NCBI GenBank assembly: GCA_964355365.1
Contig: CAYHEX010000003.1
Location: forward strand, 1 to 44,251
Direction of reading: 5' to 3'
Source of the DNA: an uncultured Solibacteraceae bacterium
GTDB taxonomy: Bacteria > Acidobacteriota > Vicinamibacteria > Vicinamibacterales > SCN-69-37
DNA length: 44,251 nucleotides
This document shows positions 1-44,251 of this stretch, in pieces. A program made the translations under genes and the position numbers. The notes below the pieces were generated by a model. That model saw only the letters and a list, made by a program, of their open reading frames with translations. It was not told the origin of the DNA and ran no database searches. Numbering within the stretch: the stretch's first letter is position 1; each line of letters opens with the position of its first letter.

Positions 1-62
1 ATGGAGGAGCGAGAACGAATGAGCCGGAGGTTCAAGTGGCTCTTTCGTTCTCGCTCTTCCAT
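1..62. repeat. Long imperfect inverted repeat (hairpin; REP-like or terminator-like)
   Basis: 1-19 ATGGAGGAGCGAGAACGAA pairs with 44-62 TTCGTTCTCGCTCTTCCAT (one G-T pair). GAGCC 21-25 pairs with GGCTC 38-42, leaving a 12 nt loop. May extend beyond the window edge. Confidence 0.75.
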
Positions 63-181
63 GTGACGGCAAGCCCGGCGTAGCCGGGCCGCCAGGCCCT
101 CAGCGTGCAGCTCCATGGCCCTCCACGGATCTCCATGGTGAACTCTCCTTCGCGGCCGACGGCGCCGACGGCATTCCCTCG

Positions 182-247
182 ATGCTGCAGGCGTACGTCG
201 TGCCGTGGATGGTGCCGGGGGTAGCTGGCTATCGCGGAGCTGATTAG
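182..247 (+). pseudogene. Possible orphan 3' remnant of an L-lactate permease (LctP/LldP-type) gene
   Basis: Translates MLQAYVVPWMVPG...*, resembling the LQAYVxxWMxP C-terminus typical of lactate permeases. No matching upstream coding sequence. Very short, so weakly supported. Confidence 0.4.
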
Positions 248-265
248 CTGGCTCTTGGACTTCTA

Positions 266-1018
266 TCAGAACCTGAGCGCGATGCCGGCTGACGCGACGG
301 TGTCGGTGCGCTTGAATGACGAGGGCGGTTTGTTGACGTGGCGCAGCACGTGCGAGAGCTTCAATGACACGCGGGAGTTGATCGCGGCGGCGAGCGAGGC
401 GGTGTGGGCGAGGCGCCAGTCGTCGGCGCGATCGAGGGCGACATCCGCGCGAAAGTCGTCGCGGAACTCCGAGCCGTTCGCGAACTTCCGAACGTACGAC
501 CAGCCGGAATTGAGGACCGCCGTGTCGATCACTGCGACAGACACGCCGGCCGCCGTCACGCGCCGCTCGCGCGCCGCACCCACGCCACCGAACACGAGTA
601 ACGTGCGCACGCCTTTCGCGTCGCCGGCCACCTTGAACTGCAAACCCACCGTGGCGGAGTTGCGCGACGACACGCCGGCGAGCCGATCGAGCAACAGATC
701 GTACTGCGCGAAGAGAAACGCCCGTCCGGCCGGATGCTCGACGCGCGACAGGTAGGTCAGCTGTCGCGCCGTCAGCACCCCACGCGCTTCGGACCGCACG
801 AACGCCAATCGATTGCGGATACCGAACCCGTCAGGGCGCACCCAGACGTCGGCGACGCTGCCGAGTGTCTGCGTGCGACTGTTGCCGGTCGCGTTGACGA
901 AGTTGAGATCGGCGCGCGCATCGACGATGTCGCGCTTGGGTGGCGCCGCGGCCGGTGTCTGAGCCGCCGCTGTGGCGGCCCACGCCAGGCACGCCAGACC
1001 GATCACTGTGCGGATCAT
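266..1018 (-). CDS. DUF481/YdiY-like outer membrane beta-barrel protein
   Basis: C-terminal 250 aa of ORF 266..1828. Signal peptide MIRTVIGLACLAWAATAAAQ, ATGNSRT motif, amphipathic beta strands, KRTDTV near the end and a terminal Phe. Confidence 0.8.
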   Translation of the reverse strand: MIRTVIGLACLAWAATAAAQTPAAAPPKRDIVDARADLNFVNATGNSRTQTLGSVADVWVRPDGFGIRNRLAFVRSEARGVLTARQLTYLSRVEHPAGRAFLFAQYDLLLDRLAGVSSRNSATVGLQFKVAGDAKGVRTLLVFGGVGAARERRVTAAGVSVAVIDTAVLNSGWSYVRKFANGSEFRDDFRADVALDRADDWRLAHTASLAAAINSRVSLKLSHVLRHVNKPPSSFKRTDTVASAGIALRF

Positions 1019-1071
1019 CGGGTGGGATTGTATACGGACGGGCGGGTGCCAGCTGGTTATCGCTGAGCTCG

Positions 1072-2526
1072 TCAGCGGTCGGTCTCGTCCCAGATCTTGT
1101 GCTGGTGCGTTTCGACGAGCAGCAGTGAGCCCACCACGAACGTGATGAGCGCGACGCCGATCGGATAGTAGAGGCCGGCGTAGATGTTGCCGGTGCGCGC
1201 GATGATCGAGAGGCCGATGAGCGGCAGCAGGCCGCCGAAGACGCCGTTGCCGATGTGATACGGCAGCGACAACGCGGTGTAACGGATCTTGGCCGGAAAC
1301 GCCTCGACCAGATACGCCGCGATCGGCCCGTAGACCATCGTCACGAACACGAGCTGAATAAAGATGAGGCCGACCAGTTGCCAGGCGGCCGGCGTCGACG
1401 CGAGTTCGCCGAGGCTGTGAAAGGTCAGCACTTCCTGCGCGGGCGTGAGCTGACCGTTCACGATCGTCTGCGGCGTGAGGCTGATCGCGCCGGTCACGGG
1501 ATTGCGTTGCGAGATCGCTGAGACGACGCCCGACCCCGCCGCCTGCTGCATGGCGTGGTAGATCGGGATGTACGACAGCGCCGCGAGCAGGCAGCCCGCC
1601 ATCATCAGGCGCTTGCGTCCGAAGCGATCGGAGAAGGCCCCCATCACGATGAAGAGCGGCATCCCCAGCAGCAGCGCCGCCGCCACGATGTAGTTGGCGG
1701 ACGTGGTGTGCACTTTGAGAATCGTCTGCAGGTAGAACAGCGCATAGAACTGCCCCGTGTACCAGACCACGCCCTGCCCCGCCGTCGCGCCGAACAGCGA
1801 GATCAGCACGCGACGCAGGTTGGTCCACTCCGTGAAGGCTTCTGCGAGCGGCCGCGTTGAGCGCATGCCGGTGGCCTTGAGGTGTTCGAAGATCGGCGAC
1901 TCCTTCATGCGCAGCCGGATGTACAGCGAGATCCCGACAAGGACAATGGACACCAGGAAGGGGATGCGCCAGCCCCAGATCTTGAACGCCTCAGGGCCGA
2001 GCCAGTTCTGCACGAAGAGCGTAACGAGGAGCGACAGGAACAGGCCGAGCGTGGCCGTCACCTGAATGAAGCTCGTGTAGTAGCCACGTTTGCCGTCGGG
2101 CACGTGCTCGGCCACATACACTGCCGCGCCACCGTACTCGCCGCCGAGGGCCAGCCCCTGGAGGATGCGCACGATCAGCAGGATCGCCGGCGCCGCAAAC
2201 CCGATCGTCGCGTACGTCGGCAGCACGCCCACCACCGCCGTCGCACCGCCCATGATGATGAGGGTGACCAGAAACGCGTACTTGCGGCCGACCATGTCAC
2301 CGATCCGGCCGAACACCAGCGCGCCGAATGGCCGGACGACGAAGCCAACCGCGAACGTGGACAGGTAGGCGATCAGCGCAAGCGTGTCGTTGCCTTTCGG
2401 GTAGAACAGCGGCGCGATGATCGTCGCCAGGCTCCCGAAGATGTAGAAGTCGTACCACTCGATCATGGTGCCGACGGCCGACGCCGCGATGACGTTCCGG
2501 AAACGCGTATGTTGATGGGGGTGCAC
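1072..2526 (-). CDS. MFS transporter, metabolite:H+ symporter (MHS) family
   Basis: GTMIEWYDFYIFG, RPFGALVFGRIGDMVGRK, GLALGGEYGGA, WGWRIPF and SDRFGRK motifs; about 12 hydrophobic segments. GTG start at 2526 inferred. Confidence 0.92.
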   Translation of the reverse strand: MHPHQHTRFRNVIAASAVGTMIEWYDFYIFGSLATIIAPLFYPKGNDTLALIAYLSTFAVGFVVRPFGALVFGRIGDMVGRKYAFLVTLIIMGGATAVVGVLPTYATIGFAAPAILLIVRILQGLALGGEYGGAAVYVAEHVPDGKRGYYTSFIQVTATLGLFLSLLVTLFVQNWLGPEAFKIWGWRIPFLVSIVLVGISLYIRLRMKESPIFEHLKATGMRSTRPLAEAFTEWTNLRRVLISLFGATAGQGVVWYTGQFYALFYLQTILKVHTTSANYIVAAALLLGMPLFIVMGAFSDRFGRKRLMMAGCLLAALSYIPIYHAMQQAAGSGVVSAISQRNPVTGAISLTPQTIVNGQLTPAQEVLTFHSLGELASTPAAWQLVGLIFIQLVFVTMVYGPIAAYLVEAFPAKIRYTALSLPYHIGNGVFGGLLPLIGLSIIARTGNIYAGLYYPIGVALITFVVGSLLLVETHQHKIWDETDR

Positions 2527-2603
2527 GGCGGGTAGCGTAGCCGAAAACACCTCCCACCTTGGTGGGATTCTCAGGTCCGCCCGGCCTTCGTAAGATCGTC
2601 GGC

Positions 2604-3215
2604 ATGAACCCACAGACCACCGCGCTCATCCTGGTCGGCTACCAGAATGACTATTTTGCCCAGAACGGCATTCTCCGAGGCGTGATCGAAGAACCGAACC
2701 GCGTCGACAGCGTGCTCGCCAGCTCGCTCGCCTTCATCACCACGATGGCGCCGACGGAGATGACCATCATCGCCACGCCCATCGTGCTCGAACCCGAGTA
2801 CCGCGCGCTCGCCAACTCCGTGGGCATCCTCGACACGATCAAGCACTCCGGCGCCTTCAAGGCGGGCACGGCCGGCGCGGACACGATCCCGGAACTGGCC
2901 GCGTTCGGCGACCGCGTGACGTACGTGACGGGCAAGGTCGGCTTCAACGCGTTCTCGAACACCACACTGGACGCCGTGCTCAAAGCGAAGGGCATCAAGG
3001 ACGTCTTCGTCGCCGGCATGGTCACGTCGCTCTGCATCGACTCGACCGGCCGCGCCGCCTACGAACGCGGCTACAGCGTGAAGATCCTCTCGGACTGCTG
3101 CTCGGCGCGCACGCGCTCCGAACAGGACTTCTTCTGCCAGAACATCTTCCCGCTCTACGGCGGCGTGCTGAACAACGCGCAGGCGATTGAACAGCTGTCG
3201 CTCGTGACGGCCTAG
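2604..3215 (+). CDS. Isochorismatase/cysteine hydrolase family protein (catalytic Asp replaced by Gly)
   Basis: TALILVGYQNDYF (family motif normally LxxDxQNDF), GKVGFNAFSNTTLD (Lys), AGMVTSLCIDSTGRAAYERGY (nucleophile Cys). ATG at 2604. Confidence 0.88.
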   Translation: MNPQTTALILVGYQNDYFAQNGILRGVIEEPNRVDSVLASSLAFITTMAPTEMTIIATPIVLEPEYRALANSVGILDTIKHSGAFKAGTAGADTIPELAAFGDRVTYVTGKVGFNAFSNTTLDAVLKAKGIKDVFVAGMVTSLCIDSTGRAAYERGYSVKILSDCCSARTRSEQDFFCQNIFPLYGGVLNNAQAIEQLSLVTA

Positions 3216-3228
3216 TTCCATCGGCATC

Positions 3229-5526
3229 ATGCGCCCCTCCGCCAGCCACGACGACGCACTGCTCGCCACGGATCTGCACGTCGAGGCCACGTATCGGTTA
3301 ACCGAAGCGTTGGTCGAGGCCGAGAACCGGATGCGGCGGCGCGTCGAGTTGCTGTCGGAAGTGGTCTTCGAAACGGACGCGTCCGGCGCGCTCGTGTTTC
3401 TCAACAGCGCGTGGGCCAGGATCCTCGGCCGGCCAACGGCCGAGTGCCTCGGGCACACGCTGTGCTGCTTCGCCGCCGAGATGGATCGCGATCGGTGCGT
3501 GCTGGCCATGGGGTCGCCGGCGGATCGCGAGGCGGCGCCCCCCCGCCTTCGCCTGCTCCGTGCCGACGGCAGCGCCGCCTGGTTCGAGTTGTCGGCGTCG
3601 CATCTGGCCGACGGCGGCGTGGTCGGCGCCCTGCACGACATCACCAACGAGAAACTCGCGCAGGACGAGCTCGCGAAGCTCTCCCTCGTCGCGAGCTACA
3701 CCGACAACCTCGTCATCATCACCGACCGCGACGGGCGCACCGAGTGGGTGAATCAGGCCTTCATCAACCGGACCGGCTACACGCTTTCCGACATGATCGG
3801 CCGCAAACCCGGCGACCTCCTGCAGGGGCCGGACACCGACACCTCGACCGTTGCCCGCATCGGCGCGCTGCTCGCCGAAGGCCGGTCCTTCAAAGCCGAG
3901 CTGCTCAACTACACGAAGGCCGGCGAATCGTATTGGGTCTCGTTCCAGATCACGCCGATCCGCAACGCGGACGGCCGCGTGGAGCGCTTCGTGTCGATCC
4001 AGACGGATTCCACGGAGTTGCGCCGCACGCAGCGTGAGCTCGAGACCGCCAAAGAACACGCCGAGTCCGCCAGCGACGCCAAGACCCAGTTTCTGGCGAC
4101 GATCAGCCATGAGATGCGCACGCCCCTGAATGTCATTCTGGGGTCCACGGACATCGCGCTCGACGGCGCGGGCACGGACGACGACGTGCAGCCGCATCTC
4201 GAGCGCATCAACGCCAACGCGGAGATCCTGCTGCGTCTCATCAGCGACATGCTCGACGTGTCGAAGATCGAAGCCGGCCAGTTCGACTTCGAGCGCATCC
4301 CGGTCAAGCTGCGCGCCTGTCTGCAGCGCGCGGTATCGCCGATCGCGGACCGCGCGCGCGCGAAGGGCCTGGATTTCCGGCTGACGGTCGGTGAATCGCT
4401 ACCGGCCCAGATCATGGGCGACCCGGATCGCCTGCGGCAAATCGTGACGAACCTCGCCGAGAATGCGATCAAGTTCACCGACGCCGGCTACGTGCGCATC
4501 GACGCGTCGCGCCTCGATGCGGGCTCGAACGACAGCCCCTGCCTCGAAATTCGTGTGGTCGACTCCGGCTCCGGCATTTCGCCCGACGCGCAGGCACGGA
4601 TCTTCAAGCGTTTCGAACAGGGCGACAGTTCGACCACGCGCCGCAAGGGCGGCGCCGGACTGGGCCTCAACATCGTCAAGTCTTTGGTCGAGGCGCTCGG
4701 CGGCCATGTGAGCGTGCGGAGCGCGGTCGGCGCCGGCGCCGACTTCCGCGTGGTGCTGCCGCTCGAAGCCGCCCTCGAGACACCGGCGCGCGCGTCGAAC
4801 GACGGCGACGCGCGACCCGGGGCGGGCACGCCGATGGCGGCGCGGCCCGCGACCGTGCTCATCGCGGAAGACACGGACGCGAACTTCCTCATCCTCGATT
4901 TTTTCCTCACGAAGGCCGGCTACACCGTGAAGCGCGCGTCGACCGGCGTCGACGCCGTGAGGGCGTCGCGGAGTGCGGATCTGGTCCTGATGGACATCGA
5001 GATGCCGGAGATCGACGGCCTCGAGGCGACGCGGCGGATCCGCCGCCACGAGGCCACGTCCGGCCGTCAGCCCGTGCCGATTCTCGCCCTGACCGCGCAC
5101 GCGGTGCAGGGATACCGCGAGCGCTGTCTGTCAGCGGGGTGCTCGGGCTATCTGTCGAAGCCGATCCGCAAACACGCGCTGCTCGACGCCGTGGCCGCAG
5201 CACTCGAGAACGTGCGAGGGGGCGACGCGGACATCGTGCGTGTCAGCGCCGAACTCGCGCATCTGGCGCCGACGTTCGTCGCGCACTGCCGCACCGAGCA
5301 CGGAAGACTGCGCGCCGCGGTGGCGGCGGGCGACTGGATGACCGCCGAGCGCGTGGGCCACAGCCTCAAGGGCGCCGGCCCGTCGATCGGCTTCGACGAA
5401 GTCGGCCGGTTGGGCTGCGATATCGAAGCGGCCGCGCGCGCGGAACATGGGGGCGACGTTCTGCGCGCGCTCAACCGACTCACGATCCATCTCGATCGCG
5501 CGCACATCGTCTGCGTCGCGCAGTAG
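3229..5526 (+). CDS. Cytoplasmic hybrid histidine kinase PAS-PAS-HisKA-HATPase-REC-Hpt
   Basis: Two PAS domains, H box ISHEMRTPLN, N box NLAENAIKFT, G boxes DSGSGI and GAGLGL, REC IAEDT/LMDIEMP/SKP, Hpt GHSLKGA. No TM segments. Confidence 0.93.
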   Translation: MRPSASHDDALLATDLHVEATYRLTEALVEAENRMRRRVELLSEVVFETDASGALVFLNSAWARILGRPTAECLGHTLCCFAAEMDRDRCVLAMGSPADREAAPPRLRLLRADGSAAWFELSASHLADGGVVGALHDITNEKLAQDELAKLSLVASYTDNLVIITDRDGRTEWVNQAFINRTGYTLSDMIGRKPGDLLQGPDTDTSTVARIGALLAEGRSFKAELLNYTKAGESYWVSFQITPIRNADGRVERFVSIQTDSTELRRTQRELETAKEHAESASDAKTQFLATISHEMRTPLNVILGSTDIALDGAGTDDDVQPHLERINANAEILLRLISDMLDVSKIEAGQFDFERIPVKLRACLQRAVSPIADRARAKGLDFRLTVGESLPAQIMGDPDRLRQIVTNLAENAIKFTDAGYVRIDASRLDAGSNDSPCLEIRVVDSGSGISPDAQARIFKRFEQGDSSTTRRKGGAGLGLNIVKSLVEALGGHVSVRSAVGAGADFRVVLPLEAALETPARASNDGDARPGAGTPMAARPATVLIAEDTDANFLILDFFLTKAGYTVKRASTGVDAVRASRSADLVLMDIEMPEIDGLEATRRIRRHEATSGRQPVPILALTAHAVQGYRERCLSAGCSGYLSKPIRKHALLDAVAAALENVRGGDADIVRVSAELAHLAPTFVAHCRTEHGRLRAAVAAGDWMTAERVGHSLKGAGPSIGFDEVGRLGCDIEAAARAEHGGDVLRALNRLTIHLDRAHIVCVAQ

Positions 5527-5580
5527 CACCCAAGTGAAGCCGCCCTCGATCACCCGGCCCTGAGTGCACGCCCGGGCATC

Positions 5581-5611
5581 GGACGACCGTGCGGACCACG
5601 TCGAGTTCGCG
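5581..5611 (+). repeat. 31-bp exact direct repeat, copy 1 (intergenic copy of part of the NarL/LuxR HTH coding sequence)
   Basis: GGACGACCGTGCGGACCACGTCGAGTTCGCG is identical to 9672-9702. Confidence 0.9.
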
Positions 5612-5702
5612 TGCGTGTCGCATAGCGAAAACCGGCTATCCGGCTCGCGCATACACCCTATTGGCGCCGTAGTCGCCGAAACCAACACTCGTATCAATTC
5701 GG

Positions 5703-8687
5703 ATGCTGTCCACTGTATTTCGCAGAACGTCGCTCTCAACGAAAGTGGGGCTGCTTTCGCTCACCTTGTGCTTCATCAGCGTGTTGGTGCTGGCCAAGTA
5801 TGCCCAGGGAAAACTGACCGCGGACCTCACGCGAACCACCGGCGCGCAGTTGGCCTCTGCCGCAGCGTACGCCGCGCAAGACGTCAGCCTGGACCTTGCC
5901 ACCCAATTGACCGCCATTCAGTCGAGCGCACGCCTGATCGTCGCCGACGACCTCAGCGGGTCGCTCCGCGACCATTCACGGGCCATGCAGGCGCTCTTCG
6001 ACACCGGCTTCGTGGCCGTCATGGCAAACGGGGCCGTCACCTACCCGCCGTCACCCAACCCCGCGTCGGAGGGCCTGGCGTGGGCGGAACTCGAGAGCGT
6101 GCGCGCCGCCCTGTCCGGAGTTGGCAGCCCCATCGGTCTGATCGATCTCGCCTCTGGACCGAACCGGAAGGCGATCGCGTTCGCCGCCGCCATTCGCGAC
6201 AACGACCACCGGATCGTCGGCGCGCTTGTCGGCCTCTCGTCCTCAACGGAATCACACGTATTCAACCCATTGCTCCAGAAGGCCTACGGTCAGGCCGGCG
6301 TTTTCGTGATCCTGGACCAGGCACGCGGTCTGCTCGGCGAACGCAGCAGCGCGCAGTCCCGACTGTTGGTCGCTGAGCCGGCTCTCCTGAACACGCGCAC
6401 ACTTTGGCCGTCTTGCGGAGGATACCCAACTGAAATTGGGTCGGGTCGATCGGCCACGCTGGTGGCCGGCGCCAAAGTGCAGTCGACAAACTGGTGTGTC
6501 GTCGTGGCCCTGCCTCTGGAAGAGATCCTTGGGCAGTATCAGGCGCTGAATCAGGGCGTGTACTGGCGCGCATTCTACCTCTCGCTCCCGTTCGGCCTGT
6601 TGACGTTCTGGGCCATGCGTCGCGTGCTCACGCCCCTGTCGCAGGCGATCGCCGGACTCGACGCCATCGACATCACCGACCCGCACGTGACAGGCCTGCC
6701 CGAGACGGGTTCAGGTGAAGTTGGCGCACTCCTCAAGAACGTCAATTTCCTGCTCCGCGCGTTGAAGCAGCGGGAACACGCCCTCTGGGAAAGCCAGGCG
6801 CTGTTTCGCGCCTTCGCTGACACCTCTCCGATCCTGATCGTGCAGACCCGAAGTAGCGGCTCTCTGGGTGAAGAACCCCTCACGGAACGGACCGAGTACA
6901 TCAACCCGGCATTCACGGCCATCCTCGGCTACACGATCGAGGACGTCCCCACGATAGGCGACCTCTCCGCGCTGATGTTCCCGGCTCTCGACGGCCAGAC
7001 TTTCGAACCCTTGTCGGCCTGGTGCGCGGCCAAGGATGGCTCCCGGAAATTCCTGTCCTGGCAGCGCGTCATCAGCCCGGGCGACCAGCAATGGGCGTTC
7101 GGACTCGACCTGACGAGCTGCCAGCTGGCGAACGACTCCCTCAACCTGTTCAAGCGCGCAGTTGAGCAGAGCCCGGTGATGATCGAGATCACCGACCGTC
7201 ACTCGAACCTCGTCTATGTGAACCCCAGGCTCGCAGAAGCCACCGGCTACAGCCGGGAGGAATTGCTGGGGCAGAACCCGCGGATCTTCAGCGGCGGCAC
7301 GATGCCACATGACACGGCCGAGGCCATGTACGAAGAGCTGGTGGCGGGCCGCAATTTCCGCTGCGAGATGAAGAACCGCAAGAAGGACGGCACGCTGCAC
7401 GAGGTCTCGATTTCGGTCTCGCCGATTTTTGACGACCAGAACACCCTGATCAACTTCATCGGCATCAAGGAAGACATCTCCGAACGCAACCGGACCGCGG
7501 CGCTCCTCATTGATGCGGGGCTGAACGCTGAGCGCGCGAGCCGAGCCAAGTCGGCGTTCGTGTCCAATGTCAGCCATGAACTGCGCACGCCGATGAATGC
7601 CGTCGTCGGTTTCGCGCAATTGCTCGAGGCCGACGACACCCTCACCCCGCAGCAGCGGGAATACGTGAGCCAGATCACGGCGGGCGGGCAGCACGTGGTG
7701 GCGCTGGTCAATGACGTGCTCGACCTCTCCACGATCGAGGCCGGAGAACTGCGCGTGACCGTCGAGCCATTCGACCTCGGCGCCGTCATCGCCGAATGCG
7801 AAGCGCTGATTCAACCGCTGGCGGACGACCGGGGCCTCACGCTGCGCACCTCGTGTGCCGCGAACACCAGTGCCGTCGGCGACCGTCTACGCGTGAAACA
7901 GGTCGTGCTCAATCTCATGTCGAACGCCGTCAAGTTCAACGTCCCGAATGGCGACCTGACGGTCGATGTGGCGCAGATCGGGTCGGATCGTGTGCGGATC
8001 ACCGTATCGGATACCGGCGAGGGCATTGCCGCCGCCGACGTGCAGGAGGTCTTCAAGGCGTTCTCTCGACTCCACGCCAAGCACAAACACGTGGAGGGCA
8101 CGGGGATCGGGCTGACGATCAGCCGACAATTGGTCGAGTTGATGGGCGGCACACTGACTCTGTCGAGCCAAATCGGCGTGGGCAGCCAGTTTCGCGTCGA
8201 GCTGGCCTCCGCGGCGGCCCTGCCAGTCGCCCGAGCGACCGCCACCGCTGAGCTGAAAGGCCCCGGGCAATCGACGCGCCGCCATCGCGTGCTGTGCATC
8301 GACGATAGCCCCACCAATCAGGCGTTGATCAAGGGCATCTTCAAGCTGCGGCCGCAGATCGTGCTGGTGCGGGCCGTGACCGGTGCAGATGGCATCGCCT
8401 CGGCGCGCGCCGAGCGCCCCGACCTGATGCTGATCGACATCAATTTGCCGGACATGACCGGCCACCAGGTGCTGCACACGTGCCGGGCTGACGAGCTGCT
8501 GTGCACCGTGCCGGCCATCGCGGTCTCGGCCGACGCGCTCGCGTCGAACGTGGCGCACGGTCTCGAGATGGGGTTCGACGACTACCTGACCAAGCCGCTG
8601 GATCTACAGCGTTTTCTGGCCGTGATCGATTCCTACCTGTCCGACCAGGTGACGACGCTCGATCACGCCGTCGGACCGCCATGTTGA
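5703..8687 (+). CDS. Membrane hybrid histidine kinase: TM-Cache-like-TM-HAMP-PAS-PAS-HisKA-HATPase-REC
   Basis: Two TM helices flank an extracytoplasmic domain. HAMP-like PLSQAIAG...EVGALLKNVN, PAS with [54 protein letters not shown]. Confidence 0.92.
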   Translation: MLSTVFRRTSLSTKVGLLSLTLCFISVLVLAKYAQGKLTADLTRTTGAQLASAAAYAAQDVSLDLATQLTAIQSSARLIVADDLSGSLRDHSRAMQALFDTGFVAVMANGAVTYPPSPNPASEGLAWAELESVRAALSGVGSPIGLIDLASGPNRKAIAFAAAIRDNDHRIVGALVGLSSSTESHVFNPLLQKAYGQAGVFVILDQARGLLGERSSAQSRLLVAEPALLNTRTLWPSCGGYPTEIGSGRSATLVAGAKVQSTNWCVVVALPLEEILGQYQALNQGVYWRAFYLSLPFGLLTFWAMRRVLTPLSQAIAGLDAIDITDPHVTGLPETGSGEVGALLKNVNFLLRALKQREHALWESQALFRAFADTSPILIVQTRSSGSLGEEPLTERTEYINPAFTAILGYTIEDVPTIGDLSALMFPALDGQTFEPLSAWCAAKDGSRKFLSWQRVISPGDQQWAFGLDLTSCQLANDSLNLFKRAVEQSPVMIEITDRHSNLVYVNPRLAEATGYSREELLGQNPRIFSGGTMPHDTAEAMYEELVAGRNFRCEMKNRKKDGTLHEVSISVSPIFDDQNTLINFIGIKEDISERNRTAALLIDAGLNAERASRAKSAFVSNVSHELRTPMNAVVGFAQLLEADDTLTPQQREYVSQITAGGQHVVALVNDVLDLSTIEAGELRVTVEPFDLGAVIAECEALIQPLADDRGLTLRTSCAANTSAVGDRLRVKQVVLNLMSNAVKFNVPNGDLTVDVAQIGSDRVRITVSDTGEGIAAADVQEVFKAFSRLHAKHKHVEGTGIGLTISRQLVELMGGTLTLSSQIGVGSQFRVELASAAALPVARATATAELKGPGQSTRRHRVLCIDDSPTNQALIKGIFKLRPQIVLVRAVTGADGIASARAERPDLMLIDINLPDMTGHQVLHTCRADELLCTVPAIAVSADALASNVAHGLEMGFDDYLTKPLDLQRFLAVIDSYLSDQVTTLDHAVGPPC

Positions 8688-9457
8688 GGTGGTGTTGCTA
8701 TTGCCAGCAGTTCCAGGGAGAGGCGCCCCCTTACGACAATCTCGTCTCCACCCATGGATGCTGCGCGTCCTGCGAGGCCCAGGCCATTGATTCCACCGAG
8801 TCCGATTTGGCGCACGCGCGAATCTTGGCGCGCCTGCAAGCAAGACTCGGGAAGGCGGGACAAAGCGGTGACCTTGTGGCCGCCGGACATCTCATCGAAG
8901 AGGCCAGCGCCGACCACGTGAGGGCCGTTGACGTCCTGATGGGGATTGTCGCGCCGTTGCTGGACCAGATCGGCAAGGACTGGGAACGCGGCTTCATCAC
9001 CGTGGCCGAAGGGCATCCGTTCATCGCCTTCAGCGAAGCGCTGGTGGAGTTAGTCACCACCACCCGGTTCCAGGACCAGCCTGCCGACGCTCGGCCCTTG
9101 GACCGCCCGGACGCTTTCCTCATGACCGCCGACGGCAATCGCCATACCTTGGCCGTTCGCATTCTGAGCTTGTGGCTGATGGACTCTGGCATGCGGACTC
9201 GCGTGCTTGACTCAGGTCTCCCGCTCAAGGACTTGCTCGCGCGGATTGGTCACGACCGGCCCCGGTTGCTCCTCATCTCGATGGCGCTTGCTGAGCAACG
9301 TCCGGGCGTGGTCACGCTGGTCGAGTGCCTCGCGGCATTACCCGAACCGGTCCGTCCGAGGGTCATCGTCGGGGGCTACGCCGTCAAACTCGGCCACGTC
9401 GACGCGATTCCCGGAGCGGAGCTCATCGCCGACATCAGTAGCCTGCGATTGCTTTGA
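8681..9457 (+). CDS. Cobalamin (B12)-binding domain protein, CarH/AerR-like, with N-terminal Cys/His zinc-finger-like motif
   Basis: ATG 8681 overlaps the kinase stop. N-terminal WCCYC...THGCCASC; helical cap PLLDQIGKDWERGFITVAEGH (CarH W-x9-EH motif, here GH); Rossmann domain GNRHTLA, LLLISMA, VIVGG. Confidence 0.82.
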   Translation: MLRWCCYCQQFQGEAPPYDNLVSTHGCCASCEAQAIDSTESDLAHARILARLQARLGKAGQSGDLVAAGHLIEEASADHVRAVDVLMGIVAPLLDQIGKDWERGFITVAEGHPFIAFSEALVELVTTTRFQDQPADARPLDRPDAFLMTADGNRHTLAVRILSLWLMDSGMRTRVLDSGLPLKDLLARIGHDRPRLLLISMALAEQRPGVVTLVECLAALPEPVRPRVIVGGYAVKLGHVDAIPGAELIADISSLRLL

Positions 9458-9510
9458 GCCGGGCCGGTTACATCATCGGCCCTCTCAGACGCCCGACCCG
9501 GTCGGCAGGC

Positions 9511-10185
9511 TTACGCGTCTTCGGGCGCCACGAGTTGGTGGTGCACGGCAAACAGTGCCAGTTCCAGCCGATTCGACACGCCCGTTTTGTCGAACGCGTT
9601 GGTGAGATGACGCTTCACGGTCTCTTCACTGATGCCCAGCCTCGTGGCGATATCGCGATTGGTGCCGCCCTGGACGACCGTGCGGACCACGTCGAGTTCG
9701 CGCGGCGTCAGCCCGAAGGTGTTCTTCGGCGCCGGCGCGGCTTCCGCCATGAGTTCTTTGAGCACGCCCACAAGGTTGATCACCTCGCCGCCGCGCAGCC
9801 AGTAGTGCCCGGCCATGACGGAGCGAATGCTCGCCGTCAGGTCTTCCGCCACGGCCGTCTTCAACACGATGCCGCGCGCGCCCAACTGCAGCGCCTCGAG
9901 CACCTGCTTGCGCTCGATCTCGCTCGTGAGCAGAATCGTGCGCAGATACGACGACGCGTCGGTGAGTTCGCGCAGGGCGTCGAGCCCGGGCATGCGCGGC
10001 ATCGACAGATCGAGCAACAGCACGTCAGGCTTCAGTTGCCCGATCAACTTCACGGCGTCCTCACCGTCCGACGCCTCGCCAACGACCGTCAACCCGGGCT
10101 GTGACGCCAGCAGGTTGCGCACGCCGATGCGCACCACGGGGTGGTCGTCAGCCACGACGATTCGCACCGGTCCGGACGTACTCAT
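9511..10185 (-). CDS. NarL/FixJ family response regulator (REC + LuxR HTH)
   Basis: IVVADDHPVVRIG, LLLDLSMP, LTPRELDVV...TNRDIATRLGISEETVKRHL. Start overlaps the upstream kinase stop by 4 nt. Confidence 0.95.
   Translation of the reverse strand: MSTSGPVRIVVADDHPVVRIGVRNLLASQPGLTVVGEASDGEDAVKLIGQLKPDVLLLDLSMPRMPGLDALRELTDASSYLRTILLTSEIERKQVLEALQLGARGIVLKTAVAEDLTASIRSVMAGHYWLRGGEVINLVGVLKELMAEAAPAPKNTFGLTPRELDVVRTVVQGGTNRDIATRLGISEETVKRHLTNAFDKTGVSNRLELALFAVHHQLVAPEDA
9672..9702 (+). repeat. 31-bp exact direct repeat, copy 2 (inside the NarL gene)
   Basis: Identical to 5581-5611, 4091 bp away. Confidence 0.9.
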
Positions 10186-13169
10186 GTCGACTCCTCGCGC
10201 AACCGCCGCATGACGTGCACGGCGCGCTGAAATTCCTGTCGTAGCTCGTCAATGCGCGCATTCCACGGGAGCGTGTCCCCGTTGGCGACGGCGTGTTCGA
10301 TCGCCGCCGCCAGCGCGCCGCCGCTGTGCACTCCCATCATCTCGCAGCCGCCGCGCAGCGAATGCGATAGCCGCTGCACTTCCGGCCAATTCTCGTCAGC
10401 CACCGCTGCAGCCATTTGATCGAGCAGGCCGACCGAGTGCTCCACGAACACCTGGCACGCATCGTCCCAGCCCTCGCCCATCGCCTCGCGCACGATGACC
10501 AGGCGTGCCCACAGCGTCGCGTCCTCCGGCAGATCGGGCGGCGGCGACACCGCCGGCGCGTCGACGAACGCCGGGACCCAGCGCGCCAGCATGTCGGCCA
10601 CCTCGGCGATGCGCACGGGCTTGGCGAGATAGTCATCCATGCCCGCCATCAGACACCGTTGACGCTCGCCAGACAGGGCATTCGCCGTCATGGCAATGAT
10701 CGGCAGCCGGCGGCCGGGCGCCTCGGCCTGTCGAATGTGCCGCGCGGCGGCGTAGCCATCCATGTGGGGCATCTGACAGTCCATCAGCACGACGTCGTAC
10801 GGCACACGCGTCACCGCCGCCACGGCTTCGGCGCCGTCACCGAGGTAGTCGGCGCGCACGCCCAGCCGCTTGAGCATGGCCAGCGCCACCATTTGATTGG
10901 CCGGGTTGTCTTCCACCACGAGCGCGCGCACCTGCCCGCGTGCGGCATTCACCATGGTGACCGGCGCGAGCCGCTCTGTCCGGGCCCGCTCGACGCTGAC
11001 CGCATCGGCGTGCGCCATGGGCAGGATGACCGTGAACCGGCTGCCCTGCCCGACCACGCTGGCGACGTCGATGGTGCCGCCCATGAGCCGCGCCAGCCGA
11101 TCGCAGATGGCCAGACCGAGTCCCGTGCCGCCATAGCGGCGGCTCATCGAGCTGTCGGCCTGGGAAAAGGGCCGGAACAACCGCGCGAGCACGTCGGGCG
11201 CGATGCCCACGCCCGTGTCCGACACGCGGAACCGGACGCGAACGGTCTGCGCGTCCGCGTCGGCCACATCCACCGCGATGCGCACTTCGCCCTGTTCGGT
11301 GAACTTCACGGCGTTACCCACAAGATTCGTGAGCACCTGCCGCACGCGACCAGGATCCGATACCACCGCGGCCGGCACGGCCGGGTCCACGTCGCCGACG
11401 AGGCGCAGGCCATGAGCCTTCGCCGCCGGACCGAGCAACTCGACGACGTCCTGCACGACATCAGACGGCGCAAAGACGAGCGCCTCGAGTTCCATCTGCC
11501 CGGCCTCGACCTTCGAGAAATCGAGGATGTCGTTGATGATCGTGAGCAGCGACTCGCCGGCCCCGCGAACGGTCTCGGCGAACTCCCGCTGCGTCCTGGA
11601 GAGTGGCGTATCGAGCAGCAGGCCCGTCAGACCGATCACGGAGTTCATCGGCGTCCGGATCTCGTGGCTCATCGTCGCGAGGAAGTCGGACTTGGCCGCG
11701 GCGGCCGCTTCGGCCGCTTCCTTGGCGCGACGCAACGCCTCCTCGGACTCGCGGCGGGCCGTGATGTCGCGGATGAACAAGCTGTAGAGCACCGGCAATC
11801 CGCCCGGCCCGCCGTCACCGTCGCGGCCGCGCGCGCGAGTGACGGGCGAGATCGAGACCTCGACGGGAAACTCGCGGCCGTCGCGATGCACCGCGGACAG
11901 TTCGATGCGCCGACCGAGCATCCGACTCTCGCGGCCGCGTTGGTACCGCTCGAGTCCCTCTTCGTGCGCTCGACGCTGCGCGAGGGGCACGACCAGATCG
12001 CCCAACAGACGCCCGATCGCCTCGGCGGCCGTCCACCCGAACGTGCGTTCCGCCTGCGCGTTCCACGCATGCACGATGCCGCGTCCATCGACGGTCACCA
12101 CGGCGTCGAGGGCCGAGTCGATGATCAGCCGCGTGCGTTCCTCGCTCAGTCGCAGGGCTTCTTCCGAGCGACGACGCTCCAGGAACTGGCTGATCTGGCT
12201 GCGCAGCGAATCCAACACCGCGAGCGACTGTGCATCCAGCGGCGTGGCGTCGGAGCCGAAGATCTCGATGACGCCGGCGACGTTGGGGCTGACACCGCTG
12301 TCGGCCGTCCCCATGATCGGCATGGCGAATCCGCTGCGCAGACCGGCCGTCTTGGCGGCGCTCGCACGCGGGCCGGTCGGGCCCTCGGTGGTGTCGTCGA
12401 CCCAGACCGACTTCCCGGTCGCCCAGACGCGCCCGGGCAATCCTTCCATCGGCGCGAACTGCTGCGTGCGCGTGACCTCGGCGAATCCGGGCGCGGCGCC
12501 GGGCCGCGTCCACGTGTCGACGCAGAACAGCGTGCGCCCTTCGCGCCGGTCCACGCGCCAGACGGCGCCGAAGGCCCCCCCGGCCACGTCGCACAACGCC
12601 TCGACGATCCCGGCCGCGGCGTCTTCGAGCGTCGTGGCCTCGGCGAGCACACGCGTCACGGCAAACTGCGCGGCCAGCGTCTGCAGCGTGCGGCGCTGCT
12701 CAGCGCGCTGCGTGGCGAGCCGGTCGGCCAATTTCGCCACGTCGGCGATCGAGACGTCTTTCGTCTGCAGCACGAACAGGAAGTCGCGATCCGACGGCGA
12801 CAGATCCGAGAGCGTCACGCCGTAGCGCGCCAGATCCGCCTGGCTCGTGATCCAGGGTTTCCCGAGAAAGACGAGCACGTCTTCGCCCGCGCGCAGAAAC
12901 TGGCCGCGCAGCGGCAGACCGGTGGCGATGACGTCGATAAAGGTGCTCGACGTCGCGCGGCGCACAAGTTCGTCGAAATCGAATGGCGTGGCCGGCCGCA
13001 CGATCCGGACGCGGCTCGAGAGCGGTTGCCCCACACGGGCGGTCGGGTCGGCGTTTGCCCAGGCGGGCCCGAGATAGCGAATGGTCAACGAGCGGTCGAA
13101 CGCGACGGTCATGGGACCAATCGCGCCCAATTGTTCGAGACCGAGCGCCAGCTCCGGGACCTGTGTCAC
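10182..13169 (-). CDS. H-NOX-associated hybrid histidine kinase: HNOBA-GAF-PAS-HisKA-HATPase-REC-Hpt
   Basis: N-terminus resembles the sGC HNOBA PAS/coiled coil (FDRSLTI, LRGQF, LVFLGKPW, LARYGVTLSD). GAF with GLPGRVWATG, FixL-like PAS, MSHEIRTPMN, NLVGNAVKFT, GTGLGL, LMDCQMP, Hpt SHSLRGG. GTG start overlaps the H-NOX stop. Confidence 0.92.
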   Translation of the reverse strand: MTQVPELALGLEQLGAIGPMTVAFDRSLTIRYLGPAWANADPTARVGQPLSSRVRIVRPATPFDFDELVRRATSSTFIDVIATGLPLRGQFLRAGEDVLVFLGKPWITSQADLARYGVTLSDLSPSDRDFLFVLQTKDVSIADVAKLADRLATQRAEQRRTLQTLAAQFAVTRVLAEATTLEDAAAGIVEALCDVAGGAFGAVWRVDRREGRTLFCVDTWTRPGAAPGFAEVTRTQQFAPMEGLPGRVWATGKSVWVDDTTEGPTGPRASAAKTAGLRSGFAMPIMGTADSGVSPNVAGVIEIFGSDATPLDAQSLAVLDSLRSQISQFLERRRSEEALRLSEERTRLIIDSALDAVVTVDGRGIVHAWNAQAERTFGWTAAEAIGRLLGDLVVPLAQRRAHEEGLERYQRGRESRMLGRRIELSAVHRDGREFPVEVSISPVTRARGRDGDGGPGGLPVLYSLFIRDITARRESEEALRRAKEAAEAAAAAKSDFLATMSHEIRTPMNSVIGLTGLLLDTPLSRTQREFAETVRGAGESLLTIINDILDFSKVEAGQMELEALVFAPSDVVQDVVELLGPAAKAHGLRLVGDVDPAVPAAVVSDPGRVRQVLTNLVGNAVKFTEQGEVRIAVDVADADAQTVRVRFRVSDTGVGIAPDVLARLFRPFSQADSSMSRRYGGTGLGLAICDRLARLMGGTIDVASVVGQGSRFTVILPMAHADAVSVERARTERLAPVTMVNAARGQVRALVVEDNPANQMVALAMLKRLGVRADYLGDGAEAVAAVTRVPYDVVLMDCQMPHMDGYAAARHIRQAEAPGRRLPIIAMTANALSGERQRCLMAGMDDYLAKPVRIAEVADMLARWVPAFVDAPAVSPPPDLPEDATLWARLVIVREAMGEGWDDACQVFVEHSVGLLDQMAAAVADENWPEVQRLSHSLRGGCEMMGVHSGGALAAAIEHAVANGDTLPWNARIDELRQEFQRAVHVMRRLREEST

Positions 13170-13732
13170 GGGACCGTGGGCGCCGGCGGCTCGAACGTCA
13201 CATCGAACTCGTCATGATCCGCACCGTCATCGCGGCGCACGACGTGCGCCACGGTCACGCGCACGGCGAACATCGTCCCGAGACCGCGGACCAGCCCGAT
13301 CACCATCGGCGAGAGGCCGGGCCGCGTGGACTGGTAATGCAGGCGGAGCCGATCCTCGGCGACGTCCGTGCACCAGAAGGACGGCGGCGCCAGCGCGGGG
13401 AACCCGACCGCAACGTTCGAATGCAGATCGTGGAGATTCAGCATGAATTCACGGAAGGTGCGGCCAGCACGCTGGAAGAGTTCGCCGTAGCCGCGCGACC
13501 CGGTGTAGAGCGTCCAGTATTCGCCGAAGGCTTCGAGCAGTTGATCGGCCGGCAGTTTGAGCGTCTCGCTGGCGGCGGCCACCAGTTGATACGTGACCGC
13601 ATCGGGGTACGACTGCATGCTCAGAAACATCTCGTCGGTCACGCCGGCGCGCTGCTTGATCGTCGTCCAGGCCGCCACCCCGAAGCGCTCCGTAATCAAT
13701 TCTTCCACTGCCTGATTGACCAATCCGTACAT
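13166..13732 (-). CDS. hnoX: H-NOX (heme NO/O2-binding, HNOB) protein
   Basis: MYGLVN start, FGEYW, proximal His in NLHDLH (His104), PPSF proline, YxSxR heme motif (YQSTR). GGAGG upstream of ATG 13732. Confidence 0.95.
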   Translation of the reverse strand: MYGLVNQAVEELITERFGVAAWTTIKQRAGVTDEMFLSMQSYPDAVTYQLVAAASETLKLPADQLLEAFGEYWTLYTGSRGYGELFQRAGRTFREFMLNLHDLHSNVAVGFPALAPPSFWCTDVAEDRLRLHYQSTRPGLSPMVIGLVRGLGTMFAVRVTVAHVVRRDDGADHDEFDVTFEPPAPTVP

Positions 13733-13850
13733 CGGGCCTCCCGGTGCCTCTTGCCCCTTCACTCTATCGTGCGGCGCCGCGGCAATCATCCCACCTTTGC
13801 GGCCGCGTCGGAGGTTGCCGCCTGAGTCAGGGCGCGATAACGTGACACTC

Positions 13851-15314
13851 GTGTCTGCCGCTGCGAATCAGGATCCGGCCCACCGCCTCGCGGTCCTGAT
13901 CGGCAGTTTTCAGGAAGCCTTGCTGCTCGAAGACGAGCGGCGCCACATTGAAATCGTCAATCAGGCGTTCTGCGATCTGTTCGGGATTCCCGCGCCACCG
14001 GCGGCGCTGATTGGCGCCGACTGCTCACAAGCCGCCGAACACAGCGCGCCGCTCTTTGCCGACCCGGCCGGATTTGTGCGGCGCGTTTCGGACCTGCTGG
14101 GCGCCCAGACGCCGGTCACCGGCGAAGTCATCACGATGGCCGACGGCCGCGTGCTGGAACGCGACTACATCCCGATCTTCGTCGACGACGACTACCGCGG
14201 CCATCTCTGGAAGTATCGCGACATCAGCGCACGCGTGCGCGAGACCGAGCGGCAGCGCGCCGAGGCGCGGTGGATGGAGATGGTCATCGACGGCATGATG
14301 GAAGGCCTGCTGATGGTGCAGCAGGCCGACGGCATCATCGCGTTCGTCAATCCGGTCGCCGAGCGGCTGTTTGGCTTCGGCCCGGGAGAAATGGCGGGCC
14401 ATCATGTCCGCGAGCTGGTCGGCGGCGCCGCGCACGAGGATCCGGAGTTCCTCATGCGCGCCTACGATCAGGCCATCGGGACCACCACCGAATGGGTCGC
14501 GCGACGTCGCGATGGCACCGAGTTTCCGATGGAGCTCCAGCTCACCGAATTCGATCCGGGCAGCGGCCAGCTGTTTGTCGGCTTCATCCGAGATATCTCG
14601 GAACGGCAGGCCGTCGATCGCCTGAAGAAAGAATTCGTGTCCACGGTGAGCCACGAACTCCGCACGCCGCTGACCTCGATTCGCGCGTCGCTCGGCCTGC
14701 TCGACGGCGGCGTGACCGGGCCGCTCAACCCGGATGCCCGCGAACTGGTGAGTGTCGCCAATCGCAGCGTGATCCGGCTGATCGGGCTGATCAACGACAT
14801 CCTCGACTTCGAGCGCGCAGACAGCTCGATCGGCCTCTCGCTCGTGTGCGCCGCGGTCGATCTGGACAAGGTCATCGCCCACGCCGCTGACAGCATGTCC
14901 GGACTGGCCGGCGAGCACGGCGTCGAGCTCGACATCCACGGTGGCGGCCTCGTGGTGATCGCGGATGCCGCGCGCATCGAGCAGGTGGTCGTCAATCTGA
15001 TCTCCAACGCCGTGAAGTTCTCTCCGATGGGGACGACCGTGACGGTGCGCTCGGTCGCGCATGGGCGCACGGCCCGCGTGGAAGTGCTCGACCGCGGCAC
15101 GGGCGTGCCCGATGCGTTCCGCGCCGTCATCTTTGAGCCGTTTCGTCAGGCAACCAGCGCCGACAACCGCGACCGTGGAGGCACGGGCCTGGGGCTGACG
15201 ATCTCGCGGGCCATCGTGCGCCGGCACGGTGGCGAGATCGGGATGCAGGACCGCGACGGCGGCGGCTCGATCTTCTGGTTTACCGTTCCGATCGTGACGG
15301 AGCCGCCCGCGTGA
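13851..15314 (+). CDS. Cytoplasmic PAS-PAS histidine kinase
   Basis: PAS1 VNQAFCDLFGIP...GADC...LERDYIPI, PAS2 ending DGTEFPMEL, VSHELRTPLT, NLISNAVKFS, GTGLGL. Divergent from hnoX. Start uncertain (GTG 13842 or 13851). Confidence 0.9.
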   Translation: MSAAANQDPAHRLAVLIGSFQEALLLEDERRHIEIVNQAFCDLFGIPAPPAALIGADCSQAAEHSAPLFADPAGFVRRVSDLLGAQTPVTGEVITMADGRVLERDYIPIFVDDDYRGHLWKYRDISARVRETERQRAEARWMEMVIDGMMEGLLMVQQADGIIAFVNPVAERLFGFGPGEMAGHHVRELVGGAAHEDPEFLMRAYDQAIGTTTEWVARRRDGTEFPMELQLTEFDPGSGQLFVGFIRDISERQAVDRLKKEFVSTVSHELRTPLTSIRASLGLLDGGVTGPLNPDARELVSVANRSVIRLIGLINDILDFERADSSIGLSLVCAAVDLDKVIAHAADSMSGLAGEHGVELDIHGGGLVVIADAARIEQVVVNLISNAVKFSPMGTTVTVRSVAHGRTARVEVLDRGTGVPDAFRAVIFEPFRQATSADNRDRGGTGLGLTISRAIVRRHGGEIGMQDRDGGGSIFWFTVPIVTEPPA

Positions 15315-15700
15315 AGATTCTCGTGATCGATGATGACGATTTTGTGCGGATGCTGACGCGGGTCAGCCTGTCGAAGGTTGGCGGCATGGACGTCACCGAG
15401 GCCAGCAGCGGCCCCGAAGGTCTGGTGGCGGCTGCGCAGAATCGGCCCGACGTCATTCTGCTCGACGTCATGATGCCCGGCATGGACGGTCCCGCGACCT
15501 TCAACGCGCTCCAGGCGACGACGTCCACCGCGGGGATTCCCGTGATCTTCCTCACGGCCAAGGCGATGCCCAGCGAGCAGGCGCGTCTGTCGGAACTCGG
15601 CGCCATCGCCGTCTTCACCAAGCCGTTCGACCCGCTCACGCTGGCCACGGAGGTGCGGCGCGCCGTGGATGCCCCTCGCAAACTGCCCGATCCGTCCTAG
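15311..15700 (+). CDS. Single-domain response regulator (REC)
   Basis: KILVIDDD, LLDVMMP, FLTA, TKPF. GTGA overlap with the upstream kinase. Confidence 0.93.
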   Translation: MKILVIDDDDFVRMLTRVSLSKVGGMDVTEASSGPEGLVAAAQNRPDVILLDVMMPGMDGPATFNALQATTSTAGIPVIFLTAKAMPSEQARLSELGAIAVFTKPFDPLTLATEVRRAVDAPRKLPDPS

Positions 15701-15759
15701 CGAAACGCCTGAGCATGGCCTCGGAGCCCGGCTGGTAGTGTGCCTACAGGCTTTGCTCC

Positions 15760-18700
15760 GTGGCCGTCCACCATTTCGTCTCCTCTGTTTTCGAAGACAG
15801 CCCCGCCGGCATTCGACGGATGGTGCTGCTGCTCTACGCCGCGGTGTTGCCGCCGTTCACGCTGTTGCTGGTGTTCACCGCGGCCCCATCGCAGCGCCTG
15901 ACCGCGAGTGCGACGGTCCTCGCTCTCTGCGGGTCCGCTGCTGCCTGGGTGTGGTCGAACCGCCGGACCATGACCAACGGGTGGATCTTCCCCGTCGGGG
16001 TCGTGCCCGTCGTCTCCTGCGGGATTGCGTACTGGGCGACCAACGATCCCGCCTTCCTCGCCATCAGCACGGCGCCGATGGTCTGGGCCGCCATCCTGTT
16101 TACGCCCCGCGTGACCGCCATTGCCTGGGGCGTCGGGGCCATCGTCTGCCTGATCGCCACCGCGCCGAGCGGCGGCTGGATCCACGGCCTGACGAATGCC
16201 CTCGTCTTTGCGGTCGTCGAAGGCTTGGTGGTCTGGGTCGTTGCCGGAACAGCCCTGAAACGTGAGGCCGCGCGCCTGCGGGTGCTCGCGCGCCATCTCA
16301 ACGACATTCAGCTGGTGTTGACGCTGGACGGGCAGATCGTCGATGCGAATGATCGCGCCGTGGAGGCCTACGACTACACACGCGACGAACTGCTGTCGCT
16401 CAACATTCGGGACATTCGTCGCGACGACCCGGAGTACTCGCGCACGCAGATGCGCGAGTTGGCCACGACCGGCGCGCTGACGTGCGACTCGGTCCATTGC
16501 CGGCACGACGGCTCACGGTTCCCCGTCGAAGTCAGCGCGCGCGTGTATCAAGAGGATGGCCAACCGCGCGTCCTGAGTCTGATCCGCGACATCAGCGAGC
16601 GGAAACGCGCGGAGGACACGCTGCAGGCGGCGCACGCGCACGCGCAAAGTCTGCTCGCCACCGCGACCGACGGCATCCACATCGTGCGCCTCGACGGCAC
16701 GCTCGTTGAAGCCAGCCCGTCCTTTTACCAGATGCTGGGCTACGCGCCCAATGATCCGCGGCTGCAGACAGCCTCGGACTGGGCCCATCAGTGGACGTCC
16801 GCGGAACAGCAGCACATGGTGGAGCGGCTGCGACTGGGTCCCCTGGTGTTTGAATCGCAGCACCGCAGACGAGACGGGCAGCTCATCGACGTGGAGATCA
16901 ACGCGCGCATCATGGAAAGCGCCGGCCAGATCTACTTCTACGCCTCGTCGCGCGACATCACGGAGCGCGCACTCGCGCAGAAGGCGCTGGCCGAAGCGCA
17001 CGAGCGGTTCGAGAAGCTCTTCCGGAACAACCCCTCGTCGATCGCCCTGCAGGCGTTGCCCGACCAGACCTTCTTCGACGTCAACGACGCCTTCTTGACG
17101 CATACCGGCTTCACGCGCGACGAAGTGATCGGCCGAACCGTCGCCGACCTCGGCGTCTTCCCCAACGTCGAGCAACAGGGGCCGCTCGCCGAGATGCTTG
17201 CCGGGTCCGGCCGCGTCACCAACGCCGAGCTGCAGCTGCGTCGCAAAGATGGCCGCGTGATCGACGGGCTCTTCTATGGCGAGATCGTCACGATTGGCGA
17301 GGCGCAGTATTTCCTGACGGTGATGCTCGAGATTTCCGCACAGAAACGCGCGGAATCCGAACTCCGCGAGGCCAACCGTGTGCTGGAGGTTGCCACCACA
17401 CACGCCAGAGAGATGGCCGCGCGCGCGGAGATCGCGACCAAAGCCAAGAGTGAGTTTCTGGCAAATATGAGCCACGAACTGCGCACGCCGATGAACGGCA
17501 TCATCGGCATGGCCTGGCTGCTCGAAGACACCGCGCTCACCGACGACCAGCGTCGTTACGTCGAGATCGTCCGCGCCAGCGGCGAATCGCTCTTGAGCGT
17601 GGTCAACGACATCCTCGATTTCTCGAAGATCGAGGCGGGCAAACTCTCGCTCGAGAACCTCGACTTCGATCTGGGCACGCTCCTCGACGATCTGGCGTCG
17701 ATGATGGCCGCGCGCGCGAACGAAAAAGGACTCGCGCTCACCTGCACGGCCGACGCCGACGTGCCGCTGCACCTCAGCGGCGATCCGGGACGACTGCGTC
17801 AGATCCTGCTGAACCTGGCCGGCAACGCCGTCAAGTTCACGGCGGCCGGGTCGGTGCACGTGCGCGCCTCAGTGAGCGCGGCCGACGCGGACCGGGTCAC
17901 GCTGCGCTTTGCCGTGAACGACACCGGCATCGGCATCCCCGCGGACAAAGTGGGCCTGCTCTTCACGATGTTCAGCCAGATCGACTCGTCCACGTCGCGG
18001 CAATTCGGCGGCACCGGTCTGGGACTCGCCATCTGCAAGCAACTCTCGGGGTTGATGGGCGGAGAGATCGGGGTCACCAGCGACGAGGGCCACGGGTCGG
18101 AGTTCTGGTTCACGGCGACGTTCAGCCGAGGCGCGAACAACTGGAAACCGGTTCGGCGAACGGAGGCACGTGCCACGGTCCACGACGCGCTGGACCAATT
18201 GGCGGGACGCCACGCGCGCATCCTGCTGGCCGAAGACAACATCACGAACCGCAAGGTCGCGCTGAGCCTGCTCCAGCGCATGGGACTCACCGCCGATTCG
18301 GTGGACAACGGAGCCGCGGCCATCGACGCGGTCGCCGAAACCCCTTACGATATCGTCCTGATGGACCTGCAGATGCCGGGCGTCAACGGCTTCGAAGCCA
18401 CACGGGCGATCCGTGAATCTGCGGGCCTCAACGCCGCCGTGCCGATCATCGCGATGACCGCGCACGCCATGCGCGGCGACCGCGAGCGTTGTTTGGCGTC
18501 GGGTATGAGCGACTACATCTCGAAGCCGGTGTCGCCGCAATCGCTCGCGGCCGTGCTGGACCGATGGATCCCGGAGGCAGTGACCGTGCTATTCGACAAA
18601 GCCACGATGATGGAGCGGCTCTCAGACGACGCCGATGCGGCGCGTGAAGTCGCGACGTCATTTCTCGATGACATCCCGCAGCGACTGACGGCACTCACCG

Positions 18701-18921
18701 AGGCGCTGACCGCCGGTGACGCGGCCGGCGCGCGTCGACAGGCGCACTCGATCAAGGGCGCGTCGTCGGACGTGGGCGGCGATGCGCTGCACGACGTCGC
18801 CGCCGAGATGGAACACGCCGCGGCCGCGGGCGACCTCGACGCCGTGCGCGCGCAGATGGACACGCTCAACGACCAGTTTCAGGCACTGCGCATCGCGCTG
18901 CGCCGCGAGCTATTTGACTGA
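15760..18921 (+). CDS. Membrane hybrid histidine kinase: multi-TM-3xPAS-HisKA-HATPase-REC-Hpt
   Basis: About 6 N-terminal hydrophobic helices, three PAS domains, [33 protein letters not shown], Hpt AHSIKGA. Confidence 0.93.
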
Positions 18922-19317
18922 CGACGGCTGCAACTGTTCGAGTGCGGCGCTGACGCGCGCCCGCAGTTCTTTGAACGAGAACGGCCGCGATAGATAGTCG
19001 CTCGCGCCCGCACCGATACAGCGTTGGCGGTCGCCCGGCATGGCCAGGGCCGTGGCGGCCAGCACCCATGCCTGCGACACGCGCGCGTCGTGGTGCGCGC
19101 GCAGACGGCGCAGCACCTCCAGGCCGTCCACGCCCGGCATCTGAATGTCCAGCACGATCACGTCCGGATGGTGCTGCTCGGTCAGGATCAGCGCCTCCAG
19201 CCCGCCGGACGCCTCGAGCACGTGCCAGCCCTGCCCGCCCATGCCGAGCACCGCCAGTTGACGATTGCGCTCGTCATCGTCGACGACGAGGATCGTGGGC
19301 ACGCGTGCATCAGCCAT
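18910..19317 (-). CDS. Single-domain response regulator (DivK-like REC)
   Basis: ILVVDDD, VLDIQMP, TALAMPGDRQRC. The conserved KP is RP here (LSRPF). Confidence 0.9.
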   Translation of the reverse strand: MADARVPTILVVDDDERNRQLAVLGMGGQGWHVLEASGGLEALILTEQHHPDVIVLDIQMPGVDGLEVLRRLRAHHDARVSQAWVLAATALAMPGDRQRCIGAGASDYLSRPFSFKELRARVSAALEQLQPSSVK

Positions 19318-20464
19318 GGGCCGACTCCGTGTCCGCCGACAACGAACGCACCGGCAGCGTCACCGTAAAACGCGAGCCCTCGCCCAGCGTGCTCTCGGCC
19401 CGCGCGGTGCCGCCGTGAAGCTCCGCGAGCTCGCGCACGAGGAACAAGCCGAGCCCGGTCCCATGGTGGCTCCGAGCCAGCGATCCGTCGACCTGATGGA
19501 ACATCTGAAAGAGACCGCCGAGTTTGTCGGCGGGAATACCGCAACCGCTGTCGTCCACCGCGATACAGATCTGGTCGCCCTCACGCCGGATCTCCACGCT
19601 GACGCGGCCGTACGGCGGTGTGAACTCCACGGCATTGGTCAACAGGTTGACGACGATCTGCAGCACGCGGCGCTCGTCGGCGACAAAGACGAGCGTGGCC
19701 GGGTGCACGCCCGAGCTCAGCGTGATGTGCCGCTCGTCGGCCCGCTGCAACACGATCATGACGGCGGACGCGAGCAGCGACGCCGCGGACACCTCGCTCG
19801 GCCGCAGCTCGAAGCCTGTGGTCACCGCGGTCGAGACGTCCAGCAGGTCGTCGATCAGGCGGCGGAGATGCTGCCCGCTGTGCACGAGCGTGGCGAACGT
19901 GGCGCGGAGCGACGGATCGTCGCCAACGGGCAACGCGTCTCCCAGCAGTTCGGTCGCCCCCTGGATCGCGTGCAACGGCGATCGCAGTTCGTGCGACACA
20001 CGCGCCAGAAATTCGTCCTTCAACCGCCCGATGCGCCGCAGTTCCGCGATCGCGTCGTCCAGATTGGCGGCGACCTTCGACATCTCGGCGCGCTGCCGGA
20101 ACACGTCGCTCACATCGCGGCAACAGCAGACCATGTGACCGTCGGCCACCGACAGGCTGATCCAGTACCGCGAATGACGGCCGTCTTTGAAGCGACCGTA
20201 CGATTCGCCGGACCAGTGCCCCTGCGCGGCGAGCGCGGGGAACGCCGTGCTTTCGAAGCCCCGCTGTTGTGCCTCGTCATAGAGCCGTTTCCACGAACAC
20301 CCGATCAACTCACCCGGTTCGTAACCGTACATCCGGGCATGGATGGCGTTCATGTAGACGTACTCGCCGGCCGCGTCGAGAATCGCCAGCCCTTCGGTCA
20401 TCGAATCCAGCGCCCGAAAGCCGATATTCAAGCTCAGTGCTTCCCGTCTCTGGGTCGGCATCAT
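19310..20464 (-). CDS. PAS-HisKA-HATPase histidine kinase
   Basis: PAS (MNAIHARMYGYEPGELIGCSW), VSHELRSPLH, NLLTNAVEFT, DSGCGI, GTGLGL. ATG 20464 inferred. Confidence 0.9.
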   Translation of the reverse strand: MMPTQRREALSLNIGFRALDSMTEGLAILDAAGEYVYMNAIHARMYGYEPGELIGCSWKRLYDEAQQRGFESTAFPALAAQGHWSGESYGRFKDGRHSRYWISLSVADGHMVCCCRDVSDVFRQRAEMSKVAANLDDAIAELRRIGRLKDEFLARVSHELRSPLHAIQGATELLGDALPVGDDPSLRATFATLVHSGQHLRRLIDDLLDVSTAVTTGFELRPSEVSAASLLASAVMIVLQRADERHITLSSGVHPATLVFVADERRVLQIVVNLLTNAVEFTPPYGRVSVEIRREGDQICIAVDDSGCGIPADKLGGLFQMFHQVDGSLARSHHGTGLGLFLVRELAELHGGTARAESTLGEGSRFTVTLPVRSLSADTESAHG

Positions 20465-20474
20465 GTGTTCCTCG

Positions 20475-21587
20475 TCATCGCGAAGCCGCGGGCCCGTCTT
20501 CCGGGGCGCCGATCGGCAGCCACACCACAAACTCCGACCCCACCCCGACCGTCGTGGTCAGCGTGACGGCGCCGCCCAGCATCTCGACGAGGCCCTTGAC
20601 CACGGGCAATCCCAGCCCGGTTCCACCGAACGAGCGAGCAAACGCGGTCGCCACCTGTTCGAACGGCTCGAAGATCAACTGCGCCACTTCGGCGCGCATG
20701 CCGATGCCGGTGTCGCGCACCGAGATCGTCACGCCCCGCCCAGGCGTACAGGCCACGGCCACAAACACGGAGCCGCCGGGACCGGTGAACTTGATCGCGT
20801 TGTCGAGCAGGTTGGCGATGATTTGTTTGAGACGGCGCGCGTCGGTCCAGACCCCCGTCGGATCGACACCCTCGGGCGAATAGAGCCGGATCGATTTCGC
20901 CGCGGCCGCATGCCGCACGAAGGCCAGGCTGCTCTCGAGCACGTCGCCGATCGACACCAGCGAGATGTCGAGCACGACCTTGCCGCTCCGCAGTCGCATG
21001 ATGTCGAGCACGTCGTTGATGAGCGCCAACAGATGCCGCGCGCTGACGTCGACGGTTTGCGTGAGCTCGCGGCGGCGGACGATGTCGCCGTCGAGCTCAT
21101 CGAGCAGGAGCTCGGCGGAACCCAGAATCGCGTGCAGCGGCGTGCGGAGTTCGTGCGAAAACGTGGCGATGTCCAGATCGTGCTCGTGCACGCCCTGGAC
21201 CGGGTCGGCGGCCGCCGTCGCGCGCCCGCTCATCGGGGACACCACCATCAACACCGAAGTGACGACCGCCCCGGCGCCGCGCAAGGGCGTGAGACTGACG
21301 GTGGCCGCCAGTTCCGTGCGGTCGGGGTGGAGAAAGCTCTGGGAGACGACGCGGTCTTCCTGCAGGGCCCGCAGTTGGTGCGGCAGATCGGTGCGCAGCG
21401 GGCCGCCGCCGAGAAACACCGGCAGCGCACAGTTGCGCATGTCGGCGGGCGTGACGCCCAGCAGCACCGCCATGCGATCGCTCGCCATCAGAATCTGGCC
21501 GGCCGCAGACACGAGCATCACCGCAGCGGGCGACCGCACGAACGACTGGCGTTCGGCTGACGGTTCGCGCCGGCCCGGAATGCTCAT
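20475..21587 (-). CDS. Histidine kinase with degenerate PAS-like N-terminus
   Basis: FSHELRTPLH, NLLDNAIKFT, DTGIGM, GTGLGL. Start at ATG 21587 or GTG 21590, overlapping the upstream stop. Confidence 0.88.
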   Translation of the reverse strand: MSIPGRREPSAERQSFVRSPAAVMLVSAAGQILMASDRMAVLLGVTPADMRNCALPVFLGGGPLRTDLPHQLRALQEDRVVSQSFLHPDRTELAATVSLTPLRGAGAVVTSVLMVVSPMSGRATAAADPVQGVHEHDLDIATFSHELRTPLHAILGSAELLLDELDGDIVRRRELTQTVDVSARHLLALINDVLDIMRLRSGKVVLDISLVSIGDVLESSLAFVRHAAAAKSIRLYSPEGVDPTGVWTDARRLKQIIANLLDNAIKFTGPGGSVFVAVACTPGRGVTISVRDTGIGMRAEVAQLIFEPFEQVATAFARSFGGTGLGLPVVKGLVEMLGGAVTLTTTVGVGSEFVVWLPIGAPEDGPAASR

Positions 21588-22630
21588 CACGACACCGCAG
21601 CGCCGTCTGTGCGAAAGCTCGTCGCTTCGATGGCGTCGGCGACGCGTGGATCCACGCCGGCGTGCGGATCGCGCAACCGCATCATGGCGTCCATCGCGGC
21701 GGGACGCGGCTCGTAGCCGCGCAACGCGCTGCCGTCGATCGCCTCGCGCCACACCAGCATGCCCTTCAGAATGCGCACGGCCATCTCCATCGACGACGGC
21801 GTGGCCGTCTGATGCGCATCGGCGCGGTAGGTCGCGGAGAGTCGCGCGACGAGTTCGCCGGCCACCGGCATGCCAAGCGCCGACATGGCCCAGCGGCTTT
21901 CCTCGGGATAGCCCAGCTCGATCAACTCGAAGGCTTCGCGCGTCGAGAGACCCGCCACATCACCTGGCTGCGGATACACGCGTCGCCCGATTTCACTGAA
22001 GCACACCGCGCGTTCGAGCTCCGGAACGAGCGCGGCGTCGAGGGCGAGGCTCTTGGCCACCGCCGCGGTGTGCCGGCTGAACCCGCCGAGCCGCGCGGCG
22101 TCCTCGCCGGGCAGCAACGCGGCCGCCATCCGCTCGTTGGCGCGGAACGAGTACGACAGCACTTCGCGGATCTTCGCGAGCAACGCGTACCGCCGACCTG
22201 TGATGTCGGCGAGCGCGGCGGGCGGCCAGACCGCGGCCGGCTTCACCGCGGACGGCGCGAACGGCAGCGTGGCCAGCCCATGGCGCAAATCGCGACGCGA
22301 GTACGGCTTGACGAGATACCCCGAGATGTTCTCGCGGAGGGTGGCCGCGCCGGGCAGATCGTCGATGCCGGTGGCAAAGAACACGCGGGTCGACGGCACC
22401 GCCGCCTGCAGCTGCGATGCGAGCCAGACGCCGTCGTGTGCACCGGCGAGGTTCACATCGACAACGGCGAGCTCAGGGCGCAGCGATTTCGCCGCCGACA
22501 GCCCGGCCTCTGCCGTCGGATGCGCGGCGACCGTCCATCCCTCGTCCGCGAGCCACCCCGCCACACATTCACGAATGACATCGTCATCCTCGACGAGCAG
22601 GGCGGTGGGTCGAGCGTGTTGGGTCGCCAT
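21587..22630 (-). CDS. Response regulator, REC + degenerate HD-GYP-like output domain
   Basis: REC LLVEDD/VVDVNL/VKPY. C-terminal LERAVCFSEIGR, AVRILKG and GVDPRVADA align by eye with HD-GYP segments but lack HD and GYP. Confidence 0.75.
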   Translation of the reverse strand: MATQHARPTALLVEDDDVIRECVAGWLADEGWTVAAHPTAEAGLSAAKSLRPELAVVDVNLAGAHDGVWLASQLQAAVPSTRVFFATGIDDLPGAATLRENISGYLVKPYSRRDLRHGLATLPFAPSAVKPAAVWPPAALADITGRRYALLAKIREVLSYSFRANERMAAALLPGEDAARLGGFSRHTAAVAKSLALDAALVPELERAVCFSEIGRRVYPQPGDVAGLSTREAFELIELGYPEESRWAMSALGMPVAGELVARLSATYRADAHQTATPSSMEMAVRILKGMLVWREAIDGSALRGYEPRPAAMDAMMRLRDPHAGVDPRVADAIEATSFRTDGAAVS

Positions 22631-22750
22631 CTATCAAGGAGTCTGCGCCCGACGGCTCGGGGTCGCCATCAGGTGTATCCATGACCACCCGCCCAGAAAA
22701 TGCCCTGTGAATTCCGGAGCCACACCGCGGCCGCGGCGCGTGGCGCGTGT

Positions 22751-23506
22751 CTAGGGCCGGGTTGGCTGGACGCGGGGCCGTCGCGCATCGACCAGGCTGC
22801 GACTGATGTCCTCGAACACCAGTCGACAGCCGGACGGCCGCTCGACCAGCACCTCGTAGGTCGCCGCGAGGCCACCCGTGTCGGGCCGCCGGCTCATCAG
22901 GCGACAGAACCCACTGTCCATGGGCGTCGCCAGCGTCGCCCACGAGTCGGCCGGCAGCAGCGAGTGCCGTTGGCCCAGGTGAAGCGCCAGATCAAGACCA
23001 CGCGACACGGGCGGCAGCCCGAAGGCCTCGGCCGCCACCGGCGACGCGGCAATCACGCGACCGGCCGCATCCAGATCCACCCACAGCGCGAGATCCTCCT
23101 TCGCGGGCGCGGCATCCTGACCGGCGACCGGGTGCCGGCAGCGCCACACGCTGCTGATGCGCTCCAGCAGTTCGCGCGCGCAGAACGGCTTCGGGATGAA
23201 ATCGTCAACCCCGGCGAAGAACCCATTGAGGCGCTCGTCGTCGTCATACGCGGCACTCATGAGGATGATCGGCACGGTGGCGTTGATCGGCGCCGCGCGC
23301 AGTTCACGCGCCGCCGACACGCCGTCGAGCCCGGGCATCCGCACGTCGAGCACGATGGCATCGAACGCGTGACGCGTCGCAGCATTCACGGCCTGCGCGC
23401 CGTCCATCGCCTGCTGCACGTTCCAGCCGGCCGCCTTCATGTTGCTGCCGAGGATCAGGTGGATCACCGGGTCATCATCAGCGATCAGTACTGTGGGCGC
23501 CGTCAT
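22751..23506 (-). CDS. Response regulator, REC + PAS-like C-terminal domain
   Basis: VLIADDD, VLDVRMP, PKPF. C-terminal WVDLDAAGRVIAASPVAAEAFG...LVFEDIS is PAS-like. Confidence 0.85.
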   Translation of the reverse strand: MTAPTVLIADDDPVIHLILGSNMKAAGWNVQQAMDGAQAVNAATRHAFDAIVLDVRMPGLDGVSAARELRAAPINATVPIILMSAAYDDDERLNGFFAGVDDFIPKPFCARELLERISSVWRCRHPVAGQDAAPAKEDLALWVDLDAAGRVIAASPVAAEAFGLPPVSRGLDLALHLGQRHSLLPADSWATLATPMDSGFCRLMSRRPDTGGLAATYEVLVERPSGCRLVFEDISRSLVDARRPRVQPTRP

Positions 23507-24159
23507 TTGATGGGCCGATCGATGTGGGTCAGGCCATGGCGAATGGCGAAACGGACGAGTGACGCGACGTCGTGGAGATTCAAGCGGCGCATCAACTCGG
23601 TGCGGTGCGTGTCGACGGTGCTGCTGCTCAACTTCAGACGGAAGGCGATTTCCTTGGTGGAGAGTCCTTCCGCAATCAGCTGCAGCACTTCGCGTTGGCG
23701 CCGGCTGAGCGTACCGAGCGGATCGACGTCAACCGACCCGCCGGCCGCCCAGGCCGCGAAATAGTCGCCGACGGGCGACACGAAGTAGCTCTGACCGCGG
23801 CACACGGCGCGGATCGCGGCGAAGAGCTCCTCGACGGCCGCGCCCTTGAGCACGTAACCCTTGGCGCCGGACTTGACCGCGCGGCGCGCCGTCACTTCGT
23901 CGTCGTGCTGCGACAGCACGATCACCTTCGTGCGCGGAAACTCTTCCGACAGACGAGCCGTCGCTTCGAAACCATTGAGGCGCGGCATGCCGATGTCCAT
24001 CAGCACGAGGTCGGGCCCCAGGTCGCGCACGAGCTGCACCGCCTCGATGCCGTCCGCCGCCTCGCCCACCACGTCGATCGTGTGGTCGCGCGTGAGCAAG
24101 GCTCGGATCCCGGCCCGGATCAGGGCCTGATCATCAGCGATAACGACACGAAGTGGAAT
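23503..24159 (-). CDS. NarL/FixJ family response regulator (REC + LuxR HTH), start codon atypical
   Basis: In-frame IPLRVVIADDQALIRAGIRALL lies upstream of the ORF-track TTG at 24099; also LMDIGMP and LSRRQREVL...STKEIAFRLKLS. No ATG/GTG/TTG before the REC beta1 strand. ATT at 24159 follows GGAAAGAGG. Confidence 0.88.
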   Translation of the reverse strand: MPLRVVIADDQALIRAGIRALLTRDHTIDVVGEAADGIEAVQLVRDLGPDLVLMDIGMPRLNGFEATARLSEEFPRTKVIVLSQHDDEVTARRAVKSGAKGYVLKGAAVEELFAAIRAVCRGQSYFVSPVGDYFAAWAAGGSVDVDPLGTLSRRQREVLQLIAEGLSTKEIAFRLKLSSSTVDTHRTELMRRLNLHDVASLVRFAIRHGLTHIDRPIK

Positions 24160-24200
24160 ACGGCCTCTTTCCTGGCAGTCCGCCTGAAAGCCTCGTCTCG

Positions 24201-25691
24201 CTAGCTGCTCAAGACACTCGAACGATCGGTCACACCGACGCCATCTGCGGCGTCAGCCATTTCACTCCTGGGGCACGGGATGCCAAGCGTCACCGTGGTC
24301 CCCACACCTACGTTACTCTCAACGCTCACGTGGCCGCCCTGGAGCGTGATGAGCCGGTGTACCATGGCCAACCCCAATCCCGTGCCGCCGCGGCCGCTGC
24401 GCGTCGTGAAATACGGCTCGAAGATGCGCTCCTGCACCTCGGCGGACATGCCGCATCCGGTGTCGCGCACGCTCAGACACATCTCGGTGCCGGTCGGCGC
24501 GACTTCGCTGTGCCGCTCCTTCACCGTCAGCTCGACGGTTCCGGCGCCGCTGATCGCGTCCCGCGCATTCGCGACCAGATTCATCACGATGCGCTCCATC
24601 TGTAGAGGATCGGCAATCACGGGGCGACCTTCTGTGCGGATGGTCGTCACGAGCGCAACCTCCCCGAGCAGGTGCTGCAGCGACGGTTCGAGCTGCTTGA
24701 GGAGCGCCGACAGTTCCACGGGCTGGAGGTTGAGTGTGGCCACGCCCTTGGCCAGCGTGGTCGTGCGCTTCACCAGCTCAAACGCCTGCTCCGCACTGGC
24801 GTCGACGGTCGCGAGAATCGCCTGCACCTCGGGCTGGCCGCCGATCATCTTGCCGACCAACTCCACGCCGCCCTGAATCGCCATGAGGTAGTTGCCGAAG
24901 TCGTGCGCCAATCCGGCCGACGCCGCGAGCGCGGCCTGCACGCGTTCGTTCTGCTGTTTGCGCGCCTCGGCGCGCAGCCGCGCGTCGGCGCTGCGCAGCG
25001 ACACGATCAGCGACGGCCGCTCTTCCCACTCGGTCGCGGCAAACATGCCATCCATCGTGACGACCCCGCCGCGCGCGCCGGCGATCTTGACCATCAGGCT
25101 CGCAGACTGCCCAGGGTTGAGCGCCGAGAGCCGCTGGGCGATGGCCTCACGTCCATCCGGGATGACGGCCTCCAGAAAACCGCCATGCAGGTCGAGTTGT
25201 TCGCCCGCGGCGACATTCGCGAGCGACACGGCCCAGGTCTCACGATCCACGAGCATCGTCGGATCGGGCGAGGCGAGAAACACCATCTCGAATTGCTCGC
25301 GCGCATTCAGCAGACGGCGAAACCGGTTCATCTTGACGATCGTGCGCAGCCGCAGCTGCAGTTCGAGACGATCGAAGGGCTTCGAGATGAAATCGTCGGC
25401 GCCCGCCTCCAGACCCGCCAGCCGCGACGCACGATCTTCGAGCGCGCTGATCATGACGACCGGCACACCGAAGAGGGCTTTGGTTTTGCGGATCTGCTCG
25501 CACACGGCGAAACCGTCCATGAACGGCAGCATCACATCGAGCAACACGGCATCGGGACGTTCACGCTCGGCGATCTCGATGCCTTCCTCACCCGTCATGG
25601 CGGTCAGCACCCTGAACTCTCCGCCCAGCGCATGACGAATCGTCGTCACGCTCGACGGTGTGTCATCGATGACCAGAATCGTGGGTGTCAT
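24201..25691 (-). CDS. Hybrid REC-PAS-like-HisKA-HATPase kinase (NtrB/CckA-type H box)
   Basis: N-terminal REC ILVIDD/LLDVMLP/SKPF; LAHDFGNYL; NLVANARDA; DTGCGM; IFEPYFTT; GTGLGL. Confidence 0.92.
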   Translation of the reverse strand: MTPTILVIDDTPSSVTTIRHALGGEFRVLTAMTGEEGIEIAERERPDAVLLDVMLPFMDGFAVCEQIRKTKALFGVPVVMISALEDRASRLAGLEAGADDFISKPFDRLELQLRLRTIVKMNRFRRLLNAREQFEMVFLASPDPTMLVDRETWAVSLANVAAGEQLDLHGGFLEAVIPDGREAIAQRLSALNPGQSASLMVKIAGARGGVVTMDGMFAATEWEERPSLIVSLRSADARLRAEARKQQNERVQAALAASAGLAHDFGNYLMAIQGGVELVGKMIGGQPEVQAILATVDASAEQAFELVKRTTTLAKGVATLNLQPVELSALLKQLEPSLQHLLGEVALVTTIRTEGRPVIADPLQMERIVMNLVANARDAISGAGTVELTVKERHSEVAPTGTEMCLSVRDTGCGMSAEVQERIFEPYFTTRSGRGGTGLGLAMVHRLITLQGGHVSVESNVGVGTTVTLGIPCPRSEMADAADGVGVTDRSSVLSS

Positions 25692-25848
25692 ACCAAGTGT
25701 CCTTCCACCATCAGGTGTTTCTGTTGCCTCGTGAACCTATCACCATTGTCGGCCGGCCTCCGGCCCACGACTAGTCGGCGAATGAACGATCCGGGCACCA
25801 TGTGAACACCCGACCCCTCGCGCATCGCCAGCCTGCTACCGTCCTCGG

Positions 25849-26556
25849 GTGGCTCGCGACACCGACAGCCGACCGCCCGAAATGCTGGCGCTGCTCAATC
25901 ACGAACTCCGCACGCCCCTGACGACCATCCGCAGCGCGATCGGGCTGCTGAAGAGCGGCGTCACCGGCCCGATGACCGAGGAGTCCGCCGAGATTCTGGA
26001 TCTCGCCGAGCGCAGCGTGTTCCGCCTGCAGGAAGTGGTCAACGACCTCCTGTACGTGCAGCGGCTCGAGCCCGGCGCCGCCACGCCGCTGGAACTGAGG
26101 ACCGTGGCGCTCGATCGCATCATCGCGCGCGCAGTCGCGCAGGCGTCGGCGACGGCACGATCGGTCGGCGTCTCCATCGCGACCACGGCAACGGATCGTC
26201 GGGTGCGCGCGAACGCCACGTATCTGGCCGACGCGCTGACGCGGCTCCTGCTCAACGCGCTCCAGCACTCGCCGCTCCACGGCACGGTCGACATCCGCTG
26301 CCGGCTCCGGCGCGCAGGCGTGCGCATCGAGGTCTGCGATCGTGGTCCGGGACTGCCGGAGGGCTTTGGCGCGCGGGGGTTTCACGCGTTCGAACAAGCG
26401 TCGACCGGCGATGCACGCAGTCATAACGGGCTCGGCATCGGACTGGCAATCAGCGAACAGATCGCGCAGGCGCACCATGGGAGACTCGGTGCCGCGTCGC
26501 GGCGCGGCGGCGGCGCCATCTTCTGGATCGAACTGCCGGTGGTCCCGAAACCCTGA
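25849..26556 (+). CDS. Sensorless HisKA-HATPase histidine kinase
   Basis: LNHELRTPLT about 17 aa from the start, RLLLNALQHS, DRGPGL, GLGIGL. Paralogous to the kinase core of 13851..15314. Confidence 0.82.
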   Translation: MARDTDSRPPEMLALLNHELRTPLTTIRSAIGLLKSGVTGPMTEESAEILDLAERSVFRLQEVVNDLLYVQRLEPGAATPLELRTVALDRIIARAVAQASATARSVGVSIATTATDRRVRANATYLADALTRLLLNALQHSPLHGTVDIRCRLRRAGVRIEVCDRGPGLPEGFGARGFHAFEQASTGDARSHNGLGIGLAISEQIAQAHHGRLGAASRRGGGAIFWIELPVVPKP

Positions 26557-26575
26557 CGCGTTCGATCCGCCCCGA

Positions 26576-26950
26576 CTAGTTGGCCGTGGCCGCGCGACAG
26601 AGGCGCTCGAGAACGTCCAACGGCGCGAACGGTTTAGGCACGTAGTCGACCACACCGGCGAAGAACCCATTCATCTGCGCCGTTTCGCTGGCCGCGGCGC
26701 TCATGAGGATGATCGGCGCCATGCATTCGACCCCGCGGGCGCGCAACGCCCGCGCCGTGGCCACGCCGTCAGGCCCCGGCATCTTCACGTCCAGCAAGAT
26801 CACATCGAACGCGTGTTGGAGGGCAGCCTCGACAGCCTGCCTGCCGTCCATCGCCTTTCGAACCTTCCAGCCGGCTCCGGACAGCACGGGTCCAAGGATC
26901 AGGTGAATGGCGGGATCATCATCAACGATCAACACGGTGCGTTTGCGCAT
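26576..26950 (-). CDS. Single-domain response regulator (REC)
   Basis: C-terminal part of ORF 26576..27535: MRKRTVLIVDDD, LLDVKMP, PKPF. Close paralog of the REC in 22751..23506. Confidence 0.9.
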   Translation of the reverse strand: MRKRTVLIVDDDPAIHLILGPVLSGAGWKVRKAMDGRQAVEAALQHAFDVILLDVKMPGPDGVATARALRARGVECMAPIILMSAAASETAQMNGFFAGVVDYVPKPFAPLDVLERLCRAATAN

Positions 26951-27023
26951 GGAAACCCTAGTGTGTCGGATACGCACGCGGCGGCCAATCCCCAGAAGGT
27001 GGGACACGGGCTCCGCCGCTGTT

Positions 27024-30000
27024 TTAGCGCTTGTTCCGTTCGTGCTCGCAGCCGTCGCCCTTCTTGTGGCCGTTCTTGCCGAGCTCGTGGTCGCACTTGT
27101 CGCCGTTCCCGTGCCGCTCTTCACTGCCCTTGCGGCCCTTCTCGTGATCGCCGTCTTCGCAGCCGTCGCCCTTGGCATGTCCGCTCGGCAGCGTGACCCT
27201 GGTCGAGTCATACAGGGCGCCGTCGTCGACGGGCGTCGCGTGCCGGCCCTGATCGCGGGGCACGCCCACCGTGACCTCGCCCGTGCAGCTGGCGCCGAGG
27301 CTGTCGGCAGCCGTGAAGGTGATGTGATACACACGACCGTTGCCGCGGACCTTGTTGCGTCCGTCGCGCTCGTGTTCGCAGCTGTCATTTTTCTTGTGGC
27401 CCTTCGCGCCACGCTCGTGGTCGCAGCGGTCGCCGTCGCGATGATCGTTGTCATCCTCGCGGTCGCCGACGCGCTCTGCGCGCACCGACGCGGTGCTCGT
27501 CCCGATGCCCTTGCCGTCGACGCTGGTCTCGCCATCGCCGCTGGAATCCGTCGGCTCGTCCTGGAAGATGCTCAGGATCCGGATCGCGATCGGACCACCG
27601 TCCGCGTCCGTCACGCCGTTGATCGTGATCGGCGTCCACTTGTGGTTCGGCGTCCAGAGCAGCGACTGTGACGGCGTCGCGGCCGTGCACACCGGCGTCG
27701 CGTTGGTGATCGTCAGCGTGCCGTTGGTGCTCGTCACGGTGTAGTTCGCCAGCGTGCTGGTCGGATCGGCCAGCGCCGGCACGATCGCATACGCGCCAGG
27801 GACGCGCGATCCGGTGCCGGTCGAACGGTAGGTGGCGGTGATCGCGTCACCGGTCATCACGCCCGTCAGCACGCCATCGAGCGAGGGGTCGGCGGCCAGG
27901 TACGAGCGCGTCGTGTTATTGGCCATGACGGAGAGCGGCGCCGGGGTGATGGTGATGGTCGCCGAGGCCGTGGCCGACAGGTGGTTCTCGTCGCCTGCGA
28001 ATGCGCAGGTCGCCGTGTAGACGCCGGCCTTGACCGGCGTCTGGTCGGCGTAGGTGAGCGTGCCCGTGAGGCCGTCGCTGATGGTGCAGGTCGTGCCGTG
28101 CTGTGTGCCCGTGTAGGTCGCCGTCACCGGCGCCGTCGTCGCGGTGACCGCCTTCTTCGCGATCGTCACCGTGCCGAGCACGGATCTGAACTTGTAGTTA
28201 TCCGACCTCGCCCCATAGCAAATGGTGACCCGTCGCGTGCCCGCGCCGCTGGTCGTCGTGTAGCTGGTCGTGCAGCGGGGCGCGGTGAGCAGCGCGGCCG
28301 CCGTCTCGTCGCCGACGAAGCCGTCGAACTGTGCGGTGATCTCCGGCACGGCGTCGCCGTAGGTCAGCGAGACGCTCGAGGCGGTGATCGTCAGCGGCGC
28401 CGGGGTGATGGTCACCGCCGCCGAGCCCGACACGGCATCGTTGTTCATGTCGCCCGCGAAGTCGCAGGTCGCCAGGTAAGTGCCCGCCGCCGTCGGCGCA
28501 TCCGCGACCGGACCGTAGAGCGTCGGCGCCACGCCGCTGTAGCTGAGCGTGCCGTCGAACCCGTCGCTCACCGCGCAGGTGGTGCCATGCGCCGTCGCCG
28601 AGTACCTGGCCGTGACCGGCGTGACCGTGACCGTGGCGGGCCTGAGGGCATGAACGCAGGCGTCCACGTCCTGGCTCGACGCGCGTGTCGTCTCCGTCGT
28701 GTCTGTCGTGAAGCTCGCCGTGTTCGTGATGGTCGTGCACTGGCCGGGCACGCCGTCGAACGTCTTCGCATACGTGAACGCGACGGGATTCGTGTCCGCT
28801 GCTGTCACCGTGCCGAGTCGACCCTGCAACGTGTCGTCAACGACCGCGCTGCCGTCGATGGCGCTGATGACCGCGGTTGCGAAGTCCACCGACGTGGACG
28901 CCGACGCCTGGAACGTGCTCCAGGTGGCGGCCACAGTGACCGTCCCGGGCGCCGGCGCGCCCGTGTAGTCGCAGCGGTAGGGCAGTTCATCGTGGCTGCC
29001 CGCCGGAATGCTCACGGTGCCACCGCCGGTCAGCACGCACGTGCCGCCGTTGTTCACGGCGCTCGTCACCACGATGTTGTCGATGGCGGTGTTGCCGGGA
29101 TTCGACAGGCGGATCGCGCCCGTGGTCTGCCACGCGGAATCGACGCCCGCGTCATGCTGCATCGTCACGGTGTAGTTGAACGTCGCGGGGCCGCCGGCGG
29201 TCTTTACCTGCGTGTGGTCGACCGTCTTCGTGATGTTCCACCCGAACGCGCGCGTCAGGCTCGGGAATGTCGTCGCGGTGAGGATCACGGTGTTCGTGCT
29301 GCAGCCGGTCGGGCAGTAGGGGTTCGTGTCGCCAAAGTCCGGCGCCTGGATGGAATCACCCGGATGCAGCGTGATCGTGGTCGTGCCCTCGACCGGCGCC
29401 GTCGGCTGCCAGTCGGGACCGAACGTGCCCTGCGTGAGCGTGACCGACTGGGTCGACGAGCTGGTGGCAAACCCGGAGTAGGCAAACGACACGCAGCCCT
29501 CGTCGCCGGTCTGCGCACTGGCCGTGCCGCCGTCAACGCCGCTCGCCGTCACCGGCCAGTGCGGCATGAGCGGTTCGCCCGTGTTCTGGAGGCCGTCGCC
29601 ATTCAGGTCGTTGAACGCGCACACGGAGACGTGCGCGGCTTTCGGCGCTGACGCCGTGACCGTGAAGGCGAGGGTCTTGCTCGCGGAGGTGCAGAAGCCG
29701 AATGTCTTCCGGTCGCCGTCCTCCGGGCAGTTCGAGGGGTTGTAGTTGGCCAACGGCGTGAACCACACCTTGTAGCCGCCGACCTGGTTGGGTGTGTCGG
29801 CGAAGGGCGCCAACTGGACGGGTGTCTTGCTGCTGCTGGTGACGCCTTTGGTGTGGTAGCACGCGGGGGTGCCGTATCCGCCGGCGGTGTCGGCGGGCAC
29901 GCCGTTCATCTTCCCGCTGGACACGGTGATCACGCGGCACTTGATGTCGTCCGACGACAGCAACTGGGTGCCGCTCGAGTCGGTCACCATGAAGTAGTAA

Positions 30001-30194
30001 TTGCCGTTGGGTTTGATCGGGTCGCCCGACCCGTTGCTCACGTACACGAGATCTTTGGCGGCGTAGAGGTTGGCGCTGACCGTCGACCCGGTTGCGAGGG
30101 TTGTGGCCCACGCGCCTTCAACAATCGCCGCGCGCACTGAGGAAACGGCGAGGCCGGTCAGGATTCCGACGCACAGTACTTTCCACAACTTCAT
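27024..30194 (-). CDS. Large secreted Thr-rich surface protein with SdrD-B-like, MBG and Ig-like domains and His/Cys/charged C-terminal repeats
   Basis: Signal peptide MKLWKVLCVGILTGLAVSSVRA; FNDLNGDGLQNTGEP (SdrD-B-like); ITPAPLTITA..YGDAVP and ITPAPLSVMANN (MBG-like); LWTPNHK...RAER...GNGRVY domain. GGAG precedes ATG 30194. Confidence 0.85.
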   Translation of the reverse strand: MKLWKVLCVGILTGLAVSSVRAAIVEGAWATTLATGSTVSANLYAAKDLVYVSNGSGDPIKPNGNYYFMVTDSSGTQLLSSDDIKCRVITVSSGKMNGVPADTAGGYGTPACYHTKGVTSSSKTPVQLAPFADTPNQVGGYKVWFTPLANYNPSNCPEDGDRKTFGFCTSASKTLAFTVTASAPKAAHVSVCAFNDLNGDGLQNTGEPLMPHWPVTASGVDGGTASAQTGDEGCVSFAYSGFATSSSTQSVTLTQGTFGPDWQPTAPVEGTTTITLHPGDSIQAPDFGDTNPYCPTGCSTNTVILTATTFPSLTRAFGWNITKTVDHTQVKTAGGPATFNYTVTMQHDAGVDSAWQTTGAIRLSNPGNTAIDNIVVTSAVNNGGTCVLTGGGTVSIPAGSHDELPYRCDYTGAPAPGTVTVAATWSTFQASASTSVDFATAVISAIDGSAVVDDTLQGRLGTVTAADTNPVAFTYAKTFDGVPGQCTTITNTASFTTDTTETTRASSQDVDACVHALRPATVTVTPVTARYSATAHGTTCAVSDGFDGTLSYSGVAPTLYGPVADAPTAAGTYLATCDFAGDMNNDAVSGSAAVTITPAPLTITASSVSLTYGDAVPEITAQFDGFVGDETAAALLTAPRCTTSYTTTSGAGTRRVTICYGARSDNYKFRSVLGTVTIAKKAVTATTAPVTATYTGTQHGTTCTISDGLTGTLTYADQTPVKAGVYTATCAFAGDENHLSATASATITITPAPLSVMANNTTRSYLAADPSLDGVLTGVMTGDAITATYRSTGTGSRVPGAYAIVPALADPTSTLANYTVTSTNGTLTITNATPVCTAATPSQSLLWTPNHKWTPITINGVTDADGGPIAIRILSIFQDEPTDSSGDGETSVDGKGIGTSTASVRAERVGDREDDNDHRDGDRCDHERGAKGHKKNDSCEHERDGRNKVRGNGRVYHITFTAADSLGASCTGEVTVGVPRDQGRHATPVDDGALYDSTRVTLPSGHAKGDGCEDGDHEKGRKGSEERHGNGDKCDHELGKNGHKKGDGCEHERNKR

Positions 30195-30342
30195 TGGGCT
30201 CATCTCCACCGTGCGCACCGAAGCCTGCGCGCAGCGCAACTATGGCGCTGGAGGCCCGTGCGCGGCCATGCCACGTAGGTGGTATGGCACCTGGGGAACA
30301 ACCCCGGGCAACCTCCCAGCCGCATACCCGGTCTAACCGGCC

Positions 30343-31329
30343 ATGCGGCTCGCTCGAATCGCGCTCCTGTCCCTGACCGGTCTGGTCGCCTGCGGCGGCA
30401 GTGCGTCGCCGACGGCGCCCAACACCACCGCCACCACGACGACGACCACGACGACGTCAACGGCGCCGACGCCGGTGTATGTGGTGCTGTTCACGCATAT
30501 CGAAGACAACACGCCGACCGGCACGATCGGCGACGCGATCACCCGAACGAACTACCTGCGCACGCGCCAGAGCGTGATCGACATGGCCACGCTCGCGCGG
30601 CGCTACAGCGTCAAGTGGGTGCTGCAGCCCGACTGGAAGTTTCTGCTGGCCGCGCTCGCCTACGAAGACGCGTCGATGACGTCGTCAACCGGCGGCGTGA
30701 ACGTGCTGCGCTACCTGCGCGACACGATGGGCGTCGCGATCGACGCGCACTCGCACGAGAACTTCGGCTACAACTACACGGACGTCGCGTACCTGCTCGA
30801 TCAACTCGGCGTGGGCGGCACCACGGTGATCGGCGGACACGTCTGGGATCCGTCGCTGCCGCAGTTTCAGAACTGGGACCGTTTCCGCTCGGCGCAAAGC
30901 GGTCAGACGTATCCGTCGGCGCGCTGGCGCGGCGACATTTTGATGGGCGCCGGCACACCCAACCACGTCAACGATCCCACGGTGAGCGGCGTGTGGCATC
31001 CGAAGGACCGCAACAACTTCTTCACGGACGATCCCACCGGCAACATCGTGTCGGTCGGACAGTTCAAGGGCGACGTGGACGGCATCACCGAACTCAACGC
31101 GCTCGCCCGGGCGGGCACCATCGCGTCCACGTGCATGAAGACCGCGTCGATTCACCTGCTGCCCTCCACGCTCACCTCGACGAGTGGGCTGGCCTCGGTG
31201 GAAAGCACGTACGTCGCGCCGATTGCCGCGCTCGGCAGCAGTCAGGCGGTGACGACCGACTTCACGTCGCTCGTTGCCACGTGGCGGTCGTCATTTGGTG
31301 GGCGCGGCTGCACGTACATACCGCGCTGA
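30343..31329 (+). CDS. Lipoprotein, putative polysaccharide deacetylase-like (NodB/CE4-type) fold
   Basis: Lipobox LVAC, poly-Thr linker, FTHIED and DAHSHE putative metal motifs. Function inferred. Confidence 0.7.
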   Translation: MRLARIALLSLTGLVACGGSASPTAPNTTATTTTTTTTSTAPTPVYVVLFTHIEDNTPTGTIGDAITRTNYLRTRQSVIDMATLARRYSVKWVLQPDWKFLLAALAYEDASMTSSTGGVNVLRYLRDTMGVAIDAHSHENFGYNYTDVAYLLDQLGVGGTTVIGGHVWDPSLPQFQNWDRFRSAQSGQTYPSARWRGDILMGAGTPNHVNDPTVSGVWHPKDRNNFFTDDPTGNIVSVGQFKGDVDGITELNALARAGTIASTCMKTASIHLLPSTLTSTSGLASVESTYVAPIAALGSSQAVTTDFTSLVATWRSSFGGRGCTYIPR

Positions 31330-31338
31330 CGGGTCACG
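31216..31338 (+). repeat. 123-bp direct repeat, copy 1 (3' end of the lipoprotein gene; attL-like)
   Basis: Matches 33250-33372 at offset 2034. Exact 62 bp core: 31234-31295 = 33268-33329. Confidence 0.93.
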
Positions 31339-31376
31339 CTCGGCGCGCCAGCCCTGAGCGGTCGCAGATCGTTGAC

Positions 31377-31405
31377 TTGCTCCCACCATGGGACCACGTT
31401 ACAAT
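31377..31405 (+). promoter_or_regulatory. Putative sigma70 promoter and operator of higBA
   Basis: TTGCTC (31377-82), 17 nt spacer, TACAAT (31400-05). Palindrome TCCCA-N3-TGGGA (31381-93) overlaps the -35 and spacer. GTG start 8 nt downstream, so likely leaderless. Confidence 0.6.
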
Positions 31406-31413
31406 CTGGACCT

Positions 31414-31707
31414 GTGCGGATCATAGCCCTCCGAGCCCTGCGCGACTTTTGGGAGCGGCATGCCGATGCAGAACAGCCCTTGCGGGCCTGGTACCACGAC
31501 GCACGGCGCGCTGATTGGCGGACGCCCATGGATATCAAACGGGTCTATGCGAACGCGAGCGTTGTTGGTGAGAACCGCGTGGTGTTCAACATCGGCGGAA
31601 ACAAATACCGCCTCGTGGTGGCGATCAACTACCCGTTTCGCATTTGCTATATCCGGTTCATCGGCACCCATCGCGCGTACGATCGCGTCGATGTTGAGAC
31701 CATTTGA
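31414..31707 (+). CDS. higB: Type II TA toxin HigB (RelE-like mRNA interferase)
   Basis: RIIALRALRDFWERH...LRAWY...RVVFNIGGNKYRLVV...IRFIGTHRAYD; toxin lies upstream of the antitoxin. Confidence 0.92.
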   Translation: MRIIALRALRDFWERHADAEQPLRAWYHDARRADWRTPMDIKRVYANASVVGENRVVFNIGGNKYRLVVAINYPFRICYIRFIGTHRAYDRVDVETI

Positions 31708-31715
31708 GGCAAACA

Positions 31716-32093
31716 ATGGAGATTCGACCGGTCAAAACGAAAGCGGACCATCGAGCGGCGCTCAAGGAGATCGAACGCCTGATGGCTGCGAAGCCCGGGA
31801 CGCCCAATGGCGACCGGCTTGAAGTGCTCACCACGCTGGTCGAACGCTTCGAATCACTGCATGAGCCGGTCGGCCCGCCGCATCCCATTGAGGCCCTCCT
31901 CTATCACATGGAAAGTCGGGGCCTGACGCGACGCGACCTGGAGCCGTACCTCGGCAGCCGCGCGCGTGTGGCTGAGGTGCTCAATCGACGACGGGCGCTG
32001 ACGATCGACATGATCCGCAGGCTGCACGAAGGTCTCGGCATTTCTGCGGAAGTCTTGATCCACCCCTATCGCGTGCGCGGCTCGGCTGCGTAG
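31716..32093 (+). CDS. higA: Type II TA antitoxin HigA (HTH-XRE)
   Basis: IRPVKTKADHRAAL...GTPNGDRLEVLTTLVERFE...MESRGLTRRDL...SRARVAEVLNRRRALTIDMIRRLH. Confidence 0.92.
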   Translation: MEIRPVKTKADHRAALKEIERLMAAKPGTPNGDRLEVLTTLVERFESLHEPVGPPHPIEALLYHMESRGLTRRDLEPYLGSRARVAEVLNRRRALTIDMIRRLHEGLGISAEVLIHPYRVRGSAA

Positions 32094-32156
32094 AGCCATT
32101 CTGGATTTCTCAACCGAGCGCTTCGCACCGAATGAGGCACGGCGTAGACTACGCCC

Positions 32157-33286
32157 GTGGGTCGCCTCTGGAGAATCGCAACGCTGGCGCTGATTGCCAG
32201 TTCGCCGATATCGGCGCAGCGCCCGCCAGTCCCCGCGCCGGTTCAGGCGACGCTTCGTCTCGAAGGAAGCCGCACATCTTTCAAGAGCGGCGAGCCCATT
32301 CGCCTGCAGCTTGAATTGGCGGCCAGTGAGCCCGGATTTGTCGCCGATGTCGCGGGCACAGACGACCAATCTGATGTCCTGACGATTCGCCCGGAAGCCG
32401 GCGTCACTCGCATGCCGCAGTGGGGATGGCGCGACTACCGCGCCATGCAACCCCTGTCGGGCAAGCTATTGCCGATCAATCTCACGGCCTGCTCCCGGCG
32501 CTGGCCGAACTGGCGCCCGACCTGGCCGTCGAGCCTCTGATCACCGCGCTGCTCGACAAGAAGGCCCCTCTACTCCCGGAAGTATTTGCGACCATGCCGC
32601 CGGGATCATTGGCCGCCGCCGGGCCACGACTGATCGAGGCCATTCGCGAGCAAATGGAGGCGGTGAGCGCAGATAGCGGAGCTGAGTTCCGCGCAGAACA
32701 AAAGATCGGCGCGTTAGCAATCATCGCAGACGGAAGAGTGCTGCAGGCGGCGCGATCGCTCTACCAGGAAGAGACCGCATCCATGAGTGTCAACGCGCGT
32801 GCCGGCCTGTTGCGCTATCTGGTTCGTTGGGATCCAGTTGGTGGCGAGCAGCTGATCCGAGCGGCGTTGCTTTCGGGCGATGCGCCGTCGTTGCTGGAGC
32901 TTATTGCAGGGCCTTCGCACCTCCCCGCACTCGATATGCTCATCCGCGAGCGCCTGACGGACTCGAACACCAGTGCGTCCGCGCAGGCCGCATCTCTGCT
33001 CTCGCAACATGGAACGGCAGAAGACCGCTACCGCATCGAGCAGCGGCTCACGCAATGGCGAGTCGAACGGCAGGCACAGCTCCTGGCGGGTATGATCCTG
33101 GGCCCTGCTGATGGGCGCTTCGAAGCGCATTTGGTGCGGGCGCTCGTCTACAGCAAGCACTGGACACTGACTCAACCGGAACAACGGGACTTGGCAGCCC
33201 AGTGCCTCACAGACGAGTGTCGTGCAGCGCTTCGAAGCGGACGGTCAGAGCGCCGATCGCCGCGATGGGCAGCAGTCAGGCGGTGA
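32157..33286 (+). pseudogene. Disrupted secreted protein gene (N-terminal beta domain + HEAT-like helical repeats)
   Basis: Signal-peptide ORF 32157..32540 loses protein-like character near 32485, where a different frame (ORF 32420..33286) becomes protein-like. Consistent with a frameshift or internal deletion. Confidence 0.6.
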
Positions 33287-33372
33287 CGACCGACTTCACG
33301 TCGCTCGTTGCCACGTGGCGGTCGTCATTCGGCGGCCGCGGCTGCACCTACATTTCGCGCTGACGGTTCACG
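33250..33372 (+). repeat. 123-bp direct repeat, copy 2 (displaced 3' end of the lipoprotein gene; attR-like)
   Basis: Encodes APIAAMGSSQAVTTDFTSLVATWRSSFGGRGCTYISR* versus APIAALGSSQ...CTYIPR* in the gene. Confidence 0.93.
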
Positions 33373-33448
33373 GGGGCGATGCCTGGGCGACGTCGGCGAC
33401 GGATGGCCTCGACCGCACAACGGTCTCTTCCTTCTGTAGAATCGACCT

Positions 33449-33706
33449 ATGGCAGCGCGCTCATCGGCCTTGGCGAACTGGACACCCGAGCAAGTGGCGC
33501 AGGGACGTCGCTGGGCCAAGGCATGGCAGGACGCAGCTCCCCGGCTTGAAGCCATTCGACGGCGGGAGTTGCGTGAACTGGATGCCTTCACCGCCATTTC
33601 CTGGCTCTGCGGCTCGGCCGACTACTCTGAGGCGCCACGGGCGCCGAAGCCCACGTCCGGCCTGATCGAACAACAGCGACTCTTCACACAACTGCGGCGG
33701 CCGTGA
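33449..33706 (+). CDS. Small hypothetical protein, putative antitoxin/partner of the downstream nucleotidyltransferase
   Basis: 85 aa helical ORF; GTGA overlap with the NTase gene; TAGAAT -10-like box at 33437-33442 just before the ATG. Confidence 0.7.
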   Translation: MAARSSALANWTPEQVAQGRRWAKAWQDAAPRLEAIRRRELRELDAFTAISWLCGSADYSEAPRAPKPTSGLIEQQRLFTQLRRP

Positions 33707-34269
33707 ACGCGCTCATTCAAGCGGCGGCGCAACTGCAGGCCGTGTGTGTCCGCCACGACTGGCGGTTCTGTTTCATCGGTGGACTGGCCGTTCAGCGCTG
33801 GGGTGAACCGCGAGAAACGGTGGACGTTGACCTCACGCTCCTGACGGGCTTCGGAGACGAAGCCCGCTTCGTCTCGGTGTTGATGGCCGCCTTTCCGTCG
33901 AGGATCGACGACGCCGCACAGTTTGCCGCCGTCAATCGTGTGCTGCTGCTACGCGCGGCGTCTGGTGTGGGCCTCGACATTGCCCTCGGGGGCCTGCCGT
34001 TCGAAGAATTGGCCGTGAGCCGCTCGAGCCTGTTTACGTTTCCTCCGGACGTTCCGCTCCGAACCTGCTCGGCCGAGGATCTCATCGTGCTCAAGGCCTT
34101 CGCCGATCGGCCCAAGGACTGGCTCGATATCGACGGCATCATCGTTCGACAAGACGCCGTGCTGGACTGGCGCTACATCCACACTCAACTCGCGCCCCTG
34201 GCGGAACTCAAGGACGCACCCGAACTCGTCAGCAAACTGGAACGCCGCCGCACGGACCTGAAGGAATAG
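33703..34269 (+). CDS. Pol-beta superfamily nucleotidyltransferase (AbiEii/DUF6036-like)
   Basis: FIGGLAV...PRETVDVDL (GG + RxTxDxD), third Asp in GLDIAL, C-terminal SAEDLIVLKAFADRPKDWLDI. Confidence 0.85.
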   Translation: MNALIQAAAQLQAVCVRHDWRFCFIGGLAVQRWGEPRETVDVDLTLLTGFGDEARFVSVLMAAFPSRIDDAAQFAAVNRVLLLRAASGVGLDIALGGLPFEELAVSRSSLFTFPPDVPLRTCSAEDLIVLKAFADRPKDWLDIDGIIVRQDAVLDWRYIHTQLAPLAELKDAPELVSKLERRRTDLKE

Positions 34270-34360
34270 CGCGGAGCTCCGTCCGCCTCGTTGTGGAGAT
34301 CATTCCACCATGACAATCCCGCTACTGGTGCAGGATTATCATGGTCGCCTCGCCCGACCA

Positions 34361-36064
34361 TCACGCACCGGTCGCGCCCACGCCGTACTTCTCGAAGAAC
34401 CGACGCTCGTCGGCGCGATCGCCGATCAGAATCAGCTCGGCGCCGGCCTCGAGCGGCACCGTGATGTCCGGATACGCCGCCTCTCCGCCCGCGCGCCGCA
34501 CGGCGAACACGTTGCAGCCGGTCTCTTCGCGCAGCAGGCAGTCGCCGATCGGCTTCCCCACCAGCGCGGCGGGCACGCGCACCGTGAACACTTCGATGCC
34601 CTCGTCGAGCAACAACAGGTTGCCGCGATGGACGATGTCGAAGATCGCGGTCGCTTCCATGGGCACGTACGACAGCACCGAATCCGCGCCCGCCCGGCGC
34701 ATCGTCGGCGCGTTCTGTTCGGCGGTGGCACGGCTGAGGATCTGCAGCCCCGGATACGTGGAGCGGCAATACAGCGACAGGTACACGTTCACGTCGTCAT
34801 CGTGCGTCGTGATGGCGATGCTGGCCGCACGCTCGATGCCGCCCGCCTTGAGCACGTCGGGATCGGTCGCGTCGCCGATCAGATAACGCGACCGGTCCTC
34901 ACGCTCGATCCGATCGGCCGCGCGCTCGATCACGGTGTGCGCGATGCCGGCCAGCGACAGATGGCGCGACGTCGCGCGGCCGACGCGGCCGGCGCCGATC
35001 ACCACCGCGTACGACGGCGGCAGTTCCTGCGTGCGAATGCCGTGCTCGTACGCGTCGAGATCGGACGGCGCGCCCGACAACAGGAGCGTCATGTCCTCCG
35101 CGATCACCGTCGACGCCGCGCCGGGCAGATACGCCCCACGCTGCCAGACGCCGACGACGTTGATGTTGAAGCGCTGTCGCAGTTGGGACCCGCGGATCGT
35201 CTGGCCGACGAGCGAGGTGCCCGCAGCCGAGGTCTCGGCGATGCGCAACCCGTCGAGTTCCGCGACGACGTGCGTGCGGCCGCCACCACGTGTCGCGATG
35301 CGGCGCGCCATCTCGCGGCCCACGAGTTCGCCGAGCTGAATGACCTGCTGACAGCCCGCCTGCCGAAACAGATCCGCCGACGTTTCCCATCCGGCCGTGG
35401 CCACGATCGGTACCGTTTCGGAGGCCTGGCGCACGGTGAGGATCACCGCCGCGTTGGCCATGTCGTCGAGCGTGGCGGCCACGAGCGATGCCTGATCGAC
35501 CCGGGCGCGACGGTACGTGTCCACCGAATCCACGCGGCCGACCATCACGCGCACACCTTGATCGTGCAGCGCCAGCGCGCGCGCGGTGTCGTTTACGATC
35601 ACGACGTAGGGCAGATTGAACTGGATGAGGCGATCGATCAGCGCGGCTTCCACCGGACCGTAGTTGGTCAGAATCACGTGGCCGCTGACCGACGCCGGCA
35701 ACTGTCGCGGCGTGCGCGCGGCGTTACGGGCCTCGAGCCACGGCGCGTAGACGAACTGAATCAGCGTGAACGGCAGCAGCACGAACAGCAGCACCACACC
35801 GGTGGCCAGCACGAAGATGGCAAACGCGCGGCCGAGATCTGATTGGAACGTGATGTCGCCGTACCCCAGCGTGGTCATCGTCTGGGCGGTCCAGTACAGC
35901 GACGTCACCCAGCTGACGTCGCGATGCTCGCGGAGCATCAGGGCATGGAAGCCGACACTGTAGGCCACGACGATGGCCGCAACGACGGCAAGCAGGATGG
36001 TGAGCGCGCGAGCTTGGCCGACGGGTCGGCGGGGGGTGTCGTCCATATCGATGCCTGCCGGCAT
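34361..36064 (-). CDS. Two-TM potassium channel with tandem RCK (TrkA_N/TrkA_C) domains
   Basis: Pore TMTTLGYGDI; HVILTNYGP and VIGAGRVG Rossmann motifs; two TrkA_C domains (LVGQTI, LVGKPI). Start may be slightly downstream. Confidence 0.92.
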   Translation of the reverse strand: MPAGIDMDDTPRRPVGQARALTILLAVVAAIVVAYSVGFHALMLREHRDVSWVTSLYWTAQTMTTLGYGDITFQSDLGRAFAIFVLATGVVLLFVLLPFTLIQFVYAPWLEARNAARTPRQLPASVSGHVILTNYGPVEAALIDRLIQFNLPYVVIVNDTARALALHDQGVRVMVGRVDSVDTYRRARVDQASLVAATLDDMANAAVILTVRQASETVPIVATAGWETSADLFRQAGCQQVIQLGELVGREMARRIATRGGGRTHVVAELDGLRIAETSAAGTSLVGQTIRGSQLRQRFNINVVGVWQRGAYLPGAASTVIAEDMTLLLSGAPSDLDAYEHGIRTQELPPSYAVVIGAGRVGRATSRHLSLAGIAHTVIERAADRIEREDRSRYLIGDATDPDVLKAGGIERAASIAITTHDDDVNVYLSLYCRSTYPGLQILSRATAEQNAPTMRRAGADSVLSYVPMEATAIFDIVHRGNLLLLDEGIEVFTVRVPAALVGKPIGDCLLREETGCNVFAVRRAGGEAAYPDITVPLEAGAELILIGDRADERRFFEKYGVGATGA

Positions 36065-36087
36065 CTGGTGTCAGATGCCTTGCGGCA

Positions 36088-36414
36088 TCATGCCACGCGC
36101 TCGACCTGTTCGCCGACGAAGTCGCGCAGCTCCGTGCGGTCTTCGGGTGACAGATCCAGAAACTCCACGCCGATACCGCCCGACTCGCGCAGGTTGCGCA
36201 CGATGACGGTTGTGGAAATCCGGTGCCCCGAGAACGGCAGGTCGAACCGCAGGGACAGGATGCTGCCCAGGCCAAAGTGCTGGCGCGTCTGAATGAACGC
36301 CCCGCGCTCGCTCAGGTCGCGGAGTACGTCCGGAGACCTGGTAAAGATCCCGTCCTGGCCCAGCCAGATCTGGGTGCGAACGGCGGCGCGTGGATGGTGT
36401 CGGTTCATCGACAT
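36088..36414 (-). CDS. Stand-alone PilZ domain protein
   Basis: RxxxR (RHHPR) and DxSxxG (DLSERG) c-di-GMP motifs; GIGVEFLDLS. Confidence 0.85.
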   Translation of the reverse strand: MSMNRHHPRAAVRTQIWLGQDGIFTRSPDVLRDLSERGAFIQTRQHFGLGSILSLRFDLPFSGHRISTTVIVRNLRESGGIGVEFLDLSPEDRTELRDFVGEQVERVA

Positions 36415-36450
36415 GTAAATCGACACCGACCGAAAGTTCTTCACTCGAGC

Positions 36451-36513
36451 CCCCATTGCCCCATTGCCCCATTGCCTCATTGCCTCATTGCCCCATTGCC
36501 CCATTGCCCCATT
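36451..36513. repeat. Octamer tandem repeat (CCYCATTG) x ~8
   Basis: CCCCATTG x3, CCTCATTG x2, CCCCATTG x2, CCCCATT, in the divergent intergenic region. Confidence 0.95.
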
Positions 36514-36544
36514 CCGCTTACTCTCCCCTGTGGAGTTCACCGCT

Positions 36545-38656
36545 ATGAAGCTTCGCTCAGTGTTCGTCATCGGTCTTGTCGGTTTCCTTGCCCTCCAATC
36601 CGCCAGCGTCTTCACCCAGGCGCCGGCCGCGCCGAGCACGCCGGCCTCACGCCAGTTGCCGCCGCGAGGGATTCGGCGCGACGTGCCGCTGACCAATCAG
36701 ATCAAGCGCGCGATGGCGGCGAACACGCGCGATTTCTCCGGCAAGCCGGGGCCGAACTACTGGCAGACGAAGACCGACTACACGATCAACGTGAAGCTCA
36801 CGCCCGAGACGCAGACGCTGTGGGGCACGGAGACGATTGCGCTCGCCAACAACAGCCCGGTGGACATGCGCGAGATCTATCTGCGCCTCGACCACAACAT
36901 CTTCCGCGTGAACGCGCCGCACCATCCGGCGTCGATGCCGGCCGAACCAACCGACGGCATGGTGGTCACGCGCATCGTGATTGATGGCGTGGACGTGGAC
37001 CTGAAGGCCGCGCCTGCGGGCGGCGGCGGACGCGGCGGCGGTGGCGGGCGCGGCGGCGCGGCCGCGGCTCCGGCAGCGCCGGCCAAGACGATCGCATCGG
37101 GGCTGGATCAGACCGTCGCGCGACTCACGCTCGCCAAGCCAGTACCGTCGAAAGCGACGGTCACACTCGAGATCAGCTGGCACACGAAGCTGCCCGGCGG
37201 TCCGAACGGCCGCGGCCATCGCATGACGCAGCGCTTCGACGACACGCTCTTTCAGCCGACGCAGTGGTATCCGCGCATCGCGAAGTACGACGATCTGCGC
37301 GGCTGGGACACCACGCCCTACATGGGGCCGTCGGAGTTCTACAACAACTTCGGCCGCTTCGACGTGTCGGTGAACGCGCCGGCCGGCTGGATCGTGAGCG
37401 GCACGGGCGTGCTGCAGAATCCGCAGGACGTCCTCACGCCGAAAGCGCGCGAACGCCTGACGAAGGTGCTCGAATCGGACGCGATCACCACGATCGTCGG
37501 ACCCGATGAAGTGGGACCTGGCGTCTCCACGCTGCCCGGCACGCCGAGCGCGGAAGGCAATCGCCTCGTGTGGCGCCGCGTGGCCGACAACGTCAACGAC
37601 TTCGCGTGGGCCGCGGCGAAGAACTTCATCTGGACGGCGACACGCGCGACAATCCCGGGCAAGGGCCCGATTCCGGTGCACATGGTCTATCAGCCCGAGC
37701 GCACCGCGCAGTTCGCCAACGCCGGCCCGATCAGCCGTCACGCGCTCGAGTTCTACTCGAAGCTGTGGGCGCCGTATCCGTTCCCCGTGTTCACGCTGCA
37801 GGACGGCCCGAGCGCGGGTATGGAATATCCGATGGTCATCAACTCCAACCAGGGCGCGGCCGATCACGAAGCCGGTCACCAGTGGTGGCCGATGATGGTC
37901 GGCAACAACGAGACCTGGTACGGCTGGATGGATGAAGGCTTCAACCAGTACATGAACATTCTCTCGGGCGCCGATTCGCGCGGCGTGCCGGCCAACCTCA
38001 ACGGCAACGGCCAGAGCTACGGCAACATGAGCGGCGCGGAAACCGAAGCGCCCATGATGTGGATCGCGAACGACGCCGGCACGGGCTACGGCTACCAGAC
38101 GTACTCGAAGGCGCCGCTCATGCTCTCGATGCTCGGCGGCATTGTGGGCGACGCCGAAGTGCAGCGCGCGCACAGCGAGTACACCAAGACGTGGGCGTTC
38201 AAGCACCCGTCGCCGTGGGACTACATGTTCTTCATGGGCAATCAGCTGAAGCAGGACCTCGGCTGGTTCTGGTACTACTGGCTCTTCACGACCGACGCGG
38301 TGGACGGCGCGATCGACAGCGTCACCACGGCCGGCAGCAAGACGACGGTGACGGTGAAGCAGGATGGACAGATGCCGTCGCCGGTGATTCTCGAGTTCAA
38401 GCTCGCAAAGGGCGGCGCCGTGTTGAAACCGGCGGCCGGCTCGTCACCGAAGATCGAAATGAAGGACGCCGACACGCTGGTCGCCACGTGGCCCGTGGAC
38501 GTGTGGTTCAGCGGCGCGCGCACGTTCAAGGCAACGGTCGACACCGGCGGACGCAAAGTTGAGAGCGTGATGTTCGACCCGGGCTGCCGCTTCCCGGATC
38601 ACGACGCGACGGACAACGTGTGGCCGAAGGGGGCACGGGCGGGGAATTGTAGATAG
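36545..38656 (+). CDS. Secreted M1 family zinc metallopeptidase
   Basis: Signal peptide; PGPNYWQ; AGMEYP; HEAGH...WMDEG (HExxH-x18-E); Gly-rich insert. Confidence 0.92.
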   Translation: MKLRSVFVIGLVGFLALQSASVFTQAPAAPSTPASRQLPPRGIRRDVPLTNQIKRAMAANTRDFSGKPGPNYWQTKTDYTINVKLTPETQTLWGTETIALANNSPVDMREIYLRLDHNIFRVNAPHHPASMPAEPTDGMVVTRIVIDGVDVDLKAAPAGGGGRGGGGGRGGAAAAPAAPAKTIASGLDQTVARLTLAKPVPSKATVTLEISWHTKLPGGPNGRGHRMTQRFDDTLFQPTQWYPRIAKYDDLRGWDTTPYMGPSEFYNNFGRFDVSVNAPAGWIVSGTGVLQNPQDVLTPKARERLTKVLESDAITTIVGPDEVGPGVSTLPGTPSAEGNRLVWRRVADNVNDFAWAAAKNFIWTATRATIPGKGPIPVHMVYQPERTAQFANAGPISRHALEFYSKLWAPYPFPVFTLQDGPSAGMEYPMVINSNQGAADHEAGHQWWPMMVGNNETWYGWMDEGFNQYMNILSGADSRGVPANLNGNGQSYGNMSGAETEAPMMWIANDAGTGYGYQTYSKAPLMLSMLGGIVGDAEVQRAHSEYTKTWAFKHPSPWDYMFFMGNQLKQDLGWFWYYWLFTTDAVDGAIDSVTTAGSKTTVTVKQDGQMPSPVILEFKLAKGGAVLKPAAGSSPKIEMKDADTLVATWPVDVWFSGARTFKATVDTGGRKVESVMFDPGCRFPDHDATDNVWPKGARAGNCR

Positions 38657-38821
38657 GTCCAGAGTCCCGGGTGCCGGGTCCCGAGTTCAGTCCAGAGTCC
38701 CGGGTTCGTCCCGGGTCCCGGGGCTGGACTCAAATCCCGGGACCGGACTCAAACTCGGGACCGTCCAGGACGAACTCCGGACCCGCTGTTCGGACCGAAC
38801 CCGGGACCCGGCCCCCGGGAC
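38657..38821. repeat. Cluster of GTCCCGGG/CCCGGGAC short repeats between convergent genes (possible bidirectional terminator)
   Basis: GTCCAGAGTCCCGGGT at 38657 and 38690. Left half is mostly GTCCCGGG units, right half mostly the inverse CCCGGGAC. Confidence 0.7.
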
Positions 38822-39274
38822 TCAGAACCCAAACTGTTTGAGATGGTGATCGACGTGCTTGAACTGCGTCTGCCCCCACTCGGCGCCGGTCATCCGGCCG
38901 AAGAACCCGTGCACGTGACCGTCGCAGCCGCGCTCGCCGAGCGCATGGAACTGCCCGAGTAACCCAACGATCCGAGCTTTGGTCGCGGCGAAGTCCGGCT
39001 CGTCCTTGATGATGAAATCCGGACCGGTGGGGCTGTTCTTCGGGAACGGCTTCTCGCTCACGAAGTCCTTGCGAAAGAACCCGCCGATCAGCTTTCCGAG
39101 AAACATCTGCGGCCGCTGGCGTGTGCCGATCGCCATCTCGAGCGCGCGCGACGCGTGTTCGAGCGCCTGCGCGGGCGACATCTTGCCCCACCGGCGCGGC
39201 GCGTCCACGCGCAAGGACTCCACGCGACGAACGATGTCCTGATACGTCTGAGCATCAAACAGTGTCTGCATCAC
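38822..39274 (-). CDS. DinB-like DUF1569 family protein
   Basis: RRWGKMSPAQALEH, HGFFGRMTGAEWG...KHVDHHLKQF His motif. Confidence 0.88.
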   Translation of the reverse strand: MMQTLFDAQTYQDIVRRVESLRVDAPRRWGKMSPAQALEHASRALEMAIGTRQRPQMFLGKLIGGFFRKDFVSEKPFPKNSPTGPDFIIKDEPDFAATKARIVGLLGQFHALGERGCDGHVHGFFGRMTGAEWGQTQFKHVDHHLKQFGF

Positions 39275-39456
39275 CCCAGTCTCCTTGCCGCTGCGACCAT
39301 CCGTGTGTCGAAGCTCGAAAACTCTACATCGTCTTCGCTGCGTTCGAGCACCTGTACGAATGTGGCGAGGTGGACGGCGTCAAAGCCGCGCAGGTCGTGT
39401 TTCTCCGAGAGGTCGCCGGCAGAGCGCGCGAGATCGTCTGTGACACTGATCGTCAT
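39271..39456 (-). pseudogene. vapC: C-terminal remnant of a VapC/PIN toxin
   Basis: AGDLSEKHDLRGFDAVHLA...FSSFDTRMVAAAR. The N-terminal DTS motif and a vapB gene are absent. Confidence 0.75.
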
Positions 39457-39487
39457 CCTCCGGCGCCGTCTCTGTTATCCTCCGCCC

Positions 39488-40276
39488 ATGCGCGCCGACC
39501 CGCACGCCGACGAAGTAGCCGCACTTGCGGCGCGCCTCGAGCGCGAGCATCCCATCCGCCTCCAGATGCTCGCCGTGGTGAGCCTCGCCGCGCTCGCCGG
39601 CTTCCTCGTCTCGTTCACGCTCCTCCACCTCGGCCTGACGACGATGGCGATTCGCTACGCGATCGCGACGGCCGCCGGCTACGCGGTCTTTGTCGTGTCG
39701 GTGCGCATCTGGCTGCTCGGCCGCGATGCGTCGTCACACATGCGCGATGAGGGCGGCGGGTGGCGCGGACTGAATCTCAACGGACTCGGCCGAATCGGGG
39801 GCCGCGCAGCGTCGCAGACCGGCGAATCGCTCTTCAAAGGCGGCCGCTCCGGAGGCGCCGGCGCGAGCGGGTCGTTCGGTTCGCCGGACGCCGGACAGAC
39901 GCAGATGCTCGCAATGTCGGCAGCGCAGTCCCAGCCGTCGTCCAGCGGACTGCCGGGCCTCGGCAAGCTCAAGATCGGCGGCGGCAAGAAGAGTGCGGGC
40001 GCGATCATCGTGATCGCGCTGATCGTGATCGGCATCGCGATTGTGGGCCGCGTCGTGTGGCAGTCGCCGCATCTGATTGCCGAGATGCTCGTGGATGGCG
40101 CCGTCGCCGGTTCGGCCATCCGCGGCGCCGCGCGCGCGCAACGCCAGCGCGACATCGACGTCGTCTCTCACACCTGGATCCCGGCGCTGATCGTCCTGGT
40201 GTTGATGGTGACGATCGGGGTCGTCGGCCAGAACGTCATGCCCGAGGCTGTGTCGATCGGCGATCTGTTTCGATGA
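39488..40276 (+). CDS. Hypothetical membrane protein
   Basis: About 4-5 hydrophobic helices with a Gly/Ser-rich loop (FKGGRSGGAGASGSF); ATG 39488; ATGA overlap with the next gene. Confidence 0.72.
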   Translation: MRADPHADEVAALAARLEREHPIRLQMLAVVSLAALAGFLVSFTLLHLGLTTMAIRYAIATAAGYAVFVVSVRIWLLGRDASSHMRDEGGGWRGLNLNGLGRIGGRAASQTGESLFKGGRSGGAGASGSFGSPDAGQTQMLAMSAAQSQPSSSGLPGLGKLKIGGGKKSAGAIIVIALIVIGIAIVGRVVWQSPHLIAEMLVDGAVAGSAIRGAARAQRQRDIDVVSHTWIPALIVLVLMVTIGVVGQNVMPEAVSIGDLFR

Positions 40277-41457
40277 CGCGTCGCCTCCCAACCCGTCGTC
40301 AGTTCCTCGAAACCGGCGCGCTGGCCGGCGCCGGCCTCGCGCTGCAGTGGCCGGCCGCGCTGTGGGCACAGACCAACGGCCTCTCGTTCTTCGTGATCTC
40401 CGACACGCACATGCTCGCCGACGCCACGGCGATGACGACGGTCGAACCATCGCGGCTGGCGCTCAACGAACGACTCATCGACGTGCTGAACGGCCTGCCT
40501 GGGCAGTTGCTGCCGGCCGGCATCGGCGGCGGGCGCGTGGCGGCACCGCGCGGAGTGCTGCACCTCGGCGACATGGCGGATTCGGGCGACAAGCTGGGCG
40601 CCGATCACGAACTCATGACGGCCACCGAGTGGGCGGCCCACACGCGCCTCTACGGACTCACCGGCAAGGACGGACGCCTCCGCTTTCCCCTCTACGAACT
40701 GCACGGCAATCACGACTCGCCGCGCAGGGCCAACATCACGATTCAAGGACTGATCGCGCGCAACGCGAAGCGACACCGCGCGAATGGCCTCACAGCCGTC
40801 TCACCCAACGGCCTGCACTACTCCTGGGACTGGAACGGCATCCACTTCGTAGCGCTCGGCATCGTCGTCGGCGCCAACGAAGACGACCTGCCGATCAGCC
40901 GCTACGGCTCCTACAGCTCGCTCGCGTTTCTCGACAAGGACTTGCGCACGCATGTGCGCAACAGCGGCCGCCCGGTGATCCTGCTGCAGCACGTGGACCT
41001 GCAGCGCTACAGCAAACCCTGCGACGACTCGATGAAGGGCGGCAGCCGCGCCATGTGCTGCGAGGGGATGGCGAAGATCGCGTGGCACAGCAAGGACTGC
41101 CCGCAGCACGCCAGCGGCATCAGCATGGATGAATGGAGCGCGTGCGATGTGCAGGCGTATCACCGCGTCATCGCGCCGTACAACGTCGCGGCGATCTTCC
41201 ACGGGCACCTGCACGCACGCCGGATCGACACGTGGGACGGCCGCGTCATCGATGCGCCGAGCGGCATTCCCGTGTTCGGCGCGAAGAACGCCGGCGCGGG
41301 CGGCGCAAATCGCGCGTTCTTCTACTGTCAGGTGGAAGGCAACGACCTGGTGGTGCGCGAGTACCAGTCCATCGGCGAAGACGGCTGGAGCCGGGATCGC
41401 TCAGAGATGCGCTGGGAAGCTCACGTGTGGCGCGCGCCGCTGAAACGCCCGCGCTAG
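40273..41457 (+). CDS. Tat-exported calcineurin-like metallophosphoesterase
   Basis: TRRQFL twin-arginine signal; SDTH, LGDMAD, GNHD, LLQH and GHLH motifs. Confidence 0.9.
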   Translation: MTRRLPTRRQFLETGALAGAGLALQWPAALWAQTNGLSFFVISDTHMLADATAMTTVEPSRLALNERLIDVLNGLPGQLLPAGIGGGRVAAPRGVLHLGDMADSGDKLGADHELMTATEWAAHTRLYGLTGKDGRLRFPLYELHGNHDSPRRANITIQGLIARNAKRHRANGLTAVSPNGLHYSWDWNGIHFVALGIVVGANEDDLPISRYGSYSSLAFLDKDLRTHVRNSGRPVILLQHVDLQRYSKPCDDSMKGGSRAMCCEGMAKIAWHSKDCPQHASGISMDEWSACDVQAYHRVIAPYNVAAIFHGHLHARRIDTWDGRVIDAPSGIPVFGAKNAGAGGANRAFFYCQVEGNDLVVREYQSIGEDGWSRDRSEMRWEAHVWRAPLKRPR

Positions 41458-42419
41458 GGCGTGCGGCCCGCGAGAATCGTCTGCAGCCTCGCAGCGTCCA
41501 TGTTCCCGCCCGACATGATCGCCACCATGCGCTGACCGCGATGCCGGTCGCGGCACTTGTGCGCGGCGGCCATCGCGGCGGCGCCGGCGCCCTCGGCCAG
41601 ATTGTGCGTTGATCTGAGCGCCATGCGGACGCCTTCGGCCAGTTCGTCCTCGCTGAGCAGCACGAAGTCATCGAGGTAGCGCTTCAGCAGATCGAATGTG
41701 AGGTCAAAGGTCACGCGCGTGGCCACGCCTTCAGCGAACGTATTCGCTGAGGTGCCAACAACACGCTCGGCTCCGCGCCAGGAGCGGCAGACGGCATCCG
41801 CGTTCTCGGCGCCGACGCCGATGATGCGCGTCTTCGGGCTGAGCGCGTTGCGCACGGTGATGAGGCCGCATGCGCCGCTGCCGCCGCCGATCGGCACATA
41901 GATCACATCGATGTCCGCCAGCGCCTCGAAGATCTCGAGCGCGTAGGTGCCGACGCCGGCGAGGAGCAGCGGCTCGTTCGCGGAATGCACGTAGCGCGCG
42001 CCCGTCTCCTCCGCGCGCCGCTGGCACCGCTCGCGCGCCTCGTCGAAGTCCCGGCCGCCTTCGTCCACGGTGGCGCCGAACGCGCGCATCGCCGCGTTCT
42101 TCTCCGGGTTGTTGCCGACAGGCACGAACACGGTGCACGCGATGCCATGTTCCCGGCACGCCATGCCGATCGACTGGCCGTGATTGCCGGTGCTGGCCGT
42201 GACGACGCCGCGCAGGCGCTCGTCGGCCGAGAGCGCGCCGATGAGGTTCAGGCCGCCACGGATCTTGAACGCGCCGGTCGGGTTGTGGTTTTCGTGCTTG
42301 ATCCAGAGTTCGAGACCGGTCTCCGCATCGAGCAGCGGATGCCGCATCAGGGGCGTCGGGTGAACGATGGGCGCGATGCGCTCGCGCGCCGCGTGGATGT
42401 CGGCGAGGGTCGGTGACAC
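41454..42419 (-). CDS. PLP-dependent threonine/serine dehydratase family protein (no ACT domain)
   Basis: KHENHNPTGAFKIRG, ASTGNHG, PIGGGSG, AEGAGAA, SGGN. Confidence 0.93.
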   Translation of the reverse strand: MSPTLADIHAARERIAPIVHPTPLMRHPLLDAETGLELWIKHENHNPTGAFKIRGGLNLIGALSADERLRGVVTASTGNHGQSIGMACREHGIACTVFVPVGNNPEKNAAMRAFGATVDEGGRDFDEARERCQRRAEETGARYVHSANEPLLLAGVGTYALEIFEALADIDVIYVPIGGGSGACGLITVRNALSPKTRIIGVGAENADAVCRSWRGAERVVGTSANTFAEGVATRVTFDLTFDLLKRYLDDFVLLSEDELAEGVRMALRSTHNLAEGAGAAAMAAAHKCRDRHRGQRMVAIMSGGNMDAARLQTILAGRTP

Positions 42420-42490
42420 GCGCGCGACTATATCGCACGCATCGCGCCTCTCCGGTTTCTGCGATGATTAGAGGCTGCAGGAGGGTTCAC

Positions 42491-43762
42491 ATGCCCGACT
42501 CTCTGTTCGCTCGCGCCAATCCGTGGCTTCGGGTCCTCAGCATTGCTGCCGGCCTCGGGATGATCGTCTTCTCGCTCCTCACCATCCAGCACTTCTTCGC
42601 CGCGAACTATCCCGTGACGATCTTCGCGGGTTCCTTCTGCGACATCAACACGTTCTTCAATTGCGAGAGCTCGGCGAAGTCGCCCATCTCGCAGCTCTTC
42701 GGCGTGCCCATCGGCACCTTCGGGGTGATGGCCGGCGCGCTCGTCGTCCTCGGCACGCTGTTCCCATCCGAGCGGCTGACGCGAACCAACCGCAGCCTCG
42801 CGCCGCTCTACGCGCTCGGCGCCGTCGCGCTCCTGCTGTTCTCCGTGCTGTATCACGGCAGCGTGTGCTTGCTCTGCAGCGGCTTCTACGTGTCGTCGTG
42901 GCTGAGCCTCTGGGTGTTCTGGCGAGCCGGCCGGACCGAAGACGTCGCACTCGGTGGCCCATGGCTTCGCCCGTCGGCGGCCGTGCTTGCCACGGCCGCG
43001 GTCGTGGTCGGCGGCGGCGCGTGGGGCATGCGGCTGTATCACGACGCGCGTCAGGACGCGCAGCGCGGCGGCATCGCCACACGCATCGTCCGTCAGTACT
43101 ACGCGCTCGCGGTCGTGCCGATGCCGAGCGTGATCTCGCCGTACTACGTGGTGAAGTCCACCGAACGCTTCGAAGACGCGCCCGTCCGCGTCATCGCCTA
43201 CGAGGACCTGCTGTGCCCGGACTGCAAACTGCTAGCCGAGCAGTTCGCGCGGCTCGAGACAGAGTTCACGGGGAAACTGAACATCGTCTTTCAGTTCTTC
43301 CCGCTGGAGGGCAAGTGCAACGACGTGGTCGCCAAGGATCTGCACCCCGGCGCGTGCGAGTTGTCGTACATCGCCGCGCACGACCCCGCGAAGTTCCGGG
43401 CCATCTACGACGAGGTGTTTGCGAACGCGCGCGATGCGCGCATTCCGGAATGGCGTGCGGCGCTGGCCCGCAAATACGGCGTCGACGCCGGACCGACCGA
43501 CCCGCGCACCCAGGAGATCGTGCGCCGGATCCTCAGCACGGGCGCCGAGTACGACAAGACGTCGGACAAATACGCCCACGGCATCCGGTCGACGCCCACG
43601 ATGATCATCAACGGACGTATGGTGATCGGCACGCTGCCGTACGAGCAGATGCGCGCGCTCTTCCAGGCGCTCGTCGATGAGTCGACGGCGGGCACCGGCT
43701 TCATCGAGAACTGGGTGCGGCCGGCGGACCGCGCGAAGGAACTCGGCCCCGCCCGGAAGTAG
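42491..43762 (+). CDS. VKOR-DsbA/thioredoxin fusion (disulfide bond formation)
   Basis: VKOR loop CDINTFFNC, FGVPIG, active-site CLLC; C-terminal DsbA-like CPDC, FFPLEGKCN and cis-Pro STPT. Confidence 0.88.
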   Translation: MPDSLFARANPWLRVLSIAAGLGMIVFSLLTIQHFFAANYPVTIFAGSFCDINTFFNCESSAKSPISQLFGVPIGTFGVMAGALVVLGTLFPSERLTRTNRSLAPLYALGAVALLLFSVLYHGSVCLLCSGFYVSSWLSLWVFWRAGRTEDVALGGPWLRPSAAVLATAAVVVGGGAWGMRLYHDARQDAQRGGIATRIVRQYYALAVVPMPSVISPYYVVKSTERFEDAPVRVIAYEDLLCPDCKLLAEQFARLETEFTGKLNIVFQFFPLEGKCNDVVAKDLHPGACELSYIAAHDPAKFRAIYDEVFANARDARIPEWRAALARKYGVDAGPTDPRTQEIVRRILSTGAEYDKTSDKYAHGIRSTPTMIINGRMVIGTLPYEQMRALFQALVDESTAGTGFIENWVRPADRAKELGPARK

Positions 43763-43763
43763 C

Positions 43764-44021
43764 TCAGTCGATCGTCAGGTCGAACACCTCGAGGAGCGCA
43801 TCGCCGAGCGCGGTGAGCTGTTGTGCCGGAAGCCGCGACAACGGGCCCTTGACGAGACGGCGATTGTCGATCGCGCGCACCTGATCGATCAACGCGTCCG
43901 AGTCCTTCTTCAACGATCCGGCGGCTCGAATTCGAAACCTGAGTGGCTCGGCGTCATCGACGAGTTGGGTCGTCAGCGGCACCACGAGGGTTGACGGATG
44001 CTCCGCATCCAGGAGCGCCTG
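43764..44021 (-). pseudogene. PemK/MazF family toxin, 5'-truncated
   Basis: QALLDAEHPSTLVVPLTT...SDALIDQVRAIDNRRL. The expected N-terminal RGEIW...KxRP segment is missing and replaced by unrelated sequence. Confidence 0.8.
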
Positions 44022-44251
44022 CCCGGCAGCGCGCTCGCCGAGAAGGCGGGCATGGCGCTCGCCGACTTCTACTACGACCGCCGCGACATGTCCCTGGCGG
44101 CCGAGGCGTACGACCTCTTCGTGCAGAACTACCCGCGCTCCACGCAGGCGGACAAGGCGCGCCTGCGCCTGATCGCCTCGCACTGCTCCGGCTACCGAGG
44201 CCCGGAGTTCGATGACAAGGGACTGCTGGAAGCATCCAGCAAGCTGCGTGC
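43998..44251 (+). CDS. Partial TPR/BamD-like protein fragment running off the window end
   Basis: Open frame not in the ORF track (no stop codon): MLRIQERLPGSALAEKAGMALADFYYDRRDMSLAAEAYDLFVQNYPRSTQADKARLRL, with TPR-type YPxSxxA motif and strong GC3 codon bias. Confidence 0.65.
   Translation, partial: MLRIQERLPGSALAEKAGMALADFYYDRRDMSLAAEAYDLFVQNYPRSTQADKARLRLIASHCSGYRGPEFDDKGLLEASSKLR

Follow-up and report, generated by a model that had tools for sequence, protein, structure and literature searches.

A run of 19 adjoining signalling genes (positions 2604-26950) in the genome of a soil acidobacterium represents, with a probability that we put at roughly one half, a real and unusually large multikinase phosphorelay locus that has accreted around a conserved core. 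As judged from sequence, the core would comprise two pairs, each formed by a small sensor and a hybrid kinase with its own Hpt domain, together with NarL-type regulators. The window, i.e. the whole stretch of DNA analysed, is 44,251 nt long and derives from an uncultured metagenome-assembled genome.

Gene content of the signalling island

In total, 9 histidine kinases (g02, g03, g06, g08, g10, g12, g13, g17, and g18), 7 response regulators, and 3 partner proteins were identified by Pfam scans and reading of the open reading frames (Table 1). This bears out the inventory in an earlier note on this DNA, including the presence of Hpt on three kinases (g02, g06, and g10) and the location of each stand-alone partner (isochorismatase-like g01, Zn-ribbon/B12 protein g04, and H-NOX protein g07) beside a hybrid kinase. 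The regulators were classified into two REC-GerE proteins of the NarL type (g05 and g16), three single REC domains (g09, g11, and g19), and two REC proteins with an extension (g14 and g15); the 'several single-domain RECs' of the note are thus to be read as three of seven. The Pfam scans detected four hybrid kinases and three Hpt domains in the island, no stand-alone Hpt between positions 2604 and 26950, and only two proteins with a DNA-binding output, both of the NarL type. In the translations, every conserved phosphorelay residue could be read: the nine H-boxes, the Asp of twelve receivers, and the His of three Hpt domains.

Table 1. Genes of the signalling island
Gene	Position	Strand	Features	Basis
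g01	2604..3215	+	isochorismatase fold, G-K-C in place of Asp-Lys-Cys	PF00857, 113.6 bits
g02	3229..5526	+	N-terminal helix, PAS1, LOV-like PAS2, HisKA-HATPase-REC-Hpt	Pfam scan
g03	5703..8687	+	membrane kinase: Cache-like periplasmic part (weak match), HAMP-like, PAS-HK-REC, no Hpt	Pfam scan
g04	8681..9457	+	Zn-ribbon + CarH-like B12-binding module (predicted), 258 aa	B12-binding_2/B12-binding
g05	9511..10185	-	NarL-type regulator (REC-GerE), last in g07-g06-g05 operon	Pfam scan
g06	10182..13169	-	HNOBA-GAF-FixL-like PAS-HisKA-HATPase-REC-Hpt hybrid kinase	Pfam scan
g07	13166..13732	-	stand-alone H-NOX, sGC/Nostoc type	PF07700 (HNOB), 161 bits
g08	13716..15314	+	PAS-PAS(FixL-like)-HisKA-HATPase kinase; true start probably near 13842	Pfam scan
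g09	15311..15700	+	single-domain receiver, overlaps g08 by 4 nt	Pfam scan
g10	15760..18921	+	polytopic membrane N-terminus, 3 PAS, HK-REC-Hpt hybrid kinase	Pfam scan
g11	18910..19317	-	single-domain receiver, last of minus-strand string g17 to g11	Pfam scan
g12	19310..20530	-	PAS-HK	Pfam scan
g13	20475..21752	-	PAS-HK; start 21752 or ATG at 21587	Pfam scan, ORF reading
g14	21587..22630	-	REC + about 220 aa without Pfam match	Pfam scan
g15	22751..23506	-	REC + about 125 aa C-terminus	ORF reading
g16	23503..24159	-	NarL-type regulator	Pfam scan
g17	24201..25691	-	REC-linker-HisKA(weak)-HATPase kinase	Pfam scan
g18	25849..26556	+	HisKA-HATPase kinase core, no sensor domain	Pfam scan
g19	26576..26950	-	single-domain receiver	ORF reading, profile scan

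The island accounts for 0.55% of the 4.44-Mb assembly, but 9 of the 68 HATPase_c and 12 of the 102 REC matches found by a profile scan of the assembly reside in it; among the 509 contigs of the fragmented assembly, no other carries more than two HATPase_c matches. Against a Poisson expectation of 0.37, the clustering of HATPase_c corresponds to P ~3e-10, a value that assumes an independence violated by operons. Small contigs with multiple two-component systems (e.g. C164 and C169) are also found elsewhere in the genome.

The PAS domains most closely resemble heme-PAS of FixL (g06, E 2e-15; PAS2 of g08, E 3e-11; His aligned in both), FAD-PAS of MmoS and NifL (g03, 6e-28 and 1e-19), and LOV domains (PAS2 of g02, 1.6e-19). 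The FixL-like (heme), NifL-like, and LOV-like labels of the earlier note therefore stand at the sequence level, except that the position of the photoactive Cys is not Cys in the LOV-like domain. The REC domain of g15 is paralogous to g19, and a full receiver in g16 demands a non-canonical start (ATT at 24159, preceded by AAAGAGG). Language-model features, as a lead, point to a possibly HD-GYP-like C-terminal part of g14. Genes g08-g09, g10, g11-g14, and g17-g19 may constitute additional two-component modules.

The H-NOX operon and the g01-g02 pair

The genes of the g07-g06-g05 operon overlap by 4 nt at both junctions. The g07 product aligns with Nostoc Alr2278 (E 4e-57), including at the His and at the YxSxR motif. 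The H-NOX gene and its HNOBA-kinase are kept as a pair in three relatives (G055, G058, and G077), in two of which (G055 and G058) full-length orthologues of g06 (55-58%) adjoin H-NOX; near H-NOX in these three genomes, no island gene was found besides the kinase.

The g01 gene is separated from g02 by 13 nt. In all 70 metagenome loci whose sequence extends 400 nt or more downstream, a g02-like N-terminus begins <200 nt 3' of g01, and unbiased clustering of the neighbours in the metagenome loci revealed g01 and g02 as the only conserved ones, the others varying widely. Orthologues of g01 are scarce: they were detected in only 2 of 401 phylum-sampled genomes and, counting G000, in 3 of 101 relatives. 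Both G002 and G062 have the pair, with g02 orthologues of 63 and 68% identity, respectively.

Conserved core and accreted genes

The H-NOX/HNOBA-kinase pair lies immediately upstream of g01-g02 in 5 of the 36 metagenome g01-g02 loci with at least 3 kb of upstream sequence. Two of the five (L138 and L139) are near-duplicates and two others (L146 and L150) are similar, so that perhaps three independent lineages are represented. In L199, a cassette on one strand encodes HNOB, HNOBA-PAS-GAF-PAS-HK-REC-Hpt, isochorismatase, PAS-PAS-HK-REC-Hpt, and REC-GerE proteins. These five loci and the L199 cassette support the view that H-NOX and the Asp-less hydrolase provide inputs that go together. NarL-type genes near g01-g02 are confined to three of the 80 metagenome loci (L141, L194, and L199) and show only ~30% identity to g05.

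G002, which belongs to the same genus, is collinear with the window up to the TrkA channel gene. Its cluster holds only g01, g02, g05, the g06 core, g15, and g16, arranged as a string of g16, g15 (51%), a kinase core-REC-Hpt gene, and g05 (73%) that is convergent with g01-g02, and two NarL regulators thus lie on either side of one hybrid kinase-Hpt. An orthologue of g08 (51%) is located next to that of g09 on another contig (C40). The G062 cluster contains a g05-like NarL gene (61%), Hpt, three hybrid kinases, two g01 copies, and g02. Most island genes are absent from both clusters. Because G002 retains a compact collinear core, the rest of the island looks like accretion. The 24-kb set is not a conserved unit, G055, G058, and G077 keeping only the H-NOX/kinase pair and G002 a partial set, and its reading as one integrated system is for this reason only partly supported.

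From gene content, residues, and conserved adjacencies, we infer binding, phosphotransfer steps, cofactors, and signals as follows; adjacency alone is not proof of binding. The heme H-NOX protein g07 would control the HNOBA-GAF-heme-PAS hybrid kinase g06, providing an NO/redox input of a known kind. The g01 protein, having lost the catalytic Asp, would act with and most likely regulate g02, as H-NOX does its kinase. The NarL regulator g05, and probably also g16, would take phosphate from the REC-Hpt ends of g02 and g06 and alter transcription.

It is possible, though we regard it as rather doubtful, that the island is instead a hot spot in which insulated two-component modules, each with its own regulator and without convergence, were piled up by duplication, insertion, and rearrangement. 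Insulation is the general rule for two-component pathways, and the mosaic structure of the island, the compactness of the G002 core with g08-g09 on a separate contig, the retention of just the H-NOX/kinase pair in relatives with H-NOX, the high variability of the neighbours beyond g01-g02, and the other small multi-system contigs of the genome would all be in line with it. However, g03 has a receiver without Hpt in an island devoid of stand-alone Hpt, the H-NOX/kinase genes repeatedly adjoin g01/g02, including the five-gene cassette with a single regulator, and one kinase-Hpt is flanked by two NarL genes in G002.

Is g01 an enzyme?

The closest PDB match of g01 is 3kl2 (E 6e-30), and no NCBIfam model scored above its cut-off. 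In the alignment, the site of the catalytic Asp is occupied by Gly while the triad Lys and Cys are retained; G12, K111, and C144 are invariant (n=42 sequences). All 80 metagenome homologues have Gly at this site, within a GYQND or GFQND motif. A role as a working enzyme, substrate-assisted or using another base, that makes or destroys the ligand of the g02 PAS domains or is simply a co-regulated metabolic gene product appears unlikely. The high conservation of g01 (79% mean column identity in the family versus 60% in the kinase N-terminus) and the invariant Lys and Cys also fit an enzyme, and Glu occupies the Asp site both in 3kl2, the closest solved relative, which shows that this residue can vary without loss of the fold, and in remoter homologues from G083 and G098. 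Yet Gly is unable to serve as a general base and is fixed in 80/80 sequences, one paralogue in G062 has lost the triad Lys as well, metabolic enzymes do not usually show the strict one-to-one adjacency to a kinase seen in 70/70 loci, and the metagenome loci share no transporter or further pathway gene as a conserved neighbour.

The B12-binding protein g04

With its true start at 8681, g04 overlaps the g03 stop by 7 nt. Its N-terminus contains CxxC...HGxCxxC, and in the family alignment (A1), H25, C28, C31, W101, N153, and H155 are invariant and C5 and C8 nearly so. By motif and fold, g04 is predicted to be a CarH-like module: the top Foldseek matches of its AlphaFold model (pLDDT 80) are CarH-type cobalamin-binding domains, and the family consensus combines W-x9-E-H with an invariant lower-face His, although g04 itself has G-H, not E-H. 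In 21 of 54 other loci, the family gene is translationally coupled to one whose product carries a Heme_oxygenase domain at its N-terminus, and none of the 54 has a kinase directly upstream. The family thus pairs elsewhere with a heme-oxygenase-domain protein rather than a kinase, which makes the kinase link lineage-specific here; a search of the genome that carries the island yielded no homologue of this heme-oxygenase partner. The receiver of g03, having no Hpt, needs one in trans. This kinase may therefore borrow an Hpt and may have gained g04 as an input that is specific to the lineage and probably depends on light or B12.

Co-occurrence of Asp-less hydrolase and Zn-finger-B12 genes near hnoX had been proposed as a check; the hydrolase pair does adjoin the H-NOX pair (5/36), but the B12 family was never found with g01 or H-NOX in the 54 loci. 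A single network of all 19 genes that channels heme-NO, heme-O2, flavin, cobalamin, and reactive-Cys inputs into the two NarL regulators is consequently improbable: physical contiguity, the four hybrid kinases for three Hpt domains, and the two NarL proteins as sole DNA-binding outputs favour it, but it is contradicted by this 0/54 count, the lack of most island genes in the G002 and G062 clusters, and the missing Cys of the LOV-like PAS, the cofactors being predictions.

Comparison with known systems

The novelty suggested in the earlier note applies to g01-g02, for which a full-text literature search found no paper describing such a hydrolase-like/kinase pair; H-NOX/hybrid-kinase relays and photoglobin/B12 bundles have already been published. 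As far as our searches went, g01-g02 is a widely recurring module without a known description.

H-NOX relays include SiliH-NOX/SiliHK/SiliHpt/SiliDGC of Silicibacter, HnoX/HnoK with three regulators of Shewanella oneidensis, and H-NOX/HqsK of Vibrio, which feeds LuxU-LuxO. They share with g07-g06 a stand-alone H-NOX gene beside a kinase gene; in the Silicibacter system, as in the island, the hybrid kinase depends on Hpt within a multicomponent network (PMC4436077 and PMC6759604, available text). Inhibition by NO-bound H-NOX of a hybrid kinase whose signal passes through Hpt is a published precedent (PMC4436077, available text). In contrast, g06 adds HNOBA, GAF, FixL-like PAS, and its own fused Hpt, the operon regulator g05 is of the NarL type, neither a c-di-GMP enzyme nor LuxO, and g07 is an H-NOX of the Nostoc/sGC type. 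In addition, a second accessory-protein/kinase pair (g01-g02) travels along in some genomes.

Multikinase networks operating on a shared Hpt or regulator are exemplified by GacS/RetS/LadS/HptB of Pseudomonas. Similarly, Vibrio quorum-sensing kinases share LuxU (PMC6759604, available text). The island resembles these networks in that several of its hybrid kinases differ in their inputs, kinases outnumber Hpt domains, and DNA-binding outputs are few. It differs from them in the physical clustering of its components, in the provision of three inputs by separate partner proteins, and in a convergence that is only predicted.

The likeness of g04 to the AdoCbl photoreceptors CarH/LitR lies in its predicted B12-binding_2 + B12-binding fold and its CarH-type best structural matches. 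The coupling of its family to Heme_oxygenase-domain genes (21/54) fits the heme-oxygenase/photoglobin architectures, with two-component associations, and the photocobilins described in the available text of PMC8717448 and PMC10979010, respectively, the main text of which contains neither 'zinc' nor 'Zn-ribbon'. Unlike CarH and photocobilins, g04 carries an N-terminal four-Cys ribbon instead of a MerR domain or photoglobin, and unlike in photoglobin-B12 bundles, its partner in the window is a hybrid kinase.

Finally, g01 resembles isochorismatase-like cysteine hydrolases (nicotinamidase, RutB, YcaC, biuret hydrolase, and 3kl2) in its fold, Lys, and nucleophile Cys but differs from them in its invariant Gly in place of Asp/Glu and in that its gene obligately precedes that of a PAS hybrid kinase.

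Gene content and organization of the island

The source MAG comprises 4.44 Mb in 509 contigs (90% complete), and the window is its entire contig C3 (44,251 bp). Codon-position GC and Pfam matches bear out the earlier description of 19 consecutive genes (g01–g19; see the table), of which nine encode histidine kinases, seven encode response regulators and three encode small partners. The island occupies 0.55% of the assembly, yet carries 9 of its 68 HATPase_c matches and 12 of its 102 receiver matches. Four of the kinases are hybrid kinases (g02, g03, g06 and g10), of which all except g03 end in an Hpt domain, and the only DNA-binding outputs are g05 and g16, both with the NarL-type REC-GerE architecture. 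Because stops and starts overlap or nearly touch, g01-g02, g03-g04, g07-g06-g05, g08-g09(-g10), g17-g16-g15 and g14-g13-g12-g11 are likely to form operons. None of the 10 island proteins scanned against NCBIfam reached a curated cut-off. An assembly chimera was considered and dropped, because the GC content of the window is even (0.63–0.70) and the contig is collinear with the corresponding region of a same-genus genome, G002.

Coordinates of the island and of individual features in the window and in related loci
Feature	Sequence	Position	Strand	Content
Island	window	2604-26950		g01–g19
g04 start	window	8681		lies 7 nt upstream of the g03 stop
g14 C-terminus	window	21590-22258	minus	220 aa
g16 start region	window	24141-24203	minus	no ATG, GTG or TTG gives a complete receiver; ATT 4 nt after an AAAGAGG box
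g18	window	25849-26556		kinase core lacking a sensor domain
Secreted-looking protein	window	27024-30239	minus	1071 aa; MBG (YGX-type) repeats
Possible insert	window	31704-34269		HTH_3 protein and AbiEii-type nucleotidyltransferase toxin domain
Channel region	window	34361-36696	minus	TrkA-N/TrkA-C potassium-channel gene (34361-36064), then PilZ-domain protein
g16 orthologue	L033 (G002)	4060-4200		no Met ahead of the receiver
g01 paralogue	L127 (G062)	12081-12689		tandem copy, 53% identical; triad Lys and Asp both lost, Cys kept
Heme-oxygenase-domain partner	L070	6742-8004		example of the partner gene
Overlapped Zn-ribbon/B12 gene	L070	8001-8750		example of the family

The isochorismatase-fold protein g01 and its kinase g02

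The product of g01 matches PF00857 with 113.6 bits (cut-off 27). In its Asp-Lys-Cys triad, Lys and Cys are retained and the Asp position is occupied by Gly, whereas relatives have Asp there and the closest solved structure (3kl2) has Glu. The same Gly is found in G002, in two copies in G062 (a genome of the same order but another family) and in all 80 homologues recovered by a metagenome scan, where the surrounding motif is GYQND (61 loci) or GFQND (19 loci). Residues G12, K111 and C144 are invariant in 42 aligned sequences. The protein has the isochorismatase fold but is probably not a standard hydrolase. The family includes 1666 proteins at E ≤ 1e-30, the best 120 of which are 75–99% identical, and the closest named homologues carry the label Acidobacteriota. 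Orthologues are rare among species representatives, being present in 2 of 401 genomes of the phylum sample and in 3 of 101 relatives, including the window's own genome.

A g02-like gene begins within 200 nt downstream of g01 in all 70 metagenome loci having at least 400 nt of downstream sequence. Unbiased clustering of the ORFs neighbouring g01 in the metagenome loci identified g01 and g02 as the sole conserved genes, with no other conserved neighbour. In 42 aligned pairs, mean column identity is 79% for g01 and 60% for the kinase N-terminus. A complex prediction for g01 (alignment A3) with residues 1–285 of g02 (alignment A4) scored 0.02, below the mark of 0.32, and counts neither for nor against binding. 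It is possible that g01 is a working enzyme tied to the ligand sensed by g02, and this is one of the two main rivals to the proposed relay; the retained Lys and Cys agree with it, and the Gly in every metagenome homologue argues against a conventional catalytic triad.

H-NOX and PAS domains

The H-NOX protein g07 (HNOB, PF07700; 161.4 bits, cut-off 25.5) is of the Nostoc/sGC type, matching Nostoc Alr2278 with E 4e-57. The proximal His and the heme-propionate motif Y-x-S-x-R both align with Alr2278 and with sGC beta-1. The g07 gene is co-oriented with and overlaps by 4 nt that of g06, the HNOBA hybrid kinase, and this pair is retained in three relatives (G055, G058 and G077).

The earlier note also described FixL-like, NifL-like and LOV-like PAS domains, and the first two assignments hold as sequence similarities. 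The g06 PAS domain has the FixL heme-PAS as its best match (E 2e-15 against Bradyrhizobium japonicum FixL), with His aligned on His in the 'r-h-d/e...ry' stretch, and so has the second PAS domain of g08 (E 3e-11), with His aligned in two of the three alignments shown. Both domains thus appear to be FixL-type heme-PAS-like, with the proximal His apparently kept. The g03 PAS domain is closest to the FAD-PAS domains of MmoS and NifL. The third assignment stands in part. The second PAS domain of g02 has LOV domains as its best match (E 1.6e-19) but lacks the photoactive Cys, which in LOV blue-light photoreceptors lies in a GxNCRFLQ motif; g02 reads G-R-K-P-G-D-L-L-Q-G here, so that the adduct position is not Cys and the following Arg is also replaced. 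P194 and G195 of this stretch are invariant across 42 homologues.

The Zn-ribbon/B12 protein g04

The protein encoded by g04, whose gene overlaps that of g03, consists of an N-terminal four-Cys ribbon (CxxC...HGxCxxC) followed by a B12-binding_2/B12-binding module, with 32.5 bits for PF02607 (cut-off 23) and 23.5 bits for PF02310, the latter under its cut-off of 32.1. In the AlphaFold model (pLDDT 80, but about 60–65 in the ribbon region), the structure is closest by Foldseek to CarH-type cobalamin domains and one photocobilin (8jbt, 8c37, 5c8d and 3whp; E 1e-10 to 2e-9, probability 1.00), and CarH is also the best NCBIfam match, below its cut-off. The CarH module is characterized by a W-x9-E-H cap motif and a lower axial His. 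The consensus of the Zn-ribbon/B12 family contains W101-x9-E-H and an invariant N153-x-H155, and g04 itself reads G-H, with Asn for the usual acidic residue. No MerR-type DNA-binding domain was found in g04; as its N-terminus is a ribbon lacking an HTH, g04 is a relative of the CarH sensor module only and not a member of the CarH/LitR family.

All matches to g04 in the phylum-wide protein sample were distant ones to the B12 domain (best E 2e-12) and left the Zn-ribbon uncovered; family members were then taken from a large protein database. This gave 93 proteins at E ≤ 1e-5, mostly near full length, from Acidobacteriota, Bradyrhizobium, Steroidobacteraceae, Myxococcota and Gemmatimonas; 21 aligned members are 35–56% identical to g04. 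In 21 of 54 loci, the start of the family gene is overlapped by a gene of about 421 codons encoding an N-terminal Heme_oxygenase domain, and neighbour clustering identified this protein as the sole conserved neighbour. Its remaining C-terminus (about 220 aa) carries no assigned domain and is possibly a photoglobin. Such translational coupling fits the heme-oxygenase/photoglobin and B12 associations described in PMC8717448 and the photocobilins of PMC10979010; the main texts of both papers contain no mention of the four-Cys ribbon. The partner has no tblastn match in the window's genome (90% complete). A kinase lies directly upstream of the Zn-ribbon/B12 gene in the window and in none of the 54 other loci, about nine of which have two-component genes within a few kilobases.

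Conservation of the island and linkage of its inputs

The 24-kb island is not conserved as a unit. H-NOX is present in 6 of 101 relatives, and in about 33–40 kb fetched around the strong orthologues of G055, G058 and G077 the full-length HNOBA kinase is the only accompanying island gene. A DNA search against five same-genus genomes detected synteny in G002 only, the other four giving scattered kinase-core matches. On a single contig, G002 contains a compact, collinear version in which g01-g02 are convergent with g05, a kinase core-REC-Hpt gene, g15 and g16; next comes a gene for a TrkA-type channel. The kinase core-REC-Hpt protein is 64% identical to residues 467–992 of g06 and is accompanied by neither a sensor part nor an H-NOX. 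Relative to G002, the window additionally has g03-g04, g07 and the sensor half of g06, g08–g14, g17–g19 and several non-signalling genes. In G062, a g05-like NarL regulator (61%) is accompanied by a separately encoded Hpt, three hybrid kinases, the two g01 copies and g02 (68%).

The co-occurrence that the earlier note proposed to look for was found for some components and not for others. Among the 36 metagenome loci having at least 3 kb upstream, five have an H-NOX (45–49% identical to g07) and an HNOBA kinase directly ahead of g01-g02. Of these, L138 appears to be a duplicate of L139, and L146 resembles L150; g01 or H-NOX occurs in 0 of the 54 Zn-ribbon/B12 loci. In L199, Pfam assigns to one strand HNOB, HNOBA-PAS-GAF-PAS-HK-REC-Hpt, isochorismatase, PAS-PAS-HK-REC-Hpt and REC-GerE, and this cassette is a compact form of g07, g06, g01, g02 and a NarL regulator. 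Other NarL-type genes near g01-g02 were found only in L141 and L194.

Other features in and around the island

Both g16 and its G002 orthologue lack a usual start, and therefore a conserved non-canonical start is possible. The g14 C-terminus has no Pfam match at E up to 1, and that of g15 matches only PAS_8 (E 0.19). By Atlas language-model features the former is HD_5/HD-GYP-like at 0.90, a level that chance can reach, and by eye S-E stands in place of the usual H-D pair; the region may be a degenerate output module resembling a c-di-GMP phosphodiesterase. The g18 kinase core is related to that of g08. Its gene is divergent from that of g19, a single receiver whose nearest island relative is the g15 receiver.

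The secreted-looking protein beyond the island ends in a tail of short Asp/His/Gly/Lys/Cys-rich repeats, and its gene has an unusual codon-position GC (GC1 0.56, GC2 0.57, GC3 0.90). The location of the HTH_3 and AbiEii-type genes, past the island but before the TrkA channel gene, points to a small insert of mobile or defence type. The channel gene of G002 adjoins g16 directly.

Proposed relay and comparison with known systems

On the best-supported reading, the island is a multikinase relay whose conserved core consists of H-NOX/g06, g01/g02 and a NarL regulator, and which the B12/g03 module and further two-component modules joined in this lineage. According to PMC4436077, NO-bound H-NOX inhibits a hybrid kinase signalling via an Hpt. 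By analogy with H-NOX systems, g01 would partner g02 and respond to a ligand or to redox state, and g02 and g06 would hand phosphate via their own REC-Hpt ends to the NarL regulators; g03, which lacks an Hpt, would have to borrow that of g02 or g06. The four hybrid kinases of the island have three fused Hpt domains among them; for a shared terminal regulator, the one hint is the gene order of L199 and G002. The other main rival, a hot spot of insulated two-component modules, accords with the lack of conservation of the whole, which, like the lineage-specific B12 link, also counts against the single convergent system previously suggested; the adjoining core pairs and NarL gene in L199 favour a relay.

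Asp-to-Gly isochorismatase-fold proteins that keep Lys and Cys may be a widespread, undescribed family of accessory sensors of histidine kinases, comparable in role to H-NOX. They would trap a small molecule or react with it, or with reactive nitrogen or oxygen species at their Cys, and so switch a dedicated PAS hybrid kinase; combined with the H-NOX/HNOBA kinase, they would make up a relay of two sensors onto NarL, extended here by a cobalamin input. We assign this joint reading a probability of roughly 0.35. In each of the loci analysed, the pair ties a pseudo-enzyme-like cysteine protein to a kinase, sometimes beside an NO sensor, and, as soluble proteins, g01 and g02 are directly testable. 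The island also illustrates how a compact relay may grow by insertion of new pairs of sensor and kinase, for example when a kinase captures a CarH-like B12 module, and bears on how bacteria of soil and freshwater combine gas and redox signals, and possibly light.

Compared with known systems, g01 shares the PF00857 fold, Lys and Cys with isochorismatase-like cysteine hydrolases and differs by the Gly in place of the triad Asp. With CarH-type AdoCbl photoreceptors, g04 shares the four-helix bundle and Rossmann B12-binding fold but not the MerR domain, and unlike the photoglobin-B12 bundle or photocobilins it has a kinase rather than a photoglobin gene upstream. A full-text literature search found no paper on an isochorismatase-like/histidine kinase pair such as g01-g02, and the island as a whole would be a variant within a known class, the multikinase phosphorelay. 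Few accessory sensors of histidine kinases are known, H-NOX and NosP among them, and each has opened a field; g01-g02 is a candidate further module of this kind.

Follow-up and report, generated by a model that had tools for sequence, protein, structure and literature searches.

The window (the whole stretch of DNA analysed, 44,251 nucleotides) carries a gene for a 258-amino-acid protein, here P0001, whose start lies inside the 3′ end of a gene for a hybrid histidine kinase. The features of the locus are:

5703..8687, + strand: hybrid histidine kinase, 994 aa (Pfam: weak dCache/HAMP matches, PAS, HisKA, HATPase_c, REC)
8636..8687, + strand: last ~15 kinase codons (...DQVTTLDHAVGPPC, then stop), by tail identity apparently what is left of a heme oxygenase (HO)/photoglobin gene's 3′ end after its loss
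8681..8687, + strand: junction ATGTTGA, sensor ATG overlapping the upstream ORF's TGA stop (read from sequence)
8681..9457, + strand: ZnF-CBD gene (P0001, 258 aa), ATG at 8681–8683, TGA at 9455–9457
8681..8791, + strand: Cys4(+His) zinc-ribbon-like knob, residues 1–37 (AlphaFold2 model, Cys invariance, sub-threshold Pfam matches)
8798..9070, + strand: four-helix bundle (B12-binding_2), residues 40–130, with W101...G111-H112 at 8981–9016 (Pfam, model, Foldseek)
9113..9424, + strand: Rossmann-type B12-binding domain, residues 145–248, with G152-N153-x-H155 at 9134–9145 (Pfam, model, Foldseek)

Read as an ORF, the kinase (994 aa, 5703–8687) stops at TGA 8685–8687 and, with the sensor ATG at 8681, the two genes therefore share seven bases, ATGTTGA: the start/stop overlap reported in an earlier sequence-only reading of this DNA is real. 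An in-frame upstream GTG at 8501, the start given by the ORF finder, was rejected because M-L-x-W-C opens all relatives. Codon-position GC in the P0001 gene is 0.67/0.46/0.78. Of 49 sequences, 45 have a +1-frame stop at the sensor start (44 TGA, one TAA), those of orphan loci among them; judged from the codons, it is a by-product of conserved M-L-(K/R/N/S/T) coding. Exact matches inside the sensor gene occur among RNA-library contigs of two studies, although RNA libraries can contain DNA; none of the matching RNA contigs bridges the kinase/sensor junction. The DNA stretch itself is present in lake or freshwater metagenomes of eight studies, the possible source study left out.

The bulk of P0001 is a four-helix bundle followed by a Rossmann B12-binding domain, the CarH-type order. 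Pfam recognizes the bundle (B12-binding_2, PF02607: 33.1 bits, cut-off 23) and gives the Rossmann domain 24.1 bits (B12-binding, PF02310), under the curated cut-off of 32.1; an AlphaFold2 model (mean pLDDT 84) matches the cobalamin-binding domains of TtCarH, CtMerR and photocobilin with Foldseek E values of 6e-10 to 5e-9. Pfam, model and Foldseek thus bear out the CarH/AerR-type pair of domains that had been proposed from the letters alone, and with it the Cys-rich N-terminal knob at the position of CarH's MerR HTH. In the model the knob consists of three short strands and one helix, with C5, C8, H25, C28 and C31; its Pfam matches are all sub-threshold and all to C4 zinc ribbons (HVO_0758, 0.009; ClpX ZBD, 0.019). 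The N-terminus reads W4 C5 C6 Y7 C8...T24 H25 G26 C27 C28 A29 S30 C31, that is, CxxC-x16-HxxCxxC; the motif first described is present, but C6 and C27 are unconserved and the conserved set is C5, C8, H25, C28 and C31. No DNA-binding domain was detected in P0001 (no HTH in Pfam at E≤0.1), in keeping with the proposal of a non-DNA-binding protein.

Roles for Trp, Glu-His and His in the cobalamin photoreceptor domain are set out in PMC10979010, and the light-sensor signature of SignatureFinder is given in PMC11796333 as GxxW, EH, GxxH and GxxxP. P0001 has W101 (8981–8983), E110, G111 (9011–9013) and H112, and hence reads W-x9-GH: the Trp and His of W-x9-E-H are kept and the Glu is Gly. Its lower-ligand motif is NxHxxA (N153, 9137–9139; R; H155, 9143–9145; T; L; A158) where E/D-x-H-x-x-G is expected: the His, presumed to be the lower axial ligand of cobalamin, is kept, the acid is Asn and the Gly is Ala. 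GxxW (G98..W101) and GxxH (G152..H155) are present, EH is GH, and, aligned with 5c8a, the place of GxxxP is taken by D177..P181, with Asp for Gly. Given the family's Asn in E/DxH and the Asp of P0001 in GxxxP, the published signature is therefore matched only in part, and ZnF-CBD proteins could hold another tetrapyrrole or nothing.

By sequence comparison the product of ORF 8681–9457 belongs to a large family so far without a name, which we refer to as ZnF-CBD: 308 representatives were found at E≤1e-30, and 94 homologues have the same length. Members occur in Acidobacteriota, Gemmatimonadota, Myxococcota, Alpha- and Gammaproteobacteria, including many Bradyrhizobium; the gene is missing from all 24 genomes of the window organism's own taxonomic family. 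Counted on 205 full-length members, C5, C8, C28 and C31 are invariant (205/205), with H25 in 198, W101 in 192, N153 in 200 and H155 in 204. Position 111 is Glu in 192 members and in all 47 genome loci having that column, and the GxxH, GxxW and W-x9-EH elements are retained across the family. The knob is the best-conserved section, its conserved residues being aromatic or acidic (W4, Y7, F11, E14). Both altered motifs noted in the sequence-only reading are real, as are both His, but N-x-H is a property of the family (200/205) and not peculiar to P0001. Unique decay, named beforehand as one outcome that would overturn that reading, is refuted: the four Cys and N-x-H are family-wide, and P0001 differs at one of 31 highly conserved columns (E111→G), which is the family median. 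A second protein (P0002), 91% identical and of equal length, keeps G111; most of the 22 differences from P0001 fall in the N-terminal part, and residues 179–247 are identical. G111 is also found in an unrelated member (P0127, 36% identity). Decayed copies exist elsewhere, one frameshifted (L044) and one truncated (L039).

The usual partner of the family is a gene for an HO fusion. In 21 of 48 related loci it is the next gene upstream, in the same orientation; the 21 include near-identical pairs (L009/L010, L018/L019), three loci near-identical to one another (L020/L024/L025), a copy with a frameshift (L021) and a copy interrupted by the end of its contig (L020). The two genes are coupled by a 7-nt overlap, ATG(C/T)TGA; on sequence comparison, it is an ATG/GTG-YTG-A junction that ends the HO-fusion gene in related loci also. 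The partner, of ~420 aa, comprises a canonical-looking heme oxygenase, a photoglobin-like globin and a further helical segment of ~85 aa. PF01126 scores 38–64 bits in eight partner proteins (cut-off 23), residues 1–206 of one partner model (L007) match heme oxygenases with Z 23–24, and the match to HmuO has E 1e-11. The relatives' partner thus has the HO fold, the proximal His (H16, aligned with the HmuO His) and the Gly-rich distal helix (GSQNGG), the last two conserved among partners. Residues 226–335 of the same model align with the biliverdin-binding globin 8j2w_B (Z 11.1, rmsd 2.6, 108 aligned residues, 22% identity), although the structure-comparison tool warns that helical matches below Z ~13 may be common arrangements; the next matches are phycobiliproteins (Z 8.4–9.4) and the RsbR globin (Z 8–8.9). 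T261-x-x-D264, a [C/S/T]-x-x-D motif, is invariant in the partner globin, and D264 would correspond to Asp270 as judged from the aligned ranges only. A profile search with the C-terminal half of the partner returned no PDB sequence at E≤10; the globin is assigned, by fold only, to a photoglobin-like, bilin-binding type. An HO plus photoglobin architecture, and stand-alone photoglobins beside B12-binding genes, are already described in PMC8717448.

Taken as a pair, HO fusion and ZnF-CBD resemble a photocobilin divided over two genes and provided with a biliverdin source of its own. The remaining 27 of the 48 loci have neither partner nor conserved neighbour, three of them carrying a relic of the partner gene, and no HO fusion was found in five genomes of such loci that were searched. 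With about half of the loci partnerless, the family is evidently able to work alone, something the photocobilin analogy leaves unexplained.

The window belongs among the partnerless loci. Neither it nor its own genome (90.5% complete, 509 contigs) yielded an HO fusion or photoglobin in searches with the L007 protein, the A2 profile and PF01126; at this completeness a partner gene may still lie elsewhere in the genome. Traces of a partner are nonetheless apparent in the tail of the kinase: bases −45 to −1 before the sensor start share a mean ungapped identity of 0.47 with HO-fusion gene tails (maximum 0.67, L007), against 0.33 with loci lacking the fusion (maximum 0.47) and 0.27 for shuffled window sequence. 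HO-fusion and fusion-free tails differ on −45 to −7 (Mann-Whitney p 3e-6), with no signal at −90 to −46. Comparable relics are present at L006, L008 and L022. Seven columns distinguish HO-linked from orphan members, and at every one of them P0001 carries the residue of the HO-linked group. The kinase tail therefore looks, by its sequence, like a relic of the partner gene's 3′ end and, with the partner gone and no HO found in the genome, the coupling of P0001 to the kinase is probably secondary. For cofactor supply the genome has two PduO-type adenosyltransferase genes and one cobalamin riboswitch.

A close orthologue of the kinase is missing from 12 related genomes, where the best match reaches 38% identity, over residues 487–982, and among the relatives' loci no kinase ends at a ZnF-CBD junction. 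REC-domain genes directly adjoin the HO-fusion/ZnF-CBD pair at six loci (L002, L005, L007, L013, L023, L048) and two of the relic loci (L006, L008), and one protein (P0224) is a ZnF-CBD–REC fusion. A functional tie of the family to two-component signalling is plausible.

Together, these data favour, at somewhat better than even, the view that P0001 is a stand-alone, non-DNA-binding cobalamin sensor whose ancestral HO-photoglobin partner has been lost here, leaving a kinase that ends at the old overlap. The analysis shows the anatomy of the protein, its family, the domains of the partner (by fold), the apparent relic and the repeated presence of REC neighbours; the cofactor, metal, light response and output of ZnF-CBD are inferred, and the mechanism is proposed on the pattern of CarH and photocobilin. 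Cobalamin would be bound base-off/His-on via H155, while W101 and the E111-H112 helix would cap the upper (adenosyl) ligand and form a dimer contact; light would break the Co–C bond, shift the E111-H112 helix and so change oligomeric state or partner contacts. The zinc knob, in place of CarH's DNA-binding domain, is most likely a protein-contact module. In the window's genome the partner gene would have been deleted, its last ~15 codons persisting as the tail of the hybrid histidine kinase, whose ORF would now stop at the old HO-fusion/ZnF-CBD overlap. P0001 is otherwise intact, but Gly has taken the place of the Glu in contact with the adenosyl ribose (E111G). The protein probably still binds a cobalamin, with upper-ligand and dimer chemistry weakened or altered, and probably targets two-component proteins (REC domains) rather than DNA. 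A more far-reaching proposal, which we consider doubtful, makes ZnF-CBD a distinct class of B12 photoreceptor-adaptor: the knob would be the output module, docking REC domains and letting light act directly on a two-component phosphorelay, the HO-photoglobin would add a red/far-red biliverdin channel, and E111G orphans would be rewired to a hybrid kinase with a non-adenosyl upper ligand. Were this true, such orphans could sense redox state or a small ligand instead of light alone.

The sequence-only reading had instead seen a B12 or heme sensor dedicated by contact to the upstream kinase, with NO or redox sensing through cobalamin or the Zn-thiolate site alongside H-NOX. The overlap with the kinase, the change of the adenosyl-contacting Glu to G111, the association of the family with REC domains and an H-NOX/HNOBA-kinase/LuxR operon only 54 bases past the sensor stop all speak for it. 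However, the same overlap joins ZnF-CBD to the HO fusion in relatives, from which the junction appears inherited; the +1 stop is there in 45 of 49 sequences whatever the neighbour; the end of the kinase resembles a remnant of the partner gene that was lost; and no relative has a kinase ending at the junction. The kinase as a designed partner finds no support. NO sensing fares no better: the H-NOX operon is convergent, on the opposite strand, and H-NOX is absent from all 102 scanned neighbour proteins of relatives. N-x-H and the Cys4 knob are family-wide and not local adaptations. We regard this reading as unlikely. It is rather improbable, too, that ZnF-CBD holds biliverdin or heme from the neighbouring heme oxygenase in place of cobalamin, Asn-x-His reflecting the change of ligand. 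Asn for the E/D of the cobalamin motif in 200 of 205 members, the sub-threshold Pfam B12-binding score of P0001 and tight coupling to a biliverdin-making enzyme would fit such a change, but elements that contact corrin and adenosyl are kept (the His in 204/205, GxxH, GxxW, W-x9-EH), by structure P0001 is matched best by the cobalamin-bound domains of CarH, CtMerR and photocobilin, and the partner has a bilin-type globin of its own.

The knob occupies the exact place of CarH's MerR HTH, no other section of the protein is as well conserved, and orphans without a conserved neighbour would need an autonomous output: it might thus be a nucleic-acid-binding finger, and P0001 a CarH-like light-controlled regulator of transcription or RNA with a new DNA-binding head. 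Similarity to DNA-binding fingers nowhere rises above threshold, however; the weak matches are protein-contact or structural C4 ribbons (ClpX, anti-TRAP, HypA) and the conserved knob residues are aromatic and acidic, which makes a finger of this kind quite improbable. Very improbable is that the gene is a functionless leftover, drifting since its partner was lost, despite the absence of the partner from the genome, a substitution that strikes a key residue, the decayed copies (L044, L039) and the lack of the gene in the 24 same-family genomes. The frame is intact with one of 31 conserved columns changed, the 91%-identical P0002 keeps both length and G111, the distant P0127 has G111 too, the gene has exact RNA-library matches and the locus is retained in metagenomes from lakes across several studies.

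The study of B12-based photoreception is still young, with experimental examples in CarH/LitR, AerR/PpaA and, since 2024, the fused photocobilins. In the ZnF-CBD family the cobalamin half stands apart, as a protein of its own with an invariant Cys4 knob and Asn-x-His, while the bilin half is joined to the bilin-producing enzyme; if the cobalamin-sensor interpretation is true, the two would form a dual-chromophore photoreceptor naturally divided into two components, of interest for mechanism and for optogenetic design. P0001 would show the outcome of losing the bilin half: an intact sensor with one adenosyl-contact residue changed, now preceded by a hybrid kinase, in a bacterium from a lake. 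Such a case lends itself to a natural test of how cobalamin half and zinc knob function by themselves.

Among known systems, those built on photoglobin and BBAG-2 (2021, PMC8717448; Rockwell et al. 2023, PMC10151467) share a neighbourhood theme with ZnF-CBD: heme oxygenase, bilin-binding globin and B12-binding protein. In the main texts searched, the B12 partner is nowhere given a zinc or Cys4 module (the word 'zinc' does not occur), and no description of the N-x-H motif, the 7-nt overlap or orphaned forms was seen in them. CarH/LitR (TtCarH, PDB 5C8A, 5C8D, 8C31) have the same bundle and Rossmann fold as P0001 (Foldseek E 6e-10, TM 0.67 on the target), and their Trp, His and lower-ligand His are all present; unlike CarH, P0001 lacks the MerR HTH and has Asn for Glu175 and Gly for Glu141, and its score with the NCBIfam CarH model is 34 bits (cut-off 400), from a match at model positions 82–270 only. 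AerR/PpaA (PDB 7TE2; sequence match E 4e-4) is likewise a stand-alone CBD and acts via a protein partner rather than DNA, but P0001 has the extra zinc knob and no CrtJ/PpsR context was seen.

Photocobilins, which are B12 plus biliverdin photoreceptors (Zhang et al. 2024, PMC10979010), likewise pair a CarH-type CBD with a photoglobin (SasPcob, AbDPcob; PDB 8J2W/8J2X/8J2Y). In the ZnF-CBD system, unlike photocobilins, the two chromophore domains are encoded by different genes that overlap, a heme oxygenase is joined to the globin, and the cobalamin-binding protein has an N-terminal Cys4 knob and Asn-x-His for E/D-x-His. P0001 departs further, with Gly for the E of the EH motif and a locus without a globin partner; a photoglobin fused to or beside the CBD is found, by fold, in 21 of the 48 related loci. 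The photocobilin structure 8j2w matches the P0001 model with Foldseek E 1.7e-9 and the relatives' partner globin with Z 11.1, the latter within the range covered by the warning given above.

The sensor gene and its upstream neighbour overlap on the forward strand:

5703-8687, + strand: hybrid histidine kinase of 994 aa (Pfam: weak dCache/HAMP, then PAS, HisKA, HATPase_c and REC)
8681-9457, + strand: sensor gene P0001, 258 codons by ORF reading, from ATG at 8681 to TGA at 9455-9457

The junction is the string ATGTTGA, in which the start of P0001 overlaps the kinase stop (TGA, 8685-8687), just as a sequence-only reading of this DNA had stated. Codon-position GC (0.67/0.46/0.78) follows the pattern of a coding frame, and an antisense ORF picked by a GC3 heuristic (8731-9228) is spurious: homology lies entirely on the + strand. 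The difference in GC3 from the neighbouring genes (0.78 vs 0.81-0.90) is too small to indicate horizontal transfer. A 6-bp stem (ACCGCC/GGTGGT, 8675-8693) surrounds the junction and start codon; inspection by eye of the junctions of relatives gave no obvious conservation.

P0001 begins with a knob of the form C5-x2-C8 ... H25-x2-C28-x2-C31, followed by an upper-ligand motif (W101-x9-G111-H112) and a lower-ligand motif (N153-x-H155-x2-A158); every motif named in the sequence-only reading is there. Pfam places B12-binding_2 above threshold (33.1 bits vs 23) and B12-binding below it (24.1 vs 32.1), while the NCBIfam CarH model matches only with its cobalamin-binding part (34 bits vs a cut-off of 400). 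By sequence the nearest solved protein is the CtMerR B12 domain (8jbs, 4e-7), then the TtCarH domain (1e-4), AerR (4e-4) and photocobilin (8j2w/x, 2e-3). An AlphaFold2 model (mean pLDDT 84, alignment of 33 sequences) is divided as follows:

Residues 2-37: three short strands and a helix
Residues 40-130: four-helix bundle
Residues 145-248: Rossmann domain

Foldseek's top matches to this model are the cobalamin-binding domains of TtCarH, CtMerR and SasPcob (E 6e-10 to 5e-9). The N-terminal 45 residues matched no family in a Pfam search; the sub-threshold matches are all small C4 zinc ribbons (HVO_0758, 0.009; ClpX ZBD, 0.019; anti-TRAP; HypA). Protein Atlas feature scores for residues 1-42 (0.78) are under the useful range, and the structural look-alikes are leads only: unnamed small proteins, and certain REC/PAS proteins at their N-termini. 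Motifs, Pfam, model and Foldseek agree with the earlier description of a Cys knob on CarH-type domains with no DNA-binding domain. The adenosyl contact is altered as that description had it: E111 is replaced by G in W-x9-GH.

A word-indexed search with P0001 found 94 proteins, almost all 250-285 aa long, whose full-length identity to it is mostly ∼40-56%. A 33-sequence profile was built from P0001 and 32 chosen from these homologues; it scored 308 cluster representatives, out of 1.84 billion, at E≤1e-30, and for most of the 150 matches listed the alignment starts at profile position 1. We refer to this family as ZnF-CBD. Conservation was counted in 205 full-length proteins with an N-terminus, out of 241 collected.

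Conservation in full-length ZnF-CBD members (P0001 numbering)
C5, C8, C28, C31: 205/205 each
H25: 198/205
W101: 192/205
E111: 192/205
H112: 182/205
N153: 200/205
H155: 204/205

By these counts, Cys4(+His) knob and Asn-x-His motif are among the features that define the family. Across the 31 columns conserved at ≥85% the sole departure of P0001 is E111→G, and the family median is also one deviation. P0001 belongs to a large and conserved family and is no decayed one-off, and on uniqueness the earlier reading is wrong: knob and Asn-x-His are family-wide, and even G111 recurs, in P0002 (91% identical to P0001, of equal length and identical across residues 179-247) and in P0127 (only 36% identical). 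Among 48 genome loci, all 47 that have column 111 carry E there. A search with P0001 for fused longer forms, over 6876 candidates, gave no match at E≤0.001 and counts as weak evidence; the only fusion met is P0224, a metagenomic protein of 407 aa that joins ZnF-CBD to a receiver domain at its C-terminus (Response_reg, 68 bits).

The genomic context of the family was obtained by scanning one genome per species. This gave 53 loci; 48 match over essentially the full length and were kept, and the partial L046, L047 and L051-L053 were left out. At 21 of these 48 loci a gene of one family stands directly upstream on the same strand, encoding a protein of ∼420 aa that we call the HO-fusion. These 21 include two near-identical pairs (L009/L010 and L018/L019) and a near-identical trio (L020/L024/L025); the L020 gene is ended by a contig edge and that of L021 is frameshifted. 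The L021 HO-fusion is split over two frames (5633-7004). In most of the 21 the HO-fusion stop falls inside an ATG/GTG-(C/T)TG-A overlap. The conserved partner of ZnF-CBD is the HO-fusion, and no kinase.

The N-terminal 200 residues of the HO-fusion are a heme oxygenase: PF01126 scores 38-64 bits (cut-off 23) in all eight proteins scanned, the match to HmuO (E 1e-11) keeps the proximal-His position and Gly-rich distal helix, and the L007 model (pLDDT 85) aligns with solved heme oxygenases at Z 23-24. A family search gave 131 matches, nearly all ∼420 aa with PF01126. An exhaustive fold comparison of residues 226-335 returned the following.

Fold matches of L007 HO-fusion residues 226-335 (helical matches under ∼Z 13 may be common arrangements)
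8j2w_B, biliverdin-binding globin domain of photocobilin: Z 11.1, rmsd 2.6, 108 residues, 22% identity
Phycobiliproteins: Z 9.4, 8.4
RsbR globin: Z 8-8.9

By fold alone, these residues are probably photoglobin-like, an assignment that agrees with PMC8717448 and PMC13446030. A profile search of PDB sequences with the C-terminal half gave nothing at E≤10, and no sequence-level link to photocobilins was found. The globin-like domain is followed by a conserved helical segment of ∼85 residues (∼340-422, e.g., L007:6756-7004) with invariant A368, S373-A374, D377-E378, W392, D395 and R398-F399, for which fold and family matching gave no assignment. A complex prediction for the L007 ZnF-CBD with HO-fusion residues 205-422, run without controls, scored 0.00, which speaks neither for nor against binding.

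The sequence-only reading had made the coupled kinase the designed partner of P0001 and had considered NO sensing, given the nearby H-NOX operon:

9511-10185, - strand: LuxR-type response regulator
10182-13169, - strand: HNOBA-GAF-PAS-HisKA-HATPase-REC-Hpt hybrid kinase, 995 aa
13166-13789, - strand: H-NOX

This operon is encoded on the opposite strand, convergent with the sensor gene and 53 bases away from it, and the H-NOX domain is found in none of 102 scanned neighbour proteins of relatives. NO sensing is not supported. Two-component genes do occur beside some members of the family. Around 16 HO-linked loci (54 of 100 heuristic ORFs scanned) they flank the pair in six: a REC-domain gene stands 10-82 bases directly upstream of the HO-fusion in L002, L005, L007, L013 and L023, and a REC-EAL-like gene follows the CBD gene in L048. 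Around 25 loci without the HO-fusion (48 of 123 ORFs scanned) two-component genes (REC-EAL, hybrid kinase) occur only at L006 and L008, the scanned ORFs of the remainder holding no conserved neighbour. Synteny of the window kinases with the hybrid kinase upstream in L002, L006, L007 and L008 was rejected, identity being a generic 31-33%, and the kinase at 5703-8687 has no close orthologue in 12 related genomes. The PAS domains of 5703-8687 ('...LLGQNPRIFSGG...') and 3229-5526 ('...IGRKPGDLLQG...') may be LOV-like domains without the flavin-binding Cys.

What stands against the kinase as designed partner, besides the 21 HO-linked loci, is its own tail. The 45 bases before the ATG, the last ∼15 kinase codons past the REC domain, show an in-register likeness to HO-fusion 3′ tails: identity averages 0.47 with HO-fusion loci (maximum 0.67, L007) and 0.33 with loci lacking the fusion (maximum 0.47; shuffles 0.27), with a Mann-Whitney p of 3e-6 on positions -45 to -7. 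The same comparison on the next 45 bases upstream gave no HO-fusion signal. Comparable relics lie behind other genes in L006, L008 and L022. Seven columns separate HO-linked members from orphans, and at each of them P0001 agrees with the HO-linked ones. Of 49 sequences, 45 have a +1-frame stop at the junction (44 of them TGA). This stop arises from the way the conserved Met-Leu-(Lys/Arg/Asn/Ser/Thr) start is encoded, so that any upstream ORF in that frame would terminate there.

The HO-fusion is absent from the window and was not found genome-wide (L007 protein, 16-sequence profile and PF01126, whose controls were positive in 3 of 14 genomes), an absence left unproven by an assembly 90.5% complete in 509 contigs. 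Nor was it found in five orphan-locus genomes (Bradyrhizobium L028, L032 and L034; Acidobacteriota L044 and L036). A search for the ZnF-CBD gene itself in 24 genomes of the same taxonomic family, five of them of the same genus, found it in none. In the family tree (which omits L026, L039 and L044 as partial or broken) HO-linked members are scattered over phyla. Members without the partner fall into two clades, one of Bradyrhizobium type (14 rows) and one of Acidobacteriaceae (6 rows), besides singletons, among them the window and P0002 on a long stem. The orphans of many Bradyrhizobium genomes (L003, L028, L029, L032, L034, L035 and others) have all motifs intact and neighbours that are not conserved. 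Broken ZnF-CBD copies occur in L044 (Granulicella sp. L46; 7001-7755, frameshifted) and L039 (7001-7543, stopping at 181 aa). We read the window locus as an orphaned case of the HO-fusion/ZnF-CBD pair, and lean slightly towards the fuller view in which the zinc-knob-capped cobalamin sensor represents the B12 half of a photocobilin system, split and self-supplying, and has been left in this window as an orphan behind a hybrid kinase.

For cofactor supply the genome encodes two PduO-type adenosyltransferases and has one cobalamin riboswitch; a genome search found no CobA-type enzyme. The stretch 8200-9500 is present in lake/freshwater metagenomes of eight studies besides the possible source, and a DNA contig from another study spans 8633-9675 with zero differences. 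RNA-library contigs from two studies are exact inside the sensor gene (8840-8990, 9048-9198 and 9035-9184), a further one (9212-9443) differs at two bases, and others match inside the kinase; none bridges the junction at 8681, and such libraries may carry DNA. Elsewhere in the window, 3229-26556 is an unusually dense two-component block (at least 14 kinases, hybrid kinases and receiver proteins, both strands). There are also an AbiEii-like nucleotidyltransferase ORF (33703-34269, +), a PemK/MazF-like toxin ORF (43764-44183, -) and a 1071-aa protein (27024-30239, -) whose only Pfam match is to MBG_2 (YGX-type) repeats.

The pairing of heme oxygenase, globin and B12 protein is already published. 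In the passages covered, Schneider et al. (PMC8717448) include Heme_oxygenase + photoglobin among the architectures listed and report stand-alone photoglobins adjoining B12-binding_2/B12-binding genes, and a 2026 paper (PMC13446030) describes such pairs as homologues of the two photocobilin chromophore domains. The word "zinc" is absent from the main texts of PMC8717448, PMC11796333 and PMC10151467, a literature search returned no paper joining "zinc ribbon" with B12-binding or CarH, and the passages covered hold no description of the Asn-x-His motif, the overlap junction, the REC fusion or orphaned forms.

In photocobilin, according to the passages of PMC10979010 drawn on here, AdoCbl is bound base-off/His-on, a conserved Trp stacks on the adenosyl ribose, and a Glu-His pair connects the ribose to a polar network that spans the head-to-tail dimer. 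Biliverdin occupies the globin domain and lies edge to edge with the corrin. Under light the adenosyl group is released, the Glu/His helix moves ∼2.4 Å and the dimer dissociates. By analogy, the ZnF-CBD family would work in this way with the globin supplied in trans. P0001 lacks the network carboxylate, the Glu of the Glu-His pair.
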